IMG/VR virus record: IMGVR_UViG_2630968701_000003
Reading direction: 5' to 3' (one strand)
DNA: 64,000 nt
Source of the DNA: an uncultured virus (IMG/VR IMGVR_UViG_2630968701_000003)
Taxonomy: Duplodnaviria > Heunggongvirae > Uroviricota > Caudoviricetes
Shown: one piece after another, positions 1 to 64,000 of the stretch
How the letters are laid out: each line of letters starts with the position of its first letter
How positions within the stretch are numbered: position 1 is the stretch's first letter
Notes under the pieces: model-generated
What the model saw: the letters and a program-made list of their open reading frames with translations, nothing else
Told to the model about the DNA's origin: nothing
The model's database searches: none
Translations under genes and position numbers: made by a program

Positions 1-309
1 ATGAAATTACAACGAACGTTCGTACTAATCTATACAATTGAAAGGAGGGTGCAAGGTAATATTGAACAGAAGAACATGCAGGATATGTTACAATTAAAAA
101 TTTTAGGTCATGATGAAAACTTGTCAAAAATTGCAAGAAAAAAATATGTGAGAACAGCAAATTTGAAGATGCCTTCTGGAAAAGTAGAGATTGGATTAGA
201 TGAATCAAAAAGCTGTCTTTATGGAGTGGTATTGGATCAAACAACGAAACGAATAGGCATTCAACATTTAGGTGATATAAAAACACTTTTAGACGAGGAG
301 AATAAGTAA
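1..309 (+). CDS. hypothetical protein (true start may lie elsewhere; window edge)
   Basis: ORF track; co-directional with downstream operon; no recognisable motif. Confidence 0.5.
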   Translation: MKLQRTFVLIYTIERRVQGNIEQKNMQDMLQLKILGHDENLSKIARKKYVRTANLKMPSGKVEIGLDESKSCLYGVVLDQTTKRIGIQHLGDIKTLLDEENK

Positions 310-328
310 AACAAGAAAGGAGAGCTTC

Positions 329-868
329 ATGATTGTTAGGAAGATTGGAAATGTGACAGTCTATGACGATTTCAAATTCAGTGATTCAATGAACCGGGTT
401 GAAAATCTAAGAATTGATCTAAAACAGACATTTATCAATCAGTTGATATTTGCTGCAATGTATATTGGAATCAGTTTTTTTATCATGATATTCACGGTTG
501 GATATGTACATGAGATTACATACTTGATTATTGTTTTGATTGCTCTTGGAATTATCTTAAGAGATTGGTTGAAATTGAAGGGTAAATCAAGGGTGATTCG
601 GGGAGAGTATCAAAAAAGACGAATGGTCCATTTTTTCCGGACAAGTGAAGTTAAGGATATTGCAGTATATCGTAATAAAAGTAAATTATATGTCAGAATG
701 TCAAATGGAATAAAAGAAATGACTTGCGAGGCAGAACTTTGTAATGAAGAAAAAGAGAACTTTGATGATATGGTTCAACAGGGTGTAAGTGTTATCTTTC
801 GAAATCAAAACAACAAGATTAGCCTGATGTCATTCATGGAGAAGAAAGGAGTGAGAATGAAGTGCTGA
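329..868 (+). CDS. hypothetical membrane protein (2 TM)
   Basis: AGAAAGGAG RBS; two hydrophobic stretches at aa ~38-80. Confidence 0.7.
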   Translation: MIVRKIGNVTVYDDFKFSDSMNRVENLRIDLKQTFINQLIFAAMYIGISFFIMIFTVGYVHEITYLIIVLIALGIILRDWLKLKGKSRVIRGEYQKRRMVHFFRTSEVKDIAVYRNKSKLYVRMSNGIKEMTCEAELCNEEKENFDDMVQQGVSVIFRNQNNKISLMSFMEKKGVRMKC

Positions 869-1143
869 CACCAAGAACGAAAGATATAACGATCGAACAT
901 ATGAATAAAGCGTATCAATATATTGATGAAGTTATTAAAGAACGTGGATATGCTCCATCAGTAATGGACATTACAAAGTATCTTGGATATGCTTCCAAAT
1001 CTTCAACACATCGGATTTTAAGAATGATGGAAGATGAAGGAATGATCATACTTCCAAAAAGAAATGAAGGGAAAATTGTCATTGCGAAAAAAGATGTCAA
1101 GATTACAAAGAACGGCTTAGAACCGAATGACAAGAAGGTATAA
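862..1143 (+). CDS. LexA-type winged-helix DNA-binding protein lacking the peptidase domain
   Basis: YQYIDEVIKERGYAPSVMDITKYLGYASKSSTHRILRMMEDEGMI matches the LexA N-terminal pattern (GYxPSVxEI...S.S.V...L..LE..G.I); only 93 aa. Confidence 0.8.
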   Translation: MLTPRTKDITIEHMNKAYQYIDEVIKERGYAPSVMDITKYLGYASKSSTHRILRMMEDEGMIILPKRNEGKIVIAKKDVKITKNGLEPNDKKV

Positions 1144-1163
1144 AGAGGTAATTAATAATTTAA

Positions 1164-1264
1164 GTTTTAAGGCTGCGTGACTAGACTGATTCCAAAGGTT
1201 ATGATGACTTGGACATTGAAAAGGTAAGGTTTTAGAATTGTGTAAATAAGAATGATTCCAAAGG
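1164..1264 (+). CRISPR. mini-array 1: two divergent type II-like repeats, one 30-nt spacer
   Basis: R 1164-1198 gttttaaggctgcgtgactagactgattccaaagg; spacer 1199-1228; R 1229-1264 gttttagaattgtgtaaataagaatgattccaaagg. Confidence 0.75.
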
Positions 1265-1345
1265 GTCAAAATGGCTACATAGAGAGTAAAAATAAGAATT
1301 ATATTTATCGAATTGGCTTGTGTAAACAAGAGCTGCTAGGTGCAG
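1265..1345 (+). ncRNA. tracrRNA-like tail fused to last repeat of array 1
   Basis: gtcaaaat..acatag (pairs with ttgtgt using G-U pairs)..gtaaaaataaga..atcg; hairpins cttgt-gtaa-acaag and ctgc..gcag. Confidence 0.8.
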
Positions 1346-1377
1346 TTAATAAGAAATATGAGGAGGAATTATAGAAA

Positions 1378-2397
1378 ATGATAAGAAATAAGATTGTGAA
1401 AGACGATATCATCGTCAGAAAATCTATTTTACATATATTAAACAGTGGAAGTGGACAGATTGGATTAGCAACTAATCTGATTGATATGGGACCAGATTTG
1501 TTTGATATGATCAGAGATAATGTATTTAAAGTCTTGGATAATGATGAAAGAATCAGCTGCAAGCTGGATAAAAATACATCGGTTGCAAAGGCTATTGAAA
1601 ATCTCAAAGAAACAAATGATCAGAGCTTTATCGATACGACAAGAAATCTGGCTGAACAGTTGTTTGATATCATGTGTGATAGTGTTCAGATTCCGTCAGC
1701 AGATTTGCTTTGTGCTAGTTTTCAGGTAGATGGCAATATTTATCTGGCATTGCTAAAAATGAATTATCACTCAACATTTGTTCATTATCAGAACAAAGAT
1801 GATGTGACAGATATTGTAAAACAAAATGTTATCCAGTCTGGAAAGTTGACAGAAGCAGTGATTTTTGATCTTTCAGGTAAGAAAGATGTTTATTTAGTTC
1901 AGAAAAAATATGAAATGTTAAATGGAGAAAAATGCAATTACTTATCAGAACGATTTTTAATATGCATGGCAGGTCTTCCACCAAAGAAAAAATTTCAGAT
2001 TTTAAATAGAACAATAATGGATCTTATCAATCAGAGCAGACAGGATGGATTAAAGGCACAATTTCATACGAAAAAGGCATTTTATGATTGCTTTGTGGAA
2101 GATGGAATATTTGATATTAATAAGATCGGTTCTGAATTATTCAAAGATAACGGAGAAAATCTTTCTATCTATGATCAGAAGATGGAAAGATATGATATGC
2201 AGTTTGATAAGTTCGCTGTTATCAAAGAAAGTACCGTTAGTAAGTTGAATTATCTGGAAATGGAAACAGACACAGGAATTATCATTAAAATTCCAATGGA
2301 AACATTTAATGAAGCTAATATCGAAATTAGTGAGAGTCAGATGGATGGAACTACTTCATTTGCAATCAACAATATTGAATCATACAAGTTAAAGTAA
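1378..2397 (+). CDS. nucleoid-associated protein (NdpA/YejK, NA37 family)
   Basis: ILHIL N-terminus, YLALLKMNY and ETDTGIIIKIP motifs, 339 aa, typical of Bacillota NA37 proteins. Confidence 0.7.
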   Translation: MIRNKIVKDDIIVRKSILHILNSGSGQIGLATNLIDMGPDLFDMIRDNVFKVLDNDERISCKLDKNTSVAKAIENLKETNDQSFIDTTRNLAEQLFDIMCDSVQIPSADLLCASFQVDGNIYLALLKMNYHSTFVHYQNKDDVTDIVKQNVIQSGKLTEAVIFDLSGKKDVYLVQKKYEMLNGEKCNYLSERFLICMAGLPPKKKFQILNRTIMDLINQSRQDGLKAQFHTKKAFYDCFVEDGIFDINKIGSELFKDNGENLSIYDQKMERYDMQFDKFAVIKESTVSKLNYLEMETDTGIIIKIPMETFNEANIEISESQMDGTTSFAINNIESYKLK

Positions 2398-2424
2398 AAC
2401 AAATCAGAGAAAGGGGATGTTTTT

Positions 2425-2661
2425 ATGTTAATTTACTTAGCTGATAATAGATCGACGGTTATCAATTTACAATGTGTAGGAGATATGCATATCGAAAAAT
2501 CAAGACATGGATGGGAAATAAAATGTGAAATGTCCTCTGTATCTGGTTTTGGAACAACGACATGCAGTCTCGGATGTTTTGCTTGTAAAGAAAACGCTGT
2601 ATCAAAAATTTTAGAGATATTAAAGTGTTATGGTGAAGGACAAAAAGTTTATTATTTATAA
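2425..2661 (+). CDS. hypothetical protein
   Basis: AAAGGGG RBS, ORF track. Confidence 0.6.
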   Translation: MLIYLADNRSTVINLQCVGDMHIEKSRHGWEIKCEMSSVSGFGTTTCSLGCFACKENAVSKILEILKCYGEGQKVYYL

Positions 2662-2665
2662 AAGA

Positions 2666-2958
2666 GAATAGTAACCGTACAACAGAGATATGTCTAAAGA
2701 CAAAATAAAATTTCTGAAAAAGAAAGGCGTTTTGTAACCGTGTAACGCGGACATGCCTAAATGTACTGTTGCATTTCCTGAACGTCAATTTGAGTTTTGT
2801 AACTGTGTAATAGGAACATGTCTAAATAAAAAATATCCGTGAAAATTCTTGGAGTTCAGTTTTGTAACTGTGTAATAGGATCATGTCTAAATAAGGAATG
2901 GGAGATGGTCCAGAAGCAACATAGTTTTGTAACTGTGTAATAGGATCATGTCTAAATA
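2666..2958 (+). CRISPR. mini-array 2: 35-nt repeat gttttgtaactgtgtaataggatcatgtctaaata, 5 repeats (2 degenerate), 4 spacers
   Basis: repeats at 2666-2700 (degenerate), 2729-2763, 2794-2828, 2859-2893, 2924-2958; spacers 28, 30, 30, 30 nt. Confidence 0.93.
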
Positions 2959-3040
2959 GTCAAATTATTTTGCACAGTGCGTAAAAATAAGAATGAAATA
3001 ATCGAATAGACTCGTTAAAACGAGAACTGCCGTGTGGCAG
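2959..3040 (+). ncRNA. tracrRNA-like tail fused to last repeat of array 2
   Basis: gtcaaat..tgcacagt (pairs with actgtgta)..gtaaaaataaga..atcg; hairpins ctcgt-taaa-acgag and ctgcc-gtgt-ggcag. Confidence 0.85.
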
Positions 3041-3077
3041 GAAATATTTTCAAATAGCTGAGAAGGGAGAGTGCTTT

Positions 3078-3485
3078 ATGTATATTAAAGAATTACATGT
3101 AAATCATCCAAATTCTTATGCGGTTGTGCATATGAGTTATGGTGAAATTACTGCTCTTGCAAATGGAATGTACGAATTAGTATCTAATTTAGAGCTGTTG
3201 AAAGATTCTTTTGACTCAAAAGCTTATAAAGAAGTTGAGCAGAAAATTTCTTTTGTAAGAGACATGGTAAAAGATGGGATGATCCAACCATATACGATAG
3301 AAAGAGCGAGCAAAACTTCGCTGACGAAAGAAGAATTTGAGCGATTCAATCAATATTTGATTATGAATGACTATATGATGGCAATGAGTGATCCGGAATT
3401 TTGTAAGATATATAAGAAAATTTCAAATAATAATCGAATTCCGGATGATTTTCGTAACAAGATGCCAGATGAAAAGAAAGAATAG
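3078..3485 (+). CDS. hypothetical protein
   Basis: AAGGGAG RBS, ORF track. Confidence 0.65.
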   Translation: MYIKELHVNHPNSYAVVHMSYGEITALANGMYELVSNLELLKDSFDSKAYKEVEQKISFVRDMVKDGMIQPYTIERASKTSLTKEEFERFNQYLIMNDYMMAMSDPEFCKIYKKISNNNRIPDDFRNKMPDEKKE

Positions 3486-3500
3486 GAAGGGAATGAAAAA

Positions 3501-4742
3501 ATGGAGAAAGAAAATAAACGATTACAATTTGCACAAAAAATCGGAATGACGATTTTATTATTACTTTTAATTCGATTCATGTCACATATTCCAGTGCCAG
3601 GTGTGAAACACAGTATGTTCAAGCTTGCTGTTGCAGGGAAAGGAAATGGTTATTTTCAGTTATATGATCGCCTGACAGGTGGAAGTTTTTCAAATATGAC
3701 AATCTTTGGTGCTGGTATTACGCCTTATATCACAGCAAGTATTGTTGTTCAGTTACTTGGATATACGTCTAAAAGGCTAAATCAAATGTATCATGAAGGA
3801 GAGTACGGTCGGAGACATATGCAGAAAATGACATTGTTAATCAGCTGTATTACGTCTGTAATTATTTCTTTTACTGCATCTTATACACTTTATGCACAGG
3901 GATATTTAAATGGAAAAATTTATATTCTTTTTGCTGGGTTAACGTTAATGATTGGAACCTTGATTTTAATCGGTATCGGGAAATGGATTGAACTTCGATA
4001 TTTTAAAAATGGTATTTCTTTAGTTTTATTCATTAATATTATTGCTTCAATGCCGAATGATGTATTAACAATCATCTCTTTAAAAAAATGGGAAACGGCA
4101 ATCTTAATTGCAGTAATTTTAATTACATTATTTGTTTTATTGATCATGGAGTTAATTCGTAAGGAAATCATTGTGAGAGAAAGTGCCCGAGTAGATCAGA
4201 ATGAAGAAGTTATTAAACATTTCTTTATTCCAGTTCGACTTAATATGTTAAATGTAATGCCAATCATTTTTATGAGTACAATTCTACAGTTAGTACAGAT
4301 GTTATCTCTTGTAGGCATTAAAACACAGATTTTTAATACTTCAAAATGGTTTGTTAGTACAAAACCGATTTATATTATTGGAATCATCGTATATTGTGCC
4401 GGAATTTTCTTATTTGGAGTTATGTATTCAGATATTGCCTTTAATCCTTTCACAATTGCAATTGATTTGAAGAAAAAAGCAAGCTATATTCCTGGAGTGC
4501 GTTTAGGAAATGACACATCAAAATTTTTACATAGTGCAAAGACAGGAATGATGCTTTTAGATTCTATTTTATTGACGTTAATTTCTATTGTACCGATTGC
4601 AATTACATCTATTTTAGGATTATCTTCCTTAACAATGTTTGGTACATCATTGGTTATTGTGATTGGTGTATTAGTAGAAACAGCATATCAGATTAAAGCA
4701 GAAGTATATGGCGTTCGTCAGGAGGAAAAACAATGGATTTAA
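3501..4742 (+). CDS. secY: preprotein translocase subunit SecY
   Basis: HIPVPGV, GITPYITASIVVQLL, NGISLVLF, VMPIIF, YIPGVRLG, GTSLVIVIGV motifs; about 10 TM segments. Confidence 0.95.
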   Translation: MEKENKRLQFAQKIGMTILLLLLIRFMSHIPVPGVKHSMFKLAVAGKGNGYFQLYDRLTGGSFSNMTIFGAGITPYITASIVVQLLGYTSKRLNQMYHEGEYGRRHMQKMTLLISCITSVIISFTASYTLYAQGYLNGKIYILFAGLTLMIGTLILIGIGKWIELRYFKNGISLVLFINIIASMPNDVLTIISLKKWETAILIAVILITLFVLLIMELIRKEIIVRESARVDQNEEVIKHFFIPVRLNMLNVMPIIFMSTILQLVQMLSLVGIKTQIFNTSKWFVSTKPIYIIGIIVYCAGIFLFGVMYSDIAFNPFTIAIDLKKKASYIPGVRLGNDTSKFLHSAKTGMMLLDSILLTLISIVPIAITSILGLSSLTMFGTSLVIVIGVLVETAYQIKAEVYGVRQEEKQWI

Positions 4743-4915
4743 AGAAGAAAAAAAATAAAAGTGAAAATATGGCAAAAAATGTTAGGATGACATATCCAAA
4801 ACCCATCAGTTGTATTGTGTCATATATTGTCTTATTGTTCAGTTTAATGTTGATCATGGCAGTTGTGTATGGAATTGATATTCTAGTTGCAACTTTAGCA
4901 AATAAATTTTTATAA
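4733..4915 (+). CDS. secE: preprotein translocase subunit SecE-like
   Basis: 60 aa; VRMTYPK (cf. KVxWP) then one TM ending GIDIL; lies between secY and secA. Confidence 0.65.
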   Translation: MDLKKKKNKSENMAKNVRMTYPKPISCIVSYIVLLFSLMLIMAVVYGIDILVATLANKFL

Positions 4916-4930
4916 ATTGGAGGATTAAAA

Positions 4931-7102
4931 ATGGCAGAAGCAAGACAAGTTAAAAATAGGATTGTTCAGGCTGTATTAAGAGAATGTCAAAAGCTTAAAG
5001 AAAAAGATGATCTTACAGATGAGCTTGAACATGTTAGAGATATAAAGAATAAAAAAGAACGGTTAATCAAAAGTGTTGCATTAGCAAGCGAAGCATCCAG
5101 ACGTACAATCAATATTGAACCTTATCCAGTGCAGATTTTAGCTTCGATTAAGATGTACCAGGGACATGTCATTGAAATGAAAACAGGGGAAGGTAAAACA
5201 TTTGTTTCTCCGATGACGGCCTTTGCAAAAGTATTGGATGGACAGAAGGTACATGTTTTAACGGTAAATGATTATCTTGTAGAACGTGATTACACACTTT
5301 TATTACCGGTATATGAAATGCTGGGATTAAGTGTTGGATATATTACGACAGAGACACCAATAGAAGAAAGAAAAAAAGCATACAAATGTGATGTGTGCTA
5401 CATTACAAATTCTGAGGTTGGTTTTGATTACTTAAAGGATCATTTGGCAATGCATCCAGATTCAGTTGTTTGTAATGGAAAATATGATTTTGCAATTATT
5501 GATGAAGCAGATTCAATTTTAATTGATGAGGCAAGGACACCTCTTATTATTTCAGCAGATACAGAACTTATTAGTGGTTTTTGTATCAGTTGTGCCAAAT
5601 TTGTAAAAACATTAGAACTTTCAAAAGAAACAGAAGAATTAGAAGACACAGTTTATGTCGGAGAGTTCCCTAATGTAGATGGCGATGCTATCCTTAACTT
5701 AAAATATGGACAGGTGTATCTGACTGAAAACGGAGTAAAAAAAGCAGAAGATTATTTTAATGTGGATCATTTAGATAAGTTTATATTACACAGCTTAAAC
5801 AATGCTTTGATTGCCAGATTTATAAAGAAAAAAGGTATTGATTACATCGTCAGAAGAAATGAAATAATTATCGTAGACAATGCTACAGGGAGACTCACAG
5901 AAGGACGCACATGGTCCGATGGATTGCATCAGGCAGTACAAGCGAAAGAAGGAGTAGAAATAGATGCAGCATCAGAAACTGCGGCATCTATTACATATCA
6001 ATGTCTATTCCGTCAATATAAAGATTTTTGCGGCATGACAGGAACGGTCAAAACTGAAAGAAGAGAGTTCAGAAAAATTTACAAAAAGAAGATTTCTGTA
6101 ATTCCTACAAACCGTCCTGTAATTCGTCAAGACCTGCCAGATAGAATCTTTGCTCGAAAAGAAGAAAAATATCAGGCAATTTTGGAGGAAACAAGAAAAG
6201 CTATTGATAAGGGTAGAGCTGTATTAGTTGGTACTGCCAGTGTCTTAACATCAGAAGAATTAAGTGATATTTTTGATGAAAATGACATTGGACATGATTT
6301 GTTAAATGCAAAGCTGCACCGAAGAGAAGCAGAAATTATTGCGGAAGCAGGAAGTAGTGGAAACGTAGTTATTGCAACCAATATGGCTGGAAGAGGTACA
6401 GACATTAAGATTGATGAAAAAACAAGGGCAGCAGGAGGATTACTTGTCATTGGAGCAGAGCATAATGAAGCCAAGCGTATTGACAATCAGTTAAGAGGAC
6501 GTTGCGGAAGACAAGGGGATCCTGGAAGCACACAGTTTTTTGTTTCTTTAGAAGATCGCTTAATTAATCCATATTTATCAAAATCTTATTATGAAGAAAT
6601 GAAAAAAGTAAAAGAAATTGAAAAAAAAGATCCTTTTTCTGGCAACATTATTAGAAGAGTACACAAAAGAATCGGATTACAATACTATTCTAACCGAAAA
6701 GACCTGTTTGATTATGACAAAGTAAATCAGGTGCAAATGCGAGTCATTTACAATGAAAGAGAAAAGATTCTAAATGATGATATGGATCGAGAAACTGTAG
6801 AGCGTATCGCAAAAGAAATGAACATGAAAAAAGAATTTCATGAAGCAATGAAAAGAAAAAAAGACGAAGGAAAAGATACAGTAACCATTCTGCAGGAACA
6901 GAAAAAAGTTTTGTTAAAATCTATTGATAAAGAATGGAGAAAACATCTGCAAGATTTGGAAGCATTAAAGAGAAATGAGTATCTGAAAGCATATGGTAAC
7001 ATGGATCCGGTTACACAGTATCGACTGGATGCTTATCCATTATTTGCAGAAATGGTCGTTAGAGTTAAAAAGGAATTCATGAAAGAAATTTTAAAAGAAT
7101 AA
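4931..7102 (+). CDS. secA: preprotein translocase ATPase SecA (compact, 723 aa)
   Basis: EMKTGEGKT, VHVLTVNDYL, DEADSILIDEARTPLIIS, ATNMAGRGTDI, RIDNQLRGRCGRQGDPG. Confidence 0.97.
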   Translation: MAEARQVKNRIVQAVLRECQKLKEKDDLTDELEHVRDIKNKKERLIKSVALASEASRRTINIEPYPVQILASIKMYQGHVIEMKTGEGKTFVSPMTAFAKVLDGQKVHVLTVNDYLVERDYTLLLPVYEMLGLSVGYITTETPIEERKKAYKCDVCYITNSEVGFDYLKDHLAMHPDSVVCNGKYDFAIIDEADSILIDEARTPLIISADTELISGFCISCAKFVKTLELSKETEELEDTVYVGEFPNVDGDAILNLKYGQVYLTENGVKKAEDYFNVDHLDKFILHSLNNALIARFIKKKGIDYIVRRNEIIIVDNATGRLTEGRTWSDGLHQAVQAKEGVEIDAASETAASITYQCLFRQYKDFCGMTGTVKTERREFRKIYKKKISVIPTNRPVIRQDLPDRIFARKEEKYQAILEETRKAIDKGRAVLVGTASVLTSEELSDIFDENDIGHDLLNAKLHRREAEIIAEAGSSGNVVIATNMAGRGTDIKIDEKTRAAGGLLVIGAEHNEAKRIDNQLRGRCGRQGDPGSTQFFVSLEDRLINPYLSKSYYEEMKKVKEIEKKDPFSGNIIRRVHKRIGLQYYSNRKDLFDYDKVNQVQMRVIYNEREKILNDDMDRETVERIAKEMNMKKEFHEAMKRKKDEGKDTVTILQEQKKVLLKSIDKEWRKHLQDLEALKRNEYLKAYGNMDPVTQYRLDAYPLFAEMVVRVKKEFMKEILKE

Positions 7103-7111
7103 TCAATTTTT

Positions 7112-7152
7112 ATCCCACCCATCGAATTTTTTATGGTGGGTGGGTCTTTTTA
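7112..7152 (+). terminator. putative intrinsic terminator after secA
   Basis: cccaccca...tgggtggg stem followed by T-run. Confidence 0.55.
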
Positions 7153-7229
7153 AAATAATTCCAAGTAAAAATTAGGATAAAAAGGAAAAATATTAAAAAT
7201 AATGCATTGTTAATACTGTTAGCCATGCC

Positions 7230-7353
7230 GTTTTGAAACTATGTTTAATCAAATGATTTGTTATGTAAAATTAGATAATTCCAATAGTATTTTTAATGTA
7301 ACATGATGACGATGAGAGCTTTAGAACTATGTTGAATCAGATAATTCCAATAG
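7230..7353 (+). CRISPR. mini-array 3: truncated/degenerate repeats, one 30-nt spacer, final repeat gctttagaactatgttgaatcagataattccaatag
   Basis: partial repeat from 7230 (gttttgaaactatgtttaatc); repeat 3' half ending 7287; spacer 7288-7317; repeat 7318-7353. Confidence 0.75.
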
Positions 7354-7426
7354 GTCAAATGATACATAGTGTGTAAAAATAAGAAATTATCGAATTGATT
7401 TGCTCAGGCAAAATCTGCTGGTGCAG
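7354..7426 (+). ncRNA. tracrRNA-like tail fused to last repeat of array 3
   Basis: gtcaaat..acatagt (pairs with actatgt)..gtgtaaaaataaga..atcg; hairpins tttgc-tcag-gcaaa and ctgc..gcag. Confidence 0.85.
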
Positions 7427-7505
7427 AAATTAAGTTAATGAATTTTACACCGTACACTTGTTAGTTTATTTGTGTGAGGTTTCAATAAATTATGAATGTA
7501 AGATA

Positions 7506-7673
7506 GAATTATATAACGTTAAAATTGGACAATTTCAAATGTTATTCCAATTATATGTACACACAGCATTCGTTTTGTAACCATGTAAAATTGGGTGATT
7601 CCGAATGAGGCGACCAGCGTATTCCTTTTAATGAAGAGTTTTGTAACCATGTAAAATTGGGTGATTCCGAATG
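7506..7673 (+). CRISPR. mini-array 4: repeat gttttgtaaccatgtaaaattgggtgattccgaatg (36 nt), 2 identical plus 1 degenerate repeat
   Basis: degenerate ~7506-7541; spacer 7542-7571; R 7572-7607; spacer 7608-7637; R 7638-7673. Confidence 0.9.
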
Positions 7674-7749
7674 GTCAAAAAGATTACATGGTGTGTTGAA
7701 ATAAGAGTTTATCGAATGTGCCTACTAAAGTAGGAACTGTCAGGGACAG
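7674..7749 (+). ncRNA. tracrRNA-like tail fused to last repeat of array 4
   Basis: ttacatggt is a perfect 9-bp complement of repeat accatgtaa; ttgaaataaga..atcg; hairpins cctac-taaa-gtagg and ctgtc-agg-gacag. Confidence 0.88.
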
Positions 7750-7887
7750 TAAAAATCTGGATCAGCTGATCAAATAACAATCAATTTATTATCATTCTCG
7801 TTTTATGTTTTTTATATTTTCTATTGATTAGCTTTTCCAGACGAATATCAAAATAATAGATTAGATAACAAAGAAAAGGAGATTAAG

Positions 7888-8358
7888 ATGGTTTATAAGT
7901 TAGTATTAGGCGATTGGTCAAAGGATGGGCATAAACAGTCAGAAGACTTTTTATTTGATTGTAATTACGATGTACACAAAATCAGACAAGCATATAAAGA
8001 CAGCTGCAAAAAATTAGGAGTTGCATTTCATGATGAAGATTATGAGAATTGTACAAAACCTTTGTCTGATGATTACAGTAATGTTTGGACAGATTATGAG
8101 ACCCCATATATTGATGAAACAGATTTTGAAATTCTAAATAAAGCGGGATGTTTTAAGGGAATCGAATATGAGAAAGACCGTGATCGTTATTATGTTAACA
8201 ATTTGAAAGATTGTGCAAAACTTATTATGAATTTTATCGCATTATCTATGCCAGAGGATTTCACATATAAGTTAACAGAATCGGAAATTGAACCAATCAA
8301 TGGAGATTGGAATGGCGAGCTAAATGTACAATTTGGATATGGCTTATTTTTTGATTAA
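7888..8358 (+). CDS. hypothetical protein
   Basis: AAGGGAG RBS, ORF track. Confidence 0.75.
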   Translation: MVYKLVLGDWSKDGHKQSEDFLFDCNYDVHKIRQAYKDSCKKLGVAFHDEDYENCTKPLSDDYSNVWTDYETPYIDETDFEILNKAGCFKGIEYEKDRDRYYVNNLKDCAKLIMNFIALSMPEDFTYKLTESEIEPINGDWNGELNVQFGYGLFFD

Positions 8359-8366
8359 TAGAGAAA

Positions 8367-9149
8367 GTGGGAACGTCAATGAGAGCAAAAGATCAATTAT
8401 ATCAATATGTAGAAAAAAGAAAACAAAAAATCATTGATCAATATGACAGAACATTAGAAAGAATCAATTTGTCGAAGGGTTTCGAAAGCCTGATCTCATT
8501 GATGGGTGATCGAGAAATGTTGCTTTCCATTTATGGAAAATCTTACGATCATAATATAAAAGAGATTCTTGATATTTTTTCATGCATTGTTGATGAAATG
8601 TATCAGGATAATGAATTGTTTCAGAATACAACAAAGGAAATTACACATGGATGTGTCATATATTCCAAAGGAAAATACAGTATTGAATTTCATAGTCCTG
8701 TGGATTGGCAGGGAATTACTGTTCGGTATCATGGAATCATAAAACCTTTCATGGCTGATGCAGAAAAAGATTATTTAAAACGACTTTATAAAGTAAAAGA
8801 GCTAACCCAAAAGGTTATTGATAAAAAGAATCTAAAGGCTTTTATTGATTTGGCTCATTTATTATATGAAAAACCTTATCACACAAAAAATCCAATTACA
8901 CATATAAAAAGGTATTTCAAAGTTTATCATTCCATTCGTGATGGTTTACTTAGAAAGACAATGATAGCAATAGAGACAGGAGAAGAAAGGAAAAGAAAAA
9001 TAGAAAAAGATACAGAATTGTTTTATATACAACAAGAAGAAGCAAAACAGTTAAAGGAAAAAGCAGATGCAGCCTTGGAGATATTTAAAAAATTAGGATG
9101 GAAGATTACCTATAAGGGAATTTTGATAAACGATACGATCTGCTGGTAA
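8367..9149 (+). CDS. hypothetical protein
   Basis: ORF track, operonic. Confidence 0.7.
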   Translation: MGTSMRAKDQLYQYVEKRKQKIIDQYDRTLERINLSKGFESLISLMGDREMLLSIYGKSYDHNIKEILDIFSCIVDEMYQDNELFQNTTKEITHGCVIYSKGKYSIEFHSPVDWQGITVRYHGIIKPFMADAEKDYLKRLYKVKELTQKVIDKKNLKAFIDLAHLLYEKPYHTKNPITHIKRYFKVYHSIRDGLLRKTMIAIETGEERKRKIEKDTELFYIQQEEAKQLKEKADAALEIFKKLGWKITYKGILINDTICW

Positions 9150-9178
9150 AAGAAAGGCAGCGAAAAGGAGGGCGTTCT

Positions 9179-9805
9179 ATGTTAGATTTATCGAATATTT
9201 TTAACAAAGATATAAAAAAAGCAATTTTATCAAAAGAACAACTAGCGGAGATGCTTAAAGTAACACCGGAGGCATTAGAAGCTTTTGAAAGATCGTATCA
9301 ACTTCATTCCATGAATGATTCCACAATTAGTGATAATCTTTTTAAAGTGAATGCAAAACAGGCAGCAGGTATGAATCCAAAATTAGATTTATCGGAAAAA
9401 GATATTGTCCAAGAATTGATTGACCAGATTGTAAAAGAACTTTTAGCACAAGTAGTTATGTATTCTTATGATGGAAATAAGGGAGTAATTGAAGATGCGA
9501 ATGATCCGGATATGGTGCATGATTATGTAATCTATTCAGCACATGAAGAAACATTGATGAAGCGATATCAGGAAAATAAGGAAACCGTTTATAAGAAAGT
9601 TGAAAATCTGCTGCCATTTCTTAATTTAAGAGGGTAATGGTCCATGGATATTATGCAGAATGGAGAAGATTTTTACATTATTGATATGGCATTAGCGAAA
9701 GATTCTGCATTGCAATCCTGCGTTCCTAAAGGAATGATTAAGGCAGTTAAAGAGGATTGGATTCCTAGAATTTCCGAAAATTATTGGCTATCAGAAAGAG
9801 ATTAG
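9179..9805 (+). pseudogene. internally deleted, nonsense-interrupted paralog of the ATP-grasp-like gene at 55165-56628
   Basis: N-terminus MLDLSNIFNKD.. and C-terminus DPDMVHDYVIY..LRG*WSMDIMQNGEDF..DWIPRIS match the 55 kb gene; middle absent; TAA at 9635-9637 where the paralog has CAG. Confidence 0.85.
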
Positions 9806-9814
9806 AGGGGTATT

Positions 9815-10813
9815 ATGAAAGATTTAATTTTAATTATTGTCAGCATATTATGGTGTATTCCTATTTTAATTTCATTTGTAATTTCCGGTTTACGAGAGAA
9901 ATTAGAATCGGATCGAAATTTTTATGGAAAGGAGATTTCTCCTAAAGATATTGAATTAGTAAAAGTCAGATATAAACCAATTGATATGAAAACTTCTGAT
10001 TTTAGTGAATATAACAAAGATGGAGAGCTTCAATATTTCTACAAAAAAGGAAAGAGTCAAGATGTTGTATATGCTATATCAAAACAGGAATACGATAGAT
10101 ATTTTTTAGAATCAACGGTTGAATCAATTACAGCATATTATCCAGAGTTTATTTTTTCTTATCAGTCAACTAATGGATCAATGAAAGCAACCATCGAATC
10201 TTATAAACCTACAATAGAAAGATATTATAATCCGAAAGATATAGAACAATACAAGAAACTAATTGCTAAGAGATGCGAGAAACAGGTGTTTGCTAAAGTG
10301 CCTGGAAGTCATTTTGAATACAAAGATTGTAAAGGTCAAATAGTTGTACATAACATTGATATTGATACAAAAACAATGCATGGAACGATCACAGGAGAGA
10401 GTAATAAAGAATCTGGAAAATGGGATTACCTTTTCTATGATGAAAGTTGGTATCCACAAACGCAAAGAAAAAAGAATAGGTTTTTATCATTTTGTTCCAG
10501 ACTCGATATGCGTAGATCAGACAATATTTTTACATTGTATTTTACAATAGGTCTTATTTTCACTATTCGATTGATTACAGAAATGATCGTTAATCAAAAT
10601 TCTATGTTAACGATGGACATGAAATTTATTTTACTTTATATGATAGCAGCTTGCCTTTGTTTGATTATTGTAATTTATTTATCAGTGACGATGAAATATA
10701 TTATTGGAAAAATATTTAGTGGGGATGTATTAATTTCAAGTGTTTCTATGCTATTTACAATATATTTTATTGCAAAAGCATTTATGAGATTTGCATCAAT
10801 GATTATGAGTTAA
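9815..10813 (+). CDS. membrane protein, 'DRNFY' paralog family member 1
   Basis: N-terminal TM, REKLESDRNFYGK, GESNKESGKWD, three C-terminal TMs. Confidence 0.8.
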   Translation: MKDLILIIVSILWCIPILISFVISGLREKLESDRNFYGKEISPKDIELVKVRYKPIDMKTSDFSEYNKDGELQYFYKKGKSQDVVYAISKQEYDRYFLESTVESITAYYPEFIFSYQSTNGSMKATIESYKPTIERYYNPKDIEQYKKLIAKRCEKQVFAKVPGSHFEYKDCKGQIVVHNIDIDTKTMHGTITGESNKESGKWDYLFYDESWYPQTQRKKNRFLSFCSRLDMRRSDNIFTLYFTIGLIFTIRLITEMIVNQNSMLTMDMKFILLYMIAACLCLIIVIYLSVTMKYIIGKIFSGDVLISSVSMLFTIYFIAKAFMRFASMIMS

Positions 10814-10872
10814 ATTGCAAGAAGAGTTGAAAGAATCATTGTTAATATAACGGTACAATAAATACATCTATT

Positions 10873-11039
10873 GTTTTAAAAGTCTGTAAAAAATATCGTT
10901 GTAAATGATTGTTAGATGACGATGATCGTTTGATTGAGTTTTAGAAGTCTGTAAAACAGAATCATTGTCGATGATTAGCCATTTGTTGCATATTACGAAC
11001 ATAGTTTTAGAAGTCTATAAAACAGAATCATTGTCGATG
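10873..11039 (+). CRISPR. mini-array 5: repeat gttttagaagtctgtaaaacagaatcattgtcgatg, 3 repeats, two 30-nt spacers
   Basis: R 10873-10907 (degenerate), 10938-10973, 11004-11039; further remnant agaatcattgttaat near 10832-10846. Confidence 0.92.
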
Positions 11040-11116
11040 GTCAAATAATAAACAGACTGTGTAAAAATAAGAATTTTATCGATACTGCTCGCAAAAGCGA
11101 GAGCTGCTAGGTGCAG
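11040..11116 (+). ncRNA. tracrRNA-like tail fused to last repeat of array 5
   Basis: gtcaaat..acagact (pairs with agtctgt)..gtgtaaaaataaga..atcg; hairpins ctcgc-aaaa-gcgag and ctgc..gcag. Confidence 0.88.
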
Positions 11117-11139
11117 CAGATTATGAAAGGAGAAATTCG

Positions 11140-11922
11140 ATGGTTAAGTATTATATTATAATTGGAATTATTTATACAATCCCCTATATAGTCACTATTG
11201 TAATAAGCGGTTTACGAAAGAAGCTAGAAACAGACAGAAATTTTTATGGAAAAACTATAGATATTCAAAAGATAGAACTTACGAATGTAAGTTATAAAAA
11301 GTTTGAAATTGCAAGAAATAATATTAAAAAGTATACAGAAATGGGAGAAATTAAATATGTATATGATCGTAGCTACGATTTTGAAGATGAACGTTTGTTA
11401 TTATCTGAAAAAGAATATCAAAAATGTTTCCCAGACAAATTTGTAAAGACTACGGTTGCGTATTATATAATTTTTGAGTTTTCGTATGAGACTGATCATG
11501 GAAAAATAAAAGCAAAAATTACTCTTACAAAACCGGTAATAGAAAAAACATATAACGATAAAGATGTTGAAGAAATAAAAAAGCTTATTTATGAAGAATG
11601 CAGCAATAAAATATTTGCTAATGTAGGTACAGAAAGCAAATATAAAGATTACAAAGGACAAGAAGTCATACATTCATTACCAATAAGAACATCAACACTA
11701 GAGGGAGAGATTATAGGTGAAAGTAACAAAAGACCAGGGCAGTATGATTGGATGTTTTCAGACAGCAGTTGGTATCCAGAAGAAGCCAAAAAGAGAAATA
11801 GGTTCTTATCTTTTTGTACTTATCTCAACCCAAATAAAAGAAATTCAATATTTTTACCCTATTTTACGATTGGAATATTGGGAATAATAATCAATTGGAT
11901 GTTCAATCTAATTATTAAGTAA
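11140..11922 (+). CDS. membrane protein, 'DRNFY' family member 2
   Basis: N-terminal TM, RKKLETDRNFYGK, GESNKRPGQYD, C-terminal TM. Confidence 0.8.
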   Translation: MVKYYIIIGIIYTIPYIVTIVISGLRKKLETDRNFYGKTIDIQKIELTNVSYKKFEIARNNIKKYTEMGEIKYVYDRSYDFEDERLLLSEKEYQKCFPDKFVKTTVAYYIIFEFSYETDHGKIKAKITLTKPVIEKTYNDKDVEEIKKLIYEECSNKIFANVGTESKYKDYKGQEVIHSLPIRTSTLEGEIIGESNKRPGQYDWMFSDSSWYPEEAKKRNRFLSFCTYLNPNKRNSIFLPYFTIGILGIIINWMFNLIIK

Positions 11923-11953
11923 TTTTAAAATATATGAAAGGAGATAAGAAGAT

Positions 11954-12568
11954 ATGCAATTTACAACACCAGATATGAGGGAAATAACCATTTCAGATAA
12001 ATCAGAAGCATGTGATTTTATAAAGGATTCATGTAAAGAATGTAATAGGAAATATGAATGTACTGGGGAAAACGCAGCATTTTGTAATCATATGAAAAAT
12101 ATCCTTGTAGCAAAGTACGGAGCAGCAGAAGGGTGTTTAAAAGAATCCAGAATTAGGCATAGTATGGGAGTTGCAAACTTCTTATTTGCCTATGCGAAAT
12201 CTCATGACTGGAGTAAGGAAGAGACAGAAGATCTTTATTTGACTGGCTTATTACATGATATAGGATATATTGACAATCCCAAAGGTACGGATCACGGAAG
12301 ATTAGGTGCAGAAATCTTGAAGAGAAATGGACTTAATGCAGAAATTTGCGAATTAATTAGTTGTCATGGAAGATTTATAGAGAACCCAAGTAGAAAGCAA
12401 GCACTTTTATGGCTTGCAGATCTATGCGTGAATCGTGATGGAGACTATATCGGATATCAAAAAAGATATGAGAGTATCAAGGAAAGATATAAGAATGATC
12501 CAGAACGTTTATTTCAAGTTTATCGGATTTTGGAATACTTGCAAATACATTTTTCGGAATACAGATAA
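11954..12568 (+). CDS. HD-domain (HDIG) phosphohydrolase
   Basis: HSMGVA..GLLHDIG..HG..H..LWLAD; Cys-rich N-terminus. Confidence 0.85.
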   Translation: MQFTTPDMREITISDKSEACDFIKDSCKECNRKYECTGENAAFCNHMKNILVAKYGAAEGCLKESRIRHSMGVANFLFAYAKSHDWSKEETEDLYLTGLLHDIGYIDNPKGTDHGRLGAEILKRNGLNAEICELISCHGRFIENPSRKQALLWLADLCVNRDGDYIGYQKRYESIKERYKNDPERLFQVYRILEYLQIHFSEYR

Positions 12569-12730
12569 ATGGTTTGTGTTTATTATGGATTCCAAAGGAT
12601 AAACTGCCGTACTACGTATAGATAAGAGGTTTTAGAGCTGTGTTTAATATGTGGATCCCAAAGGGATTCTCTACAAATACAATGTCGCCTCTACGTTTTA
12701 GAGCTGTGTTTAATATGTGGATCCCAAAGG
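12565..12730 (+). CRISPR. mini-array 6: repeat gttttagagctgtgtttaatatgtggatcccaaagg, 2 identical plus 1 degenerate repeat
   Basis: degenerate repeat ending 12598; spacer 12599-12628; R 12629-12664; spacer 12665-12694; R 12695-12730; 5' GTTTTAGAGCTGTGTT resembles streptococcal II-A repeats. Confidence 0.92.
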
Positions 12731-12807
12731 ACCAAAATATTTTGGCAGTGTGTAAAAATAAGAAAACATCGAAAAGAATCGCTATAGCGAAATCTGCTAT
12801 GTGGCAG
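12731..12807 (+). ncRNA. tracrRNA-like tail fused to last repeat of array 6
   Basis: accaaaat..gcagt (weak G-U pairing with gctgt)..gtgtaaaaataaga-aaaca-tcg; hairpins tcgc-tata-gcga and ctgcta-tg-tggcag. Confidence 0.82.
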
Positions 12808-13006
12808 AAAATTGATAAAGATATGGTTTTACATCAATTTGATATTTCTGAAATTTTTGTTTTTGGATAAATTGTAGTCCAAAACAAAATATCTTCTAAA
12901 TAAGACATAATGTTTAGAAAAGGAGATAAAATATCACGAAAAAGAGATATAAAGTAAAAATAAGGAAAAATAGAAAGTGGAATACATTTTATAGGTTACA
13001 AATTAA

Positions 13007-13061
13007 GTAAAAATAAGATTTTGCCGAATATATTCATATAGATGAATCTGTTATGAAACAG
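13007..13061 (+). ncRNA. orphan degenerate tracrRNA-like tail (no intact repeat upstream)
   Basis: gtaaaaataaga-ttttg-ccgaa; hairpins ttcat-atag-atgaa and ctgtt..aacag. Confidence 0.55.
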
Positions 13062-13090
13062 AAAAAACAAAGGAATAGGAGGACAATAAG

Positions 13091-15421
13091 ATGAGCAGAA
13101 GATTAAAAAAAATTGGCACCGCAATTTTTGATATTGTAGGTTTCATAAATTTTAGATTACAAGAAACAAAAGGAAATTGTTGGATTGATCAGTTATATGA
13201 CAAAGATTATTGGGGAAAAAATAATCAGTCAAAAGAAATAAACAACGAAATCAAAGAATATTTGAATAAAGGATATTCTATGGGATGTGCGGGTCGATAC
13301 ACACATGAACCGTTAGTAGACGTAAATGGAGAAATTGTTAAAATTCAGAATTATTTAGACCAGATGAAATTGCCATGGAATCTTTTATATCAAGACGATA
13401 TTTTAGCAGTCCTTCATTATGGCTCATTCTGTTTTGTCACTCCAAAAGACTATATTACTTCAACATTATTTAAAAACTTAGATGATCAGTCCTTAATATC
13501 TTTAAAAGCAGGCAAGGGAGGAACAGCTCAAACAACGCTGCCAGCAATCTTTCAAAATGAAAATTTATGTAGAAACGATCTTACATCAAATATTGATACA
13601 AAAAAACAAGAGATTCAAAATAAACAGGATGAACTTAAAAATCTGCAGAAAGAAAAAGCAGCAGAGATTGAACGAATGAAACAGGAAATTGAAGCAAAAT
13701 ATGCAGATACCATCTCATTAATAAATAAGAAGAAAGAAGAATTAGAATCAAAAAAAGCAGAACTGGAAGGACAGTTATTTATATATGATACAGAGTTATA
13801 TGCCATTCGTTGCTATTGGGGAGAAACTGTAACTTTTGTTCCGCTAAGAAAAGGAAAACATGCAAATATTGAAGATCCAGTTGTCCTATATCAAAAAATC
13901 CGATTTTTAAATGAAGAATTGGGAAGATATGCAGCAATTTATGATTTTGACGGATCAAAATATAGTAAACATACATTTGAGGAATTATTAAAAATTCGAG
14001 ATGATTTTATGAATATGTTTGCACCTGGTCCGAAATCCATCTCCTTAGTAAAAATCAGCAAGGATGGAACAATTCGCTGCCAGTCCGAAATCCGAAATAA
14101 CATGTTATCAGAATATGAATTACTTCACGGAAACACAATAGCAATTTTGATCAGGGATGGAGAGAATCTTTATATTGGATGGACAGACGATGATAAAGTT
14201 CAGGTTAAAGATGAAAATATGTTTTTGAAGCCAGAGACAAAAGAGATTGCAAGTGAAGATGAAGAAAACATTCGCAATTCTCAAAAAGAAGAGATCGCCG
14301 GAAGATACTTTATTTTTGCGATATTACAGGGAATAGTTGATCAAGGGAAAATCTTAAAGCTTCCAAAGATAGGTTCTATTATGAAGTCAAATCCTTATGT
14401 AATCTATAGTATGGCAGATGGATGGTTAGAAGATGATCGGTTCGGAACACTAGAAGATATCCTAAAAAGAACAAATCATGAAGTTATGAAAAAGGGAGAT
14501 ACCATTTTAACTTTAATGAGGATTACAAGAGATGATAACGGCTATGGATATGGACGGAGAGGTGGTGTCTGGAACAATAATCGTGGACGTGGAGAAGCTA
14601 ATCGTACTCATGATGTATCATTGAAAGATTTCAAATTTTATAAGATAAATAAAGTGGATAAAACCGAATATTATGATGTATTTATGAGAAAATATCCTCT
14701 TGATATCGAGTTTGAAACCATTGAAACGCCAATTAGACCGAATATTACAAACATAGGGCATGTTATCAAAAAGTCTACCTGTTTATGGGATGAAATGGAA
14801 TTAGAAAAAAAAGAAATTCGAGTATTAAATAATCGACTTACTGGATTCACATTAGATGATGAGCATGATCCAACAATAAAACAGGTAATGGAGAGAGAAA
14901 ATGCTGCATCAGATACAGAAGCATTAAAAAAATTTCTACCCAAAAACTATAGATTTGAGACAAAAGATGAGACATATTATGATTCCCGAAGTGATTCTAT
15001 GAAAGGATATCATCAATCTTTGGATCATGTCGCAAATAGTGCTACAGAATATCAGTATTTTATTTCTGAACGTAAAAAATATACGGTAAATTCTACTGCC
15101 AATATGGAAATTAGGGAGGGAGAATACCTTGATATGACATATTTAAACAGTGTCTTAATCCGATACGTGATTCGAACCAAAAAGGTTGGAAATGTATATA
15201 TTGGAGGTACGAAGATTCAGTTTGCAGATATTATTCCTTATTTGAATAAAGCACTTGAATTTTTAGAAGAAAGAGAAAAGACAGAAGCAGCATTATTAAG
15301 ACTGCATATGGACTTATATGAAAACTGGCAGGTAGATGTATCAAGATGGAGATTAGAACATCATTATCATGAGTTGACTGAAACAAGAGCGAAGAAATTT
15401 GCCAAAGAATTTGCAAGATAA
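13091..15421 (+). CDS. large hypothetical protein with coiled-coil segment
   Basis: AGGAGG RBS; heptad-rich aa ~160-230; no recognisable catalytic motif. Confidence 0.8.
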   Translation: MSRRLKKIGTAIFDIVGFINFRLQETKGNCWIDQLYDKDYWGKNNQSKEINNEIKEYLNKGYSMGCAGRYTHEPLVDVNGEIVKIQNYLDQMKLPWNLLYQDDILAVLHYGSFCFVTPKDYITSTLFKNLDDQSLISLKAGKGGTAQTTLPAIFQNENLCRNDLTSNIDTKKQEIQNKQDELKNLQKEKAAEIERMKQEIEAKYADTISLINKKKEELESKKAELEGQLFIYDTELYAIRCYWGETVTFVPLRKGKHANIEDPVVLYQKIRFLNEELGRYAAIYDFDGSKYSKHTFEELLKIRDDFMNMFAPGPKSISLVKISKDGTIRCQSEIRNNMLSEYELLHGNTIAILIRDGENLYIGWTDDDKVQVKDENMFLKPETKEIASEDEENIRNSQKEEIAGRYFIFAILQGIVDQGKILKLPKIGSIMKSNPYVIYSMADGWLEDDRFGTLEDILKRTNHEVMKKGDTILTLMRITRDDNGYGYGRRGGVWNNNRGRGEANRTHDVSLKDFKFYKINKVDKTEYYDVFMRKYPLDIEFETIETPIRPNITNIGHVIKKSTCLWDEMELEKKEIRVLNNRLTGFTLDDEHDPTIKQVMERENAASDTEALKKFLPKNYRFETKDETYYDSRSDSMKGYHQSLDHVANSATEYQYFISERKKYTVNSTANMEIREGEYLDMTYLNSVLIRYVIRTKKVGNVYIGGTKIQFADIIPYLNKALEFLEEREKTEAALLRLHMDLYENWQVDVSRWRLEHHYHELTETRAKKFAKEFAR

Positions 15422-15501
15422 GTTAATTCGGATATCTTTTATAAACGTTAATGTTTATGACAAAAAATGTATCAAAATATTACAATAACTTCAATAATTT
15501 T

Positions 15502-15573
15502 ATCAAAATAGGAAAAGTAGAAGTAAAAATATATTGAAACCGCTCGTCGTTACGAGATTTGCAAGATCGCAAA
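15502..15573 (+). ncRNA. second orphan, highly degenerate tracrRNA-like tail
   Basis: atcaaaata..gtaaaaata..; hairpins ctcgt-cgtt-acgag (same stem as array 2) and tttgc..gcaaa. Confidence 0.4.
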
Positions 15574-15615
15574 AAGCAAACAATATAAAATATCATAAGA
15601 AAAGAGGAATGTTTG

Positions 15616-16785
15616 ATGCATATTGTAGAATCAGGTAAAAGATATAGAATTTTTAATAATGCGATTACCACGTACGATCAACTACCACCAAAAACTTATC
15701 GGGTGGATTATGATCCAGAAACAAGAATTTTTTCTTTACTAGAAGCACACGATTTTGAGATTCCAGAAACAAAAATTTATGGTCAGCATTTAGATAAAGT
15801 CAAGAAAGTGTTGAATTCCATGGATAAGATGAATCGAAATCTTGGAGTAATTCTAAGTGGAGATAAAGGAATTGGAAAGTCACTTTTTTCTAAGTGTTTA
15901 GGATTGAAAGCAAGAAAAAAAGGGATACCTGTTATATTGGTTAATGAATATCATGAGGGGATTGCAAACTTTCTTGAAGAAATTGAGCAAACAGTTATGA
16001 TACTGTTTGATGAATACGATAAAACTTTTGATGAAAAGAAACATAATTGTCAAGCGGAGATGTTATCTTTATTTGATGGAGTAAGTGCAGGAAAGAAACT
16101 GTTTGTGATTACATGTAATGAGATTCAAAGTTTAAGTCAATATTTGATAAATCGTCCTGGAAGATTTCATTATCATTTTAGATTTTTATATCCAACAGCA
16201 GATGAAATTCGTGATTATATGGAAGATAAGTTAGACAAGCAATATTATGATGAAATTGAAAATGTGATTGCTTTTAGTGTACGAATGAATCTTAACTATG
16301 ACTGTTTACGGTCCATTGCTTTCGAACTAAACAATGGATTAAAATTTCAGGAAGCTATTAATGATCTTAATATTATCAGAATAAGTCAGTATAAGAACAT
16401 AAAAATTATTGTAGAATTTGAAAATCAGGCAACATTAAGTGGAAAAATAAAAGAATGGCAGCTGTATGACAATACAATTACTGATATGAGTATATATCTT
16501 CCAGATAATATTCGTCCATTATCTTATGTTGGAGAATATATTGGCGAATTTCCAATGAATTTTTCAAATAACTATATTGATAAGGATAAAAGAATGTTAA
16601 TGTTTCATGTTACAAATCCAGAACCAGAGTATGATATTGCTTATACGCATGAAAGTCAAGATGAAGAGAAAACAGATGAAGGCAAGAAAATTACGGATAT
16701 TTTAGACAAATTATATATTGGACAGAAAATCAAACGTATTTATGCGGTACCGAGTGATCAAAAGGATAAATTTAGGTTTTTCTAA
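15616..16785 (+). CDS. AAA+ family ATPase
   Basis: Walker A GDKGIGKS, Walker B ILFDEYDK, NRPGRF arginine-finger region. Confidence 0.88.
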   Translation: MHIVESGKRYRIFNNAITTYDQLPPKTYRVDYDPETRIFSLLEAHDFEIPETKIYGQHLDKVKKVLNSMDKMNRNLGVILSGDKGIGKSLFSKCLGLKARKKGIPVILVNEYHEGIANFLEEIEQTVMILFDEYDKTFDEKKHNCQAEMLSLFDGVSAGKKLFVITCNEIQSLSQYLINRPGRFHYHFRFLYPTADEIRDYMEDKLDKQYYDEIENVIAFSVRMNLNYDCLRSIAFELNNGLKFQEAINDLNIIRISQYKNIKIIVEFENQATLSGKIKEWQLYDNTITDMSIYLPDNIRPLSYVGEYIGEFPMNFSNNYIDKDKRMLMFHVTNPEPEYDIAYTHESQDEEKTDEGKKITDILDKLYIGQKIKRIYAVPSDQKDKFRFF

Positions 16786-16822
16786 GAATATTATTGATTG
16801 TAAGTATAATTACTGAAAAATG

Positions 16823-16990
16823 GTCTATACGATTAAAGAAACGGAATTATTGTCAATGAATGAATTCGTAAGTTTGTCTAATGTTGTAGTTTTAGAAGAC
16901 TGTAAAACAGAATCATTGTCAATGAAAGGCGGCAAACCACAGCTCTCTACTGCCGTTTTAGAAGACTGTAAAACAGAATCATCGTCAATG
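16823..16990 (+). CRISPR. mini-array 7: repeat gttttagaagactgtaaaacagaatcattgtcaatg, 2 near-identical plus 1 degenerate repeat
   Basis: degenerate 16823-16858; spacer 16859-16888; R 16889-16924; spacer 16925-16954; R 16955-16990. Confidence 0.92.
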
Positions 16991-17063
16991 GTCAAATAAG
17001 CAGTCTGTGTAAAAATAAGAAAGCATCGAAATAATTCGCAAAGGCGAAATCTGCTGGTAGCAG
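16991..17063 (+). ncRNA. tracrRNA-like tail fused to last repeat of array 7
   Basis: gtcaaat..gcagtct (pairs with agactgt)..gtgtaaaaataaga-aagca-tcg; hairpins ttcgc-aaag-gcgaa and ctgct-ggt-agcag. Confidence 0.88.
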
Positions 17064-17102
17064 AAAATTAATTAATCCTAATTAAAAATATAAGGAACGG
17101 AG

Positions 17103-17633
17103 GTGCTTATTATGGAAACAAAAAAAGAAATAGAGAAGATGATCGATGAATTATGTCAGTTAGATCAGGCAATTCAGGACGGAAGAAAAATTGAAAAGAC
17201 AAGTCTTTGCAAAGAAGCAGCAGAAGTATTAAAAGCTATCTTTCATATTCAAGATCAAGAACATAAAACGATTATAAGAGATGAATCAAAGATTAAGACC
17301 AATGAAGTAGAAAAGAAAAGAAGCGGAAAATGGATCAAAACAATGAAACCATTAAAGAAGTTCTATGAAAAATATGGTGAAAGAGTGTATGTTACTGGAT
17401 TTGGAGTCGGATATAGCACTGATATGCCATGTATATTAAAAATTGAGCAGGAATCTATTGATAAAGGTCTCGGAGATTATTTTGTTTACAAATATTTAGA
17501 ACTGAACGATGGAAGTTGTATTGCACAGATAGATATTTCTTGCATTATCTTAAAAACATGGCCTAAAAAAATCAGTTGTGTAGATGTAACAAAAGAAGTT
17601 GATCAGATGTTAGAGAAGAATAGATGTTCTTGA
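17103..17633 (+). CDS. hypothetical protein, paralog of 60747-61277
   Basis: shared KPL..F....ERVYVTGF and IAQ.D.S..ILKTW motifs. Confidence 0.7.
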   Translation: MLIMETKKEIEKMIDELCQLDQAIQDGRKIEKTSLCKEAAEVLKAIFHIQDQEHKTIIRDESKIKTNEVEKKRSGKWIKTMKPLKKFYEKYGERVYVTGFGVGYSTDMPCILKIEQESIDKGLGDYFVYKYLELNDGSCIAQIDISCIILKTWPKKISCVDVTKEVDQMLEKNRCS

Positions 17634-17676
17634 AATAAGCTGACAAAAGAAAACAAGGAAAAGGACGTGATGTGAC

Positions 17677-18684
17677 GTGAATGAATGCGAACTTGTAAAA
17701 AAGATCCTGAACCACATGAATGCAGAAGATTATAAAATCCTTATTAATAAAGTGTGGTTTCGTGGCTTTTGGGTTCCTGGAATCGCTAATCAGCGAAGTG
17801 ATAAGAAATGGCGGCCAAAAGTCGAATTTATTAATAACGATGTTGTTTTAAATAGAAAAATCCGAAAAGGTGGAAAACATAATTATGAACTATTAATTGA
17901 AGCAATGATAAAAATGGCAGAGGATCGAAATGATGAGACATATTTGCTATACAACGTAGTGAGATGGATAACAGATCCAGATTCCCATGAAGAAATTGAG
18001 GAATACTTCAATCAATTAGAAAATAAACCAAAAGACGATACAAAAAATGATTCAGAAGAAATAAAAGATACTTCTGAAAAAGATGATGTAAATGTTCAGG
18101 ATAATTTATTAAAAAAAGAAAATGAAAAGTTAAAAGCGGAAATAGATAATTGGAAAAATCGTGGAAAGAAATATAAAGAAAACATTCAGAATTTAAAAAT
18201 TAAATGCAGTAACCTGGAACAAGAAAATAACAGAGTTAAGAAAGAAAATGGAAGATTGATCAGAGAAAATAAAAAAACAAAACAGGGAAAAGATACTGTA
18301 GTAAAAGAATATAATGACAGAATCATTGCATTAAGTGTTGAAAACAGCAAATTAAAAGAGAAAATAAGAGGAAAATACAAGCCTAAGAAGAACATTGTTT
18401 TATCAAAAACATCAGGAGTTTCAGATCCGAAAGTATTATGTGTTACAAAAAATCCGGCAGATGTTTTGATCAAAGGATATAATATCTATTTTCTAACGGA
18501 TCTTGAAGAGTTAAATAAAAAGATTTATACAGAAACAGTGTTTGATCAAATCTGGTACATCAGAAGTGGGCTTACACATGCAGATTTAATCAAGGTTGCA
18601 GAAAAGTATGCTAACCAAAAAATATTACAGGCTAGGGACTGGAAAGCATTACAAAAGAAATTACAAGGAGGGGACAGGCTATGA
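17677..18684 (+). CDS. coiled-coil protein upstream of McrB (CnuA-like)
   Basis: long heptad region aa ~140-235; stop overlaps next start (ATGA); small alpha/beta C-terminal domain. Confidence 0.7.
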   Translation: MNECELVKKILNHMNAEDYKILINKVWFRGFWVPGIANQRSDKKWRPKVEFINNDVVLNRKIRKGGKHNYELLIEAMIKMAEDRNDETYLLYNVVRWITDPDSHEEIEEYFNQLENKPKDDTKNDSEEIKDTSEKDDVNVQDNLLKKENEKLKAEIDNWKNRGKKYKENIQNLKIKCSNLEQENNRVKKENGRLIRENKKTKQGKDTVVKEYNDRIIALSVENSKLKEKIRGKYKPKKNIVLSKTSGVSDPKVLCVTKNPADVLIKGYNIYFLTDLEELNKKIYTETVFDQIWYIRSGLTHADLIKVAEKYANQKILQARDWKALQKKLQGGDRL

Positions 18685-20666
18685 ATCAGGAAGATATGCA
18701 GATTATAGGGACACTGGCACTTGAAAAAGATACAAAAAGAAAAGGTGTGTTTATCAATACAAAGTCAGCAATACAGTATGTTGTTAAGTCAATGATGAGC
18801 GACTATAAATCAGATAAATTATTTACTGGATATATGAATTCATTTGAGAATGATCAGAAATTTGATGATGAATATCGTTCAGATGAAGAAAGGGTAGAAA
18901 AGTTCTGGGATCATATCTATGACAAATTGTTTATCTATAATTTCAAAGCAAATGATGGCGAATTTGAAAGAATGACAAAAGTTCATCTTGTTAATAAGCC
19001 AGTAAAATTTAATGAAGATGAATATTTTAAAGGAGTTCCGGTGTTTTCTGCTGCTACAGATGAGATCGTAAGAGAATGGGAACTGGAAAGTCAGTGGAGC
19101 TTATACAGAAACTATAATACATTAGATGAATTTTGTGATTGTATCAAAGCAAAACAGCCATTAGGAAGTACCTATGGATACGATGCAACAGAGAGTCAGC
19201 CATCATTTGTAATCTGGAAAAATCAGAATCAGAAATTGTATGTGATCGGGAAGATTGCAAATTGCCGATATAATTCGCAGCGAGGATTGATCTTAGAAAA
19301 AGAAGGACAGGAACTATTGAAAATTGATATCAGTGATCAGGCAGAAAAGATTGTCTATGATGTGGATGCTAATCCAACATTAGCTTTTGTTCCGGAAACG
19401 ATTTATAAACAGATTGAAGATCAAATTTTGAAAGCAGAAGTTGAAAGAACAAAAAAATTAGAGGCAAAGAAAAAAGAACCAGTAACAAAACAGAATCAGG
19501 AAAAGGCAGAGAGTTTTACAGAGACAGTTAATGATGCTCAGGAAGAATTAAAAGAGGTTAATACAAAAGAATACAGTGATGAGTTACTAATTCAGATGAT
19601 GGATTATCACAGTCAGAAGAGAAACTTGTTCTATAACATGAAAGATTTTGTCAATGTACATACAGCAATCAAGTGCAGCAATCTTGTAATTCTATCCGGA
19701 CTTAGTGGTACTGGGAAATCTGCTTTAGTTGAAATTTATGCAAGGGCATTAGGAATCAGAAATAACCTGGAAGATGATCGATTACTGTTTGTTCCAGTGC
19801 GACCATCTTGGAATGATGATGCCGATCTGCTTGGATATGTTGATCTGGTTCATAATGTTTATCGTCCATCAGATACCGGATTCGTTGATTTTCTGGTCAA
19901 TGCACAAAAGGAAGAAAATAAAGGAAAATTATTTATTGTCTGCTTTGATGAAATGAATCTTGCAAGAGTTGAACATTATTTCAGCCAGTTCTTATCATTA
20001 TTAGAACGTCCAGAAAATCAGAGAGAATTACAATTATATGATAGTCAGTATGCCGGACAGTTATATAATTCAGCAACATATCCAAGCAAGATTATCATCG
20101 GGGATAATATCCGATTTATTGGAACAGTTAACATCGATGAATCTACATATCATTTTTCTGATAAGGTACTGGATCGTGCTAATGTAATTGAATTAGATGT
20201 TCTGGATTATTCGAAAGAATGGACAAAGAAGCAATATGCAAGTCTGATCACACCAACATGGTCTAAAGATGAATATGATGCGTTAATCAATAAAGATGTT
20301 GATATTAAAGCAGATAAGGTGCAAGAATTATTGTGGGAAATTCACCAGCTTTTACAGTCAGCCAGTGCTAAATATGGAGTCGGACCACGAATTGTAAAAG
20401 CTATTAAAATGTACATCAATAATCTTCCTAAGACAGAGATTAATGGATTTAATAAAGGTGTAGCATTAGATTATCAGATTGCACAGAGAATATTAACAAA
20501 GGTTCGCGGACCAGAAATTCAGATTGGGCGACTGCTGAATGGAAAAAGTAATACAGGATTTAATCAAATCTTTGATAAATATAGCGAGCTATCAGATTTT
20601 AAGAAATGTAGAAAAGTAATCAGCGAAAAACAAAAGGAGTTAGGGGCATATGGATATTGTATCTAG
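18681..20666 (+). CDS. McrB-family AAA+ GTPase (NxD variant)
   Basis: GLSGTGKS, VPVRPSWND..DLLGY, FDEMNLARVEHYFSQFLS, GTVNIDEST, SDKVLDRA. Confidence 0.92.
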   Translation: MNQEDMQIIGTLALEKDTKRKGVFINTKSAIQYVVKSMMSDYKSDKLFTGYMNSFENDQKFDDEYRSDEERVEKFWDHIYDKLFIYNFKANDGEFERMTKVHLVNKPVKFNEDEYFKGVPVFSAATDEIVREWELESQWSLYRNYNTLDEFCDCIKAKQPLGSTYGYDATESQPSFVIWKNQNQKLYVIGKIANCRYNSQRGLILEKEGQELLKIDISDQAEKIVYDVDANPTLAFVPETIYKQIEDQILKAEVERTKKLEAKKKEPVTKQNQEKAESFTETVNDAQEELKEVNTKEYSDELLIQMMDYHSQKRNLFYNMKDFVNVHTAIKCSNLVILSGLSGTGKSALVEIYARALGIRNNLEDDRLLFVPVRPSWNDDADLLGYVDLVHNVYRPSDTGFVDFLVNAQKEENKGKLFIVCFDEMNLARVEHYFSQFLSLLERPENQRELQLYDSQYAGQLYNSATYPSKIIIGDNIRFIGTVNIDESTYHFSDKVLDRANVIELDVLDYSKEWTKKQYASLITPTWSKDEYDALINKDVDIKADKVQELLWEIHQLLQSASAKYGVGPRIVKAIKMYINNLPKTEINGFNKGVALDYQIAQRILTKVRGPEIQIGRLLNGKSNTGFNQIFDKYSELSDFKKCRKVISEKQKELGAYGYCI

Positions 20667-22440
20667 GACTCCATTTACCTTAAAACTTATCCAACGCTTT
20701 CCTGGTTATAAGGAAAGTGTTGGTTCTAAGTTCAGTATGAATGAACGTGATATATGGGAAAATGGATTTTATACTTTGGCAGCAGAAGAAAATGAGACAT
20801 TAGAAGTATTATTTGATTCAGCAGATAAAAACGCAAGGTTATATCTGGAAGCATTGGATGTCATGCCATATGATGATAAGAACCTGTTTGAAGATGAAGA
20901 GGGACGGTTATATCGTACCGTATCACCAGAAAGCTTTTTATTATGTTCCAGCGACAGCACAACAGATACATTAAGAGTTGACTCTTTTAAAATGTCAATT
21001 TACTGCAATGAAAAATGGTATTATGGGGTGCTAAACATCCTGCCCAAAGCAATGTCTAAAAAAGAATGGAAAATGATGAAAGATGATCTGGAAAAAGAAG
21101 TTCGTGGACTAGCTCAGGACATTATTCAGAAAAATATTGGAATTGGTAATAAAAACATAAAAATTCCTCCACGAATTCTATATGATTTCATGATTCTGAA
21201 AAAGTATTCAAAACGTGTGATCATGGCTTTAATGAATATTGCTGAAAATCCAAAATGCGAGATTGTTACGGAATATGAAAATGTATCTTTACAGAAGAAC
21301 AATGAACGTAATTTTGATGCAGCAACCATGAGAAGATACGCAACAAGATCTGGATGCGATGCCAGATGGAAGATTCCAGTCAAAAGGACATGTTATGACA
21401 TTCAGGAAAATCGCTTATTAAAAAATATGCTCCAGGAATACGATGATAAACTGGTAGAATTTATTGCTATTCTTGATAATGCGGAATCTTTTAATATGGA
21501 AGAAGAAAGTAACAAAGAAATGCTTTTAGAATTTCGAGAAACAGCAGAAAAATTAAAAAAGGTAACTGCAATCTTAAAAGCTCAGGAATGGTTTGGAAAA
21601 GTTGGGAAACTATCCGGACCTTATATTCCACATTCATTTATTCTTGATACACGCTACAATACCATTTATCAGATGCATATGGAATTAAAGCAGAATGAAG
21701 TACAGATTCATTTGAATCCAGAATTTGATTATACATGGAAGAGAAGCAGCTATCTGTATGAAATGTGGTGTTTTTTCAAAGTATGTCATTTTTGCTTTGA
21801 AAAATTAGATCTGGAATATTCTGATTGGAATTTTGATCTAAAAGGTGAAGTATTTTTTCCGTTTTTAAAAGAAGGTACTATGGTCCGCTTTTCAAACCCG
21901 GTAATCAGGGTTGATGTGGTTTATGATCAATGTTTGCCATTAGAGAAAGAAGCTACGGATATCAATCACCCATTATACATTGCAAAGCAGCATGGGGATC
22001 ACAGGAATCATAACCGCCCGGATATTGTACTTAATGTATATGACAAAGAGCGAAATGTTTATCTTGGCAGTATTATTCTGGAATGTAAATACAGAAAACT
22101 TCATTCATTTTGGAGTGAGGATTCCACACGATCAAGTAGAGGACAGTTAGAAGCTTATTATAATAATGCAAGATCTTCTCATTTATTAGCAGGATTAGGA
22201 GAGTCATTTAACATCAGGCCGATTAGTAAAGTATTGGCATTATCTCCGGATGATCGGGCAGATGGACTAGAACAGGAAGACTTTGGAATTGAAATTAAGA
22301 CCTTTAAGCCAACAGAAGATGGACGAGAAGAACATATCAATCAATGGATTTTTGAAGAAATAGTTAATTTGGAGAAACGATATGATAAATTTTGGAGAAT
22401 CATATGGCCAGATGAACAGGCGGAGGTGCATTTCGTATGA
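20650..22440 (+). CDS. McrC-like DUF2357 + PD-(D/E)XK nuclease
   Basis: YDIQENRLLK, YLYEMWCF, RPDIVL..ILECKYR; overlaps mcrB-like gene. Confidence 0.88.
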   Translation: MDIVSRTPFTLKLIQRFPGYKESVGSKFSMNERDIWENGFYTLAAEENETLEVLFDSADKNARLYLEALDVMPYDDKNLFEDEEGRLYRTVSPESFLLCSSDSTTDTLRVDSFKMSIYCNEKWYYGVLNILPKAMSKKEWKMMKDDLEKEVRGLAQDIIQKNIGIGNKNIKIPPRILYDFMILKKYSKRVIMALMNIAENPKCEIVTEYENVSLQKNNERNFDAATMRRYATRSGCDARWKIPVKRTCYDIQENRLLKNMLQEYDDKLVEFIAILDNAESFNMEEESNKEMLLEFRETAEKLKKVTAILKAQEWFGKVGKLSGPYIPHSFILDTRYNTIYQMHMELKQNEVQIHLNPEFDYTWKRSSYLYEMWCFFKVCHFCFEKLDLEYSDWNFDLKGEVFFPFLKEGTMVRFSNPVIRVDVVYDQCLPLEKEATDINHPLYIAKQHGDHRNHNRPDIVLNVYDKERNVYLGSIILECKYRKLHSFWSEDSTRSSRGQLEAYYNNARSSHLLAGLGESFNIRPISKVLALSPDDRADGLEQEDFGIEIKTFKPTEDGREEHINQWIFEEIVNLEKRYDKFWRIIWPDEQAEVHFV

Positions 22441-22778
22441 AAGAAAAAGAATTTGAAAGACGATTAGATAAAAAGATTCAAGGTCATGCGAAAATCATGT
22501 CGGATGAAAAACGGAAAAAGATACATATAGATTATGCCAAGAACCATAGTCAAAATGAACTATTTGCTGTGTGTATCGAGGAAATGAGCGAATTAACGAA
22601 ACATTTAACAAAGATCATGCGAGGAAAAGAGTCAATGAGAAATAATGCAGGATGCATTGAGGAAATGGCAGATGTTCAAATTTGTTTGAATACACTGCAA
22701 TTATATTTGGACCTTTCTGAATCTGATTTCAATTATGCAATCGATGTTAAGCTTGAGAGATATGAAGGTAGGAGGTGA
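22437..22778 (+). CDS. MazG-like nucleotide pyrophosphohydrolase
   Basis: IEEMSELTK...IEEMADVQIC EExxE/EExxD motifs. Confidence 0.8.
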   Translation: MKEKEFERRLDKKIQGHAKIMSDEKRKKIHIDYAKNHSQNELFAVCIEEMSELTKHLTKIMRGKESMRNNAGCIEEMADVQICLNTLQLYLDLSESDFNYAIDVKLERYEGRR

Positions 22779-22782
22779 TCTG

Positions 22783-23697
22783 ATGAGTAAAGATAAAAAA
22801 GAAAAGAAACGAAAAAAACGAATGAAAAAAGTCATAGCATACATTATAGCTGCAATCCTGATTATAGCTTTCAATGTTTTGTATTTGAGCAGATATTTCT
22901 TGGGAGTGTACATCAATTACAAAAGAAATGATTGGGAAACTGATCGAAATTTTTATGCAAAGAATATTAAATTGGATGATATTGAAATAGATAAAAATGG
23001 TTCAAAACAAATTGTTTATTCTTCAAAGAAATTTAGGAAGGGGAAGGCAAAGGGAAACGTATTTTACTATATAACACATAACGGAAATAAGATTTATGCA
23101 AGTATAAAAGATTACAAAAAATATGTGGCTAATTGTGATGAAGTAACTATGTATGCAAAGGATTGTCAATATTCTTATCAATCTGATAAAGGGAAGATTA
23201 ATGCAACAATGACAGGTAATCAGATTCATTTTTATCCAGTAAGTTTTTCAAAAGAAGAATTGAAGAAGATGAAAATAGATATTTGGGAAAAGTGTAAAAA
23301 TAAAATCTTTGTGAATGAATATGGAACAGATTCACATAATCATGTCATTTATCATGACTGGAAGAAACAGAAAGTTTGTACCAATTTCTTAATAAAGAAC
23401 AATGAAACAAATACATATGGAAAAGTAAAGGGAGAGAGTCTGATTACGCCGGGAAAATATGATAGATTATATCCAGATTCCGACATGTATTCTATAGATA
23501 AAGTAGAAAAATATGATCGGAAAGACAAGATGATGAATGAGGCAGCAGATTTATATTACAACAAAAAAGGAGAAAAATCTGGTTATTTTACTCTTTATGG
23601 TATGATTCTCTTTGTATTTTTAGTTCTCTTAGATCTTGTTTATACAGTTATCTTTGGAATTCCTCTCGGAGTGCTTTTCTTGATTTTTGATTGGTAA
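22783..23697 (+). CDS. membrane protein, 'DRNFY' family member 3
   Basis: AGGAGG RBS before ATG 22783; WETDRNFYAK, GESLITPGKYD; N- and C-terminal TMs. Confidence 0.78.
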   Translation: MSKDKKEKKRKKRMKKVIAYIIAAILIIAFNVLYLSRYFLGVYINYKRNDWETDRNFYAKNIKLDDIEIDKNGSKQIVYSSKKFRKGKAKGNVFYYITHNGNKIYASIKDYKKYVANCDEVTMYAKDCQYSYQSDKGKINATMTGNQIHFYPVSFSKEELKKMKIDIWEKCKNKIFVNEYGTDSHNHVIYHDWKKQKVCTNFLIKNNETNTYGKVKGESLITPGKYDRLYPDSDMYSIDKVEKYDRKDKMMNEAADLYYNKKGEKSGYFTLYGMILFVFLVLLDLVYTVIFGIPLGVLFLIFDW

Positions 23698-23728
23698 TTT
23701 GAGAATAAAGTAAAAGATAGGAGAAAAA

Positions 23729-24709
23729 ATGAAAAAAATATGGATAAAATATACACTGATCATCTTGTTCTTACTCCCATTGATTACGATGATAGTAATT
23801 AATCTTAACAGAGATAAGTTAGAAAATGATCGTAATTTTTATGGTAAAGAATGTTCAGTAGATCAATTAAAAGTAACTAAAAATGGATATGAGAAATATG
23901 AATGTAATGTCAAAAACATTACGAAAAAGAAGGAATTAGGAAAAATAAAGTATGACTATGCAGATAATGTTACACAATTTGAATTAACAGCTGCAGAATA
24001 TGAAAAATACGCAAAAGGAGTGGATGTTTTTTATATATACACTCCAGAATGTGAGCTAAAATACAAATCAAACAATGGAATTTTAACTGCTGCTTTTTCA
24101 GGAAAAGAAGAATATCTGTATCCGCATAGATTTACAGAAAATGAAATGGAAGGATTTAAGAATGTAGTAATAGAAAACAGTAAAGATAAGATATTTGCAA
24201 CATATGCTTTTGAAGCTCCTTTTGGAGCTGGTCAAACATCTGAGGGTATGCCAAAATATCAGGACAAAAAAGGACGAAAATTAACTTCCGATTTTTCAGT
24301 TTCCTTAAAGTCTGCTGATGGATTTATCGAAGGAGAAAGCATAATTAAATCAGGGAAATATGATCAATTATTTGAAGATAAAGATTTTTATCAAAAAAGT
24401 ACAACAAAAATGACTGGATTAGTAGACAAGTTCTTACTTTTTTCAGCTCGGTTGAATAAAAATTATCCAGATAGTGATGTGAATTCGTATTTTGCAATCT
24501 TATTTTCCATTTTGTTTGGATATGTATATTGTTTCAAAAAACGTGATATTGGTTTAATAGCATATGCTATTTTAGCACTATATTGTATGTTAACAGAATT
24601 TGACAGCCCAACAACACACGTAATAATTTTTGGAGCTTTTGCTATGGCATTATTATGGAATTCGAGATCAGAAGAGGCAGAGGAAGGAGAAGAAAATGCA
24701 GAAAAATAG
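23729..24709 (+). CDS. membrane protein, 'DRNFY' family member 4
   Basis: RDKLENDRNFYGK, GESIIKSGKYD; N-terminal TM and three C-terminal TMs. Confidence 0.78.
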   Translation: MKKIWIKYTLIILFLLPLITMIVINLNRDKLENDRNFYGKECSVDQLKVTKNGYEKYECNVKNITKKKELGKIKYDYADNVTQFELTAAEYEKYAKGVDVFYIYTPECELKYKSNNGILTAAFSGKEEYLYPHRFTENEMEGFKNVVIENSKDKIFATYAFEAPFGAGQTSEGMPKYQDKKGRKLTSDFSVSLKSADGFIEGESIIKSGKYDQLFEDKDFYQKSTTKMTGLVDKFLLFSARLNKNYPDSDVNSYFAILFSILFGYVYCFKKRDIGLIAYAILALYCMLTEFDSPTTHVIIFGAFAMALLWNSRSEEAEEGEENAEK

Positions 24710-25076
24710 CAACGTAGCGATATTTGCAATCCGTCCAGAGTATGCAAAAAGCATTCTGGACGGAACAAAAAAATATGAATACCGAAAAGTGGCTTGCAAA
24801 AAGCCAATTGAGAAAATGTTAATTTATGCAACCGCTCCCATAATGCAGGTTGTTGGAGAAGCTGATATTAGAGAGGTTCTAGTTGATGATCCGGAAGAAA
24901 TCTGGAATCGAACAAATGAGTTTTCAGGAATTACTAAGGATTTTTTTGATACATATTATAAGGGTAGAAATAAAGCTGTGGCATACAAAGTAGAGAATGT
25001 AAAAAAGTACATACAACCTAAAACATTAGAGGATTTTGGAGTTAGTCATGCTCCGCAATCGTTTGTGTATGTATGA
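24696..25076 (+). CDS. ASCH/PUA-like domain protein
   Basis: IFAIRPEYAKSILDGTKKYEYRK..IYATAP..VVGE..APQSFVY; AAGGAG RBS before 24696. Confidence 0.85.
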   Translation: MQKNSNVAIFAIRPEYAKSILDGTKKYEYRKVACKKPIEKMLIYATAPIMQVVGEADIREVLVDDPEEIWNRTNEFSGITKDFFDTYYKGRNKAVAYKVENVKKYIQPKTLEDFGVSHAPQSFVYV

Positions 25077-25093
25077 TAAAAGGTATGGTCTGA

Positions 25094-25315
25094 TTGATTA
25101 AAGAGAATAATATCAAAGAATATGAAGAGATAAAAGAAAAAACTAAAATTCGAACTTCATTGGAGATAGCTGCATGTTTGTTGTGCAGCAAGGTAGCAAC
25201 ACCTGCTTTTATTTCTAATATGGTAGATTTAGATGAGTTAGATATTGCTGAAAATAATACAGAAGACTATTATAAAATCAACCTCCCAGAGAGCACACCA
25301 ATGATGAGATATTAA
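25094..25315 (+). CDS. hypothetical protein
   Basis: ORF track, TTG start, weak RBS. Confidence 0.4.
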   Translation: MIKENNIKEYEEIKEKTKIRTSLEIAACLLCSKVATPAFISNMVDLDELDIAENNTEDYYKINLPESTPMMRY

Positions 25316-25321
25316 AAATAT

Positions 25322-25354
25322 AAAAGACCAGCAATGTAATATTGCTGGTCTTTT
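25322..25354 (+). terminator. intrinsic terminator (possibly bidirectional)
   Basis: aaaagaccagcaat-gtaat-attgctggtctttt perfect inverted repeat. Confidence 0.8.
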
Positions 25355-25552
25355 ACAGTTATTATTATATGAGCTAAAATATATTAATAGTTCCTTTCTA
25401 AATATTACTATAATTAATATACTTTGTCAAATCATCAAGAAAATAAATATAATTTCTAAAAAATGTAGAAGATTAGATGATAAAATGTTAAAATATAGAT
25501 ATATAAAATTAATAAAGGGCAATTGAAAAGGGTATAAAGAAAGGGGAATTAT

Positions 25553-28500
25553 ATGCAATTATCAAAATTATGTTTAGCAACAAAAAAATTTTTGTCTGCA
25601 ATGGTTATTACAACAACAGTCTTATCAACAACACCAATCCAAACGATTAATTTCAAAAAAAGCGAAACTAATGTATCCGCAGCAACTAAAAAAGAAGTGC
25701 AAAGTCCAAGGATTATTGAAGACAATTATTCAGACTCTACACAAAATGTTACGTGGGATTGTATTTATTTTGGAAGCTATCCGCAAACGGAAATTGTAGA
25801 TAAACCAGAATCAAGCGGTACACATCAAAAAATATGGGAAACAAAAGAAGATTATGAAGTTGATTCAACAATATATTCAAAATTAAAAAATTCAACTGAA
25901 TGGGATGATAATGGGGATTTATCTATTGATGGAAAAAAATATCGAAGAATAAATATGAAAAATGCGACATATAGTTCAAATGAACAAGGTTGTTATCGAT
26001 GGAATGACGAAGATACGTATCATTATTTTCGTTATGATAAAATAAAATGGAGAGTATTAGAAGTCAATGGAAATACAGCATTCTTATTAGCTGATAAAGT
26101 GTTAGATGCACAAAAATACAATAATAAAATAGAATCTATAACATGGAGCAGTAGCACTATTAGAAGTTGGTTGAATGGGTATGATTCCATGGAAAATTCA
26201 CAAAAAAAAGATTATACAAAAGTAAATTTTAAAAATGAGGCATTTTCGAATGAAGAAGCAGCAGCAATTGAGAAGAAAGAAGTAACTGATAATACAGATC
26301 AAACAGAAAGCAAGAACGATACAAAAGATCAAATCTTTTTGTTGTCAAAAGAAGAAACTTCAAATAATAAAGCAAAAAATTATGGATTTCTTAGTAATGG
26401 ATCAGGATATGATAATGCTAGAAAATGTAAAAGTAGTACCTATGCGAAAGCAATGGGAACTTTATCTAATTTCATGTTGCATGATCATGGAAATTGTTTA
26501 TGGTGGTTACGTACTCCAGGAATTAATTCTTATTATGCATCAGATATAGATTATTATGGATATTCTGGCGGAGGTGTTCCTATTGAAGCTGGATCTGTAG
26601 GTGTTCGGCCAGCCTTAAAAATGGATCTTTCTAATACTGATTTATGGTCTTATGCTGGAACAATATCTTGTAATAATACGAATAACGAAAACAAAAAATA
26701 TGATCTGGAACAAATACAATTAGTAGATGCAAATAATAAACAAGTTTCTGAAAGCTCGGATGAATATAAAAGAATTATATATCTTGCATTAGCAAAATTT
26801 GTTTACAATAAGGATATAGATAAAAATATAGGAAAATCAATTCATGATATAATGATTAGTAATGATACAATATATTATGATTATAAAATACAAGATAAAA
26901 AGTTTAAAAGTGTAAAAAAATATGACGAGCCTTTATGGAAAGGTTCAAAGTTGACATATCGACAATTTTATAATTCTTTTGTTGGAGATTGGAAGATAAT
27001 AGATTATGAAAATGACAATGAAGATGTATCTACTGATAAAAAAAATACAGGATTTGTTGGAACAGCTTTTCAAAATGGAAATGACATTATTATTTCATAT
27101 ACAGGAAGCGAAGGATTAGATGTCACTTTAGATAAATATGGAAACATATCACTCAGACCAGACTGGGATACAGATATGTCGTTTGCATTATATAATGAAT
27201 TATCAGAACAGTTTGATAAGGCAGAACAATTTTATAAAAAGATTCGAGAAAAATATCCTAATGCAAATATCAGTTTTACAGGACATTCATTAGGTGGTGC
27301 ATTGGCAGGATATGAAGGGATATTAACAGGAAAAAGAGCATGGACATTTGATAGTGCAGTAGGGTATGTAACTGATCTTACATATATGTATAAAGCAGAA
27401 GAAATAAAAAATTTTGAGGGAATTGATAAAACCAGTGTAGTAAATTTTACAGACCAAAAAAGTAAATATACACTTTCTGATATTATTCAACATACATGTC
27501 AAGATAGTTATAAATTAGTTGAAAACAAAACAGCTAATAATGAGGTATATGAAGATAATAGTATATGGGGTGATAAAAATACGCCAGCAAGTGGGTATAC
27601 GCATAAAATTTTAACATCATTAGAAGAAGTAAATAATAACAAAATAAAGTTTACTAAAACAACAACATATGTTCCACAATATGTATTTTCTAAAAAGATA
27701 AAAAATAATTTCTTTTCATCTAATTTATATGAAATACTTTCTAATTTAAAAAAACCAGAAGAAATACCTAGTAAAATATTAATAACAGCTATAAAAGGAT
27801 GGTTAATTCCAAAAGGTAGAGTTATGGTTGGAACAAGCAAAAATGATACGATTACTGCACCAATAAACTTTAATGTTAGTGATATATTGAAAGTAAATAC
27901 TACTATATATGGTGGAAATGGTACAGATGATTTAACGGGATCTTCTGGAAATGATTGTATTATTGCAGGTAAATTAGGGAATAAAAAATTAGATGGACAA
28001 ACAGGAGAAGATATTTATTTAATTAACCCTAATGAGGGGAAAGATATTACAATTCACGATTGTTTAGGAATTAATACAATTAAATTAGATGGATATGATA
28101 ATTTAAAGTTATCTGACATAACATTTATGGGAAAAGATACTATGTATATTGCTAAAACAAAACAAACAATTAATTTGAAACGTATATTTGTAAATTTGTC
28201 CAAATTTAATGTATTGTTAAATAATAAAACCTATACTTGGGAAGAACTTCAAAAAAATACACTAAATATGAATTCGCAAAAAACACGTTATTCAAATTAT
28301 AAAACAACATCTAATGAAATTAATAAAATTCAAGTAATAGAAATTGATGGAAAAGCCAAACTACATGTTTATGATAAAAATGGAAAATTAGTTAATACAT
28401 TTTCCAATATAGAAGATTGTACAAAAAATATATATAAAGATTATGGATATTTTTATACTTATAATAATAAAAATGGAGCTAGATTGATTGCATATTTAAT

Positions 28501-29230
28501 AGATGGATACACGATTAAAGTTGAAGGAAAAGAAAAAATAAATATTGCTACAGCTTTAGCAACAAATCCTAAAATAGATGAAACTGATATTAAAAAAGAT
28601 ATTAATTTAAATGAAGGAGATGTTGATTTAGTACAAAAAGATAATAGTATAAAAATAGAACAAAAAAAGGAAACAGACAATAAAAAAAACACACAACAAT
28701 CTAAGAAAACTATTAAAAAAATAGCAATTAAAGGAATTTCTAAGCAAATTGCTGCTGGCAAATCCATCAAATTAATAACAAGCATTTTACCGAAAAATGC
28801 AAAAAACAAATTAGTTACTTGGAAAACAAGTAATAAAAAAGTTGCGACAGTAGATAAAAATGGTGTTGTGAAGGTTAATAAAAAGGCAGCAGGTAAAACA
28901 GTAACAATTACAGCCATTGCTAAGGATGGAAGTAATAAAAAGGCAACCTATAAGATTAAAGTTATGAAAGGTTCTGTTAAGAGTATTTCCATTAAAGGAA
29001 AGAAAACAGTGAAGGCTGGTAAAACTTTAAAATTGACAGCAAAGGTAAAAGCTTCAAAAGGAGCAAACAAGAAACTGATCTGGAAGAGTAGCAATACAAA
29101 ATATGCCACTGTATCATCTTCTGGTAAAGTAATAGCCAAGAAAACAGGAAAGAAGAAAACTGTAGTAATTACAGTAATGTCTACGGATGGTACCAACAAA
29201 AAGAAAACTGTAAAAATTAAAATTAAATAA
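25553..29230 (+). CDS. large secreted protein: DUF6273-like domain + lipase (GHSLGG) + RTX-like Gly repeats + C-terminal Big_2 Ig-like domains
   Basis: signal-peptide-like N-terminus; IYFGSYPQ/IKWRVLE/WWLRTPG; FTGHSLGGALA; GGNGTDDLTGSSGND; VTWKTSNKKVATVDKNGVVK repeats. Confidence 0.8.
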   Translation: MQLSKLCLATKKFLSAMVITTTVLSTTPIQTINFKKSETNVSAATKKEVQSPRIIEDNYSDSTQNVTWDCIYFGSYPQTEIVDKPESSGTHQKIWETKEDYEVDSTIYSKLKNSTEWDDNGDLSIDGKKYRRINMKNATYSSNEQGCYRWNDEDTYHYFRYDKIKWRVLEVNGNTAFLLADKVLDAQKYNNKIESITWSSSTIRSWLNGYDSMENSQKKDYTKVNFKNEAFSNEEAAAIEKKEVTDNTDQTESKNDTKDQIFLLSKEETSNNKAKNYGFLSNGSGYDNARKCKSSTYAKAMGTLSNFMLHDHGNCLWWLRTPGINSYYASDIDYYGYSGGGVPIEAGSVGVRPALKMDLSNTDLWSYAGTISCNNTNNENKKYDLEQIQLVDANNKQVSESSDEYKRIIYLALAKFVYNKDIDKNIGKSIHDIMISNDTIYYDYKIQDKKFKSVKKYDEPLWKGSKLTYRQFYNSFVGDWKIIDYENDNEDVSTDKKNTGFVGTAFQNGNDIIISYTGSEGLDVTLDKYGNISLRPDWDTDMSFALYNELSEQFDKAEQFYKKIREKYPNANISFTGHSLGGALAGYEGILTGKRAWTFDSAVGYVTDLTYMYKAEEIKNFEGIDKTSVVNFTDQKSKYTLSDIIQHTCQDSYKLVENKTANNEVYEDNSIWGDKNTPASGYTHKILTSLEEVNNNKIKFTKTTTYVPQYVFSKKIKNNFFSSNLYEILSNLKKPEEIPSKILITAIKGWLIPKGRVMVGTSKNDTITAPINFNVSDILKVNTTIYGGNGTDDLTGSSGNDCIIAGKLGNKKLDGQTGEDIYLINPNEGKDITIHDCLGINTIKLDGYDNLKLSDITFMGKDTMYIAKTKQTINLKRIFVNLSKFNVLLNNKTYTWEELQKNTLNMNSQKTRYSNYKTTSNEINKIQVIEIDGKAKLHVYDKNGKLVNTFSNIEDCTKNIYKDYGYFYTYNNKNGARLIAYLIDGYTIKVEGKEKINIATALATNPKIDETDIKKDINLNEGDVDLVQKDNSIKIEQKKETDNKKNTQQSKKTIKKIAIKGISKQIAAGKSIKLITSILPKNAKNKLVTWKTSNKKVATVDKNGVVKVNKKAAGKTVTITAIAKDGSNKKATYKIKVMKGSVKSISIKGKKTVKAGKTLKLTAKVKASKGANKKLIWKSSNTKYATVSSSGKVIAKKTGKKKTVVITVMSTDGTNKKKTVKIKIK

Positions 29231-29308
29231 GCTATTTCGTTTCCCCTTTTTTAAAATTAACTATTCTTATAATGTAGGGAAAAATTAAGATTAAGAAAGG
29301 GGAAAATA

Positions 29309-29470
29309 ATGAAATTTGAAGAAGCAATCAAAATGGTTGGGAAACAGTATATTCAGGAGGAAATTAAATGTAGAGAAAAAAATGATATAACGATTAAATT
29401 ACCGGTTCGATTTAAAATTAGGATGTGGTGGATGTTTAAAAAAGAAAAATTTAAATCATATTATCTATAA
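29309..29470 (+). CDS. small hypothetical protein (53 aa, below ORF-track cutoff)
   Basis: AAAGGGG RBS, ATG 29309, followed by terminator. Confidence 0.55.
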   Translation: MKFEEAIKMVGKQYIQEEIKCREKNDITIKLPVRFKIRMWWMFKKEKFKSYYL

Positions 29471-29476
29471 TTTTTT

Positions 29477-29512
29477 ATGGATCATTGCAATATGCAATGG
29501 TCCATTTTTTTT
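29477..29512 (+). terminator. intrinsic terminator
   Basis: atggatcattgca-ata-tgcaatggtccat plus T-run. Confidence 0.75.
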
Positions 29513-29523
29513 AGTGAAATACA

Positions 29524-29712
29524 TTGATAAAACAATAAAATTATGATAATATAAAATTGTATTTTTTATCAGATTCCCCAAACAGGAAAAGTGGGACTTT
29601 TTATAGAAAATACTTAAAAAGAAACTTAATAACTTTTATTTATAAAAGGGTACAAATTTAACAGACGAAAGGTCTGTTTTTTTTTGTGCCCTTTTTTACG
29701 TTAAGAAAGGAG
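29524..29712 (+). promoter_or_regulatory. promoter + structured leader, copy A
   Basis: TTGATA-17-TAATAT with TG extension; leader hairpin gggtacaaa..aacagac-gaaag-gtctgtt..tttgtgccc, T-run, AGAAAGGAG. Confidence 0.7.
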
Positions 29713-29720
29713 AGAAGAGG

Positions 29721-30263
29721 ATGGATGAATTCTTAAACATGGTTGAATCATTTTGTAACAATGGTGGTTTTTTGCAAATCGGATTACGAGATCCAGAAAC
29801 TCTAAGAGTATATGCAGAAACAGCTCATAATCTTAGGAGAAGCAATAAAACATTGTCGCATGATGAAAAAATGATACTGACACGTATTGAGGTTATTTTT
29901 TGTGGAGCATATGGAGACATTGATCGTCAGATTATTGATATAGCTGCCAGCTTGCAACACAAAGACAATGATTTAAAAGGGTATTTAAGATGTTTTTATG
30001 AAAAAGAAGGCATCAATATGAAATACCGAAGTAAGTCGTTTATTCAATCCTGTTTAGATGGGGAATCTGTTCTAGCTGATTTAGATGATTGGATCAAATA
30101 TTGGCAGACTCATAGTACAGGAAAGATACTTATGGATTTTTTAGGATTAGATCCGACAGAATACCGTAAATGGGCAGAAAGTAATAATCAAAAAAATAAT
30201 GATCGAGATTTTTGGATCGAGGTAATAGAAAGTCGAACAATTAGGAGGAAAAAAGTATGTTAA
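29721..30263 (+). CDS. hypothetical protein
   Basis: ORF track, RBS. Confidence 0.7.
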   Translation: MDEFLNMVESFCNNGGFLQIGLRDPETLRVYAETAHNLRRSNKTLSHDEKMILTRIEVIFCGAYGDIDRQIIDIAASLQHKDNDLKGYLRCFYEKEGINMKYRSKSFIQSCLDGESVLADLDDWIKYWQTHSTGKILMDFLGLDPTEYRKWAESNNQKNNDRDFWIEVIESRTIRRKKVC

Positions 30264-30508
30264 AACTGACTGATCAAGGAAGGAAAGAGGTAAGTAACTT
30301 TGTTCAGAAATGTGAGGAATTCCGGAAGGAACTTCTGGAAACCGGCAGAGATACAGGACATATTGGACCGCCAGATGCGGGAACTGTTGAGAAATATGCA
30401 GTGCAAAAAGGTTCAGTAAATGGTGTTTATGAAGAAAGCTGGCATGTAGCTGATAACTATTGTCTTCGCATTATATTATACGTTAATAAAGATTTTATTG
30501 AATTATGA
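30257..30508 (+). CDS. hypothetical protein
   Basis: AGGAGG RBS. Confidence 0.7.
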   Translation: MLKLTDQGRKEVSNFVQKCEEFRKELLETGRDTGHIGPPDAGTVEKYAVQKGSVNGVYEESWHVADNYCLRIILYVNKDFIEL

Positions 30509-30517
30509 GAAAGGAGA

Positions 30518-30712
30518 ATGATTAAGATGCTAAACGATTTAGTATATTTAGTTGCATTTATGTCTGTTTTTTTTATTGGTTTAGGAACGGTAACTCTGGC
30601 AGTAGAGAAAATACCATTTCTACACAAAATGACAATCCGACTTATTAATGCAATGACATTTAATGAAAATGATAAGATCCCGGAAGATTGGGATGGAAAG
30701 GATAAAGAATGA
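30518..30712 (+). CDS. small membrane protein
   Basis: AAGGAG RBS, one TM. Confidence 0.65.
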   Translation: MIKMLNDLVYLVAFMSVFFIGLGTVTLAVEKIPFLHKMTIRLINAMTFNENDKIPEDWDGKDKE

Positions 30713-31256
30713 AGAAACAAGCAAGAGACATTGCAAAAACAAGTAATGGGAAGGTAGTGTTAGTTGCAGCGGATGAGCTGAAAGTAACATCATCCTTTTA
30801 TGGAAGTATTTTTGCAGAAAAAGAGAAAATTAATGGTAAAACTGAGTATTCAAAGATTCCAATTTCATTATTAGAGGTTGGAGGGAGTAAAAAGAATGTA
30901 ACATTTTATCTGGATGTGGATCAGGCAGAATATCTATATGAATTTGCCAAATCATTTGGGGATTGTAGTTACAGTTCATGCAAAAAAATGAAGCTCAGAA
31001 GCTAAAGCGTACTTTATTGGTAAGACGACAGAGTTTCTATAACAATCAGCCTAAAAAATATCCATGGTATTTGGAAATTGAGGTTACTAAAAATGAAAAG
31101 AAAGAAAAAAGCTGTATCAATATGACAGATGAAGGATTTTTTACTTTTATGAATCGGATTCATCGTTTTATTGATTGTTTTGTTACCGCATATAGTACAA
31201 ACATCATGAAAATGAAGTTTAATAATGAACAAAATTGGAAACAAAATAAGAATTAG
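30709..31256 (+). pseudogene. hypothetical gene apparently split by a frameshift in an A7 run (ORFs 30709-31005 and 30978-31256)
   Basis: overlapping ORFs joined at c-aaaaaaa-tg (30982-30988); no RBS for second ORF. Confidence 0.45.
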
Positions 31257-31272
31257 CAGAAAGGAGTAAACA

Positions 31273-32703
31273 ATGTCATACAGTGCATTGTATCGGAAAT
31301 TCCGTCCGCAAACGTTTGATGAAGTAAAAGGGCAAGATCACATTGTTACGACACTGAAAAACCAGATTCGTAATCATCGTTTAGGTCATGCTTATTTATT
31401 TTGTGGAACAAGAGGTACTGGAAAAACAACCGTCGCAAAGATTTTGGCAAAAGCAGTAAACTGTGAGCATCCTATTGATGGAGAACCATGTGGAGAATGT
31501 GAGACATGTAAATCAATCACAGAAGGATCATCTTTGAATGTAATCGAGATTGATGCAGCTTCTAATAATGGCGTTGATAATATTCGAGAGATTAAGGAGC
31601 AGGTACAGTATTCGCCAGCAACAGGTAAATACAAAGTCTATATCATAGATGAAGTACATATGCTTTCCATCGGAGCCTTTAATGCTTTATTAAAAACATT
31701 GGAAGAACCACCGGAGTATGTCATTTTTATTTTGGCCACGACAGAAGTTCATAAGATTCCTATCACTATCTTATCAAGATGTCAGAGATATGATTTCCAT
31801 CGTATTACATCAAATGTTATAAAAAAACAATTGATTGACCTTACCAATCAAGAAAAGGTAGAAGCAGAAGATAAAGCTTTGGAATATATCGCACGAATAG
31901 CAGATGGTTCCATGAGAGATGCGTTAAGCCTTCTGGATCAGTGCATTGCCTTTAATTTGGGCAAGAAATTGACGTATGATGCTACGTTAGATGTACTGGG
32001 AACAGTAGATATTCAGGTCTATAGTGAACTTTTAGATTTCATTATGGCACAGGATGTTGCGAAGGTTATGGACTTAATTGAAGATGTTGCTAGTCAAGGA
32101 AGAGAATGGTCACAATTTATCACAGATTTTTTGTGGTTTCTAAGGAATCTTTTATTAGTTGGGCAGGGAACAGATGCAGAAGAAGCATTAGAAGTATCTA
32201 CTGAACAAATGAAGTTTCTACAGGAGAAAGCAAAGTTGATCGATGAAAAATTATTGATCAGGGATATTCGTATTTTATCAGCATTGTTGGAAAAATTACG
32301 TTTTGCTACAACAAAAAGAGTCTTAGTGGAAGTAGAATTAATCAAATTATGCAAGCCAGAAATAGAGATGAAGAATACTGATCTTGCTGAAAAAGTAAAA
32401 TCATTAGAAGAACAATTAAATCTCGTCATGCTGCAATTAAAGAAAAAAGAAAAAACAAAAGAAGAGAAAAATACTAAGAAACTACCGGAACAAAAATCAG
32501 GGCAGGAAGAACAAATAAGAAAATCTATAGAAAGACTTCCAGAAATGATTCGTTATTGTTTAAAAAGAGCTGAGTTAAAGTTCGATGAAAAAGAAAAGGC
32601 AACAACGTTTACTTTTCCAGAGGAATGTATCCTTGAAAAACAATATGTCATTGATCATAAAGAGTTGATTGAAAAATCTGTTCATGCACAGATCATTGTG
32701 TGA
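31273..32703 (+). CDS. dnaX: DNA polymerase III subunit gamma/tau
   Basis: ALYRKFRPQTFDEVKGQDH, GTRGTGKTT, EIDAASNNGVD, IIDEVHMLS, SRCQRY. Confidence 0.97.
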   Translation: MSYSALYRKFRPQTFDEVKGQDHIVTTLKNQIRNHRLGHAYLFCGTRGTGKTTVAKILAKAVNCEHPIDGEPCGECETCKSITEGSSLNVIEIDAASNNGVDNIREIKEQVQYSPATGKYKVYIIDEVHMLSIGAFNALLKTLEEPPEYVIFILATTEVHKIPITILSRCQRYDFHRITSNVIKKQLIDLTNQEKVEAEDKALEYIARIADGSMRDALSLLDQCIAFNLGKKLTYDATLDVLGTVDIQVYSELLDFIMAQDVAKVMDLIEDVASQGREWSQFITDFLWFLRNLLLVGQGTDAEEALEVSTEQMKFLQEKAKLIDEKLLIRDIRILSALLEKLRFATTKRVLVEVELIKLCKPEIEMKNTDLAEKVKSLEEQLNLVMLQLKKKEKTKEEKNTKKLPEQKSGQEEQIRKSIERLPEMIRYCLKRAELKFDEKEKATTFTFPEECILEKQYVIDHKELIEKSVHAQIIV

Positions 32704-32725
32704 ATCATAGAAAAAGAGGATAAAA

Positions 32726-32875
32726 ATGAAAAGAAAAGTTGAACTATTATTAATGGCAATGGCACTTATTGTGTTGGCCATTATTTTTTTACAAGAAACA
32801 ACAACAAAATGTGTATTACTTGTGGTACTGATCGTGCTGCAAGTGATCACTGAGAAAGAAATTAAAGAAAATTAA
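32726..32875 (+). CDS. small hydrophobic protein (49 aa)
   Basis: AGAGGA RBS; two short hydrophobic segments; fills the dnaX-dnaN gap. Confidence 0.5.
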   Translation: MKRKVELLLMAMALIVLAIIFLQETTTKCVLLVVLIVLQVITEKEIKEN

Positions 32876-32889
32876 AGGAGAATTTTATT

Positions 32890-34041
32890 ATGAAAATTGA
32901 TAGAAAATTATTTGAAGCAGCACTGCAGATTGCAAAAAAAGGTATTTCAAAGAAAGCAGATATAACATCTAAAACTCTGGTAGAAATCAAAAATTCAGGA
33001 ATTTCTCTTGTTGGTATGAATGATGGAATGTCTGTTATTACCAATATGCCACCAAATAGTTTCGTTTTTGAAGAAACTGAGGAAAAGAAGTTTTTAGTAG
33101 ATCCTTCATTTATGATGGATTTGTTAAAACAGCTTCCAAAATCTGTAACAGAAGTTGAGTTTGATGCCGAAAATGGTCTTGTTTTAAGATATGAGAAATC
33201 TGAATTCAAGCTTGAGACAATTGAAGGAGCAGATATGTTTCCAATGCCTACTAAGAAAGGGGTAGATGAAAACTTTGTTACGATCGAAGCGAATGATTTA
33301 CGTCGCATGGTTCGTGCCACTGCATTTGTATCAGTACGAAAAGATGATTCTGTATCTGTAGGACAAGAAGCAATGAAATGTCTTGCAATTCATTGTGCAA
33401 AAGATGATATTAAAATTTATGCAGCAAATCCGTATCTTTTTTCAAGTTGTTTAAAAACACATGAAAATAATGGTGCTGATTTCAATGTATTGATTTATGC
33501 AGAAGATATTAATGAAGCAATCAACGCATTTCAGAATAAAGAAATTCAGATTTTTGCGGATGATAAATTCATGTATCTAGCAGATGATTATACTTTTATT
33601 TCACTGCGTATTGTAAATGCAAAGGAACTTACAATCAATACTACTTTAAAGAAAATAGAAACTAATAAAGATCTGACAAAAGTTAACGTAGCTAAAAATC
33701 TGATTTTAGGAACTATTAAACGTGCATGTTTATTATCAACGGATCGAAAAATGATTCGTATTTTGTTAAAAGCAAACAAAGAAACGAATTTATTAAATAT
33801 CCAGGGCAAGAGTGATAGAGGATCTATTAATGAAGATATTGAAGCAATCATTGATGGAAAAGATGCGGAGATTTGCCTTAATGGAAGCTATTTATTAGAA
33901 GTTTTGAATGCCATGGATTGTGAAAATACGGAGATTAGATTTGATGCAGCAGATGAAAGGATTCCAATGCTTGTAAAAAATGGAGATGATGAAGTAGTTA
34001 CAGATTCCACTTATGCTATTGCATTATTAAAAAGGAAATAG
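32890..34041 (+). CDS. dnaN: DNA polymerase III beta sliding clamp (divergent)
   Basis: 383 aa, three-domain pattern; GSINEDIEAIIDGKDAEICLNGSYLLEVLNAM matches DnaN C-terminus; follows dnaX. Confidence 0.85.
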   Translation: MKIDRKLFEAALQIAKKGISKKADITSKTLVEIKNSGISLVGMNDGMSVITNMPPNSFVFEETEEKKFLVDPSFMMDLLKQLPKSVTEVEFDAENGLVLRYEKSEFKLETIEGADMFPMPTKKGVDENFVTIEANDLRRMVRATAFVSVRKDDSVSVGQEAMKCLAIHCAKDDIKIYAANPYLFSSCLKTHENNGADFNVLIYAEDINEAINAFQNKEIQIFADDKFMYLADDYTFISLRIVNAKELTINTTLKKIETNKDLTKVNVAKNLILGTIKRACLLSTDRKMIRILLKANKETNLLNIQGKSDRGSINEDIEAIIDGKDAEICLNGSYLLEVLNAMDCENTEIRFDAADERIPMLVKNGDDEVVTDSTYAIALLKRK

Positions 34042-34102
34042 GAAAGTCCTAAAGAAAAAATGATGAATGAGAATAATTTAGAATAGTAGAAAGGAAAATA
34101 AT

Positions 34103-34765
34103 ATGAATAAGAATGAGTATAAAGTGAATACATATGTTTTAATTAAGAATGGTGAAATTTATGAAATTGATGAAGAAGGGTGTGTGAAGAAAGCTAAGAA
34201 TGGAGAAAATGTTCCATTTTATAGAAAACGAGAAATTTCAGAAGCACTTTGTAAAATGACCAAAAGAAAATCATCAAAATTTTTACTTGTAAAAAAAGAT
34301 GACTTTATTCATATGGAACAAAACGGAGGAACAGAAAAAATTTTCTGTTCCTTAATGTTTCCATTGGCAAAAAACAAACCTTCTAAATGGGTTACATTTA
34401 TGGATGATCTCGTAACTCTATTACCGCAGTTAAATAAGGAATATCATGAAAATCTTAATATGATTTCACAATGCGATAAAGAGTTGACAGATTTAATGCA
34501 TATGATAGAAGGATCACATGTGAATTTAATTTCTTATATTCGATATTATAGGAAAATTAGAAAAAATAGATGCCTTAGAAGAGAATGCAAAACAAATGTT
34601 GAATTAATCGATCAAATTAGAAATTCTTTAAATTTTACATTTAAAGAAATAAATACAATGAAAGGGAGTTTGTATAATGCGTATTGTCCAATCTATAACT
34701 ATAGAACAGATTGGATTGTTGATCAAAATCGTTTAGCTAATACGCTTACAACACATTGCCAGTAA
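34103..34765 (+). CDS. hypothetical protein
   Basis: ORF track; C-terminal DKELTDLMHMIE helical region. Confidence 0.7.
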   Translation: MNKNEYKVNTYVLIKNGEIYEIDEEGCVKKAKNGENVPFYRKREISEALCKMTKRKSSKFLLVKKDDFIHMEQNGGTEKIFCSLMFPLAKNKPSKWVTFMDDLVTLLPQLNKEYHENLNMISQCDKELTDLMHMIEGSHVNLISYIRYYRKIRKNRCLRRECKTNVELIDQIRNSLNFTFKEINTMKGSLYNAYCPIYNYRTDWIVDQNRLANTLTTHCQ

Positions 34766-34778
34766 AGGAGAAAATCAT

Positions 34779-35204
34779 ATGAGTAATAAATTTGAAAAAC
34801 GTAGTGGATTTGAACATGTAAATATAAAAACATCTCAAACTCCGGTCAAAAGCAAACAGGCTTATTATGTATCAGTCTATTATAGCTTTTCACAGGAAAG
34901 TCCATTATATATGTTTGAGTCAGAAGAAGCAGCAGTTAAATTCATTAGAGAACAGTATAATGAAGAGTGGCAAATAACAATGAAAGAAAGAGAAGAGCAT
35001 AATATTCCGGTTGAAGCAGATGAATTATTACGACAGATTTCAGATGATGGCCATTTCGCTAGAATTGAACAGGTTGATTATAATAATCCATGGTTTATGG
35101 AATGGAATGTTACAACTGTATGGAATGAACCAAAAACAGAAGGTGATCCTAAAACAAATGGGATTGCTTCAAAAGATAAAGGAGAACAAAATGGGAGAAT
35201 TTAA
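34779..35204 (+). CDS. hypothetical protein
   Basis: AAGGAG RBS. Confidence 0.7.
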   Translation: MSNKFEKRSGFEHVNIKTSQTPVKSKQAYYVSVYYSFSQESPLYMFESEEAAVKFIREQYNEEWQITMKEREEHNIPVEADELLRQISDDGHFARIEQVDYNNPWFMEWNVTTVWNEPKTEGDPKTNGIASKDKGEQNGRI

Positions 35205-37239
35205 TGAAGCACAGGTGGCTGCAATCAAACATAAGAAAGGACCTATGTTGGTGTTGGCTGGTGCAGGGTCAGGAAAAACTACAGTATTAACATATCGTAT
35301 TAAAAACCTGATCATGAACAGAGAAGTTAATCCAAAGAACATTTTAGTGCTTACATTCACGAAGGCAGCAGCAAAGGAAATGGAAGAACGTTTCCATGGT
35401 ATGATGCCTAAAAGAAATCAAGTTACATTCGGAACATTTCATAGTGTTTTTCTAAGAATTTTAGTAAAACATGGAGGCTATTCTTACAAAAATATTGTTT
35501 CGCCAAGAGTGCAGACAGATATTATTCAAAGAGCAGCTACAGAACTTGATCATTATTTAGGTTCTGGTTTCCAGGAGTGTATGGATAAGACCAAGGAAAT
35601 TATTTTGAATATCGAATTGATCAAAAATCATCGAATTAAAGATGTAAAAGAGATTTCGGAAAAAGAGTTAGAATTGAAAAACATGTCTGCAGATACAGCA
35701 TGGCAATTTTATCAGTATTATCAGAATTATATGCAGCAAAAGCATATGATTGATTTTACTGATATGTTACTTCTTACTTATAATCTCTTTAAAGAGAAAT
35801 CGGATGTTCTGGATTATTACAGGGATTTATATCGGTATATTATGGTTGACGAATATCAGGATACTAATCCAATCCAAAATGATATTATCATGTTACTGGC
35901 AGAACCAAGGAATAATTTGTTCTGTGTAGGGGATGATGATCAGTCAATTTATGGATTCAGAGGTGCAGAACCAAGTATCATGTTACAGTTTCCAAAAGAA
36001 TTTGAACATGCAAAGGTTATTCAGCTGCCATTAAATTATCGATGTAAAGAAAATATTGTTCAAGCTTCAAATCGTCTAATATCTTTTAATAAGAATCGTT
36101 ATAATAAGAGGATTTTAGCAGCTAGAACAGAAAATCCAACAGATGCAGATGTTATCTTTCATGCGTATGATAAGTACAGCGAAGAATGTAATTATGTAAA
36201 GAATGTATTGTTAGGTAATGATAAACAGGCTGCAATGATTGGGAATGTACCTTATGGAGATACAGCGTGTTTATTCCGAACCAATCGTTCTGTTGAAAAA
36301 TTTGCCGGAAAGCTGATTGATAGTGAGATTCCTTTTTATTCCTTAGAGCCTTTACGCAATATGTTAGATCATTTTGTTGCAAAACAGATTATGGCATATT
36401 TTGAGGTCGCAATGGGTAATGAGAAAAATCTTTACGAGATTGTGAATCGGCCAGTGCGATATGTAGAGAAGAGGTATGTAAAGCCTAGTACAACTTTAGC
36501 ACAATTGAAAAGTATATATGCAAATGCGGATAGTAATAAGAGCTATGTATATGAAAATTTGCTGAAACTGGAAGAAGATCTGCATATTTTAAAAGAGTTA
36601 GGTACTCCTAGCAAGATGATTCAATATATTTTTTCAGAGGAAGGAATTAATTATAAAAAGCATTTGAATAATTGTTCTAAGATTATGCATATGACCGAAG
36701 AAGATATTGATGATTTAAAGGAAACAACAAATCAGCTTTACATTTTCTTCCGAAAATATGATACGATGGATAATTTAAAGAACGGAATTGAGCAGTACAC
36801 CAGAATGATTCAGGATGCATATAAGAATCAGGATCGAGTTGGCAAAGTTGCTTTAACTACAATTCATTCAAGTAAAGGGTTAGAATATCAGCGGGTTATC
36901 ATTTTTGATGTCAATGAAGAAAATCTTCCATATCGGAAGGTTGATGAAAAAACTGATATTGAAGAAGAACGAAGATTGATGTATGTGGCGATCACTAGAG
37001 CAAAAGATCAGGTTATTATTTTATATAATAACAAAAATGCATCTCAGTTTGTTTCCCAGTCTCAATTAGCAAAAGCTGATTTTAAAGTAGGAGATATGAT
37101 CTTACACAAAGCCTTTGGAAAAGGAAGAATTGTAAATACTGATAGTAAATATATTCAGATTGAATTTCCTGAAAAGAACAGAACTATGAAATTTAATTTT
37201 GAATATGCTATCACAAAAAATATTATTAAAAAACTTTAG
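35191..37239 (+). CDS. UvrD/PcrA-family SF1 helicase
   Basis: VLAGAGSGKT, LTFTKAAA, VDEYQD, VGDDDQSIYGFRGA, TIHSSKGLE, EERRLMYVAITRAK; RBS before 35191. Confidence 0.95.
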   Translation: MGEFNEAQVAAIKHKKGPMLVLAGAGSGKTTVLTYRIKNLIMNREVNPKNILVLTFTKAAAKEMEERFHGMMPKRNQVTFGTFHSVFLRILVKHGGYSYKNIVSPRVQTDIIQRAATELDHYLGSGFQECMDKTKEIILNIELIKNHRIKDVKEISEKELELKNMSADTAWQFYQYYQNYMQQKHMIDFTDMLLLTYNLFKEKSDVLDYYRDLYRYIMVDEYQDTNPIQNDIIMLLAEPRNNLFCVGDDDQSIYGFRGAEPSIMLQFPKEFEHAKVIQLPLNYRCKENIVQASNRLISFNKNRYNKRILAARTENPTDADVIFHAYDKYSEECNYVKNVLLGNDKQAAMIGNVPYGDTACLFRTNRSVEKFAGKLIDSEIPFYSLEPLRNMLDHFVAKQIMAYFEVAMGNEKNLYEIVNRPVRYVEKRYVKPSTTLAQLKSIYANADSNKSYVYENLLKLEEDLHILKELGTPSKMIQYIFSEEGINYKKHLNNCSKIMHMTEEDIDDLKETTNQLYIFFRKYDTMDNLKNGIEQYTRMIQDAYKNQDRVGKVALTTIHSSKGLEYQRVIIFDVNEENLPYRKVDEKTDIEEERRLMYVAITRAKDQVIILYNNKNASQFVSQSQLAKADFKVGDMILHKAFGKGRIVNTDSKYIQIEFPEKNRTMKFNFEYAITKNIIKKL

Positions 37240-37246
37240 TTTTTTC

Positions 37247-37278
37247 AGCTGTCACATTGAATTGTGGCAGCTTTTTTT
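37247..37278 (+). terminator. intrinsic terminator
   Basis: agctgtcaca..tgtggcagct plus T-run. Confidence 0.75.
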
Positions 37279-37506
37279 ATTCATAAACATGTTTGGTATA
37301 ATTGAATTATGACAAGAATGAGCGAAAATATATAATATAAAAATGAGATGATAATGCTACTCATATGGTAGTATTTATGTTATAATATATAGAGTGGATT
37401 ATGAGATAGTTTTATAATCCTATCAAAATTCATAAAATTAGGAATGAACTCAGGAAACCTTCGGGTCCTGGGTCTTTTTTTATGTCAAAATAGAAGGAGG
37501 AAGGTC

Positions 37507-39606
37507 ATGAAGAAATACATTGCAATATGCGAGAAAAGTAGTATTATGGAAAATCTTGCAGAAGCATTACCAGAAAAGCTCGTAAAAAGAGGGCGTAATT
37601 ATTACGGCGAACACTATCAGATTCATGCTCTAAGTGGACACATTTTTGAATTATTTAATATGGAAGATTATCCAGAGTATCCATCAAAGAAAAAAGGATG
37701 GGATCTTGATGCATTACCATTTTTTCCAAAGACTTTTCGATACAAATTGATGCAAAAAACTACCGGAGGGACGAGTGCGAAAAAAATATTTGATGATATC
37801 GTAAAAGGAATTGAATGGGCAGATGCCGTGATCCATGTAGGAGATAGTGATGATGAAGGACAGGTACTGGTAGATAACGTGCTGCATTATGCTAAATGTA
37901 CTAAGCCAGTATATCGTTTAATCCAAGATTCCAATACTGTTGACGAGTTTAAAGAAGCATTGCAGAAAATGAAACCAAATAATTCTCCGGAATATAAAGC
38001 AATGGCATTGGAGGGAAGGTTCCGTGCTTTTTATGACTGGCTCTACGGGATCAACGCTTCCAGATATGCATCATTGAAATTCGGAACAACTGGAAAAGAT
38101 TGTTTTCATGTAGGACGAGTAATCACAGCTATTGTATTTGAGATATTTAAAAGAGATTATGAGATACAAAATTTTGTTCCGCAGCCATATTTCCAAAATG
38201 TGAGTAAGGAAGGACTTACATTAACATCTAAGACAACATTTAAAACAGAAGAAGAAGCATCAAAAGTTGCGGATCAATATAATCGGGCAGGAGCTAAAGT
38301 AATAGCTATGAATCGAAGAAAAACAGTAATCCAGGCACCTAAATTATTCAGCCAGAATACATTACAGGGATGGATGGGAAAGTATTATAAGATGTCACCG
38401 TCTGATACGTTAAAAACAGTACAATCATTGTATGAAAATGGATATGCCAGTTATCCAAGAACAGAGTCGGAATATCTGAAAAGTGAAGAAAAAAATAAAA
38501 TAAAAAAAATCATACAGTCACTTCAAGGCAGTGGTGTAGATCTTGCATTTAAAGATAGTAATAAGATCTTTAATGATAAAAAGGTCATTGCTCATAGTGC
38601 ATTGGTGCCAACAGGTAAGATTCCAGATATGAATAAGCTAAATCAAAAAGAACAGATTGTCTATAAAGAAATCGTAGATCGTTTCCACGAAGTGTTTTTC
38701 TCGGAAGAATGTATGGTGCATCGTACAACACTCGATATCCAATGTTTGAATGAAAAATTCAGAATACAAGGAGATATTTATATCAGTAAAGGATGGAAAC
38801 AGGTAAAAAATCTTAGAACAAATGATCGTGAGATACCTGATTTTCAAAAAGGTGATAATATTCCGATAAACTTTCAGCCGGAGAAGAAGATGACAACACC
38901 ACCAAAACATTATACAACAGATACATTGGTAAAATTTATGGATAATCCATTTGCGAAAGATGAAGAGATCGAAGATGAAGATACAATGTATGCAAATATA
39001 CGAAAGGGTGCAACAATCGGAAAAACATCAACGCGAGCAGAAATTATTAATAAAGCTCAAAAATCAGGATATATCTCATTAAAGAAAGATATTTATCGGA
39101 TTGAACAAAAAGGAATCTTCTATATTAATTCTCTATTTAAACTAGGAATTGATTTGAGTAAGGAAAGCACTGTTAAAATGGGCGTATTACAAAGAGAAGT
39201 TGGGACAGGCCAGATTTCAATTAAGAAGGCATTACAGCTTATTTATGAAGATGTAAATCATATGTTTGAAAAACGAGATCAGAATTTCTTACCTGTCATT
39301 TGTAGATGTCCGATTTGCAGAGGAAGAGTTTTGGAATCTGTATCAGGGTTTCAGTGTGAGAATAATGATTTGATCATGCTGAAAGATCATCCATATTTTG
39401 CAGCTGTCAAGAAAAAAGTTGATCGAAATATGGTAGCAGAACTTTTCACGCAGGGAAGTGTGGATTTGTTAAATTGTAAATCCAAAAAAGGTAAAAGCTT
39501 CAATGTGAAAGTCATGTTGGAAGAAGCAGAGGATGGAAGTATTGTAACTAATCATGGTTATGTAAGAATCACAACAGAATTTTTAAAGGAAGGTATTATT
39601 CGATGA
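37507..39606 (+). CDS. topB: type IA DNA topoisomerase (topoisomerase III-like)
   Basis: TOPRIM ICEK..GHIF..GDSDDEGQ; SLYENGYASYPRT (catalytic Tyr); AHSALVPT; IGKTSTRA. Confidence 0.88.
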   Translation: MKKYIAICEKSSIMENLAEALPEKLVKRGRNYYGEHYQIHALSGHIFELFNMEDYPEYPSKKKGWDLDALPFFPKTFRYKLMQKTTGGTSAKKIFDDIVKGIEWADAVIHVGDSDDEGQVLVDNVLHYAKCTKPVYRLIQDSNTVDEFKEALQKMKPNNSPEYKAMALEGRFRAFYDWLYGINASRYASLKFGTTGKDCFHVGRVITAIVFEIFKRDYEIQNFVPQPYFQNVSKEGLTLTSKTTFKTEEEASKVADQYNRAGAKVIAMNRRKTVIQAPKLFSQNTLQGWMGKYYKMSPSDTLKTVQSLYENGYASYPRTESEYLKSEEKNKIKKIIQSLQGSGVDLAFKDSNKIFNDKKVIAHSALVPTGKIPDMNKLNQKEQIVYKEIVDRFHEVFFSEECMVHRTTLDIQCLNEKFRIQGDIYISKGWKQVKNLRTNDREIPDFQKGDNIPINFQPEKKMTTPPKHYTTDTLVKFMDNPFAKDEEIEDEDTMYANIRKGATIGKTSTRAEIINKAQKSGYISLKKDIYRIEQKGIFYINSLFKLGIDLSKESTVKMGVLQREVGTGQISIKKALQLIYEDVNHMFEKRDQNFLPVICRCPICRGRVLESVSGFQCENNDLIMLKDHPYFAAVKKKVDRNMVAELFTQGSVDLLNCKSKKGKSFNVKVMLEEAEDGSIVTNHGYVRITTEFLKEGIIR

Positions 39607-40283
39607 AGAAAAAAATTGTATTATTTTTATGTGTTATGGGTATTATGACAGTTTTAACAGGGTGTTCTAGTGGAAGTAAAGAAATTTATACACCTCAAAA
39701 TATACAGGAAAAGAAAGCAAAAAAAGTGTCTGATAAATTTGTGAAAAAGGTCCAAAAAGAGGACTACAAAGATATTAAGTCATATATTTATATTCCAGAC
39801 AGCACATTTATTAAAGATGATGATGTATCTTGGTATATTGAAAGAAGTAATCTTGAGGATATCGTAGGAATGTCAAAGAAGCAGATTGTGTTAACCAATA
39901 TGGAAAAAGACAATACGGTAATTGATGATTCAGATAATAATAATGCAACTACAAGAAAACTAACGTATACAACAGAAGATTCCGAGGATTATGAAATTAT
40001 ACTTGTTCAGGATAGGAATAATGATTGGAAAATCTATATGCCAGATATCTATGTATCAAATTATAAGTATAAAGCAGAAAAAAGTCTTACGACGTACATT
40101 AATGGAATCGAAGTTACAAGTGATTACATAGAGAAGAGTAATGGTGTAGTGGATGATAATTATACAACGTATGATATTCCTTTTGTACCGAATAGAGAAT
40201 TTACAATCACATCATCAGATGGATTTGAAGAAAATGTGACAAGTAATGACAGTGATGTGCAAATTGATAAAAATAAAAAATAA
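39603..40283 (+). CDS. putative lipoprotein
   Basis: MKKK..hydrophobic..LTGC lipobox. Confidence 0.8.
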   Translation: MKKKIVLFLCVMGIMTVLTGCSSGSKEIYTPQNIQEKKAKKVSDKFVKKVQKEDYKDIKSYIYIPDSTFIKDDDVSWYIERSNLEDIVGMSKKQIVLTNMEKDNTVIDDSDNNNATTRKLTYTTEDSEDYEIILVQDRNNDWKIYMPDIYVSNYKYKAEKSLTTYINGIEVTSDYIEKSNGVVDDNYTTYDIPFVPNREFTITSSDGFEENVTSNDSDVQIDKNKK

Positions 40284-40402
40284 ATGCAAAATTGTAGAGA
40301 GTGTGTTAAATATGCAAAATACACAAATGGAATAAAGATAACAAAACATCAACAAAACATCATCGATACTAAGATGATGTTTTGTTAGAAAGGGGAAAGA
40401 AG

Positions 40403-43147
40403 ATGCAAATAAGCCAAAAAATCGGGCAATATGAAGTTTTAAAGACATATGGAAAAGATGCAGCCATCGTAACAGATACAATGTTTGAAACAACAGACAG
40501 TTATATTATGACGGTATCTGAACAATTAGATTTGTTGGGGATTAAAAATTATGATCTTATTGGATTCCCAAGTCTGATTAATCAATTTCAGTGGGAAGAT
40601 AAAGCATGTTTTATATATAAAGAATTTGAAGGAGCACGATTAGATACAATACCATATGATATTGATTTTGCGGTAAATGCAATTAAAAATTTATGTCTGT
40701 CTATTTATCAGGTGTGGACATTATCAAATGGATATTTTTATCCAGAAATTGATATGAATCAATTATATTTTACGAAAGATCAAAATCTGGTATTTAAAAA
40801 TGCGTATAACTTTTCAATGTATAAAAAATGTGATGAGGGTTTTATTACAAAACAATTATCCTATGTGTTGTATCAATTAGTAACAGGAAGAAAGCAATTA
40901 GATGATATTCGCAGTATTGATCCATCATTTTCTTATATCTTAAACTCTACAATACTTAAATGTGCAAAAGGAGAGACGGTATTAGGTATTAAAGCATTTG
41001 CAACAACGTTGCAGCAATATAAAGAAACTGATCTGATAGTATATCAACAGGATCGAAGTTTGCGGCCGCCACGCAGGAAGAAAAATACATTAACACGTTT
41101 TATGCCAAATCCAGAACAATTGGAATTTTATAAGATAAAACAGGATATAAATCGTGAAAATATGGAGAATACTGCCGAGATACTATCAAAACCTATTGTT
41201 TCAGAGGAAAACAGACAAAAGCTAGAAATAAATGATTCCAAACAGAAGCAGGGAAAAGAAGAAACTCTGGAAAATCATATAACAGAACATGAAGAAGAAA
41301 TGCTGCTGCCGGAAGAAGAGTTACTGGCGATTAAAACAAAAAAAACATTAGCAACAGATGAAGTAGAAGGAAAAAAGAAAAGAAATCTTCAAGAGGAATC
41401 ATTAACAAAGGTTGCATCAAAGCAACAAAAAGAAGCGGAAGATAAAAAAGATCTGAAAATAGAAAAATCAGAAAGGCAGCGTATTTCATCTAAGAAGCCG
41501 AAAGAGAAGATTAACAGTCAAAAGAGTATTAAAAGTTTAGAATCTGAAAAAAAAGAGCAAAATATAAAACCAAAATCTAAAACTGAATCACAATCAGGTA
41601 AAATAGAGAAAATAGGAAAGGAGAAAGATCATAATAAAAAGATAATTCCACAAGACGAACTCAAAGAAAAGGAGACTCATCCAAAGTCTCATATTCCAAA
41701 ACTAAGATCACAAAAATCTAAAGTTCTCAATAAGCAGGAAGAAAAAAGAATTCAAAATATATCTTCAGCAGGTAAAGGATCATGGAATAATATAAAACTT
41801 CCAAAGGCGAATAATGACAAAACAGAAAAAAAGGAAGTAAAAGTTCTTAATGATAAAGAATCTTTGAATTTAAAACAAAATAAGGAAAATGATTCTAAAA
41901 AAGAGAACAGTTCTAGTAAAAAAGAAATAGAAAAACATAATAAGATTCTGAATCATCAAAAAATAAATAACCAGAAGGAAAATCATGAAAATCTGAGACA
42001 AAAAACTAATACAATACAGGAAACGGAAATTGTTAAAGAACCGAATCATGATGAAAAGTTATCAGATATTCCAGCATCTATTATTGCAGAAGAAAATGGG
42101 GAAGATATAAAAAATGCTTCTGTTTCTAACAATGAGATAATTCTTGAAAATAAAAAGGAAATGCCAATAGAATCATCCTCGATAAAAAAAGTAATTCAGG
42201 AGAAAGAAAATATAATCTATGAAAGTGAAATAAAAGATTTTGTAGAACAGAATTCTTCTATACCAGATATTAAGAAAGAAGCTACTATACCAATTAAGAC
42301 GGAATACAAGGTAAAAAAAGAAAGAAAATTTATAATGCCTAAAATCAATATTCCAATGAGTGTACGTATTGCGATCATTAGCTCTGTACTTTTAGTTATA
42401 GGAGTCGGGGGATTCTTCATACATAATATTCATCAAAAAAATAAATATAATGATATTATAGAGGTTGTAGATCGCAGCACAAACCAAAAAGAAAAAATCA
42501 AGATGTTGCATCAGGCAATTGATATATTACCAAAGGAATCAAAAGCATACGAAAAATTGCTAGATGTATATTTAGAGGACGCGGTATTTAGTTCTAAAGA
42601 AGAAAGTGCTTATCTTAAAACGATTCATCAGAATTGGGACAAGGTAAAAAAAGGAGATGGCTATGGAAACTTGTCTTATGAAATTGGAAAGGCATATTGG
42701 TATTACTATGAATATGATGATATGAATAATGAAGAAATCACAAGAATGAAAAGTGCTGTTCAATGGTTTGAAGATTCTTTGAAATACAAAAGCACAGCAA
42801 AGCATCATAGAATTGCCAAAATTTATTGTGAGATTGGAAAATTTAATCAAGAGATCACATTAAATGTAAAGGAAGGAACAGATAAAGGAGTTTATAAGAA
42901 ATATTATAATAACCTTAAGGATCTATTAGAAATAGGAAATTCAAACACTGTTGCATCCTTAGAATTATACAAGTTAACGGTAAATTCTATTGATACTTAC
43001 CGAGAGCGATTTATTGATGATGGTATTAATGAGGAAGAGATCAATCAAACAAAGCAGGATGTTTTATATAAAGTCAATGAAACTTCTGTGGTAACTGAAA
43101 AAGAAAAGGAATTGAAAAATACAATATTATATAGCAGCAAGCAATAA
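40403..43147 (+). CDS. membrane protein with degenerate kinase-like N-terminus, long K/E-rich linker, TM and helical-repeat C-terminus
   Basis: IGQYEVLKTYGK and LSYVLYQLVTG resemble Hanks-kinase subdomains but catalytic motifs not seen; TM at VRIAIISSVLLVIGVGGFFI. Confidence 0.6.
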   Translation: MQISQKIGQYEVLKTYGKDAAIVTDTMFETTDSYIMTVSEQLDLLGIKNYDLIGFPSLINQFQWEDKACFIYKEFEGARLDTIPYDIDFAVNAIKNLCLSIYQVWTLSNGYFYPEIDMNQLYFTKDQNLVFKNAYNFSMYKKCDEGFITKQLSYVLYQLVTGRKQLDDIRSIDPSFSYILNSTILKCAKGETVLGIKAFATTLQQYKETDLIVYQQDRSLRPPRRKKNTLTRFMPNPEQLEFYKIKQDINRENMENTAEILSKPIVSEENRQKLEINDSKQKQGKEETLENHITEHEEEMLLPEEELLAIKTKKTLATDEVEGKKKRNLQEESLTKVASKQQKEAEDKKDLKIEKSERQRISSKKPKEKINSQKSIKSLESEKKEQNIKPKSKTESQSGKIEKIGKEKDHNKKIIPQDELKEKETHPKSHIPKLRSQKSKVLNKQEEKRIQNISSAGKGSWNNIKLPKANNDKTEKKEVKVLNDKESLNLKQNKENDSKKENSSSKKEIEKHNKILNHQKINNQKENHENLRQKTNTIQETEIVKEPNHDEKLSDIPASIIAEENGEDIKNASVSNNEIILENKKEMPIESSSIKKVIQEKENIIYESEIKDFVEQNSSIPDIKKEATIPIKTEYKVKKERKFIMPKINIPMSVRIAIISSVLLVIGVGGFFIHNIHQKNKYNDIIEVVDRSTNQKEKIKMLHQAIDILPKESKAYEKLLDVYLEDAVFSSKEESAYLKTIHQNWDKVKKGDGYGNLSYEIGKAYWYYYEYDDMNNEEITRMKSAVQWFEDSLKYKSTAKHHRIAKIYCEIGKFNQEITLNVKEGTDKGVYKKYYNNLKDLLEIGNSNTVASLELYKLTVNSIDTYRERFIDDGINEEEINQTKQDVLYKVNETSVVTEKEKELKNTILYSSKQ

Positions 43148-43171
43148 TCCACGGTTGTTTGTAGTTATCAG

Positions 43172-43358
43172 TTGTTATTTAACATAATTTATGATATTAT
43201 ATTATTGTATTTTTATTAGATTCCCGACGGTATTAGGATACTTGGGACTTTTTATAGAATAACGATTAAAATAGAACATTATCAACCCAAAGGGCGTAAA
43301 TTTAGCAGATATTTTATATCTGCTTATTTTTATGTCCTTTTTTATTTTGAGAAAGGAG
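43172..43358 (+). promoter_or_regulatory. promoter + structured leader, copy B
   Basis: TTGTTA-17-TATTAT with TG; gggcgtaaa..agcagata..tatctgct..tttatgtcc, T-run, AGAAAGGAG. Confidence 0.7.
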
Positions 43359-43419
43359 AAAATCAACGTACACAGTACAAAAGCAACTATCAATATGCTA
43401 TAATTAGGAGAAAGAAACT

Positions 43420-44247
43420 ATGATTTACGAAGGAATTCTTCCTCAACATGATTATGTATTTGGAAAAATCATGGAAGACAAAGAAACCTGTAAACGATTT
43501 ATAGAACAGACATTGGATATCAAAATTCGTGATTTGGTTTATTTGGCAAAACAAAAGACCTTAGATCCAGCTATTGATGTCAAAGGTATTCGATTGGACG
43601 TTTATGTAGAAGATGATCAGAATACTGTATATAATATTGAAATACAGTCAGCAAATCGAGGATCATTACCAAAACGCAGTCGATATTATCAAAGTGTTAT
43701 GGATGTAGAATCCCTAAATCGAGGAAGTGTCTATCAGGAATTACAGAAAAGTTTTGTGATTTTTGTTTGTTCTTTCGATCCATTTGGAAAAAAATATATG
43801 AAATACACTTTTGATAATCGTTGTCAGGAAGTATCTAATTTATCATTTGAAGACGGAACAACTAAAATTTTTCTTAATACAAAAGGGAAGATTTATAACG
43901 TATCCAAGGAATTGCAAGATGCTCTGAGATATTTGGAAAAGCCGATTATTAAAGAAGACAGCTTACAATTAAGTAAGATGATCGAAGCTCAATTTCGAAA
44001 AGCAATGTCTGATCAGAAATGGAGGCAAGATGTGAAAGCAATGGAAATTCGATATCAAGAACTTCTACAAGAGGGTCGTATAGAAGGGCGTGCAGAAGGA
44101 CGTACAGAAGGACGTAACGATAGAGAGATGGAGATTGTTTTAGGTATGATTGAAGAGGGTGCTTCCGATGAGATGATTCTAAAATACTTGAAAATCTCAA
44201 AAGAAAGACTCGAACAGATCAAAAAAAATCAAAAAGTACACGTATAA
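43420..44247 (+). CDS. Rpn-family recombination-promoting nuclease / PD-(D/E)XK putative transposase
   Basis: DYVFGKIM, IRLDVYVED..YNIEIQ, LPKRSRYYQS, C-terminal EGRxEGR repeats. Confidence 0.9.
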   Translation: MIYEGILPQHDYVFGKIMEDKETCKRFIEQTLDIKIRDLVYLAKQKTLDPAIDVKGIRLDVYVEDDQNTVYNIEIQSANRGSLPKRSRYYQSVMDVESLNRGSVYQELQKSFVIFVCSFDPFGKKYMKYTFDNRCQEVSNLSFEDGTTKIFLNTKGKIYNVSKELQDALRYLEKPIIKEDSLQLSKMIEAQFRKAMSDQKWRQDVKAMEIRYQELLQEGRIEGRAEGRTEGRNDREMEIVLGMIEEGASDEMILKYLKISKERLEQIKKNQKVHV

Positions 44248-44341
44248 AAACATATTATATAAAGAAAAGATATAGGCAAAAAACAGACAGAAAAATTACT
44301 GTCTGTTTTTTTATTGCCTTTATGAAAGGAGAAAAAATCAA

Positions 44342-44611
44342 ATGACAAAACAGGTTGTGGCAAAACGTAGCTTATCCGAAGGAACAGTACAATTAGAAGA
44401 ATGTATATGGGATAACGGATCTGTAACATATGATGTGTGTTTGATCTATACATCTTCACAGGCGACAAGTAAGAACTTTCATAGCATAGAAACTATTGAA
44501 GAAGCTTGTCGCATATATAATGAATACTCTGAGGAGTTATGTGAAGTATATAAGAACAAATACCGAAAAACACAACGAAAAGAAGGAAAACTTATTATTC
44601 AGGTGCAATAA
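44342..44611 (+). CDS. hypothetical protein
   Basis: AAAGGAG RBS. Confidence 0.65.
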   Translation: MTKQVVAKRSLSEGTVQLEECIWDNGSVTYDVCLIYTSSQATSKNFHSIETIEEACRIYNEYSEELCEVYKNKYRKTQRKEGKLIIQVQ

Positions 44612-44654
44612 CTGAATGTTTATGCATTGTATTATAAAGGAAGGAAGAGAAAAA

Positions 44655-45509
44655 ATGAGAGACTTAAACATAATCACAGTGTCAGGAACTGTAAATCGTG
44701 AACCAGCTTATAAAGAGAATAAAGAAAATCCAAACAGAACGATTTTATATTATAGTATTGAAATTTATACAGGAAGAGATTATTATCCGGACAAAGAAAA
44801 GAAGCAGTTAGTTCATGAAAAAATCTATCTTAATTGTGTCAATTATGGGAAAACGGCAATGGAATTGGTTAATAAGGTTAAAAAAGGATCTTATGTGCAA
44901 GTTTCAGGAGAGCTTAGACCAAATAATTATGACAGAGAAGATGGAAAAGTGTATGGGCTTCAAATCATGGCCAATACATGTATTCCAATGAATCAGCTAA
45001 ATCAGCAGAACAATAATCAAAATACACAGAAACAAAATCAGAATAATTCAAGCAAAAGACAGCAGAGGCAGTCTAACCATGCAAATCCTCAGAATCAGGA
45101 ATCAAGAAACTCTAATAGAGGACAGCATTCTGAGATGCAAGGGCAGAACACAACTGAAACAAGTACAAGTGTACCGCCTAAAAAAAGAGCTACAATGCCA
45201 ATGGCACAAGAAGTAAATCAGCAGCAATCAGCAGGGAATTCATCCAATAGAACATCAAATTCAAATCAGCAGAATTCACAATCTAATACTGGCAAAAATG
45301 CTTCAACTCAAAGAAGTAATAATTCTGGAAGAAAAAATTCTGAAAGATCAAATCAACAGCCAAGTAGTAGTAATAATGAGTTTGCTGGTCTTGCACCGGA
45401 AGAAAATCCATTTAATATGGCAGCGGTGAAGGATGATGAGTTTCATAACCCTTACGGAGATGGAAATTTACCAGATCCAAATGACTTTATGCAAAATGGA
45501 GATAATTAA
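44655..45509 (+). CDS. ssb: single-stranded DNA-binding protein with long N/Q/S-rich tail
   Basis: LNIITVSGTVNREP..KKGSYVQVSGELRPNNYDREDG OB fold; acidic C-terminus. Confidence 0.82.
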   Translation: MRDLNIITVSGTVNREPAYKENKENPNRTILYYSIEIYTGRDYYPDKEKKQLVHEKIYLNCVNYGKTAMELVNKVKKGSYVQVSGELRPNNYDREDGKVYGLQIMANTCIPMNQLNQQNNNQNTQKQNQNNSSKRQQRQSNHANPQNQESRNSNRGQHSEMQGQNTTETSTSVPPKKRATMPMAQEVNQQQSAGNSSNRTSNSNQQNSQSNTGKNASTQRSNNSGRKNSERSNQQPSSSNNEFAGLAPEENPFNMAAVKDDEFHNPYGDGNLPDPNDFMQNGDN

Positions 45510-45534
45510 TTATATATATTAAGGAGAATGAGTA

Positions 45535-46227
45535 ATGAAAGAACAAACAATGAAAGAAACAACACTAAAGGTTAAAAATCAAACAACAACATTACAAAAA
45601 GCAATTATTTTGGGTGATATTGTGTTTATGATTGGATCCTTTTCAGTATTTTTATGCAACTTATTAATTTCCTATATTTTATATCGAAATGAAGGAAAAG
45701 AAGGAGCAGAGAAATGGAAAATTGTATTATTAGTTTTCTTATTTTTAACTGGAGGACCAGTTAACTCTTTATTAGGGTTAGGGAATGTAAGTTTATTTAA
45801 TACATTTTTATCCAAAAATAAGGCTAGTAAAAAAGAAGCAGTAGAAACTAATGAAGAAGAGATTATTAATAATTCATCAGAAGTTGAAAGTGCAGTAAAA
45901 GAAAAAAGTGTGAAAAAATCTGAAACAAAAAAAACAGATCCTAAAAAAGAAGTAGACTTATGGTTAAATCATTTTGCCTACCAGACAATCAATCGCTTCA
46001 TCATGGAAGCAGACGCAAGTGGTTGTGACTTTTTACAGGTAAATACATCTGGAAAAGTAGAAGGATATGGAGAAGAAGATGGAGAATTGAAAAAAATGTA
46101 TGAAGATACAATTGAACGGTTACCAGATTCTAAATTTTTCCCTTATGTATGTTCAGAATTTGAACGTCTTTGGAGAGAAGTTTCTACAGATTATTCCGAT
46201 GATAAATTTGTGATTCAGTGGAAATAA
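45535..46227 (+). CDS. hypothetical membrane protein
   Basis: two hydrophobic segments; RBS. Confidence 0.7.
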   Translation: MKEQTMKETTLKVKNQTTTLQKAIILGDIVFMIGSFSVFLCNLLISYILYRNEGKEGAEKWKIVLLVFLFLTGGPVNSLLGLGNVSLFNTFLSKNKASKKEAVETNEEEIINNSSEVESAVKEKSVKKSETKKTDPKKEVDLWLNHFAYQTINRFIMEADASGCDFLQVNTSGKVEGYGEEDGELKKMYEDTIERLPDSKFFPYVCSEFERLWREVSTDYSDDKFVIQWK

Positions 46228-46391
46228 TCGATACTTTATGTAGAATGTAGGAGGAATTCTACATTTTCACATTTCAGATAACAATTTAACTAAATAATAA
46301 TAGAATTTCAGACGAAGGCCGTCGCATTAATGATTAAGAATCAGAGATGCGGCGGCCTTTTTTTTGTTTATAAGAAAGGACCTTTAAATTT

Positions 46392-49300
46392 ATGAGAAGA
46401 AAGAAAAATAAACAGATGGAAGGGCAAATGTCTATTTTTGATATGTTTTCTTCTGTCATTGAAAATACTAAAACTGAGGAAGAAAATGTTACAGTTTCAG
46501 AAGGTGGTATTGCTGCAGCTGACATAACAGCAGTAGAGACAGGAACGCAAACATCTATTTTCGACTTGTTTTCTACAGATGAGCAAGATACACAGAAACA
46601 AGAAAAAAAGCCTAAAAAGAATTTCTTCCATAGAACAATTCAGTTCGCAAAGAGCTTGGAAGATAAATGGAAGAACAATCTAGCAGCATTAAAAATGTTA
46701 CTTGGGTTGGACGATTATGCTGATGAAGATCAGCAAACCATCTTGTCAAGTTATGAAGGATGGGGTGGATTGTCTTCATATTTCGAAGTGGAGGAAAAGA
46801 AAGTACAGTTAGAAACCCTTGTTGGAGAAAATACATATAAGGGAATTAAGTCTTCAATCTTAACATCCTATTATACAAATGAAAAAATCATAAACTTTAT
46901 GTATCAGATTCTATCTGAAATAGGAGTCAAAGGGAAGTTGAATATTCTTGATCCTTGCATGGGAACAGGAAATTTCTATCGGATGCTTCCAGATACATTA
47001 CAAGATTCAAACTTGTACGGTGTTGAGTTAGAGGAAACGAGCTGTAATATCGCAAAACAGCTATTTCAGAAAGCCAATATTCAAAATTGTGCATTTGAAA
47101 AAGCTGATCTGCCAGACAATTATTTTGATCTGATCATTGGAAATGTACCATTTTCCGATTTTAGTGCAGCAGATAATACGTACGGCTCATGCTTAATTCA
47201 TGATTACTTTTTTCTTAAAGCATTAGATCTTGCCCGACCGGGTGGAATTGTTGCTATGATAACCACAAAAGGCACAATGGACAAGAAATCTAGCCGCATT
47301 CGTAAGATGTTAGCGAAAAAAGCTGATCTTTTATGTGCCATCAGACTTCCAGAAACAGCTTTTGCAGTGACAGGAGCCAAGGTTTCTACAGACATTTTAT
47401 TTTTCCAGAAAAGAAGATACCAGACGGTCGGTGATGAACCGGAATGGGTAAACATTGCACAAGAAGCTAATATGTATTTTGGCACGCATCTTAATCATAT
47501 GTTAGGACGTATGATGGAAGAAAGTGGACCATACGGAAAACGCTTTGTATGTAAGGAAAAAGAAGGTATGGACTGGAAAGCATGTATTGATAATTTTCAT
47601 TTGGAAAGTTATCTCAAAGATGTTTATGAACCAGGTCAGACAATTGAGAATAACGATGAAGAATATGTTCCGGCAGTAGATTCCATTAGTAACATGTCCT
47701 ATGGAATTTACAATGATCATATTTATTACCGAAAGAATTCCATGATGAAAAAAATTCCGGATACAGGAATGGTCGCAAAAAGAATTGCAGCCATGATCGA
47801 ATTAAGAAATGTATTAAAGGAATTGATTTCTAAAGAAATGCAAGATGTTAGTGATGAATCGATTGAACCATATCGTAAGAAATTAAATATGACTTATGAT
47901 AAGTTTCAAAAAAAATTTGGACTGATCCATAGTAGAGGGAATAAATTAGCATTTCAGGAAGATGATAGTTATTACCTCCTTTGTTCTTTGGAAAATCTGG
48001 ATGAAAACAATAAGCTAAAAAGCAAGGCAGATATATTCACAAAAAGAACTATTGTTCCTCATTCTGTGCCAGATAAAGTCAATACAGCACAGGAGTCATT
48101 ATTATGCTCACTGAATGAAAAAGGATGTATTGATTTTGCTTTTATGGAAAGTATTTATGACAAAGCAGAGAAAGATATCATTGAAGAACTTCAAGGACAG
48201 ATCTTTTTAGATCCAGAAACCGAAGAGTATGTCATGAAAGATGAATATTTATCAGGCAATGTTCGAAAGAAATTGGAATTTGCAAAGTGTGCAGCAAAAC
48301 AGGATAAAAAATATAATATCAATGTCGCTGCATTGGAAGAAGCACAGCCGGAGCCATTAAAAGCTGCAGAGATTGATGCAAAACTTGGTGCAACATGGAT
48401 TCCTGCTCATTACATTGAAGATTTCTTGGTTGAGGTTTTTGACACTCCACGAGAATATTTTAATGGAAATGGTATGAGTGTTACTTATACTAAAGAGACA
48501 GATCATTGGGATATCGAATGGTATCGAGATTCTGCAAACCAGAAAGCTGCGGTTACGTATGGAACAAAACGAATCAATGGATTTCTTTTGTTAGAAAAAT
48601 GCTTAAACTTAAAAGATGCAAAGGTCTATGATACGGTTTATGATGAAAATGATAATAAGAAAGAAGTATTAAACTCAAAAGAGACAACGCTTGCGATGGG
48701 CAAACAGGATGAGATCAGAGAAGTATTTCATTCTTGGATCTTTAAGAGCTATGATCGTCGTTGTGATCTTGAAAACATTTATAATGAAAGATTTAATTCC
48801 ATCAGGTATCGTACATTTGATGGGGACTTTTTAAAAGTTCCAAATATGAACAGCGAGATCAAACTGTATAAACATCAAAAAGATGCAATCATGAGGATTC
48901 TATTTTCTAAAGACAATTCACTAATTGGGCACAAAGTCGGCTACGGAAAAACATATACTGCGATTGCAGCAATTATGGTGGCCAAAAGATTAAAATTATC
49001 TGAAAAGAACTTATTTGTTGTTCCAAATCCATTAGTAGGCCAGTGGGGAGAAGAATTCATGAAATTATTCCCTGGTGCTAACATTTTAGTGTCCAGTGAG
49101 AACGATTTTACTCCGGCCAAGAGAAAAGAATTTTGTTCTAAAATCGCGACAGGATCATACGATGCAATCATTATTGCTCAGTCACAATTCCAAAAAATCC
49201 CGATTTCTCCTGAATATCAGGAAAAATATATTAAAGCACAGATTGAAGAATTAGATAAGCTGTTAGACTCTGCTGAGCAGAACTTTACAGTACGAAATAT

Positions 49301-51215
49301 CGAAAGTTCCAAGAAAAAACTTTCTGTCAAGCTTGAAAAGTTACAGGATAGCAAGAGAAAAGATGATGTAATTTACTTTGATCAGTTGGGTGTTACTAAG
49401 CTGATCGTTGATGAAGCACATTATTACAAGAATCTGCTGTTAACAACGAAGATGAATAATATTGCAGGTATCAATACCAGCAGTAATTCAAAGAGAGCTT
49501 TTGATATGTTCATGAAATGCCAGTACATGGAAGAAAATTGCCGAAACAAAGGTATTGTATTCTTAACCGGTACTCCCGTGTCAAATAGTATGGCAGAAGT
49601 ATACACAATGCAACGCTATTTGCAGTTAAATACCTTAAAAGAACTTGGCATTGACTCATTCGACAGCTGGGCATCGACATTCGGTGAAACAAAGACTGCC
49701 ATGGAACTTGCTCCGGAGGGAACAGGGTATCGTGCCAGAACAAGATTCACACGATTTGTTGGATTGGCCGAGTTATTAACAATCTTTAAAGAAGTGGCTG
49801 ATATTAAGGTCAAAGATATTAAAGAAATGGATGTGCCGAATGCCGTTATGGAGACTATTTCCATTGATGCTTCTGATGAACAGAAAAAATATGTAGATGG
49901 TTTGGCAAGCAGGGCAGCTCGCATTCGAGACGGTGGAGTAGATCCATCAGAAGATAATATGCTCAAGGTTACAAACGAAGGACGTAAATTAGCTTTAGAT
50001 CAGCGACTGGTTGGAATTGAGGAAGAAAACTTTAATTCTAAAGCAAAATATTGTGTGAATCAGGTCATGGATATTTATGAGAAATATCCTGGAAAAACTC
50101 AGGTTATTTTCTTAGATTTATCAACGCCAAAGAAAGGAGAGTTTAACGTTTATGATGATGTAAAGGCTAAATTAATAGAAAGGGGAATTCCAGAAGGAGA
50201 AATTGCTTTTATCCATAGTGCTAAAACGAATAAACAAAAAGTTGATCTTTGCAAGAAGGTAAACGAAGGTGTTATTCGTGTATTATTAGGAAGTACAGAT
50301 AAAGCGGGAACTGGTTGCAACTTCCAGAAAAAATTGATTGCCTTACATGATCTGGATTGTCCATGGAGACCGTCAGATCTTACACAGAGGTCCGGCCGTA
50401 TTATCCGTCAGGGTAACTTTAATAAAGAAGTTTACATTTACCGATATGTAACGAAAAATACCTTTGACTCTTATTTATGGCAGACAGTGGAAAACAAGCA
50501 GCGATATATTGGACAGATTTTGTCAGAAGAAAACATTCCTAGACGTATGGAGGAAGATGATTTAACATTATCGTTTGCGGAAATTAAGGCAGCAGCCTGT
50601 GGGAATCCATTAATCAAGGAACAGATGGAACTTACGCAGCAAGTAAAACGATTAAAAATGCAGAAAAACAATTTCTTAAATCAATATTACGAGTTAGAGT
50701 CTTATATTAGCAAGATTGCTCCAAACAGAATTGAACAGTATAAGAAAAATATTGAAAACATTGAAAAAGATATCGAAGTTGCTAAAAAATATCATACAGG
50801 TGATTTCCATATCAAAGTTTTAGATAAATATGATTCCGATACAAGAGCAGAAGCTAACAAAATAATCCACAATATTCAACCATCTTATAAGAATGAACGA
50901 AAGATTGCCAGCTATCAAGGATTTGATATTATTCTTGATAGAAAGTCAGTTTACAGTCATCAGACAATGATTATTCGTGGTAATTATGACTATGAATTTG
51001 AATTCAGTGGCAGTACGAATATCATGTATCAGATTGATAAGATCATTGAATATGGAATATTGGAAGAATTAAAAACTTTCAAGAGAAGATTAGAGTTTGA
51101 ATCCAGAAAATTTGTTACAGCAAAGACGGAATTAAATCCTGATTTTCCTCATGAAAGTGAATTAATTAAGAAACAGGCACGATTATCTGAATTAAATCAG
51201 AAATTGAGTGCGTAA
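46392..51215 (+). CDS. N6-adenine methyltransferase-SNF2 helicase fusion (DarB-like, common on ICEs/plasmids)
   Basis: ILDPCMGTGNF and IGNVPF MTase motifs; HKVGYGKT, VDEAHYYKN, LTGTPVSNS, QRSGRIIRQGN helicase motifs. Confidence 0.9.
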   Translation: MRRKKNKQMEGQMSIFDMFSSVIENTKTEEENVTVSEGGIAAADITAVETGTQTSIFDLFSTDEQDTQKQEKKPKKNFFHRTIQFAKSLEDKWKNNLAALKMLLGLDDYADEDQQTILSSYEGWGGLSSYFEVEEKKVQLETLVGENTYKGIKSSILTSYYTNEKIINFMYQILSEIGVKGKLNILDPCMGTGNFYRMLPDTLQDSNLYGVELEETSCNIAKQLFQKANIQNCAFEKADLPDNYFDLIIGNVPFSDFSAADNTYGSCLIHDYFFLKALDLARPGGIVAMITTKGTMDKKSSRIRKMLAKKADLLCAIRLPETAFAVTGAKVSTDILFFQKRRYQTVGDEPEWVNIAQEANMYFGTHLNHMLGRMMEESGPYGKRFVCKEKEGMDWKACIDNFHLESYLKDVYEPGQTIENNDEEYVPAVDSISNMSYGIYNDHIYYRKNSMMKKIPDTGMVAKRIAAMIELRNVLKELISKEMQDVSDESIEPYRKKLNMTYDKFQKKFGLIHSRGNKLAFQEDDSYYLLCSLENLDENNKLKSKADIFTKRTIVPHSVPDKVNTAQESLLCSLNEKGCIDFAFMESIYDKAEKDIIEELQGQIFLDPETEEYVMKDEYLSGNVRKKLEFAKCAAKQDKKYNINVAALEEAQPEPLKAAEIDAKLGATWIPAHYIEDFLVEVFDTPREYFNGNGMSVTYTKETDHWDIEWYRDSANQKAAVTYGTKRINGFLLLEKCLNLKDAKVYDTVYDENDNKKEVLNSKETTLAMGKQDEIREVFHSWIFKSYDRRCDLENIYNERFNSIRYRTFDGDFLKVPNMNSEIKLYKHQKDAIMRILFSKDNSLIGHKVGYGKTYTAIAAIMVAKRLKLSEKNLFVVPNPLVGQWGEEFMKLFPGANILVSSENDFTPAKRKEFCSKIATGSYDAIIIAQSQFQKIPISPEYQEKYIKAQIEELDKLLDSAEQNFTVRNIESSKKKLSVKLEKLQDSKRKDDVIYFDQLGVTKLIVDEAHYYKNLLLTTKMNNIAGINTSSNSKRAFDMFMKCQYMEENCRNKGIVFLTGTPVSNSMAEVYTMQRYLQLNTLKELGIDSFDSWASTFGETKTAMELAPEGTGYRARTRFTRFVGLAELLTIFKEVADIKVKDIKEMDVPNAVMETISIDASDEQKKYVDGLASRAARIRDGGVDPSEDNMLKVTNEGRKLALDQRLVGIEEENFNSKAKYCVNQVMDIYEKYPGKTQVIFLDLSTPKKGEFNVYDDVKAKLIERGIPEGEIAFIHSAKTNKQKVDLCKKVNEGVIRVLLGSTDKAGTGCNFQKKLIALHDLDCPWRPSDLTQRSGRIIRQGNFNKEVYIYRYVTKNTFDSYLWQTVENKQRYIGQILSEENIPRRMEEDDLTLSFAEIKAAACGNPLIKEQMELTQQVKRLKMQKNNFLNQYYELESYISKIAPNRIEQYKKNIENIEKDIEVAKKYHTGDFHIKVLDKYDSDTRAEANKIIHNIQPSYKNERKIASYQGFDIILDRKSVYSHQTMIIRGNYDYEFEFSGSTNIMYQIDKIIEYGILEELKTFKRRLEFESRKFVTAKTELNPDFPHESELIKKQARLSELNQKLSA

Positions 51216-51228
51216 TAATCAAAATAAG

Positions 51229-51472
51229 GGGCAGGCATATATTTGTCTGCTCTTATTTTTTTGCGACAAAATCTTTATAATTTTTTTGGAATATGATATA
51301 ATACTAATGTATTTTTTATTAGACTTTGGAGTTTTAACAGAAAAATTCTGAACTTTTTTAAGGATAAAAAATCAATAGAAATTTCATAACCAATCATTTG
51401 GGCATAAAGTTTAGCAGATATTTTGTATCTGCTTCTTTTTATGCCCATTTTTATTTTTACAAAAGAAAGGAG
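51229..51472 (+). repeat. ~240 bp near-identical direct repeat (copy C: terminator + promoter + structured leader); partner at 57652-57900
   Basis: gcgacaaaatctttataat...tgatataatactaatgtatt...gggcataaa..gcagata..tatctgc..agaaaggag present at both sites. Confidence 0.9.
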
Positions 51473-51526
51473 AAAAAAATTGATAAAACTAAAAGAATTG
51501 CAACAGAAAAGGAAAGGAGAAAAATT

Positions 51527-52078
51527 ATGGGGCAGAGATCACAGATTTTTGTAAGATTTGAAAAGAACCCCGGAGAAAAAGAGATTGTCGCAAGATATTA
51601 TAAATGGAATTGTGGGGATCAAATGATTAGTATAGTATACCATACAATTGAATGGCTAAAAAAACATTTGGATCTAAATAATTGTGGTTCTGGGCAATAT
51701 TTATTATGGAATCAAAAAGAATTTATCCGTATTCTTGGTACAAAATATGATCTGGGCGACGTTGTTATCATTACTGATATTTTAAATAAATATGGAGATT
51801 ATTGGAAAGATGATAATGATGGAAAAGCACTTATTGATATACAATGTGATGGAGCGATCAAGTATGCATTGTTAATAAGAAATAATACTTTGTGCAATCC
51901 TTCAGAATATATGTTATGGAATCTTTGGATAGAATCCATACTTCCAAATAAACCTATTCCAAGAAGAATGATTGACAATATAGGGAATCATATTCAAGAA
52001 TTATCAGAAAGTGCCATGCTTATGACGGAAGAAGAAGTCAAAGAATTTATGGAATACAAAAGGAGAGAAGAAGAATGA
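51527..52078 (+). CDS. hypothetical protein
   Basis: AAAGGAG RBS before ATG 51527 (MGQRSQIFVR). Confidence 0.7.
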   Translation: MGQRSQIFVRFEKNPGEKEIVARYYKWNCGDQMISIVYHTIEWLKKHLDLNNCGSGQYLLWNQKEFIRILGTKYDLGDVVIITDILNKYGDYWKDDNDGKALIDIQCDGAIKYALLIRNNTLCNPSEYMLWNLWIESILPNKPIPRRMIDNIGNHIQELSESAMLMTEEEVKEFMEYKRREEE

Positions 52079-52213
52079 AGAATGAAGAACTTGGCAAATT
52101 GCCTCATGGAGACGTATTTGGAGAAAAACTAGACTTAATCGTATGAGTGAAATTTACGGGCAAAAATTACTGCCTAGTTTTTGAATTATTTTATTTAATA
52201 AAGGAAGAATGTT

Positions 52214-53029
52214 ATGAGAATTTACAAGGAAAAAATAGAGAAGAAAAAATTAGCAGACCAATTAATCATTAAAGATTTTCATTTGGTTCCAATGATTACC
52301 AATTCAAATGATATTTCTAATTACACATATTTCAAAGTCAATAATTTAAAAGACTGGGAATTACTAAAAGAAGCTTATAATATCCATCCATTGAAAATGG
52401 ATATTAAAAATTTTCCTGAAATTATTATTGGAGGATCAAGTTTTGATTTAGAGGATAAAAAGATTTATTATAGTATATCCACATATGAATCTTTTGAAAT
52501 GGAATTAGATTATATACTTTGGTACAAACTTTCAACAATTCAACAAAATATGATCAATTACTGGAAAAGTCTTGGTTATAAGGCAGTTTTTGAAAAATAT
52601 GATTTTCCAAAACATGATCAGAGAAAAAAAGTTGAGAAAAACTTCTATAATGGACAACATGTATGGCTTGTTTCTGATAATACATATCTTAGCGAACTTT
52701 ATCTTCGCTCTTGTGACAGACCTGCTTATGAAATCCTTGAAGGTATGATTCGTGAGAAAAACCAGAAAAATGTCAAAGTAGAAGTTGCATCAGAACGGAT
52801 AGACAACTTGCTAAACTTTATGTTAGATGGTGAAAGAGATACAGAATTTGGTATTAAAGAAGCCGATTATGGAAATAGAGTCCTATGCACTTCAAGAGAA
52901 GATGCTGAAAAGTATATTGAGAAAACAAAATTAATATTAGAGATTCATTCGAGAGGGCTTCGTGAAAAGGACTTTTCGCTGTCTCAATTACATGAATTAC
53001 AAAACTATTTAGAGAGAACTGAAAAATGA
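52214..53029 (+). CDS. hypothetical protein
   Basis: ORF track, RBS. Confidence 0.7.
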   Translation: MRIYKEKIEKKKLADQLIIKDFHLVPMITNSNDISNYTYFKVNNLKDWELLKEAYNIHPLKMDIKNFPEIIIGGSSFDLEDKKIYYSISTYESFEMELDYILWYKLSTIQQNMINYWKSLGYKAVFEKYDFPKHDQRKKVEKNFYNGQHVWLVSDNTYLSELYLRSCDRPAYEILEGMIREKNQKNVKVEVASERIDNLLNFMLDGERDTEFGIKEADYGNRVLCTSREDAEKYIEKTKLILEIHSRGLREKDFSLSQLHELQNYLERTEK

Positions 53030-53088
53030 TAATGTAATAAGCTTTTCACGAGTCTTAGCTGATTTGAATTAGAAAGGAATAAAATTAA

Positions 53089-53409
53089 ATGAAAGATAAA
53101 ACACGTCTGATTGCACTATCTGATAGTCCAGAGATGGATGGAGAATTAGTTATTTTTGAAACAAACGCACCTTCCAAACGTCTAAAAGAGCTGGAAAAAG
53201 AAAGTTGTGCATTATTTACGGAAGAAGCTTATGATGAAATTCCAAATTGGTCTTATACGTTAGAATTTGAGGGATATTTATGTAGATATATTGATTCTGA
53301 ACAGCATGTAACCCCATACGGAACATCAGAAGAATGGCAGCAGGAAAATTATCAAAATATTAAAGAATTTTATTATATTGATAAACTTAAGCCTGAGTCA
53401 ATTAACTAA
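53089..53409 (+). CDS. hypothetical protein
   Basis: ORF track, RBS. Confidence 0.7.
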   Translation: MKDKTRLIALSDSPEMDGELVIFETNAPSKRLKELEKESCALFTEEAYDEIPNWSYTLEFEGYLCRYIDSEQHVTPYGTSEEWQQENYQNIKEFYYIDKLKPESIN

Positions 53410-53452
53410 AGAGTTGTAGGTTTCTAGGTATAAAAATAAGAAGGAGAAAATC

Positions 53453-53764
53453 ATGATAATAAGAAAGTTAGAAGTAAATGGGAAAACTGTTGTTTTAACG
53501 GAAGATGTGATTCGTGAATTACATCGCCAAGAACATATTGAAGAAGGAAAACTTATGATAGAGAGATTCGCCTCAAAAGATGTTTATAATAAAATGACAG
53601 ATGATGACTTCGATATGGTAGTCGATGAATTTGAATATATCTTGAATACAACAAATGATGATACTGCTGAAATGATGGAAGAAGCTGTTAAAAAGATTAC
53701 TCAACAAGTAGAGGAACGATATTATAGTCAGACAACAAAAGCAGTGTTAGTTGCAAAAAGTTGA
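53453..53764 (+). CDS. hypothetical protein
   Basis: AAGGAG RBS. Confidence 0.7.
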   Translation: MIIRKLEVNGKTVVLTEDVIRELHRQEHIEEGKLMIERFASKDVYNKMTDDDFDMVVDEFEYILNTTNDDTAEMMEEAVKKITQQVEERYYSQTTKAVLVAKS

Positions 53765-53866
53765 GATTGACAGTAAAAATTACATTTTATAGAAAGGAGG
53801 CTCGCTTAATAGCGAGAGCAAATTTATCCCCGACCTTAGAGGTTTGGGGATTTTTGCTTATTTACA

Positions 53867-54133
53867 ATGAATATTCAAAATATATCAAAAAATGACAGAG
53901 AAGTAACAGTTACTCTAAGTTCTGATGAATTAGTCAAACTTTGCAATGTATTATATTATGCTAGAGACAAGTACGATGGAGACAATTTATATCACGAAAT
54001 TAAGAGTGACTTAATAATCGCAAGAGATATAAGTCAGTATGGAAATATTGATGATACGACTCTTTCTAAAATTATAAAGGAAAGAGTAAAAGCAGCAAAT
54101 CCATATCAGACTAAACCATCTCAAGAATTTTAA
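53867..54133 (+). CDS. hypothetical protein
   Basis: ORF track. Confidence 0.55.
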   Translation: MNIQNISKNDREVTVTLSSDELVKLCNVLYYARDKYDGDNLYHEIKSDLIIARDISQYGNIDDTTLSKIIKERVKAANPYQTKPSQEF

Positions 54134-54146
54134 AAGGAGAAAAACT

Positions 54147-55151
54147 ATGTTAAAGAAAGAATTTACACAATATCCACATCATACTGATCCATATGCAAAG
54201 CATCGTATCACAGATGAAGAATTGGATTTTTTGTATGAACTGCAGAAAGAAATGAATACCCAACATTCCGACATGCTGACTTATCCACGTATCTGGGTTA
54301 TTCAAGAACCAATCAAAAATTATCTCGACAATGTTGAGACTGATCTTAGAAATGATCCGGATGCAGTAGAATATCTAAATCAGATTGCTGATGGAGCAGA
54401 TTTATGTATTGATTGTATCAATATAACAACTCCGCAGCAATTATATCAAACGATTCAGAGTATTATTAAGGATAATTCACTCGAAGAAAAGTATCAGGTA
54501 GAGTTGATTAACAATTATAAGGTCTTGATTCATGGGAAAAACGATATAGGCAAAACTATGTTATGGGAAGGATCATTAGAAAAAATCCAAAAGAATGGAT
54601 TGCTTGCAATTGTAGAATGGGTTATGGGATATACATATCATCATGCAGAATTAAGATATTACATAAAAGAATTATATCAGCGTCCAGGGATCTTTTTCTT
54701 AACTTACAAAGATGGCGTACGTTATCTGCAAAAATACGCGGATAAGTATGATAAGGATGTAAAGCTAATTGAAACGTCTCCAATGGATTTATTTACAGAT
54801 TGCAGTCCAGAAATAAAAAAACTGTTTGATATTTTACATACGGTTGATTTTAGCAAGAAGAACCGGAAAGTCTATATTTCTGGAAAGATTACAAAAACAG
54901 AAGATTATCAGGAACGATTTGATGTAGCAGCGAGAGAACTTTTGGCACAAGGATATGAAGTTGTAAATCCTGCATATGAAGGGACAAAATTAGAAAACGC
55001 TTCTTACGAAGATTACATGAGATTATCTTTTCAGTTGTTAAATGATTGTGACATCATTTACATGTTAAAAGGATGGGAAACAAGTCCAGGTGCAAATCAG
55101 GAGTTTGGCTATGCATTAGCAAAAGCTATGGAAATCAGATTTGAAAAATAA
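54147..55151 (+). CDS. protein with C-terminal DUF4406 (nucleoside deoxyribosyltransferase-like) domain
   Basis: KVYISGKIT..F..AA..L..GYEVVNPA..CDIIYMLKGWETSPGANQE. Confidence 0.78.
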   Translation: MLKKEFTQYPHHTDPYAKHRITDEELDFLYELQKEMNTQHSDMLTYPRIWVIQEPIKNYLDNVETDLRNDPDAVEYLNQIADGADLCIDCINITTPQQLYQTIQSIIKDNSLEEKYQVELINNYKVLIHGKNDIGKTMLWEGSLEKIQKNGLLAIVEWVMGYTYHHAELRYYIKELYQRPGIFFLTYKDGVRYLQKYADKYDKDVKLIETSPMDLFTDCSPEIKKLFDILHTVDFSKKNRKVYISGKITKTEDYQERFDVAARELLAQGYEVVNPAYEGTKLENASYEDYMRLSFQLLNDCDIIYMLKGWETSPGANQEFGYALAKAMEIRFEK

Positions 55152-55164
55152 AAGGAGAAAATTT

Positions 55165-56628
55165 ATGTTAGATTTATCAAATATTTTCAATAAAGATATG
55201 AAAAAAGCAATTATGTCTAAAGAAAAACTCGCAGAAATGTTAAGGGTTACGCCAGAAGCCTTAAAGGCATTTGAAAAATCCTATCAGCTATATTCCATGA
55301 ATGAGCCGATCAGCGACAACCTTTTCAAAGTCAATGCAAAGCAGGCTGCAAGTTTAAATCCAAAACAGGATGTACCTGAAAAAGGAAAAGTTCAAGATTT
55401 GATTGACCGGATCGTGAATGAGCTTTTAGATCAAGCCCTCATTTATGAATATGACGGAAAACCAGGATTTACATATGGAAATATCTATTCTTGCAATCAA
55501 ACGAGAACAGTTAAAGTTCCAGAAAACTCAGAAGTAACACTTGAAGAAATCAATGAGCTGCCAAAAGAGTTAAGACCTGATCTGACTGGACGATATGTTA
55601 AAAAAAGTCTTTCTGATGGTACGGGAGATGCATTGTTAGAGCAATATCAGCAGTATCTGAATACAAAAGATCCACGAAAAAAAAGGTTTCTTTATGACCA
55701 TTTTCGTCAGGGATTAGATATGTTAGATCTGGATGGAATCAGCTATGCAATTTTAGATCGTTGTCAGAATTCCATAGGAAACTGGTTTCCACGATTAGTA
55801 AATGCGATTTTTTATTCTGATTTCTTTCAGCTGCCAAAGACAAAGATCATGAAAGTTCCATTGCCGGTATTACAAATGAGTCGAATGGAATATACAGAAT
55901 TGTCGTCTACGACTTTTCAGATCATTGATCAATTTTGCCAGAAAGCTTTTGAATTAGACGAAACGAAAGAATACTTTATCAAAACTGGTGTTTTTTCTTC
56001 TAAATTTGATTTTCGGAATGCTTATATTCATGACGCAAAAGAAGTCAAAGAGATCGGAGAATATTTACTATTCATCAGTTTTCAGGCAAGTTGTTTTGCA
56101 CACTATGATCTTTCTGGAAGAAACCAGCCAAGTATATATGGTGCAGCAACAACAAATGAGTGGGTCGTTAGAGAATTCATTAAGGATAAAGAAAACAATC
56201 CATGTATCTACAAAGGATTACCACTACATACAGAATATCGTGTATTTATTGATGCAGATACAAAAGAAGTGTTAGGGATCAATCCATACTGGGATCCGGA
56301 TGTCATGAAAAAGCGATTTGGAAAAGAAGCGGATGCAAATAATCCAGATATGGTGCATGACTATGTGATCTATGCAGCACATGAGAAAACATTAATGGAA
56401 CGATACGAGAAGAACAAAGAGAAAGTTCAAAAAGAGATCATGAAACTGTTACCATTTTTAGATTTAAGAGGGCAGTGGTCCATTGATGTGATGCAGAATG
56501 GAGAAGATTTTTGGATCATTGACATGGCATTAGCGAAAGATTCAGCTTTACTGTCTTGTGTCCCAAAGGACAAGATTAAAGCGGTAGAAGAAGACTGGAT
56601 TCCAAGAATCTCAATCAAAGAACTGTAA
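55165..56628 (+). CDS. ATP-grasp-like protein (R2K/CDC123-like, tentative)
   Basis: YFIKTG..SSK, WVVREFI, EYRVFID, WSIDVM..FWIIDMA; AAGGAG RBS before 55165. Confidence 0.6.
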   Translation: MLDLSNIFNKDMKKAIMSKEKLAEMLRVTPEALKAFEKSYQLYSMNEPISDNLFKVNAKQAASLNPKQDVPEKGKVQDLIDRIVNELLDQALIYEYDGKPGFTYGNIYSCNQTRTVKVPENSEVTLEEINELPKELRPDLTGRYVKKSLSDGTGDALLEQYQQYLNTKDPRKKRFLYDHFRQGLDMLDLDGISYAILDRCQNSIGNWFPRLVNAIFYSDFFQLPKTKIMKVPLPVLQMSRMEYTELSSTTFQIIDQFCQKAFELDETKEYFIKTGVFSSKFDFRNAYIHDAKEVKEIGEYLLFISFQASCFAHYDLSGRNQPSIYGAATTNEWVVREFIKDKENNPCIYKGLPLHTEYRVFIDADTKEVLGINPYWDPDVMKKRFGKEADANNPDMVHDYVIYAAHEKTLMERYEKNKEKVQKEIMKLLPFLDLRGQWSIDVMQNGEDFWIIDMALAKDSALLSCVPKDKIKAVEEDWIPRISIKEL

Positions 56629-56704
56629 CAAATTTTATGAACTACCCACCACCTAAAGGTATGTGGATACGCAGCTGAGAATTTTATAAAAAAGGAGAAA
56701 AATT

Positions 56705-57592
56705 GTGAGAAAAGAATTAGGAAACATTAAAGAGCCTACAGACTTTGAAGGAACGGTAAAGGAATTAGCAGAACAGGTTTTGGATTTATCGACAAAACAG
56801 CCAGATGGGATGATTCATGATGCAGATACGATTTTAGCAGATATTATGGAAGCAGCAGACTTTCAAGTTAGTGGAATTTCTGATGATATATTAAAATTGT
56901 ATCTTGAAGTAGAAAATAAGGACGATTTTGAATCATTATTTTATTTAATTACAGATGAAAAATTTGAAGATTATCTAGTAGAAAGCAAAAAAGTGATGGA
57001 AGAAAATATTTTGAAAGCAGAACCAAGAGCTATTCAAGTATATCTTTCAGATTCTGGCAATGATGAAAAAGAATCTATCATTTTTAAAACAGATGCTCCC
57101 AAAGCAGTGATCGAGAACTGGATAAAAAGTCAGCATAATTCAATTTCTTCAAATTATCCATTCCACCATATAGTAATGGAATTGTTAAATGAGGGATATA
57201 TGGTTAAATTATTATATGATCAATACTCAAAATGTAATGATGTCGAATTGATCGATCAGTATTCTTGCGAAGAAATATATCATGTAGGCTGTAGTATTGG
57301 AGATATATTTCATCATATGAAAATTTTTAATAGTTTATATTATGATGCTTCTGGTGTTCCATATATTAAATTAACTGATTCCATGGATGGCAGTGATTTA
57401 AGAAAGATTGCAAATGTATTAGGAATTTACTCAATAAAAGCAAATGAATTTTGTATTTCTAAAAGGAAAGCATTAATATGCAATCTTGATTTTGTTGATA
57501 TAATGAGAATAGCAGAACATGAAAAATACAATGTTGAAACTGGAATAATAAAAAATTCAAATGATGAATGTTATATTCTAACTCGAAAGTAA
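56705..57592 (+). CDS. hypothetical protein
   Basis: AAGGAG RBS, GTG start. Confidence 0.7.
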   Translation: MRKELGNIKEPTDFEGTVKELAEQVLDLSTKQPDGMIHDADTILADIMEAADFQVSGISDDILKLYLEVENKDDFESLFYLITDEKFEDYLVESKKVMEENILKAEPRAIQVYLSDSGNDEKESIIFKTDAPKAVIENWIKSQHNSISSNYPFHHIVMELLNEGYMVKLLYDQYSKCNDVELIDQYSCEEIYHVGCSIGDIFHHMKIFNSLYYDASGVPYIKLTDSMDGSDLRKIANVLGIYSIKANEFCISKRKALICNLDFVDIMRIAEHEKYNVETGIIKNSNDECYILTRK

Positions 57593-57651
57593 TGCCACCA
57601 TTATATGGAGAAGATTTTGTCTTGAATGAGAATAGCTAGAAATTAATTTTT

Positions 57652-57900
57652 GGAGCAGATACATATTTTATGTGTCTGCTTCTTTTTTTTGCGACAAAAT
57701 CTTTATAATTTTTTCTGAATATGATATAATACTAATGTATTTTTATTAGACTTTGGAGTTTTAACGGAAAAACTCTGAACTTTTTTTAGGATAAAAAATC
57801 AATAGAAATTTCATAACCAATCATTTGGGCATAAATTTAAGTAGATATTTTGTATCTGCTTCTTTTTATGTCCATTTTTATTTTTACAAAAGAAAGGAGG
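57652..57900 (+). repeat. ~240 bp direct repeat (copy D: terminator + promoter + structured leader)
   Basis: near-identical to 51229-51472; TG-a-TATAAT at 57722-57730. Confidence 0.9.
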
Positions 57901-57909
57901 AAATACAAA

Positions 57910-58143
57910 ATGTGTAAATCAAAATTCACTGATAAAATGTTAATTAGTCTGAAATGCACTCTGATTCAGGAGTGCATGAACAGTGACTATGTTTATTTTG
58001 ATTTTTTTGGTGAGAATCGCCCAGATGATGATCAAGAGGATTTATATGCAAAAGTTGAAGAAACTCTTGAACAGATGCCAGAAGAAGAATTGATGAAATT
58101 TTATAAAGAATATGTAAACTCATCAGGAAAGGAGATGAATTAA
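57910..58143 (+). CDS. hypothetical protein
   Basis: AAGGAGG RBS before MCKSK. Confidence 0.65.
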   Translation: MCKSKFTDKMLISLKCTLIQECMNSDYVYFDFFGENRPDDDQEDLYAKVEETLEQMPEEELMKFYKEYVNSSGKEMN

Positions 58144-58382
58144 TGAAAGTTTTATTAATTCATACAGACGGATATTCTATTGATGTTGTTGGAAAATACA
58201 ACACCAAAGAAGAAGCCTGTAAGCAACTTAATTTTGAATATGAACGAAAGATTGAGTATCAAGAAATGTTTTCAAACGGTATTGATTCGGAATGGATGAA
58301 ATCATCACACTGCGATAATGAAGAAGCTATTCTCTATATTAATGGAGAAGAGGTTCATGTTTGGCAGATTGTAACTGCTTAA
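58143..58382 (+). CDS. hypothetical protein
   Basis: RBS, stop/start overlap. Confidence 0.65.
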   Translation: MKVLLIHTDGYSIDVVGKYNTKEEACKQLNFEYERKIEYQEMFSNGIDSEWMKSSHCDNEEAILYINGEEVHVWQIVTA

Positions 58383-58513
58383 TTTTGATATATATTATAT
58401 TAAATATGGTACAAAAACAGATGAAAAATTATTATTTGTTTTTGTACTTTTTATATATCAAAGAATTTTATCGTACTGAAATTAAAAAATCATAGGAAAG
58501 GCAGGCAATAAAT

Positions 58514-58990
58514 ATGAGTTTGAATAGTATTAAAAGAGATTTGAAAGATTATATCGAGGAAAATAAAGCATTACTAGAAGCATGGGAAAGAGTTACTTAT
58601 CTTACGAAAAAAGATGGAACTCCTTTTAAAAGCATGTCGAAAAATTTTAATAATGCAATATATAAAAGGAAAGAATCTTTTCGAGGATACATTCTTGAAG
58701 TTGATACAAAGTTTACCCCAAATCATAGAAGATCATATTTTAGAAATTATATCGATTGTGGTAATAAGGATAATCCAAATACTTTGGAAGAAATTAAGCA
58801 AAAAGTATCAAAAGAAATCGAAAGCAAAAAAAGGTTTATTAAATCATTAGAAAAGCGATTAGAAATAATTGACTATGCTTACGAAGAATTTTCAAAATCT
58901 TATGATGATATAAGAGAAAATTTGAAAGAGTTATGTGAAAATGACGTTTCTCTGGCAAACATGATTTGTGAAGATATTGCCAAACGATAA
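58514..58990 (+). CDS. hypothetical protein
   Basis: ORF track. Confidence 0.7.
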   Translation: MSLNSIKRDLKDYIEENKALLEAWERVTYLTKKDGTPFKSMSKNFNNAIYKRKESFRGYILEVDTKFTPNHRRSYFRNYIDCGNKDNPNTLEEIKQKVSKEIESKKRFIKSLEKRLEIIDYAYEEFSKSYDDIRENLKELCENDVSLANMICEDIAKR

Positions 58991-59016
58991 AATTATTGAT
59001 AAGGAAGGAATACATT

Positions 59017-59343
59017 ATGAAAAACGAAAAGCAAATTAAAATTGATGGGTATAAGTGCATCAAGCTTGATGAATGGAAGACGGAATGGAAAGCGGAAAAA
59101 GTAAAGTATGTAATTGGAAAAGCAGAAGATGAAGAATTTCCTTCATTCTACGCAAAAGTTCAAAGAGTCAACGATAATGATGATCTTATTGATGATGATT
59201 ATATCTTCGAGTATGATCACAAACCAGAGAGATCAGCGGTTGAGGATGATTTCATCGATGAATGGGGTCAAAGAGATTTAGATCGTCGTGAACGAAAAAT
59301 GCCCGTACCGGAAAATGATATTATTCATATGATTTGTATTTAA
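59017..59343 (+). CDS. hypothetical acidic protein
   Basis: AAGGAAGG RBS before ATG 59017. Confidence 0.65.
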   Translation: MKNEKQIKIDGYKCIKLDEWKTEWKAEKVKYVIGKAEDEEFPSFYAKVQRVNDNDDLIDDDYIFEYDHKPERSAVEDDFIDEWGQRDLDRRERKMPVPENDIIHMICI

Positions 59344-59356
59344 GGAGAAAGAAAGT

Positions 59357-60130
59357 ATGATTAAGAATTGGGAACTAAAAATTAAAGAAAATAAATCAAC
59401 GCTGATCATTAATGATTGGGGTGTAAAATCCGATGATATTATAGATCTAGCAAGACACCTTGTGATTAAATTTCATTTTGATAAATTATATATCAATTAT
59501 GAAAATACTGGCAAAATCATACATTGTGCGTTAAAAGACAATGATCCAATAAATAAGTGTTTAACGATGAATTGTGGTATGAAAGCTTCAATCATAAAAT
59601 ATCGATCACATAATGACATTGATATTCAATTTGAAGATGGTACAATCATTAAGCATCGGGATTTTAGAGATTTTTGTAAAGGAAAAATAGCGAATCCTAA
59701 TCTGAGCAAAAGAAAATCATGGGAAGATGTTAGGATTACAAATATTCAATGGGATGCATCCGATGATGTTATGGCAGGATTGCCTGATAAGGTTAATGCT
59801 TTAGATCTTAATATTAATTTATCTCAGTATGATACAAACGAAGATTTGGATTACAACGAAGATTTCTTATATGGGGTTTCAGAGGCTCTATCAGAAAAAT
59901 ATGGTTTCTGTCATGATGGTTTCGAGCTTGAAATCAGCATGGGAAAAATGGAGTCAAAAATTGTTGGAATCATCAATCAATTCGGAGAAAATGACTTCTC
60001 TTATTGGACAGGATTCTGTTTGAATGATGAAGAACAGAAACAGATTGAAGAAATTCTTCATCGACACGATACAGAGGGATGCTCTATAAGAGGTACCAGA
60101 AGTGATATTTCCAATGAAATAAAAGAATGA
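59357..60130 (+). CDS. hypothetical protein
   Basis: AAGGAG RBS; internal MNCGMKA.II.YR...DIDIQFEDG module. Confidence 0.7.
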   Translation: MIKNWELKIKENKSTLIINDWGVKSDDIIDLARHLVIKFHFDKLYINYENTGKIIHCALKDNDPINKCLTMNCGMKASIIKYRSHNDIDIQFEDGTIIKHRDFRDFCKGKIANPNLSKRKSWEDVRITNIQWDASDDVMAGLPDKVNALDLNINLSQYDTNEDLDYNEDFLYGVSEALSEKYGFCHDGFELEISMGKMESKIVGIINQFGENDFSYWTGFCLNDEEQKQIEEILHRHDTEGCSIRGTRSDISNEIKE

Positions 60131-60157
60131 TAGTTTTTTAAAATTAGGAGGGAAACA

Positions 60158-60478
60158 ATGATTGAACAAAAAAATGAGTGGTTAGTTGTAGTGTGGAATG
60201 ATGGCATCAGTCAGTTCTTTATTGAACGGCTCACTGCAACAGAAGAAGAGATTAAGAGGTATCTTTTATCGTTAATTGAAGATGATAAAAAATTATCACA
60301 AGAAACGTGCAATGATTGCACAGACAGTATTGATGGAATTGGAAGCTATGAAGAACCCGTTACAGAAGGTTTTATGGCGTTTCATGCGTATGCTTCTTTT
60401 GATACATATCATATCGAGTATGAAGCACGTCCATTAAATAAGATTAAAGATGCAACAGAAATGATAGAAGAATTATAA
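60158..60478 (+). CDS. hypothetical protein
   Basis: AGGAGG RBS. Confidence 0.7.
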   Translation: MIEQKNEWLVVVWNDGISQFFIERLTATEEEIKRYLLSLIEDDKKLSQETCNDCTDSIDGIGSYEEPVTEGFMAFHAYASFDTYHIEYEARPLNKIKDATEMIEEL

Positions 60479-60499
60479 GAAATTAAAAGGAGAGTAACC

Positions 60500-60757
60500 A
60501 TGGTTAAAATTTTTCAAAAAGAATTACCAGCTGATTGTGAGAAGGCAATAAGAGAACTAATAAAACTAAAAGTATATATTGTTATGGATGATGACAGAAT
60601 TGAAAATTTCTCTGATGTTTGGTGGAAAGTGCAACATGAGTGCGATATGTATGAAGAAAAGCAAGATAGTAACGAGTTGACTTATCAAAGTTACGTTGGT
60701 GCCAAAAACTGGTTAAGTAAATGGGAAAAACTTTATATTAAATACAATGACAAATAA
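60500..60757 (+). CDS. hypothetical protein
   Basis: AAGGAG RBS. Confidence 0.7.
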   Translation: MVKIFQKELPADCEKAIRELIKLKVYIVMDDDRIENFSDVWWKVQHECDMYEEKQDSNELTYQSYVGAKNWLSKWEKLYIKYNDK

Positions 60758-61277
60758 AAAATTTGGAGTTGGGAGGTCGATTAAAGTGGAAACAAAAGAT
60801 TTAATCAAAGAATTAAGAATTTTAGAAAAATCTTCCAAGTTAGGTGAACAGGCGTGTATTTGTGGAGAAGCTGCAAATCGCTTAGAAGAATTACTGCAGG
60901 AAATTGAAATTTCGCGAAGATTAGAAAAAAGTGAGAATCACAAAGAAAATGATGATCGTAAGCAATTACTTTCTAAGAATAAAAAGAAAATGGAAGTAAA
61001 GAAAAATGTGCTGAAGCCTCTTCAATCATTTTTGAAGTCAGGAAGAAAAATTTATATTACGGGTTTCGACTATGATGAAATGTCTTATGTGTTGGATATT
61101 GATGATAAATATTTGAATGATTTTGTCGGAGATTACACTGTTTTTGATTTAATGATTTTAGATGCCAATACATATATCGCACAACTCAATTTTTCCTATT
61201 TTATTTTAAGAACATGGAAGAGTAAATATCACTGTAAAGAAGTAAAGTATTCGTTAGAAGAAAAAGGATTGTTATAA
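60747..61277 (+). CDS. hypothetical protein, paralog of 17103-17633
   Basis: LKPLQSF..KIYITGF..YIAQLNFSYFILRTW. Confidence 0.7.
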   Translation: MTNKKFGVGRSIKVETKDLIKELRILEKSSKLGEQACICGEAANRLEELLQEIEISRRLEKSENHKENDDRKQLLSKNKKKMEVKKNVLKPLQSFLKSGRKIYITGFDYDEMSYVLDIDDKYLNDFVGDYTVFDLMILDANTYIAQLNFSYFILRTWKSKYHCKEVKYSLEEKGLL

Positions 61278-61312
61278 AGATTCAAAGCAAAAAATAACAG
61301 GAGGAAAAAATC

Positions 61313-61750
61313 ATGAAGATTAATAAAAAAGAGCTTATCGTTGGAAATACGGCTTATGTTGTAACAAAGAAATACGATCCAAATCAAACAAAGCAGGTAT
61401 ATCACATTGATCCGGTTGAAATTAAAAAAATTGGTCGTAAATATATTACGGTTACCGTACAATACTGGGATCAGGAATTTTGCTTAAAAGATGACGGAGT
61501 CATTTACGAATTTGCTTTAAAAAATAAAACAAGCGGAGCAAATGATGTATTGTGTTTGTCTGAAGAAGATGCGAAAAAGCATATCTTAAAACAAAATCTT
61601 TTGATGGAATTTCGAAATAAGAGATTCTATGAAAATGACTGCAATCTGGATCAATTGCTACTTATGAAAGCAGGATATCATTACGATCCAACAGGTCCAA
61701 TGGCAGAACATTGGCAGAAGATTTTGGAATATGAGAAAGGTAATTATTAA
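61313..61750 (+). CDS. hypothetical protein
   Basis: AGGAGG RBS. Confidence 0.7.
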   Translation: MKINKKELIVGNTAYVVTKKYDPNQTKQVYHIDPVEIKKIGRKYITVTVQYWDQEFCLKDDGVIYEFALKNKTSGANDVLCLSEEDAKKHILKQNLLMEFRNKRFYENDCNLDQLLLMKAGYHYDPTGPMAEHWQKILEYEKGNY

Positions 61751-61810
61751 TTGTTATGCAGGACAGGGAAACTTCCTTGTCCTGTATTGTTAAAAAGAAA
61801 GGAAAATCAA

Positions 61811-62158
61811 ATGAAAAGAAACGACAAGATATACAATTTAAGAGGATTTTGTAACGTGCAAGATGACTGTTCGAAATGCAGATTAGATGCATTAACAGAC
61901 AATTGTGACTTCGATGAACTGCCAGATAAAAAGATCGATCAATTATACAAGATCGTTGAAAAGATAATCCATAAAGGCACAGAAGAGCTCACAGGTGTCG
62001 TAAAAGATGTCAACAAAGGGGCCAAAACAGTAACAAGTATTCTGGAAGAAATCAAAAAAGAAATGTGCGATGAATATTGCGTGCATGCAAAATTAACACC
62101 AAATTTTCAAAAGGAAGCAGAAGAAGCATGTAACAGATGTCCACTAAATAAATTGTAA
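61811..62158 (+). CDS. hypothetical Cys-rich protein
   Basis: AAAGGA RBS before ATG 61811; CxxC clusters at both ends. Confidence 0.6.
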   Translation: MKRNDKIYNLRGFCNVQDDCSKCRLDALTDNCDFDELPDKKIDQLYKIVEKIIHKGTEELTGVVKDVNKGAKTVTSILEEIKKEMCDEYCVHAKLTPNFQKEAEEACNRCPLNKL

Positions 62159-62170
62159 AAGGAGAAAATC

Positions 62171-62433
62171 ATGAATATCAAACTGATCACAGAAAAATTA
62201 AAATCACCCGAATATGACTTTTTGAAAACGACATTCTTAAATGTGGAAGTTGTACAGTTGTTCATTGGAACGAGAAGTATGCATCTTGGACACTTACAAG
62301 AAAAGGTTGGGTATATGATCACTTTTTTGGAGAAGCAGAAGATCCAGAAGATTGTATAGTTGTAGGAAATATTTTTGACAATCCACAGTTGAAAAAGAAG
62401 TATGGTAAAGATTGGGAGGAAGAACACAAATGA
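62171..62433 (+). pseudogene. chimeric remnant: short N-terminal fragment followed out of frame by a YopX-like C-terminus
   Basis: alternative frame reads WNEKYASW..CIVVGNIFDNPQL, the YopX terminal motif (VxGNIxDNPEL). Confidence 0.5.
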
Positions 62434-62963
62434 TCAAGACAAGATATAAAATACAGGAATATTTTTCAAAAGAAACAAAAATCCATTGCAACAGAGTAGA
62501 ACAATACACGAAAGCAATGGCAGAAGAATTAGGGCTGTCTGCATACGACACAAAGATGTTAACGGTTGCAGCAAGATATCATGATATTGGGAAATATTAC
62601 ATTCCAGAAAAGATTCTGAATGCACCAAGACCATTAACAGGATTGGAACGTAAAGTCATTGATATGCACGCATACTATGGATATGAAGCTTGCATGGAAT
62701 ATGGGTTTGAAAAAGATATTTGTGAATTAATATTACTGCATCATGGTACACACAAATATCGTACGCTGACAGATGAACAGATCAGCGATTTTGCAAAAGA
62801 ATATTTTCAAATCTTAATGGCAGCTGATATTTATGATGCATTGATAAGTGACAGGGTGTATCGTAGAGCAGTTGATCATGATCGAGCATTGGATATCGTT
62901 GCAGAAAATCCAGAGATTAAGCGATGGGTGTTTCTTGCATTAGAAAAAATTTCACTATGTTAG
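62430..62963 (+). CDS. HD / HD-GYP-like phosphohydrolase
   Basis: HCNRV..AARYHDIGK..IPEKILNAP..H..HH..ADIYDALISDRVYR. Confidence 0.88.
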   Translation: MIKTRYKIQEYFSKETKIHCNRVEQYTKAMAEELGLSAYDTKMLTVAARYHDIGKYYIPEKILNAPRPLTGLERKVIDMHAYYGYEACMEYGFEKDICELILLHHGTHKYRTLTDEQISDFAKEYFQILMAADIYDALISDRVYRRAVDHDRALDIVAENPEIKRWVFLALEKISLC

Positions 62964-62965
62964 GG

Positions 62966-63146
62966 TTGAGATACTGCTCACAACATGATATAATAAAATT
63001 GTATTTTTATCAGACTTTAGAATATAGGAAAATTCTGAACATTTTTAAGAATCAAGTCAATAGAAAATTATCAATCATGGGTATAAATTAAGCAGATATA
63101 TGGTATCTGTTTATTTTTATACCCTTTTTTATTTTAAGGAAAGGAG
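62966..63146 (+). promoter_or_regulatory. promoter + structured leader, copy E
   Basis: TTGAGA-17-TATAAT with TG; gggtataaa..gcagata..tatctgt..tttataccc, T-run, AAAGGAG. Confidence 0.72.
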
Positions 63147-63227
63147 ATTTAAAAAATATATTAAATTGAAAAAAATCATTGAAACAGACAAAAAGTCTGT
63201 TTTTTTTATTTACGAAAGGAGATTTTT

Positions 63228-64000
63228 ATGTTTAAAGAAGCAACAATTCAAGGAAAGATTTCAGGTCCAGTGATGATCGTATCTGTTACACAGAAACAGA
63301 CCAGAACTTCAAAACCCTATTTGATCTTAAAATTAAGAGATGATCAGAAGAAAGAGGTAGATGCCAAGTTATGGAATATGTCAGTTGAAGAATTTCCATT
63401 TGATAAGAATACTGTGATCATCGGTGAATTTTCTGTTGGAGAATACAACGGGCAGAAAGATTTTACACTGGATATGTACAGAGAAGCTTTGGAATCTGAG
63501 TACAGAATGGAAGATTTCATCAATGCAGCACCTTACAGTCCGCAAAAAATGTATGAGTATATCTTACAGATTGCAGATCAAACAGTACTTGATGATGTTT
63601 ATCTTGCTATCATTCATAATATTTATGAGAAGTACAAAGAACAGATTTTTATCTGGTCTGCTGCCAAAGCAGTACATCATAACATTCGATCTGGATTTTT
63701 GTATCATACATTCCGTATGGTTCAGAGTGGAATTGCACTTGGAAAGGTGTATGGGCAAGCCTTAAATCACAGTTTATTGTTAACCGGCATTATCTTACAT
63801 GATGTTGGAAAGTTAAAAGAATTATATACAGATCCTACAGGAAATGCCGATTATACTCCGGAAGGAAGTTTGCTTGGACATTTACTGATTGGATGTGAAA
63901 TGATCGATGAAGCTTGCAATAAATTAGATCTTCAAAATGATGAGAATAAAGATAAGATTTTACTTTTAAAACACTTATTAGCATCTCATCACGGCAAGCA
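63228..64000 (+). CDS. yhaM: YhaM/Cbf1-family 3'-5' exoribonuclease (OB + HD), runs off window end; absent from ORF track
   Basis: own translation: KPYLILKLRD..DAKLW, AAKAVHH..GFLYHT, ILHDVGKLKE, EGSLLGH, ASHHG. Confidence 0.85.
   Translation, partial: MFKEATIQGKISGPVMIVSVTQKQTRTSKPYLILKLRDDQKKEVDAKLWNMSVEEFPFDKNTVIIGEFSVGEYNGQKDFTLDMYREALESEYRMEDFINAAPYSPQKMYEYILQIADQTVLDDVYLAIIHNIYEKYKEQIFIWSAAKAVHHNIRSGFLYHTFRMVQSGIALGKVYGQALNHSLLLTGIILHDVGKLKELYTDPTGNADYTPEGSLLGHLLIGCEMIDEACNKLDLQNDENKDKILLLKHLLASHHGK

Follow-up and report, generated by a model that had tools for sequence, protein, structure and literature searches.

The window, the whole 64,000-nt stretch of DNA analysed here, carries seven cassettes, all on the plus strand and all in intergenic gaps, in which a short repeat-spacer array runs directly into a structured tail. 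Direct reading of the sequence and repeat parsing confirmed that seven mini-arrays lie where the original prediction had placed them, each with its terminal repeat continuing into the tail on the same strand, and bore out its measurements: 13 of the 14 spacers are exactly 30 nt long (the other is 28 nt) and the repeats are 35-36 nt, the 5′-most copy in each array being degenerate. After each terminal repeat come G(G/A)(T/C)CAAA, a linker of 4-11 nt, an anti-repeat, GUAAAAAUAAGA-loop-UCGA and two hairpins. Scores are given below for Rfam family RF03055 (RAGATH-30), scanned at its gathering cut-off of 59.5 bits, and for R1, a model built in the present analysis for full cassettes. Cassette 1 (1163..1346; RF03055, 63.4 bits; R1, 101.8 bits) comprises a degenerate repeat (1163-1198), a spacer (1199-1228), a terminal repeat (1229-1264), and the linker, anti-repeat, nexus and hairpins that extend to 1346. 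Cassette 2 (2666..3043; RF03055, 70.9 bits) has five repeats and four spacers (2701-2728, 2764-2793, 2829-2858 and 2894-2923), with the terminal repeat at 2924-2958 and the tail ending at 3043. A repeat at 7230-7265, a partial repeat, a spacer (7288-7317) and a terminal repeat that begins GCTTTA (7318-7353) precede the tail of cassette 3 (7230..7429; RF03055, 70.7 bits; R1, 103.6 bits), which ends at 7429. The remaining four cassettes each have a degenerate repeat, two spacers, a terminal repeat and a tail that runs to the end of the cassette: cassette 4 (7506..7752; RF03055, 68.2 bits; R1, 112.5 bits) with spacers at 7542-7571 and 7608-7637 and the terminal repeat at 7638-7673; cassette 5 (10873..11119; 66.5 and 110 bits) with spacers at 10908-10937 and 10974-11003 and the terminal repeat at 11004-11039; cassette 6 (12565..12810; RF03055, 68.3 bits) with spacers at 12599-12628 and 12665-12694 and the terminal repeat at 12695-12730; and cassette 7 (16823..17066; 71.5 and 109.6 bits) with spacers at 16859-16888 and 16925-16954 and the terminal repeat at 16955-16990. 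Two decayed copies lie on the same strand. One is an orphan tail at 12986..13064 (RF03055, 60.6 bits at 13007-13064; R1, 39.1 bits at 12986-13062) with no recognisable repeats on its upstream side; the other is a cassette-like element at 15488..15573 (R1, 40 bits, E 1.2e-6), whose syntenic site in the related record G001 scores 37.9 bits with RF03055, under the cut-off.

RF03055 thus has eight matches in the window (60.6-71.5 bits), seven of them the cassette tails and one the orphan, and the comparison with Rfam proposed in the original prediction places every tail in a motif without a characterised function. The 59-nt Rfam model (GUAAAAAUAAGAA...UCGAA followed by two hairpins) corresponds to the tail of the window cassettes; it begins at the 3′ end of the anti-repeat and therefore misses both the repeat pairing and the arrays. 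A literature search found no published function for RAGATH-30, and the words "RAGATH", "CRISPR" and "tracrRNA" are all absent from the main text of the source of the motif (Weinberg et al. 2017). With R1, the seven full cassettes score 94-112 bits and the two decayed copies 39-40 bits. Given the Rfam and R1 matches, all of which fall on the gene strand, the cassette pattern is far beyond chance expectation. Covariation among 24 distinct cassettes supported the reading of the tail as a scaffold of Cas9 type, joined in cis to the terminal repeat: 93.4% of 623 cells are paired in the cis single-guide fold, versus 33-49% when the partners are slid. Changes on both sides of a pair occur in 12 of the 26 pairs, four of them among the eight pairs of the repeat:anti-repeat stem, and the covariation score of 0.407 (versus 0.04-0.07) was reached by none of 500 shuffles. 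Cells with G·U outnumber those with A·C or C·A by 55 to 9, favouring the plus strand. Folding of single sequences gave a weak signal, with the cis stem present in the minimum-energy fold for four of six cassettes and z-scores from −3.15 to +0.68.

Although filed as a virus, the carrier resembles a conjugative megaplasmid of about 220 kb rather than a phage. The cassette-bearing family consists of mobile elements of ∼200-220 kb, each with 7-15 copies of RAGATH-30-type cassettes, and G001, at 221,898 bp, is the nearest complete relative of the window. Other genes include that for ArdA, one of several anti-defence genes of the element, and a SNF2-family gene at 46392-51215 in the window; G001 encodes two TnpB-like proteins and one IscB-like protein. 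The absence of cas genes from the window held up, as a Pfam scan of its 53 ORFs returned no Cas domain and tblastn with the Cas9 of a sister element gave no match (best E 0.82). Neither cas9 nor a remnant of it was found in the window or in G001, and cas1 was not found in any of the five records searched or in the flanks of the dead-Cas9 gene (dcas9) described below.

That a Cas9 is encoded elsewhere, as originally predicted, was supported in so far as sister elements carry a cognate whose gene directly precedes the same cassettes; none was found in G001. Among six related records, TIGR01865 was matched in two (G408 and G411, with 782 and 774 bits) and lacked a match in G001, G407, G409 and G410. 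In G408 a cassette begins about 100 nt past the cas9 stop codon, and six RF03055 matches fall within 6.3 kb downstream of the gene, with a seventh ∼8 kb upstream. A scan of metagenomes gave 73 R1 matches over 80 loci, all on the plus strand and downstream of cas9; they occur in 18 of the 20 loci of one Cas9 clade, the other two lacking downstream DNA, and in none of the 60 loci with an ordinary Cas9 (41-45% identical). The sister-element Cas9 is, as judged from its sequence, type II-A-like, being closest to FrCas9 (PDB 9jwk; E 1e-215, 722 bits) and then SpCas9 (E 1e-135, 454 bits), whereas II-C Cas9 chains score about 50 bits. Catalytic sites were read from HMMER alignments to FrCas9 and SpCas9, together with an alignment of 14 of 121 proteins, at the residues that we take to be D10, E762, H983 and H840 in SpCas9 numbering. 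Within the clade, the RuvC changes D10T, E762K and H983 to A, S or Y are each present in eight of eight members; the HNH histidine is altered (H840Y) in four of five full-length members, P0021 being the one that retains it; and HNH (residues 742-894) is deleted in the three short forms shown, whereas all of these catalytic residues are kept in six of six ordinary relatives. The open reading frame nevertheless remains whole across 71% to 100% identity with the REC, PI and BH domains intact, and the cluster to which the identical protein belongs has 2780 member sequences. The clade is thus predicted to be nuclease-dead and, with the RuvC residues and usually HNH lost, should bind without cutting.

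For five spacers, 29-30 of the 30 positions match an outside phage contig, and the 3′ flanks of the protospacers read TAAAATC, TAAAATC, GAAAAAT, GGAAATC and GAAAATC. Protospacers of temperate phages sit beside a shared 3′ NAAA(A)T motif, which we read as the PAM. Spacer 2894-2923 of cassette 2 matches four other viral contigs at 30 of 30 positions, and spacer 12665-12694 of cassette 6 matches a 47-kb provirus contig at 29 of 30, each match being followed by TAAAAT; outside protospacers were found for three of the seven spacers scanned against IMG/VR. The target contigs encode CI/ImmA, Ant, an exonuclease, an SSB-annealase and a DNA polymerase. Over four sites, the protospacers lie in mixed orientation with respect to the phage genes: the two adjacent c2 sites (window spacer 2894-2923 and a spacer of L058) and a c10 site (L081) are sense, and the site of window spacer 12665-12694 is antisense. 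Spacer turnover between strains is polar and occurs at the scaffold-proximal end. G001 lacks seven of the 14 window spacers even though its flanking sequence is 89-99.8% identical, and in seven of eight cassette families the 5′ units are common to strains and the scaffold-proximal spacers differ. The cas9-adjacent cassette presents nested arrays (s0; s0,A; s0,B; s0,A,B,C), and in one sister record (L054) a degenerate repeat is fused to the tail in a zero-spacer state.

Taken together, these findings suggest a type II variant that is nuclease-dead and has no adaptation module, in which every cassette serves as a guide-RNA gene complete in itself; to this reading, with its silencing or blocking function included, we assign a probability of about 0.68. 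The plus-strand transcript, probably made as one piece, would fold on itself, with the anti-repeat pairing to the opening ∼16 nt of the terminal repeat as a lower stem, bulge and upper stem, the remainder of that repeat and the short conserved linker forming the loop, and the nexus and two hairpins following. The spacer just upstream would thereby serve as guide, making the transcript a natural single-guide RNA that needs no separate tracrRNA. The cognate protein is probably the Cas9 clade that keeps its REC lobe, bridge helix and PAM-interacting domain; once loaded, it may silence phage early operons or block phage DNA without cleavage, an action that would be safe against integrated prophages. 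New spacers appear to enter at the scaffold-fused repeat, so that the newest memory would be wired into the single guide, with integration conceivably supplied in trans by a Cas1-Cas2 module of the host. Cas9 for the cas9-less window element may be supplied by the host or by another element resident in the same cell.

The cassettes might instead serve mainly as RNA anti-CRISPRs, mimics that soak up or redirect an active Cas9 of the host or recipient and so shield the incoming element. Two 2026 preprints show that phage guide mimics sequester and inhibit Cas9, the window element has its many copies (7-15) without a cas9 of its own and with other anti-defence genes such as that for ArdA, and the repeats vary between cassettes around a constant Cas9-contacting tail. 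A pure decoy, however, would have no need of full 30-nt guides that change from strain to strain and match phage sites next to a shared PAM; a 10-nt 3′-anchored match to the region upstream of dcas9 is present in only two of 36 scaffold-proximal guides, with no longer match in any, and 18 of 20 loci pair the cassettes with a Cas9 clade dedicated to them. As a main role this is not favoured, and we consider it unlikely. Somewhat less likely still is that the cassettes of the cas9-less window element are functionless relics of a lost dCas9 system, as the missing cas9 in the window and G001, the two decayed tails and the zero-spacer state of L054 could suggest. Against this, scaffold-proximal spacers vary among the cas9-less window, G001, G407 and G409 within flanks 89-99.8% identical, all seven cassettes are full-length with R1 scores in the range of the dcas9-adjacent ones, and their stems are preserved through compensatory changes.

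On the minus strand the same DNA would read as a scaffold-leader followed by repeat-spacer units, with a tracrRNA-dependent Cas12- or TnpB-like effector and a 5′ T-rich PAM (ATTTTN). The newest spacer would then adjoin the "leader", the usual array polarity, and G001 does encode TnpB- and IscB-like proteins; yet no TnpB or IscB gene adjoins the cassettes on the same strand, and they directly follow cas9 on its own strand in 18 of 20 loci. Pairing falls from 93.4% on the plus strand to 86.0% on the minus, the G·U excess points the same way, GNRA or UUCG hairpin loops arise only when the plus strand is read, that strand is the one matched by the Rfam model, and the repeat starts and tail order follow the Cas9 pattern, making a minus-strand RNA highly improbable.

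Read as guide genes for a nuclease-dead Cas9, the cassettes resemble the type II-A dual guide and its engineered single-guide form (SpCas9, FrCas9) in repeats that start GUUUUAGA, in a lower stem, bulge and upper stem whose anti-repeat ends ...AAAAU, in the AAG-nexus and 3′ hairpins that follow, and in 36-nt repeats, 30-nt spacers and a 3′ PAM. They differ in that guide and scaffold are naturally one gene, with the 3′ half of the repeat and a conserved GTCAAA linker as the loop; in being many dispersed mini-arrays rather than one array and one tracrRNA gene; in nexus pairs of G-C/A-U instead of G-C/G-C; and in a last hairpin without a terminator U-tract after it. No cas1, cas2 or csn2 was found here, and the Cas9 is predicted to be catalytically dead. 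Cassettes gain spacers at the transcript-distal, scaffold-proximal end, whereas II-A arrays of S. pyogenes and S. thermophilus add them at the opposite end. One-piece crRNA-tracrRNA chimeras that are encoded by mobile elements and can be loaded by Cas9 are described in passages of the viral-guide preprints, as vsgRNA (bioRxiv 10.64898/2026.06.01.729453) and rAcrIIA1 (10.64898/2026.06.03.729762). As described there, these are single RNAs of ∼89-111 nt from anti-CRISPR islands of Streptococcus phages and prophages, which either target the cas9 promoter with ∼14-nt guides or act as pure decoys against active host Cas9, in contrast to the arrays found here, with 7-15 per element, renewed 30-nt phage-derived spacers and ties to their own dead Cas9. 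The passages of the vsgRNA preprint concerned with arrays place none beside a vsgRNA, and "RAGATH", "jumbo" and "multiple vsgRNAs" are absent from the text searched; the distinction from the 170 elements predicted in these preprints is drawn from their text descriptions. The tracr-L of S. pyogenes, by one preprint's account a natural single guide that represses cas9, likewise joins a repeat-like segment to a tracrRNA fold in cis across a long loop, but it is host-encoded, lies outside any array and carries a fixed guide of 11-13 nt that targets its own promoter.

The reading is partly anticipated by those preprints and by variant II-C2, a phage-encoded Cas9 with an inactivated RuvC (Altae-Tran 2023, PMC10910872; Makarova 2025, PMC12669027). 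Passages of these sources describe, as here, a virus-labelled element, dead RuvC residues, missing adaptation genes, a tracrRNA-like element nearby and a SNF2-family gene (46392-51215 in the window). They place II-C2 in type II-C and give it an HNH that is apparently active, no association with CRISPR arrays and a proposed anti-CRISPR role, whereas the present clade appears II-A-like with HNH also dead or deleted, and its cas9 is followed by mini-arrays with phage-matching spacers; the two are set apart by description only. Types IV-A, V-M (Cas12m) and V-C share with the cassette system a mobile-element setting, a lack of nuclease activity, often the lack of an adaptation module, and binding or transcriptional block, a binding-only logic given for IV-A/B, V-C and V-M in passages of Makarova (2025, PMC12669027), although they descend from type III/I or Cas12. 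If the present reading is true, the dead-Cas9 cassette system would be the Cas9 counterpart of these binding-only, plasmid-borne systems, with guides fused in cis.

Direct reading of the sequence placed the seven cassettes where they had been claimed, all on the + strand and in intergenic gaps, at 1163-1346, 2666-3043, 7230-7429, 7506-7752, 10873-11119, 12565-12810 and 16823-17066. Each contains two to five repeats of 35-36 nt with a degenerate copy at the 5′ end, and the spacer lengths were also as described, 13 of the 14 in the window being 30 nt and the remaining one 28 nt. In every cassette the terminal repeat runs unbroken into G(G/A)(T/C)CAAA and a short linker, then the anti-repeat, GUAAAAAUAAGA-loop-UCGA and two hairpins. 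The G(G/A)(T/C)CAAA motif adjoins every terminal repeat (1265-1271, 2959-2965, 7354-7360, 7674-7680, 11040-11046, 12731-12737 and 16991-16997), and its CAAA is invariant in 24 of 24 cassettes compared. The motif would fall within the sgRNA loop, a place in which constraint from RNA function is not expected; it is a candidate signal for spacer integration at the junction, or a candidate processing site. A zero-spacer state, with the degenerate 5′ repeat joined directly to the scaffold tail, was seen in cassette 1 of a sister element (L054) and probably arose via recombination between the 3′ ends of repeats. Terminator-like sites numbered 14 against 4.6 expected, several being the tail hairpins themselves; a scan for promoter-like sites (86 against 95 expected) was uninformative.

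A gathering scan of the whole window against Rfam returned a single family, RAGATH-30 (RF03055), with eight matches of 60.6-71.5 bits above the cut-off of 59.5, corresponding to the seven cassette tails and one orphan tail at 13007-13064. R1, a model built here from whole cassettes, recovered all seven with scores of 94-112 bits, along with a pair of decayed copies in the window (39-40 bits). Because the Rfam consensus starts exactly where the anti-repeat ends, RAGATH-30 as curated corresponds to the 3′ half of a cassette. The comparison with Rfam tracrRNA models suggested in the original prediction gave no match, RAGATH-30 alone being returned for window 1100-3100 at E up to 1. BLAST of cassettes 2, 3 and 4 against GenBank phages yielded chance-level matches alone (E 0.1-7), and a weak tail-like match in a Ruminococcus phage, which falls inside a CDS, was rejected. 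None of the at least 120 matches listed in a tail-pattern scan of species genomes, most of them an NRPS motif, had the hairpins, and RF03055 was found neither in five arbitrary genomes nor in three target phages.

The fold was assessed by counting the pairs of an sgRNA-like structure in an alignment of 24 distinct cassettes from the window, its nearest relative and sister elements. Of 623 cells, 93.4% were paired, compared with 33-49% when the 3′ partners were slid by 1-3 columns; 12 of 26 pairs were changed on both sides (2-8 of 26 when slid), and the covariation score of 0.407 (0.04-0.07 when slid) was reached by none of 500 shuffles. The upper stem, in which repeat positions 9-16 pair in cis with the anti-repeat, was 86.5% paired and showed compensatory changes in four of eight pairs (for example A-U/G-C/C-G at one of them); such changes also occurred in all five pairs of hairpin 1 and in three of six of hairpin 2. 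The lower stem (98.3% paired) and two nexus pairs, invariant in all 24 cassettes, barely vary and are therefore uninformative either way. Thermodynamic folding of single cassettes was less clear than covariation, with z-scores from -3.15 to +0.68, the 3′ hairpins in six of six and the cis repeat:anti-repeat stem in four of six. The predicted scaffold-like tail in cis is nonetheless upheld by this alignment, in which the repeat:anti-repeat duplex is kept by pairing and the tails fit a repeat:anti-repeat/nexus structure.

In its database record the element is labelled a virus, at a CheckV completeness of 100%. Its nearest complete relative (G001), a virus-labelled contig of 221,898 bp with 88.8-99.8% identity to the window, has two clusters of RF03055 matches, 15 in all, with 12 exceeding the cut-off. 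Among 166 ORFs (53 from the window and 113 further ones from G001), Pfam detected no capsid, portal or terminase family. The same scan identified a type IV secretion coupling protein and a TraG/VirB4-like ATPase, a sortase, LPXTG pilins and adhesins, ArdA, a ParM-like protein, an integrase and ThrRS, together with the element's own housekeeping set of SecY (window 3501-4742), SecA (4931-7102), clamp loader, clamp, topoisomerase and UvrD. Judged by these genes, the carrier looks like a conjugative, plasmid-like element, either a conjugative megaplasmid or an ICE. Window DNA was found in 20 public runs, 11 of which are 3-4-million-letter assemblies under one organism label from five studies and the others of which include mouse-gut and indoor metagenomes, a profile in line with a plasmid-like carrier; no RNA runs were listed as containing it. 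PLSDB held no related plasmids, the sole match being 60 nt of secA, and SecA showed 41-49% identity throughout 401 Bacillota genomes.

Several other genes of the element were recorded. An AAA_5 ATPase and DUF2357 gene pair downstream of cassette 7 (window 18681-22440) may be a McrBC-like restriction module, and window 46392-51215 encodes a 1607-aa fusion of an Eco57I-like N6-adenine methylase with a SNF2/ResIII helicase; the phage Cas9 variant with a dead RuvC is reported to associate with a SNF2 helicase (PMC10910872, PMC12669027). G001 also carries two TnpB-like genes, three IS200 TnpA genes and a gene for a 470-aa IscB-like protein (Pfam RRXRR and HNH; 74467-75879, - strand, equivalent to L019:14470-15879), the last at a distance of over 40 kb from the nearest cassette. 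Two further ORFs, of 503 and 504 aa (G001 77930-79441 and 70055-71569, - strand), each right after an IS200-type TnpA, had no Pfam match at E up to 0.01 and may represent cargo of unknown kind or an unknown effector belonging to an IS200/IS605-like unit. A ubiquitin-like conjugation set of ThiF-type E1, JAB peptidase and prokaryotic E2 family D lies at about 103.7-106.8 kb of G001 (L021:3775-6818).

In agreement with the original prediction, the window has no cas genes: its 53 ORFs contain no Cas domain by Pfam, and tblastn found no cas9 remnant there or in G001 (best E 0.49-0.82), where TIGR01865 (Cas9) was likewise absent. A candidate for the Cas9 that had been postulated elsewhere was found adjoining cassettes in sister elements, and not in the window or G001. 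Two of five further related records encode a full-length Cas9, namely G408 (200 kb, 782 bits) and G411 (61 kb, 774 bits). The first 16 kb of G408 is about 99% identical to window 49705-64000, and an island with cas9 and seven RF03055 matches replaces the window's first ~49 kb; a cassette begins about 100 nt past the cas9 stop codon. Contigs from four of the public runs with window DNA gave no coverage of the G408 cas9 gene, and two of the four runs have contigs that start exactly at the terminal repeat of the cas9-adjacent cassette. When metagenomes were scanned with an alignment of this Cas9 clade, 80 loci were obtained, 20 of the clade and 60 with ordinary Cas9 (41-45% identity). R1 produced 73 matches, every one on the same strand as cas9; 72 lie downstream of cas9 and the remaining one upstream, in L234. 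Because these were confined to 18 of the 20 clade loci, the other two ending at or before the cas9 stop, and none occurred in the 60 ordinary-Cas9 loci, RAGATH-30 cassettes are associated specifically with this one clade. The search for cas1 proposed originally was negative, PF01867 (Cas1) being absent from five of five records, and no Cas domain was found within the ±6 kb flanks of the clade gene in L237 and L216. Two ORFs with an ATLF domain (lethal-factor-like metallopeptidase, Pfam) lie directly upstream of it (L216:957-2773 and L237:4016-5833).

The sister-element Cas9 (P0001) has 1312 aa and comprises a REC lobe, bridge helix, HNH_4, a RuvC piece and a PAM-interacting domain. Its closest structure is PDB 9jwk (E 1e-215), identified as FrCas9 from PMC12926199, followed by SpCas9 (~1e-135), with type II-C chains at only ~50 bits. 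Catalytic positions were read from HMMER alignments to the FrCas9 and SpCas9 structures and from a MAFFT alignment of 14 of 121 proteins (five full-length and three short clade members against six ordinary relatives), and both agreed. Residues are given in SpCas9 numbering. In RuvC, D10 is T and E762 is K in all eight clade members, and H983 is A, S or Y in all eight, whereas all three are kept in six of six ordinary relatives; D986 is kept in both groups. In HNH, H840, also kept in six of six relatives, is Y in four of five full-length members and H in one, and the domain (742-894), present in the relatives, is missing in the three short forms shown, so that HNH is altered (H840Y) or deleted in seven of eight. 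Clade reading frames are intact across the range of 71%-100% identity. The protein identical to P0001 belongs to a cluster with 2780 member sequences. Judged by sequence, the clade Cas9 is predicted to be a maintained, RNA-guided protein that binds DNA and does not cut it.

For seven of the 14 spacers in the window, G001 contains no equivalent. Turnover was followed in eight sister contigs, the source of 36 of the 56 loci that the tail pattern retrieved. In seven of eight cassette families the 5′ units are common and the scaffold-proximal spacers differ, one family being ambiguous, and the cas9-adjacent cassette occurs as nested arrays (s0; s0,A; s0,B; s0,A,B,C), which indicates that new units enter at the scaffold-fused repeat. 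Each new unit carries its own cassette's repeat variant, which argues for spacer integration in situ. None of the 14 window spacers matched elsewhere in the window or G001 at up to six mismatches. For five spacers, matches were obtained in DNA that does not belong to the element family: window 2894-2923 (30/30 in four viral contigs, 3′ flank TAAAATC); window 12665-12694 (29/30 in one viral contig, TAAAATC); a sister-strain spacer from the same cassette as 2894-2923, whose site directly adjoins that of the latter (GAAAAAT); a c10 spacer from L081 (29-30/30 in one phage contig, GGAAATC, with an ambiguous spacer/repeat boundary); and a cassette-1 spacer from L077 (30/30 in three contigs, GAAAATC). 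AAA occupies +2 to +4 of all five protospacers, the c10 boundary remaining ambiguous, and the predicted 3′ PAM in the + reading is about NAAAAT. For four of the seven spacers scanned (window 7608-7637, 16925-16954 and 2829-2858, and one from L082) IMG/VR held no outside protospacer. The target contigs are temperate phages; their gene products include CI/ImmA, Ant, an exonuclease, a DNA polymerase and an annealase of Gp2.5 type. Protospacers sit in the phage early region, three within ~40 nt of a start codon, in mixed orientation.

Cassettes share with type II guide RNAs a repeat:anti-repeat duplex, nexus and 3′ hairpins, and a 3′ PAM. Their position relative to cas9 differs between elements: in G408, G411 and 18 of 20 metagenome loci they lie next to it, and in the window and G001 they do not. 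In contrast to canonical II-A and II-C loci, which have the adaptation genes cas1/cas2 (plus csn2 or cas4) and a Cas9 that keeps its RuvC and HNH residues, the five records lack Cas1 and the clade carries D10T, E762K, H983A/S/Y and H840Y or an HNH deletion. The II-C2 phage Cas9 is described as having a dead RuvC, an active HNH and no array (PMC10910872, PMC12669027); the clade protein resembles it in its dead RuvC but is II-A-like, is altered in HNH in most members and is accompanied by arrays. The closest published natural or engineered single guides are tracr-L and those of the vsgRNA (10.64898/2026.06.01.729453) and rAcrIIA1 (10.64898/2026.06.03.729762) preprints. The preprint RNAs are single and compact, with a truncated guide to the cas9 promoter or no target, whereas the cassettes are arrays of 30-nt spacers with five guides that match phages. 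Binding-only plasmid systems (types IV, V-M and V-C) are also close; the present system would be the equivalent of type IV and V-M that derives from Cas9. No mention of 'RAGATH-30' or 'natural dCas9' was found in the literature searched. In the literature covered, we found no earlier description that combines a II-A-like Cas9 whose two nuclease sites are both predicted to be dead, numerous mini-arrays that continue in cis into scaffolds, spacers of phage origin, absence of adaptation genes (from the five records and the cas9 flanks) and a conjugative-element carrier.

Other explanations of the cassettes were weighed against these data. The cassettes may act as decoys or anti-CRISPRs, as the viral sgRNAs of the 2026 preprints do, especially for cas9-less elements entering new hosts. 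Such a role would leave the renewed, PAM-selected phage spacers unexplained, and only two of 36 guides have even a 10-nt anchored match in the region upstream of the clade cas9 gene, near its start, against a chance rate of 13/2000 per guide. That the cassettes are relics is opposed by spacers that differ among cas9-less strains and by stems that are preserved and compensated. Read on the minus strand, the cassettes would be of Cas12/TnpB type, with the scaffold ahead of the repeat-spacer, which fits the spacer polarity and a T-rich 5′ motif. This reading fails on the excess of G·U cells (55) over A·C/C·A cells (9), which favours the + strand, on the loop motifs and on the adjoining effector, which is a Cas9 and not a RuvC-only family; pairing is 93.4% with the + strand as RNA and 86.0% with the opposite strand.

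The most far-reaching interpretation, at a probability of roughly 0.45 and so slightly short of even odds, is a plasmid-borne, nuclease-dead, adaptation-less type II variant with natural sgRNAs, scaffold-fused integration, adaptive repression of temperate phages and cassettes serviced in trans. The cassette transcript would serve as a one-piece guide, with no need of a separate tracrRNA and possibly none of an RNase III step. Spacers would be inserted in trans by a host Cas1-Cas2, with the conserved GTCAAA junction perhaps as its recognition site, and integration at the scaffold-fused repeat would make each new memory immediately a ready single guide. The dCas9 complex would bind phage DNA and block early transcription or replication; as no DNA break would be made, it would be able to act on integrated prophages without killing the host. 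Such a system would amount to an adaptive, programmable repressor of temperate phages, safe against integrated prophages. Guide cassettes could travel without the protein, and cas9-less elements such as that of the window would take it from elsewhere, which is the weakest point of the proposal.

If this reading is true, the orphan Rfam RNA family RAGATH-30 gains a function, and spacer integration at a scaffold-fused repeat without local Cas1-Cas2 becomes a new mechanistic question. Arrays of two to five diverged repeats escape ordinary CRISPR detection, and "array-less" Cas9 variants may merit re-inspection. Compact natural sgRNA scaffolds and a DNA-binding Cas9 with an A-rich PAM are possible tools. 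The sgRNA-plus-dCas9 design of CRISPRi, together with an adaptive memory, would then have been built by nature on a mobile element that gut bacteria commonly carry.

Follow-up and report, generated by a model that had tools for sequence, protein, structure and literature searches.

Seven mini-arrays with fused tracrRNA-like tails

The window (the whole stretch of 64,000 nucleotides that we analysed, IMG/VR virus record IMGVR_UViG_2630968701_000003) contains seven mini-arrays of repeats and spacers. In each of them, the final repeat, of 35-36 nt, is joined to an anti-repeat and a tracrRNA-like tail. All of these cassettes are on the plus strand.

Array 2 has five repeats of 35 nt (starting at 2666, 2729, 2794, 2859, and 2924) and four spacers of 28, 30, 30, and 30 nt. 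The 5'-most repeat (R1, 2666-2700) is eroded and trailer-like; it is common to all eight spacer orders of this array, and we consider it the oldest copy. It is followed by the oldest spacer (S1, 2701-2728), which is present in 8 of 8 alleles, and by R2, S2, R3, S3, and R4 (2729-2893). Next come the newest spacer (S4, 2894-2923), which would be the guide of the fused RNA, and the tail-fused repeat (R5, 2924-2958), which is the copy that is duplicated on acquisition, according to a comparison of alleles. The junction GTCAAAT (2959-2965) is a candidate integration anchor, a distal anti-repeat, or both. The anti-repeat (2970-2988) is the partner of R5 in the upper and lower stem, as indicated by covariation across 22 cassettes. 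The tail itself (2981-3043) matches the Rfam family RAGATH-30 and has a tracrRNA-like nexus region and two hairpins, which resemble canonical II-A tracr tails. We did not find an excess of promoter-like sequences near array 2 (5 found versus 3.3 expected).

The earlier note on this DNA described a stepwise divergence of the array 2 repeats toward the 5' end, and this is borne out: out of 35 positions, R4 has 0 mismatches to R5, R3 has 1, R2 has 8, and R1 has 12. A degenerate 5'-most copy had also been claimed for arrays 3 to 7; it is indeed there, and array 1 has one as well (12-16 mismatches over these six arrays).

Besides array 2, six further arrays and one orphan tail are spread over 1.1 to 17.1 kb of the window. 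Cassette 1 (1164-1348) consists of a degenerate repeat, a spacer, the fused repeat, and the tail, and has 10 alleles. Cassette 3 is at 7230-7429, and cassette 5 (10873-11119) has two spacer orders. The fused spacers of cassette 4 (7506-7752; spacer 7608-7637) and cassette 7 (16823-17066; spacer 16925-16954) match the same small integrative element at 30/30 and 29/30 nucleotides. The fused spacer of cassette 6 (12563-12810; spacer 12665-12694) matches a prophage at 29/30. The orphan tail (13007-13064) was identified with Rfam's RAGATH-30 model and has no repeat. The combined pattern of junction and tail occurs 5 times in the window, versus 0.00 times expected from 100 shuffles.

Several other genes lie among or near the cassettes. 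Four paralogous membrane proteins that do not belong to any Pfam family are encoded at 9815-10813, 11140-11922, 22735-23697, and 23729-24709, and two of them flank cassette 5. We considered whether the 776-amino-acid open reading frame at 13091 might be a Cas9-like protein, and this was ruled out by comparisons to Pfam, NCBIfam, PDB, and Atlas. Just past the cassette cluster is a McrBC-like pair (AAA_5 and DUF2357, 18681-22440), which is possibly a further defence system.

The element that carries the cassettes

Among the products of the element are a coupling protein, a VirB4-like ATPase, ArdA, and sortases, and it also has genes for replication; the members of its protein clusters are named Anaerostipes hadrus. 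Its left junction disrupts a gene for a metal repressor and lies about 800 bp upstream of the window; this gene is intact in the genomes G429 and G430. The coupling protein, the VirB4-like ATPase, and the chromosomal insertion are features of an integrative conjugative element, and most likely this is a conjugative island of over 240 kb from A. hadrus. We did not locate its right end or an integrase. (An 18-bp shared sequence that we considered as its attachment site proved to be a phage attachment core.)

The element also carries its own secY, secA, dnaX, dnaN, uvrD, and topoisomerase genes (3501-7102 and 31273-39606). Intergenic repeats of another family, each about 60 nt long, are found at 29652, 43298, 51407, 57834, and 63085; they come with promoter-like repeats upstream of them and precede several operons. 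A sister contig encodes an RHS-repeat protein and two small ATLF-like metallopeptidase-domain proteins (L039:10816-18045; L041:6957-8770).

Arrays grow at the tail side

Pattern scans gave 28 viral loci on seven contigs and at least 147 metagenome stretches. We parsed 284 cassette records and kept the 276 records with a visible 5' end. Because the records overlap, we counted alleles instead of records.

Array 2 has eight spacer orders in 41 records. All of them begin with S1; a four-way fork comes next, and one of the branches forks again. Across all loci, there are 11 nodes at which alleles have a 5' block in common and then diverge in their spacers, versus a single node, in array 1, at which differing spacers precede a common 3' block (the records are redundant, and the forks are not fully independent). 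Similarly, among the 71 pairs of alleles that share a spacer, the private spacers are on the tail side in 67 and on the 5' side in 5. (Another 52 pairs share no spacer.) Furthermore, two independent runs out of four reveal one more spacer next to the fused repeat of array 1. Older spacers are lost as well in some cases, and array 7 has an internal deletion.

The erosion of the repeats has the same polarity. In a set of 61 distinct arrays with at least three repeats, the fused repeat differs from the penultimate one by 1.3 mismatches on average (and by none in 34 arrays), and from the first one by 13.2. (The parser identified upstream repeats by their 3' ends, which biases the positions of the mismatches, and it split some loci.)

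The earlier note had suggested that new spacers are inserted beside the tail, which would change the fused guide, and that a comparison of orthologous arrays would reveal which end varies. In that comparison, it is the tail end that varies, and the 5' spacers are shared. The 11 to 1 ratio of forks, the phage-matching spacers on the tail side (see below), and the extra spacers in two runs all support insertion beside the tail. We are highly confident that acquisition occurs at the tail side, and each spacer addition appears to make a new ready-made single guide.

A few details bear on how spacers are integrated. One protospacer is present in two cassettes that have different repeats (L061 and L109). 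In L018 and L109, which are cassettes with 35-nt repeats, a terminal base of the 29-nt spacers is common to spacer and repeat, as though integration had slipped by one base. Also, the two cassettes whose repeats start with GCTTT have low spacer turnover (window 7318, with one order in 20 records, and L041:18989, with one dominant order), which hints that a GTTTT repeat end matters for integration.

Spacers match phages and a small integrative element

S4 is identical (30/30) to sites in four phage contigs, with TAAAAT as the 3' flank, and these phages encode a polymerase, an anti-repressor, and a terminase. In another allele of array 2, the tail-side spacer matches the same phage, 3 nt downstream of the S4 site. 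Three spacers match the prophage G418, and five match a small element in G424 with Rep, FtsK, and integrase genes. Overall, we found targets for 10 of 97 spacer clusters (with 0-2 mismatches); none of 60 shuffled spacers had a match in 2.8 Mb of phage loci. Within the window, 4 of 7 fused spacers have targets, versus 0 of 7 upstream spacers (three of the four direct scans with window spacers used fused ones). In IMG/VR, S3 has no exact 24-mer match outside of arrays, and exact scans with the fused spacer of array 4 and with one relative's spacer gave no target. Neither INPHARED nor PLSDB contained spacer matches, and we saw no convincing self-target on the element.

The protospacers share a short motif: NNAA is present on the tail-facing 3' flank of 9 of 10 protospacers, versus 2 of 10 for the mirror motif on the 5' flank and a background of 0.10. 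(NNAA was chosen after viewing the data, and the count includes a spacer that was taken as 30 nt; with the parser's length of 31 nt, it is 8 of 10.) At the level of sequence, these data establish that the arrays grow at the tail end, where the repeat is duplicated, that the spacers are about 30 nt long and derive from phages and a small integrative element, that the 3' flank is NNAA, and that the 5' end erodes.

The targets are clustered. In a 47-kb prophage, three of them fall in a stretch of about 580 bp (L260:9913-10490); in a 34-kb phage, two are found in 62 bp (L254:3689-3750); and in the small element, five fit into 2.7 kb (L499:8959-11620). The clustering could arise from priming, from selection for blocking sites, or from a conservation bias.

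The cassettes are predicted to encode single-guide RNAs

Eight tails in the window score above the gathering threshold for RAGATH-30 (RF03055), including the one without a repeat. In Rfam, RAGATH-30 is classified as an sRNA and its description gives no function; the main text of PMC5737381 does not mention RAGATH. (We dismissed seven pattern matches in GTDB as chance: they lack an upstream repeat, and RAGATH-30 was found in 0 of the 5 that were tested.)

We aligned the RNAs of 22 cassette types. The start of the repeat pairs with the tail in 98% of the cells. Pairing in the upper stem between repeat and anti-repeat reaches 88.6%, and 5 of its 9 pairs show two-sided changes; in the first hairpin of the tail, this is true of 5 of 5 pairs. 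The last hairpin reaches only 67% because its loop lengths misalign. The pairing controls overstate the significance of these values because the structure was drawn from one aligned sequence and because the sequences are related. By eye, the cassette tail looks similar to those of tracrRNAs from canonical II-A loci in Lachnospiraceae.

The spacer, repeat, anti-repeat, and tracr hairpins lie on one strand, with predicted pairing as in a single guide. Given the pairing and the likeness of the tails, we read each cassette as spacer, repeat, loop, and tracr, so the cassettes are predicted to give a natural single-guide RNA. The tail belongs to RAGATH-30, which we read as the tracr half of that guide. 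When the array 2 RNA was folded with a 20-nt guide, the predicted fold preferred pairing of the spacer with the repeat over pairing of the repeat with the anti-repeat.

The junction next to the last repeat

In the window, the last repeat is followed by GTCAAAT in arrays 2, 3, 5, and 7 (as the earlier note had it), by GTCAAAA in arrays 1 and 4, and by ACCAAAA in array 6. On the minus strand, GTCAAAT reads ATTTGAC, which had been noticed to be one base away from the leader end of some II-A arrays. This comparison is correct: according to PMC5382924, leaders of Group 1 II-A arrays end with ATTTGAG and have a conserved GAG/GTTT junction, and only the last base of ATTTGAG differs. Across 24 cassette types, 15 have GTCAAAT, and 6 of 7 bases agree with ATTTGAG in 15. 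Positions +3 to +6 are CAAA in 24 of 24, although this invariance is partly forced, as our search pattern and parser required part of the motif. (Of the tails found with the Rfam model, 7 of 8 in the window and 10 of 12 in contig G004 pass the junction filter.)

As a leader-anchoring motif, which the earlier note suggested it to be, the junction is at most a candidate. In favor of this, the motif abuts the boundary of the duplication exactly. But the minus strand reads GAC and then C, not GAG/GTTT (the last base of the repeat is G in 23 of 24 types, and most array 2 alleles have GAC/T). Also, the motif overlaps a predicted helix, and cassettes with variant junctions (GCCAAAT, ACCAAAA, and ATCAAAT) acquire spacers.

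Instead of being a DNA anchor, GTCAAA might be kept as a distal anti-repeat or by descent, with the last repeat chosen in some other way; we give this an even chance. The distal helix (repeat positions -12 to -7 with junction positions -2 to +4) is 80% paired, the GCCAAAT cassette is not only active but the most variable (different spacers in 4 of 4 records, and up to six of them), and cassette 3 has a perfect GTCAAAT yet only one spacer order in 20 records. On the other hand, two-sided changes are seen at just 1 of the 6 pairs of this helix; C+3 is invariant, including in the 8 of 22 cassettes that have lost its partner; the next two bases, which are unpaired A's, are invariant as well; and there is the exact fit to the duplication boundary. 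That GTCAAA acts as a sequence-read DNA anchor is a possibility that we entertain tentatively. We also noticed that two Lachnospiraceae II-C leaders start with a junction-like sequence, 3 nt out of register.

A predicted nuclease-dead Cas9, probably on the same element

Contig G004 overlaps positions 49.7-64 kb of the window at 98-99.8% and encodes a II-A-type Cas9 of 1312 amino acids (L041:8941-12879), with cassettes beginning about 40 bp after its stop codon. In this protein and 20 relatives (71-100% identity), the RuvC-I aspartate is replaced by threonine in 21 of 21, and the two histidines of RuvC-III are lost in 21 of 21. The HNH domain is deleted in 16 of them, and its histidine is replaced by tyrosine in 4. 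In contrast, the next 99 Cas9 matches keep the catalytic residues (one could not be parsed at RuvC-I). Judging from its sequence, the element's Cas9 has neither an active RuvC site nor an active HNH site and belongs to a conserved nuclease-dead clade of II-A Cas9 proteins. The cassettes also have the 36/30 repeat-spacer period of II-A systems (35-nt repeats in array 2). We also saw 16 further clusters of Cas9 proteins from which the HNH domain is missing entirely.

Array 2 and the dead Cas9 do not share any single contig, and contigs G001 and G002 end before the gene and contain no Cas9. Because the Cas9 gene is at 189 kb, we infer the linkage across overlapping contigs: G003, which has a window-type cassette cluster, is collinear with G004 up to 156.8 kb. 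We considered whether the cluster next to the dead Cas9 and the cluster in the window are alternative alleles, but the contig overlaps favor the far end of the same element.

The dead Cas9 is likely to be the effector of the cassette guides. A less probable alternative accepts growth at the tail side but has the guides direct an active II-A Cas9 of the host, with the dead Cas9 as an accessory or decoy. This would fit with the absence of Cas9 from G001 and G002 and with the complete II-A locus in G424, from the same genus. There is also precedent in PMC11656645 for mini-arrays that exploit host effectors, and for an inactivated phage Cas9 that is proposed to sequester crRNA. However, the cassette repeats start with GTTTT, while host-type repeats start with GTTTGAG, and only 1 of 20 genomes from the genus has a related Cas9. 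The dead Cas9 directly adjoins cassettes, and its cluster has 2780 members, versus 980-1631 for six other genes of the element. Overall, we consider it unlikely that a host nuclease is the effector.

Spacer acquisition probably occurs in trans

We did not find adaptation genes on the element. Cas1 was missing from 5 of 5 records in one profile search and from 1 of 1 in another, a II-A Cas1 query (positive control included) did not find it in 4 of 4 records, and Cas1, Cas2, Csn2, and Cas4 are absent among the 222 open reading frames that we scanned with Pfam (these are from fragmentary contigs and mostly of 90 amino acids or more). The closed host-like genome G429 has no Cas1, Cas2, or Csn2 either; Cas1 is present in 9 of 20 genomes from the genus. 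Since the element seems to lack Cas1 and Cas2, acquisition is probably in trans, and a type II Cas1-Cas2 is the likely source of the activity. An orphan II-C-like cas1-cas2 pair without an array is present on a mobilisable element in G116 (L401:230-1437), and L406-L408 have similar pairs. The pair from L401 is a candidate for the in-trans integrase.

Could the polarity arise without an integrase, by recombination between near-identical repeats on the tail side or by copying from host arrays? The element does encode a YqaJ recombinase and an ERF protein, Cas1 was not found, and the internal deletions in array 7 and the 5'-side fork in array 1 would fit. But new spacers bring an exact copy of the cassette's own repeat and are tightly distributed around 30 nt, and the PAM has the same orientation in 9 of 10 cases. 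Nor did we find a donor: no array with cassette repeats is present in 401 Lachnospiraceae genomes, and a RAGATH-30 search of samples of 150 and 20 genomes did not reveal one. We think recombination is quite improbable, and like the host-nuclease explanation, it is weaker than acquisition by Cas1-Cas2 in trans. The remaining idea, raised by the earlier note, is that there is no acquisition and only the terminal unit is under selection; the invariance of cassette 3 and the mere two spacer orders of cassette 5 would suit it, but it is contradicted by the eight orders of array 2, the 10 of array 1, and their distinct phage-matching spacers on the tail side, it cannot account for different new spacers that each come with a duplicated cassette-specific repeat, and we consider it very improbable.

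Comparison to known systems

According to bioRxiv 10.1101/2025.06.12.659244 and PMC8092290, II-A systems join the PAM end at the leader junction, which leaves it facing away from the leader, and II-C systems do the reverse and are transcribed toward the leader. These sources also provide precedent for the II-C orientation and for acquisition in trans, and PMC6737040 describes II-C arrays as running opposite to their cas genes. In the cassettes, the PAM end faces the growing end, which is the reverse of II-A and is as in II-C.

The most similar II-A systems are those of Group 1 (Lachnospiraceae L355-L374). They share 36-nt repeats, 30-nt spacers, the layout of the tracr tail, a 3' PAM, and the Cas9 clade (about 42% identity). 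However, they grow at a 5' leader, their tracrRNA is a molecule of its own, their Cas9 is active, and they include cas1-cas2-csn2, while the cassettes grow at the 3' end and have a fused tracr and a dead Cas9, and their adaptation genes were not found. Among the 20 closest canonical II-A loci, the 5' leader ends with ATTTGAG in 17 of the 19 that were parsed (one of these was misparsed). The cassettes have no such growth at a 5' leader with GAG/GTTT, their PAM end is not away from the leader, and there is no cas1-cas2-csn2 in the locus.

Like II-C systems (Neisseria, Flavobacterium, and Lachnospiraceae L409-L415), the cassettes are transcribed toward the growing end, have the PAM end facing the leader, and lack Csn2. 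Growth is thus at the 3' end of the transcript, if we have inferred the transcribed strand correctly from the anatomy of the guide. But in II-C systems the tracrRNA is separate, the Cas9 is short and active, and there is a cas1-cas2 pair belonging to the system; also, the Lachnospiraceae II-C repeats end with TATAAT in 6 of 6 arrays (13 loci). The cassette repeats do not end this way, so they lack the repeat-embedded -10 promoter, and the element's Cas9 is not of the II-C type.

Two other systems share features with the cassettes. First, in the tracr-L of Streptococcus II-A systems, as described in bioRxiv 10.1101/2023.03.03.530964, the guide, repeat, and tracr are in one RNA and lead to binding without cleavage, as predicted for the cassettes. 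However, the single guide of tracr-L is fixed, spans 11 bp, and is directed at the cas promoter, while the cassettes have many full-length and changing spacers against mobile DNA. Second, type IV-A plasmid CRISPR systems and viral mini-arrays (PMC11656645) are also borne by mobile elements, lack a cutting nuclease, obtain spacers in trans, and target rival elements. They use class 1 effectors or host repeats, while the cassettes are class 2, with fused guides and a repeat of their own in each. By analogy, the cassettes work like a combination of II-C polarity, the RNA form of tracr-L, and the lifestyle of type IV-A, and they are a member of none of these. We regard them as a variant form of type II CRISPR. 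We found no prior description in the literature that we searched, which lies mostly outside of subscription journals, and one may exist.

A model for the cassettes

We propose that the cassettes are probably an adaptive single-guide derivative of Lachnospiraceae type II-A on a conjugative element. A type II Cas1-Cas2, supplied in trans, would duplicate the fused repeat and integrate PAM-oriented spacers. The DNA on the tracr side would serve as the leader, toward which the PAM end would point, in the manner of II-C. The newest spacer would become the fused guide, and older spacers would be demoted or would depend on tracr in trans. The guides would load the element's dead Cas9, which would bind and block competing mobile DNA without cutting it. 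The dead Cas9 may also choose PAMs during acquisition; selection of PAMs by Cas9 without nuclease activity has been reported for II-A and II-C (PMC12477760). The full version of this model has close to an even chance of being right, if slightly less: an undescribed type II variant in which a tracrRNA gene doubles as the leader and about twenty self-updating cassettes feed a dead Cas9 that silences phages and rivals at NNAA, with a borrowed Cas1-Cas2, II-C geometry, and an inverted and modified II-A anchor.

If this is correct, then an adaptive system can be built on natural single guides, with the newest memory wired in as the active guide. Array polarity (the side of the anchor, Csn2, and the hand-off of the PAM) would be separable from the split between II-A and II-C, and this could be tested on a 150-bp cassette. 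RAGATH-30 would gain a function. And a nuclease-dead Cas9 would be natural and widespread in a common human gut bacterium, where it may block instead of cut.

Host defences may have encountered the cassettes as well. The chromosome of G429, which is host-like, contains an orphan type I-like array (C1, around 1,221,040-1,221,090; L397) with a 35-nt spacer that matches a cassette tail at 34 of 35 positions, so it appears that a host CRISPR system once targeted the cassettes.

What the first reader, a model, noticed from the sequence alone, without database searches (positions are those of the whole stretch)
10938..17063. Compensatory base changes show each anti-repeat co-evolves with its own repeat
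Seen: arrays 5 and 7 have nearly the same repeat except aGTCtgt versus aGACtgt, and their tails switch reciprocally (acaGACt versus gcaGTCt). The other pairs are accatgtaa/ttacatggt (array 4), actatgt/acatagt (3) and actgtgta/tgcacagt (2). The first 3' hairpin has a different stem in every cassette (cttgt/acaag, ctcgt/acgag, tttgc/gcaaa, cctac/gtagg, ctcgc/gcgag, tcgc/gcga, ttcgc/gcgaa), always with a 4-nt loop. Inference: selection maintains RNA structure in cis, so these are functional RNAs rather than decaying debris.
Basis: seen in the sequence. Interest (0 to 1): 0.8.

Follow-up and report, generated by a model that had tools for sequence, protein, structure and literature searches.

The report
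Natural single-guide CRISPR cassettes on ICE
A large mobile DNA element in a human-gut bacterium carries tiny CRISPR arrays that end in their own built-in tracrRNA, so they look like self-updating natural guide RNAs aimed at small hitch-hiking elements and phages, and some close relatives pair them with a naturally non-cutting Cas9.

Summary
The pairing and covariation are real, but narrower than claimed: two-sided changes sit mainly at repeat positions 10-12 and in hairpin 1. The 5/7 switch is one base pair, and the own tail is the best partner for 5 of 7 repeats. The units are type II-A mini-arrays whose last repeat runs in cis into a tracrRNA-like scaffold (Rfam RAGATH-30). They lie on an integrated conjugative element (ICE) of Anaerostipes. 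Spacers differ between near-identical elements, and strain-specific ones sit next to the tail. They match a small integrative mobilizable element and temperate phages: 12 sites, 9 with a 3' NRAA motif, three hit by window spacers. No cas gene was found in the window or its nearest full-length relative. 2 of 9 cassette-bearing records carry a Cas9 lacking its catalytic residues, directly before cassettes. Best reading: adaptive natural single-guide RNAs used against hitch-hikers and phages with a Cas9 supplied in trans. Expression and activity are untested. Closest known: vsgRNAs, type IV-A3, viral mini-arrays. None combines these features in the texts I saw.

The parts
1163..1347 (+). Cassette 1: 5'-decayed repeat 1163-1198, spacer 1199-1228, last repeat 1229-1264, linker/anti-repeat 1265-1285, scaffold tail from 1286
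2666..3043 (+). Cassette 2: five 35-nt repeats (2666 decayed, 2729, 2794, 2859, 2924), four spacers, anti-repeat 2970-2978, tail from 2981
2894..2923 (+). Tail-proximal spacer of cassette 2: 30/30 match to the early region of a temperate phage, 3' flank TAAA
7252..7429 (+). Cassette 3: decayed repeat 7252, spacer 7288-7317, last repeat 7318-7353, tail from 7373
7506..7752 (+). Cassette 4: decayed repeat 7506, repeats 7572 and 7638, tail from 7695
7608..7637 (+). Tail-proximal spacer of cassette 4: 30/30 match to a small gene of a Viral_Rep/FtsK/integrase mobilizable element in G409, 3' flank TGAA
10872..11119 (+). Cassette 5: decayed repeat 10872-10907, spacer 10908-10937, repeat 10938-10973, spacer 10974-11003, last repeat 11004-11039, anti-repeat 11050-11058, hairpins from 11088 and 11104
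   Evidence: no exact target in IMG/VR for the 10974 spacer
12563..12810 (+). Cassette 6: decayed repeat 12563, repeats 12629 and 12695, anti-repeat 12741-12749, hairpins from 12778 and 12794; last spacer differs from the one in G001
   Evidence: no exact target in IMG/VR
12986..13070 (+). Orphan scaffold tail with no repeat upstream; its anti-repeat segment could pair 8 of 9 with the cassette-5 repeat at 10938
15488..15581 (+). Second, more decayed orphan tail
   Evidence: 40.8 bits; same site scores 37.9 bits in G001
16823..17066 (+). Cassette 7: decayed repeat 16823, repeats 16889 and 16955, anti-repeat 16998-17006, hairpins from 17035 and 17051
16925..16954 (+). Tail-proximal spacer of cassette 7: 29/30 match to the intergenic stretch between two divergent genes of the same mobilizable element; 3' flank GACA (not NRAA)

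Best explanation
Each cassette is a type II-A-derived mini-array whose last repeat is joined in cis to a tracrRNA scaffold, so last spacer + repeat + tail can fold into a natural single-guide RNA; upstream spacers would need a tail in trans. The ICE uses these guides, loaded on a II-A Cas9 that it need not encode, to block small integrative mobilizable elements and temperate phages. In family members that carry the nuclease-dead Cas9 the block would be binding without cutting (repression or roadblock). In members like this window's nearest relative, which lack it, the protein must come from a co-resident sister element or from the host's patchy II-A locus. New spacers are added next to the tail, presumably by host Cas1-Cas2, so the newest spacer becomes the fused guide. 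Shown here: anatomy, covariation, spacer turnover and order, PAM-flanked targets, dead Cas9 beside cassettes in relatives. Inferred: transcription, Cas9 loading, which Cas9, the source and route of acquisition, and that the mobilizable element hijacks this ICE.
For: 36-nt repeats and 30-nt spacers (97 of 126 spacers are 30 nt). A model built only from the cassettes gives 13 weak hits (E 0.03-1.7) in 31 host cas9 loci, 10 of them at the tracrRNA position (positions). Covariation. 15 of 146 spacer variants match with <=2 mismatches at 12 sites, against 0 for reversed spacers; 9 of 12 sites have NRAA on the 3' side. The 22 best of 149 spacer variants translate to peptides matching the mobilizable element's proteins above the best shuffled score. 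Strain-shared spacers lie tail-distal in 42 versus 2 arrays (17 ties), and 8 versus 1 after skipping the fixed first spacer (14 ties); first repeats decay at their 5' end. G429 and G432 encode a 1312-aa Cas9 directly upstream of three cassettes. It has T/K/Y/A at four catalytic positions that are D/E/H/H in 33 of 33 host Cas9s. All 21 clade representatives lack the RuvC residues and 16 of 21 have lost the HNH domain. Its cluster has 2780 members, one named A. hadrus. G429 shares VirB4 at 99% with G001. 1 of 4 ICE-carrying isolates holds a host II-A locus.
Against: No cas9 in G001, G004, G428, G430, G431, G433, G434 (7 of 9 records; several are fragments), no Cas1 in 5 of 5, and 3 of 4 carrier isolates have an empty host II-A site, so many carriers may have no effector at all. 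The PAM of neither candidate Cas9 was determined; 0 of 470 host spacers matched the phage loci held. Spacers hit both strands of target genes (13 sense, 9 antisense), with no bias of the kind CRISPRi would favour. 3 of 12 sites lack NRAA, including window cassette 7. The window spacers of cassettes 5 and 6 had no exact target in IMG/VR. Cassette 5's lowest-energy fold does not form the repeat:anti-repeat stem. No promoter excess (9 sites versus 14.7 expected) and no poly-T terminator after the tails. The host tracrRNA pairs with 4 of 7 window repeats as well as or better than their own tails, so processing to a dual guide is possible. Tail-side growth with the PAM end facing the tail is the opposite of normal II-A geometry and is unexplained.
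Confidence: 0.7

Rival explanations
1. The units are mainly RNA anti-CRISPRs: they soak up host Cas9, as vsgRNAs do, to protect the ICE, and the spacers are incidental.
For: 7-11 copies per element and two orphan tails; vsgRNAs inhibit mostly by sequestration; ICE tails pair poorly with the host repeat (7 of 7 weaker than with their own).
Against: Full-length spacers that turn over and match foreign elements with a consistent 3' motif; no spacer match to the 50 host cas loci scanned beyond 5-7 mismatches (one search covered L424-L473; the closest host locus L617 was not in that scan); a dedicated Cas9 in relatives.
Confidence: 0.12
2. In this branch the cassettes are survivors of a dCas9 module that was lost; they work only in the minority of cells with a compatible Cas9, and the covariation is inherited from that earlier state.
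For: 7 of 9 records lack cas9; 3 of 4 carriers lack the host locus; uncompensated mismatches and orphan tails exist.
Against: Spacers differ between the window and G001 despite 89-99.8% backbone identity, and two window spacers match targets 30/30, so acquisition is recent in this branch.
Confidence: 0.12
3. The cis fusion is only a co-transcription device: RNase III cuts the repeat:anti-repeat hairpin to give an ordinary crRNA plus tracrRNA for a cutting host Cas9, i.e. a mini-array with its own tracrRNA rather than a single guide. Compatible with the same targets.
For: The full 36-nt repeat and an apical stem are kept (79.7% of cells paired); upstream repeats pair with the tail as well as the last one in 39 of 49 cases; spacers show no strand bias.
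Against: The duplex beyond position 17 is short and broken, and the linker is 14-24 nt by the parse; the family's own Cas9 cannot cut by sequence.
Confidence: 0.25

Closest known systems
Viral sgRNAs (vsgRNAs), Feussner et al., bioRxiv 10.64898/2026.06.01.729453 (read parts 1-4 and 6 of 9 plus a term search; supplements not seen)
   Same: Mobile-element RNA with repeat and tracr scaffold in one transcript, away from host cas9.
   Different: vsgRNAs are about 90 nt, with a short guide that mostly matches tracr-L and the cas9 promoter, and sit with Acrs on phages. Here there are whole repeats, multi-spacer arrays, 30-nt changing spacers against foreign elements, an ICE, and a dead Cas9 in relatives. 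The main text has no 'RAGATH', 'Anaerostipes', 'Lachnospira' or 'leader'. Its Table S2 (170 elements, IMG/VR searched) could list some of these units.
Type IV-A3 CRISPR-Cas (Benz et al., bioRxiv 10.1101/2023.06.23.546257; abstract seen)
   Same: On a conjugative element, no Cas1/2, spacers gained in trans, silences competing elements without cutting. Best functional analogue.
   Different: Multi-subunit class 1 effector with DinG; here a single II-A-derived Cas9 and fused guides.
Viral CRISPR mini-arrays (PMC11656645, 10.1101/2023.03.03.530964; passages seen)
   Same: Cas-less short arrays that borrow an effector for inter-element conflict.
   Different: Described there as having repeats identical to the host's and targeting related viruses. 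Here repeats are 13-25/36 identical to the closest host repeat, vary among cassettes, and carry their own tracr.
tracr-L of type II-A (passages)
   Same: Natural cis fusion of repeat-like sequence and tracrRNA.
   Different: Sits in the cas locus with a fixed 11-13-nt guide for autorepression.
Rfam RF03055 RAGATH-30
   Same: The 3' scaffold is this family (8 hits over the gathering score).
   Different: Rfam lists it as an sRNA and covers only the 59-nt tail. A full-text search for the name found 0 papers; the original motif paper was not seen.
Campylobacter ICE with Cas9 against plasmids (PMC8743540) and DNase-free Cas12c (10.1101/2021.12.06.471469); search listings only
   Same: ICE-borne Cas9 in element conflict; interference without cutting.
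   Different: By title and abstract start, a different host and effector; not read further.

Membership tests
Type II-A CRISPR-Cas | 36-nt repeat, 30-nt spacer, tracrRNA with lower stem, bulge, upper stem, nexus, hairpins | tested here: met
Type II-A CRISPR-Cas | cas9, cas1, cas2, csn2 in the locus | tested here: not met
   No cas Pfam in 53 window ORFs; no Cas9 in G001; no Cas1 in 5 of 5 records
Type II-A CRISPR-Cas | 3' PAM at targets | tested here: met
   NRAA at 9 of 12 sites
Type II-A CRISPR-Cas | New spacers at the 5' leader end | tested here: not met
   Order points to growth at the 3' tail end; inferred from order, not observed
Type II-A CRISPR-Cas | Catalytically intact Cas9 | tested here: not met
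   Family-borne Cas9 lacks RuvC residues in 21 of 21 representatives; the host's Cas9 is intact by sequence
vsgRNA | Repeat and tracr in one folded RNA, far from host cas9 | tested here: met
   (6 of 7 fold so); predicted, not probed
vsgRNA | Compact, about 90 nt, short fixed guide to the cas9 promoter | tested here: not met
   Units are 118-125 nt without spacer; 30-nt variable spacers match foreign DNA
vsgRNA | On a (pro)phage with Acr/Aca genes | tested here: inconclusive
   Carrier is an ICE with VirB4/VirD4 and no capsid or terminase Pfam hit; no Acr library was searched
vsgRNA | Sequesters Cas9 | not testable with these tools
   needs a bench assay
Viral/MGE mini-array | Cas-less short array on a mobile element | tested here: met
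Viral/MGE mini-array | Repeat identical to the host's | tested here: not met
   13-25 of 36 to the L617 repeat; best to any of 28 host arrays 18-28 of 36
Type IV-A3 | Csf/DinG multi-subunit effector | tested here: not met
   no such Pfam hits in 53 window and 113 G001 ORFs
Type IV-A3 | Acquisition in trans and repression without cutting | not testable with these tools
   suggested; not assayed
RAGATH-30 (RF03055) | Score above gathering threshold 59.5 | tested here: met
   8 window hits, 60.6-71.5 bits

The most novel reading that the evidence does not exclude
A natural, adaptive CRISPRi system: an abundant gut ICE family encodes a fully nuclease-dead (often HNH-deleted) II-A Cas9 and dispersed array-tracr fusions that gain spacers at the tail end through borrowed host integrase, so the newest memory is at once a single-guide RNA that silences hitch-hiking mobilizable elements and phages.
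Probability: 0.45. Interest if true: 0.93.

Novelty: new variant of a known kind. Interest (0 to 1): 0.84.

Why it matters
It gives a function to an unexplained Rfam motif. It would extend natural single-guide RNAs from fixed anti-CRISPR decoys to reprogrammed, adaptive guides, and add a natural dead Cas9 (including a version about 150 residues shorter without HNH) as a class 2 counterpart of type IV-A silencing. It makes testable how conjugative elements fight the small elements that exploit them in a common gut bacterium, and how II-A spacer orientation and leader choice can be reversed. The covarying scaffolds and the compact dead Cas9 are candidate CRISPRi parts.

Tried and rejected
No RNA holder was listed for window 10800-13100; this says nothing about expression. 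The window's own genome is not held. Tail-only patterns were too loose: one search was mostly chance, and spent the genome scan on chance hits (0 RAGATH-30 in 15 loci checked). No plasmid or phage record matched the region or cassette-2 spacers beyond chance. A Lachnospiraceae-family sample gave no cassette-type repeat (0 of 401) and only weak spacer hits. A hotspot motif search gave 3 unrelated contigs plus one array copy. Self-targeting was rejected: no close spacer match in window or G001 outside arrays, and spacer peptides versus G001 ORFs equal the shuffled null (one search was noise). 'Phage' was rejected although the relatives are in IMG/VR: G001 has VirB4, VirD4, pilin, sortase, ArdA, no capsid/terminase hit, and 12.7 kb of host chromosome at one end. 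IscB/TnpB on G001 were rejected as the effector because no cassette lies beside them and the scaffold is II-A-like. Ectopic integration guided by leader-like spacer ends was not supported (p=0.44 and 0.16). The inverted-leader idea is left open: the 7 nt after the last repeat match the reverse complement of the II-A leader anchor (mean 4.9/7 over 12 variants versus 2.0 for spacers; anchor exact in 17 of 28 host arrays; PMC5382924 passages). But the same bases also pair with repeat positions 25-28, and it predicts the wrong spacer orientation. Model R1 found nothing in 20 genus genomes. Earlier scan findings: nothing relevant.
Full report
Observation. The window holds seven cassettes of the form decayed repeat - spacer(s) - intact repeat - 14-24-nt linker - scaffold. 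Only 5-7 lie in the stated range. All seven tails and one orphan tail at 13007 are Rfam RAGATH-30. The quoted stems exist. The 5/7 switch is a single pair at repeat position 11, and the repeat fused to tail 5 carries an uncompensated G14A.

Covariation. I kept 32 at under 93% similarity, leaving out G001 and truncated tails, and aligned them. With my structure 92.4% of 791 cells pair (shuffles 85.5%, 0 of 500 reach it; slid partners 34-48%). 5 of 9 upper-stem and 5 of 5 hairpin-1 pairs show two-sided changes; the count of such pairs, 11, is reached by 24 of 500 shuffles. RNAalifold gives 16 pairs, 9 with two-sided change, with the lower stem one column over. Counting events on a tree from the other columns gives 7 compensatory events at positions 10-12 (p=0.002) and 13 in hairpin 1; a first version on 33 units gave p=0.014 and 0.069. 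The cognate assignment ranks 6 of 5040 in the window, with the own tail best for 5 of 7. Six of seven units fold into the expected stem; cassette 5 does not. The structure is under selection, but cassette-specific co-evolution is partial.

Carrier. The nearest record G001 (222 kb) covers the window at 89-99.8% identity in blocks. It has VirB4, VirD4, pilin, sortase and ArdA and no capsid or terminase hit among 113 ORFs scanned outside the window (113 of 121 listed). One end is 12.7 kb of host chromosome, 98.5% identical to G414. It is an integrated conjugative element. A DnaN cluster member is named Anaerostipes hadrus. A spacer in another CRISPR array of G414 (30-nt repeat, type I-B-like by recall) matches a cassette tail with 1 mismatch, tying such elements to this host.

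The tail is a tracrRNA. Host II-A loci of the same family have the same order of anti-repeat, bulge, lower stem, nexus and two hairpins. A model built only from cassettes gives 13 weak hits in 31 host loci, 10 at the tracrRNA position. RAGATH-30 itself weakly hits the stretch before cas9 in L429, a member of the clade nearest the element's own Cas9.

The arrays are live and grow at the tail. Spacers differ between window and G001 at cassettes 1, 2, 4 and 6. Among array pairs sharing a spacer, 78 share only the tail-distal end and 5 only the tail-proximal end (4 both, 4 neither; 13 versus 4 without the first spacer); pairs are not independent. The per-array test gives 42:2 and 8:1. First repeats carry 11.3 mismatches versus 1.3 for last repeats and have lost their 5' part (35% versus 88% identity). 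This is the geometry that a structural preprint ascribes to II-C, not II-A (passages). How it arises is open (see Tried and rejected).

Targets. One window spacer found 30/30 matches in four phage records of a temperate-type phage with anti-repressor, terminase and tail genes. Two more matched a region of about 6 kb in G409 with Viral_Rep, FtsK and integrase genes, which I read as an integrative mobilizable element. In all, 15 of 146 spacer variants match at 12 sites with at most 2 mismatches, 9 sites with 3' NRAA by my tally, and 0 reversed controls match. At protein level the top 22 of 149 variants exceed every shuffled score against that element's proteins, on both strands (13 and 9). No self-targeting was found. 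The last spacers of window cassettes 5 and 6 remain without target.

Effector. Neither window nor G001 has cas9, and 5 of 5 records lack Cas1. Of 9 cassette-bearing records, G429 and G432 encode a 1312-aa Cas9 followed directly by three cassettes; G429 has VirB4 99% identical to G001's. At the positions of SpCas9 D10, E762, H840 and H983 (numbering recalled) it has T, K, Y and A, where 33 of 33 host proteins keep the catalytic residues. All 21 clade representatives lack the RuvC residues, 16 have deleted HNH, and one keeps the HNH histidine; the next 20 relatives are intact. The main cluster has 2780 members. The host alternative exists but is patchy: 1 of 20 genus genomes and 1 of 4 carrier isolates, with a diverged PAM-domain segment; the other three have an empty site. 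Which protein serves this window's cassettes is not settled, and no PAM was assigned to either.

Comparison and novelty. It works most like type IV-A3 (abstract) and is built most like vsgRNAs, but fails defining features of both and of canonical II-A and mini-arrays. Ten literature searches showed no description of array-tracr fusions with changing spacers or of this dead Cas9 in their listings. The library lacks most subscription papers, and the vsgRNA supplement was not seen. Verdict: observation partly confirmed, interpretation partly supported, and the underlying system is a new variant with a strong novel case.

Noticed in passing
G414:C1 near 1221042 (L616/L620): A host CRISPR spacer matches the cassette scaffold itself (1 mismatch to the tails in L308/L362), so host immunity has targeted these cassettes.
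   Followed up: partly
L635:8842-12777 and P0241-P0256: Abundant natural nuclease-dead Cas9 clade; many variants lack about 150-160 residues spanning HNH with the frame intact.
   Followed up: partly
window 16925-16954 and L285: The same target site was captured twice, 2 nt apart, in two cassette types; only the L285 version has an NRAA flank.
   Followed up: partly
window 2764-2793 and 2829-2858; L144, L284, L307, L391: Several overlapping spacers from different strains seem to tile one small gene; by eye they resemble the 109-aa ORF of the mobilizable element, but they were not among the top protein matches.
   Followed up: partly
L617 and run X15; P0076, P0196, P0200, P0225: Host Cas9 PAM-interacting regions are swapped among otherwise near-identical proteins.
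   Followed up: partly
window 3501-7102, 31273-39606: The ICE carries its own SecY, SecA, DnaX, DnaN, UvrD and topoisomerase genes.
   Followed up: no
window 17677-22440: McrBC-like pair (AAA_5 GTPase plus DUF2357) with an upstream coiled-coil protein; weak PADLOC hit PDC-M26A.
   Followed up: no
G001 reverse-complement position 12717 / L618 near 15995: The ICE is inserted inside a small host gene before a heavy-metal ATPase-like ORF (CsoR-like by recall); no attachment repeat was found at the other end of G001.
   Followed up: partly
window 9815-10813, 11140-11922, 22735-24709: A family of paralogous membrane proteins without Pfam match; two of them flank cassette 5.
   Followed up: no
L635:6858-7751: ORF upstream of the dead cas9 has a Pfam ATLF (metallopeptidase-like) domain match.
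   Followed up: no
decayed first repeats, positions 15-20: Several keep a TAAAAT-like hexamer that could be a -10 box for the cassette; not tested.
   Followed up: no
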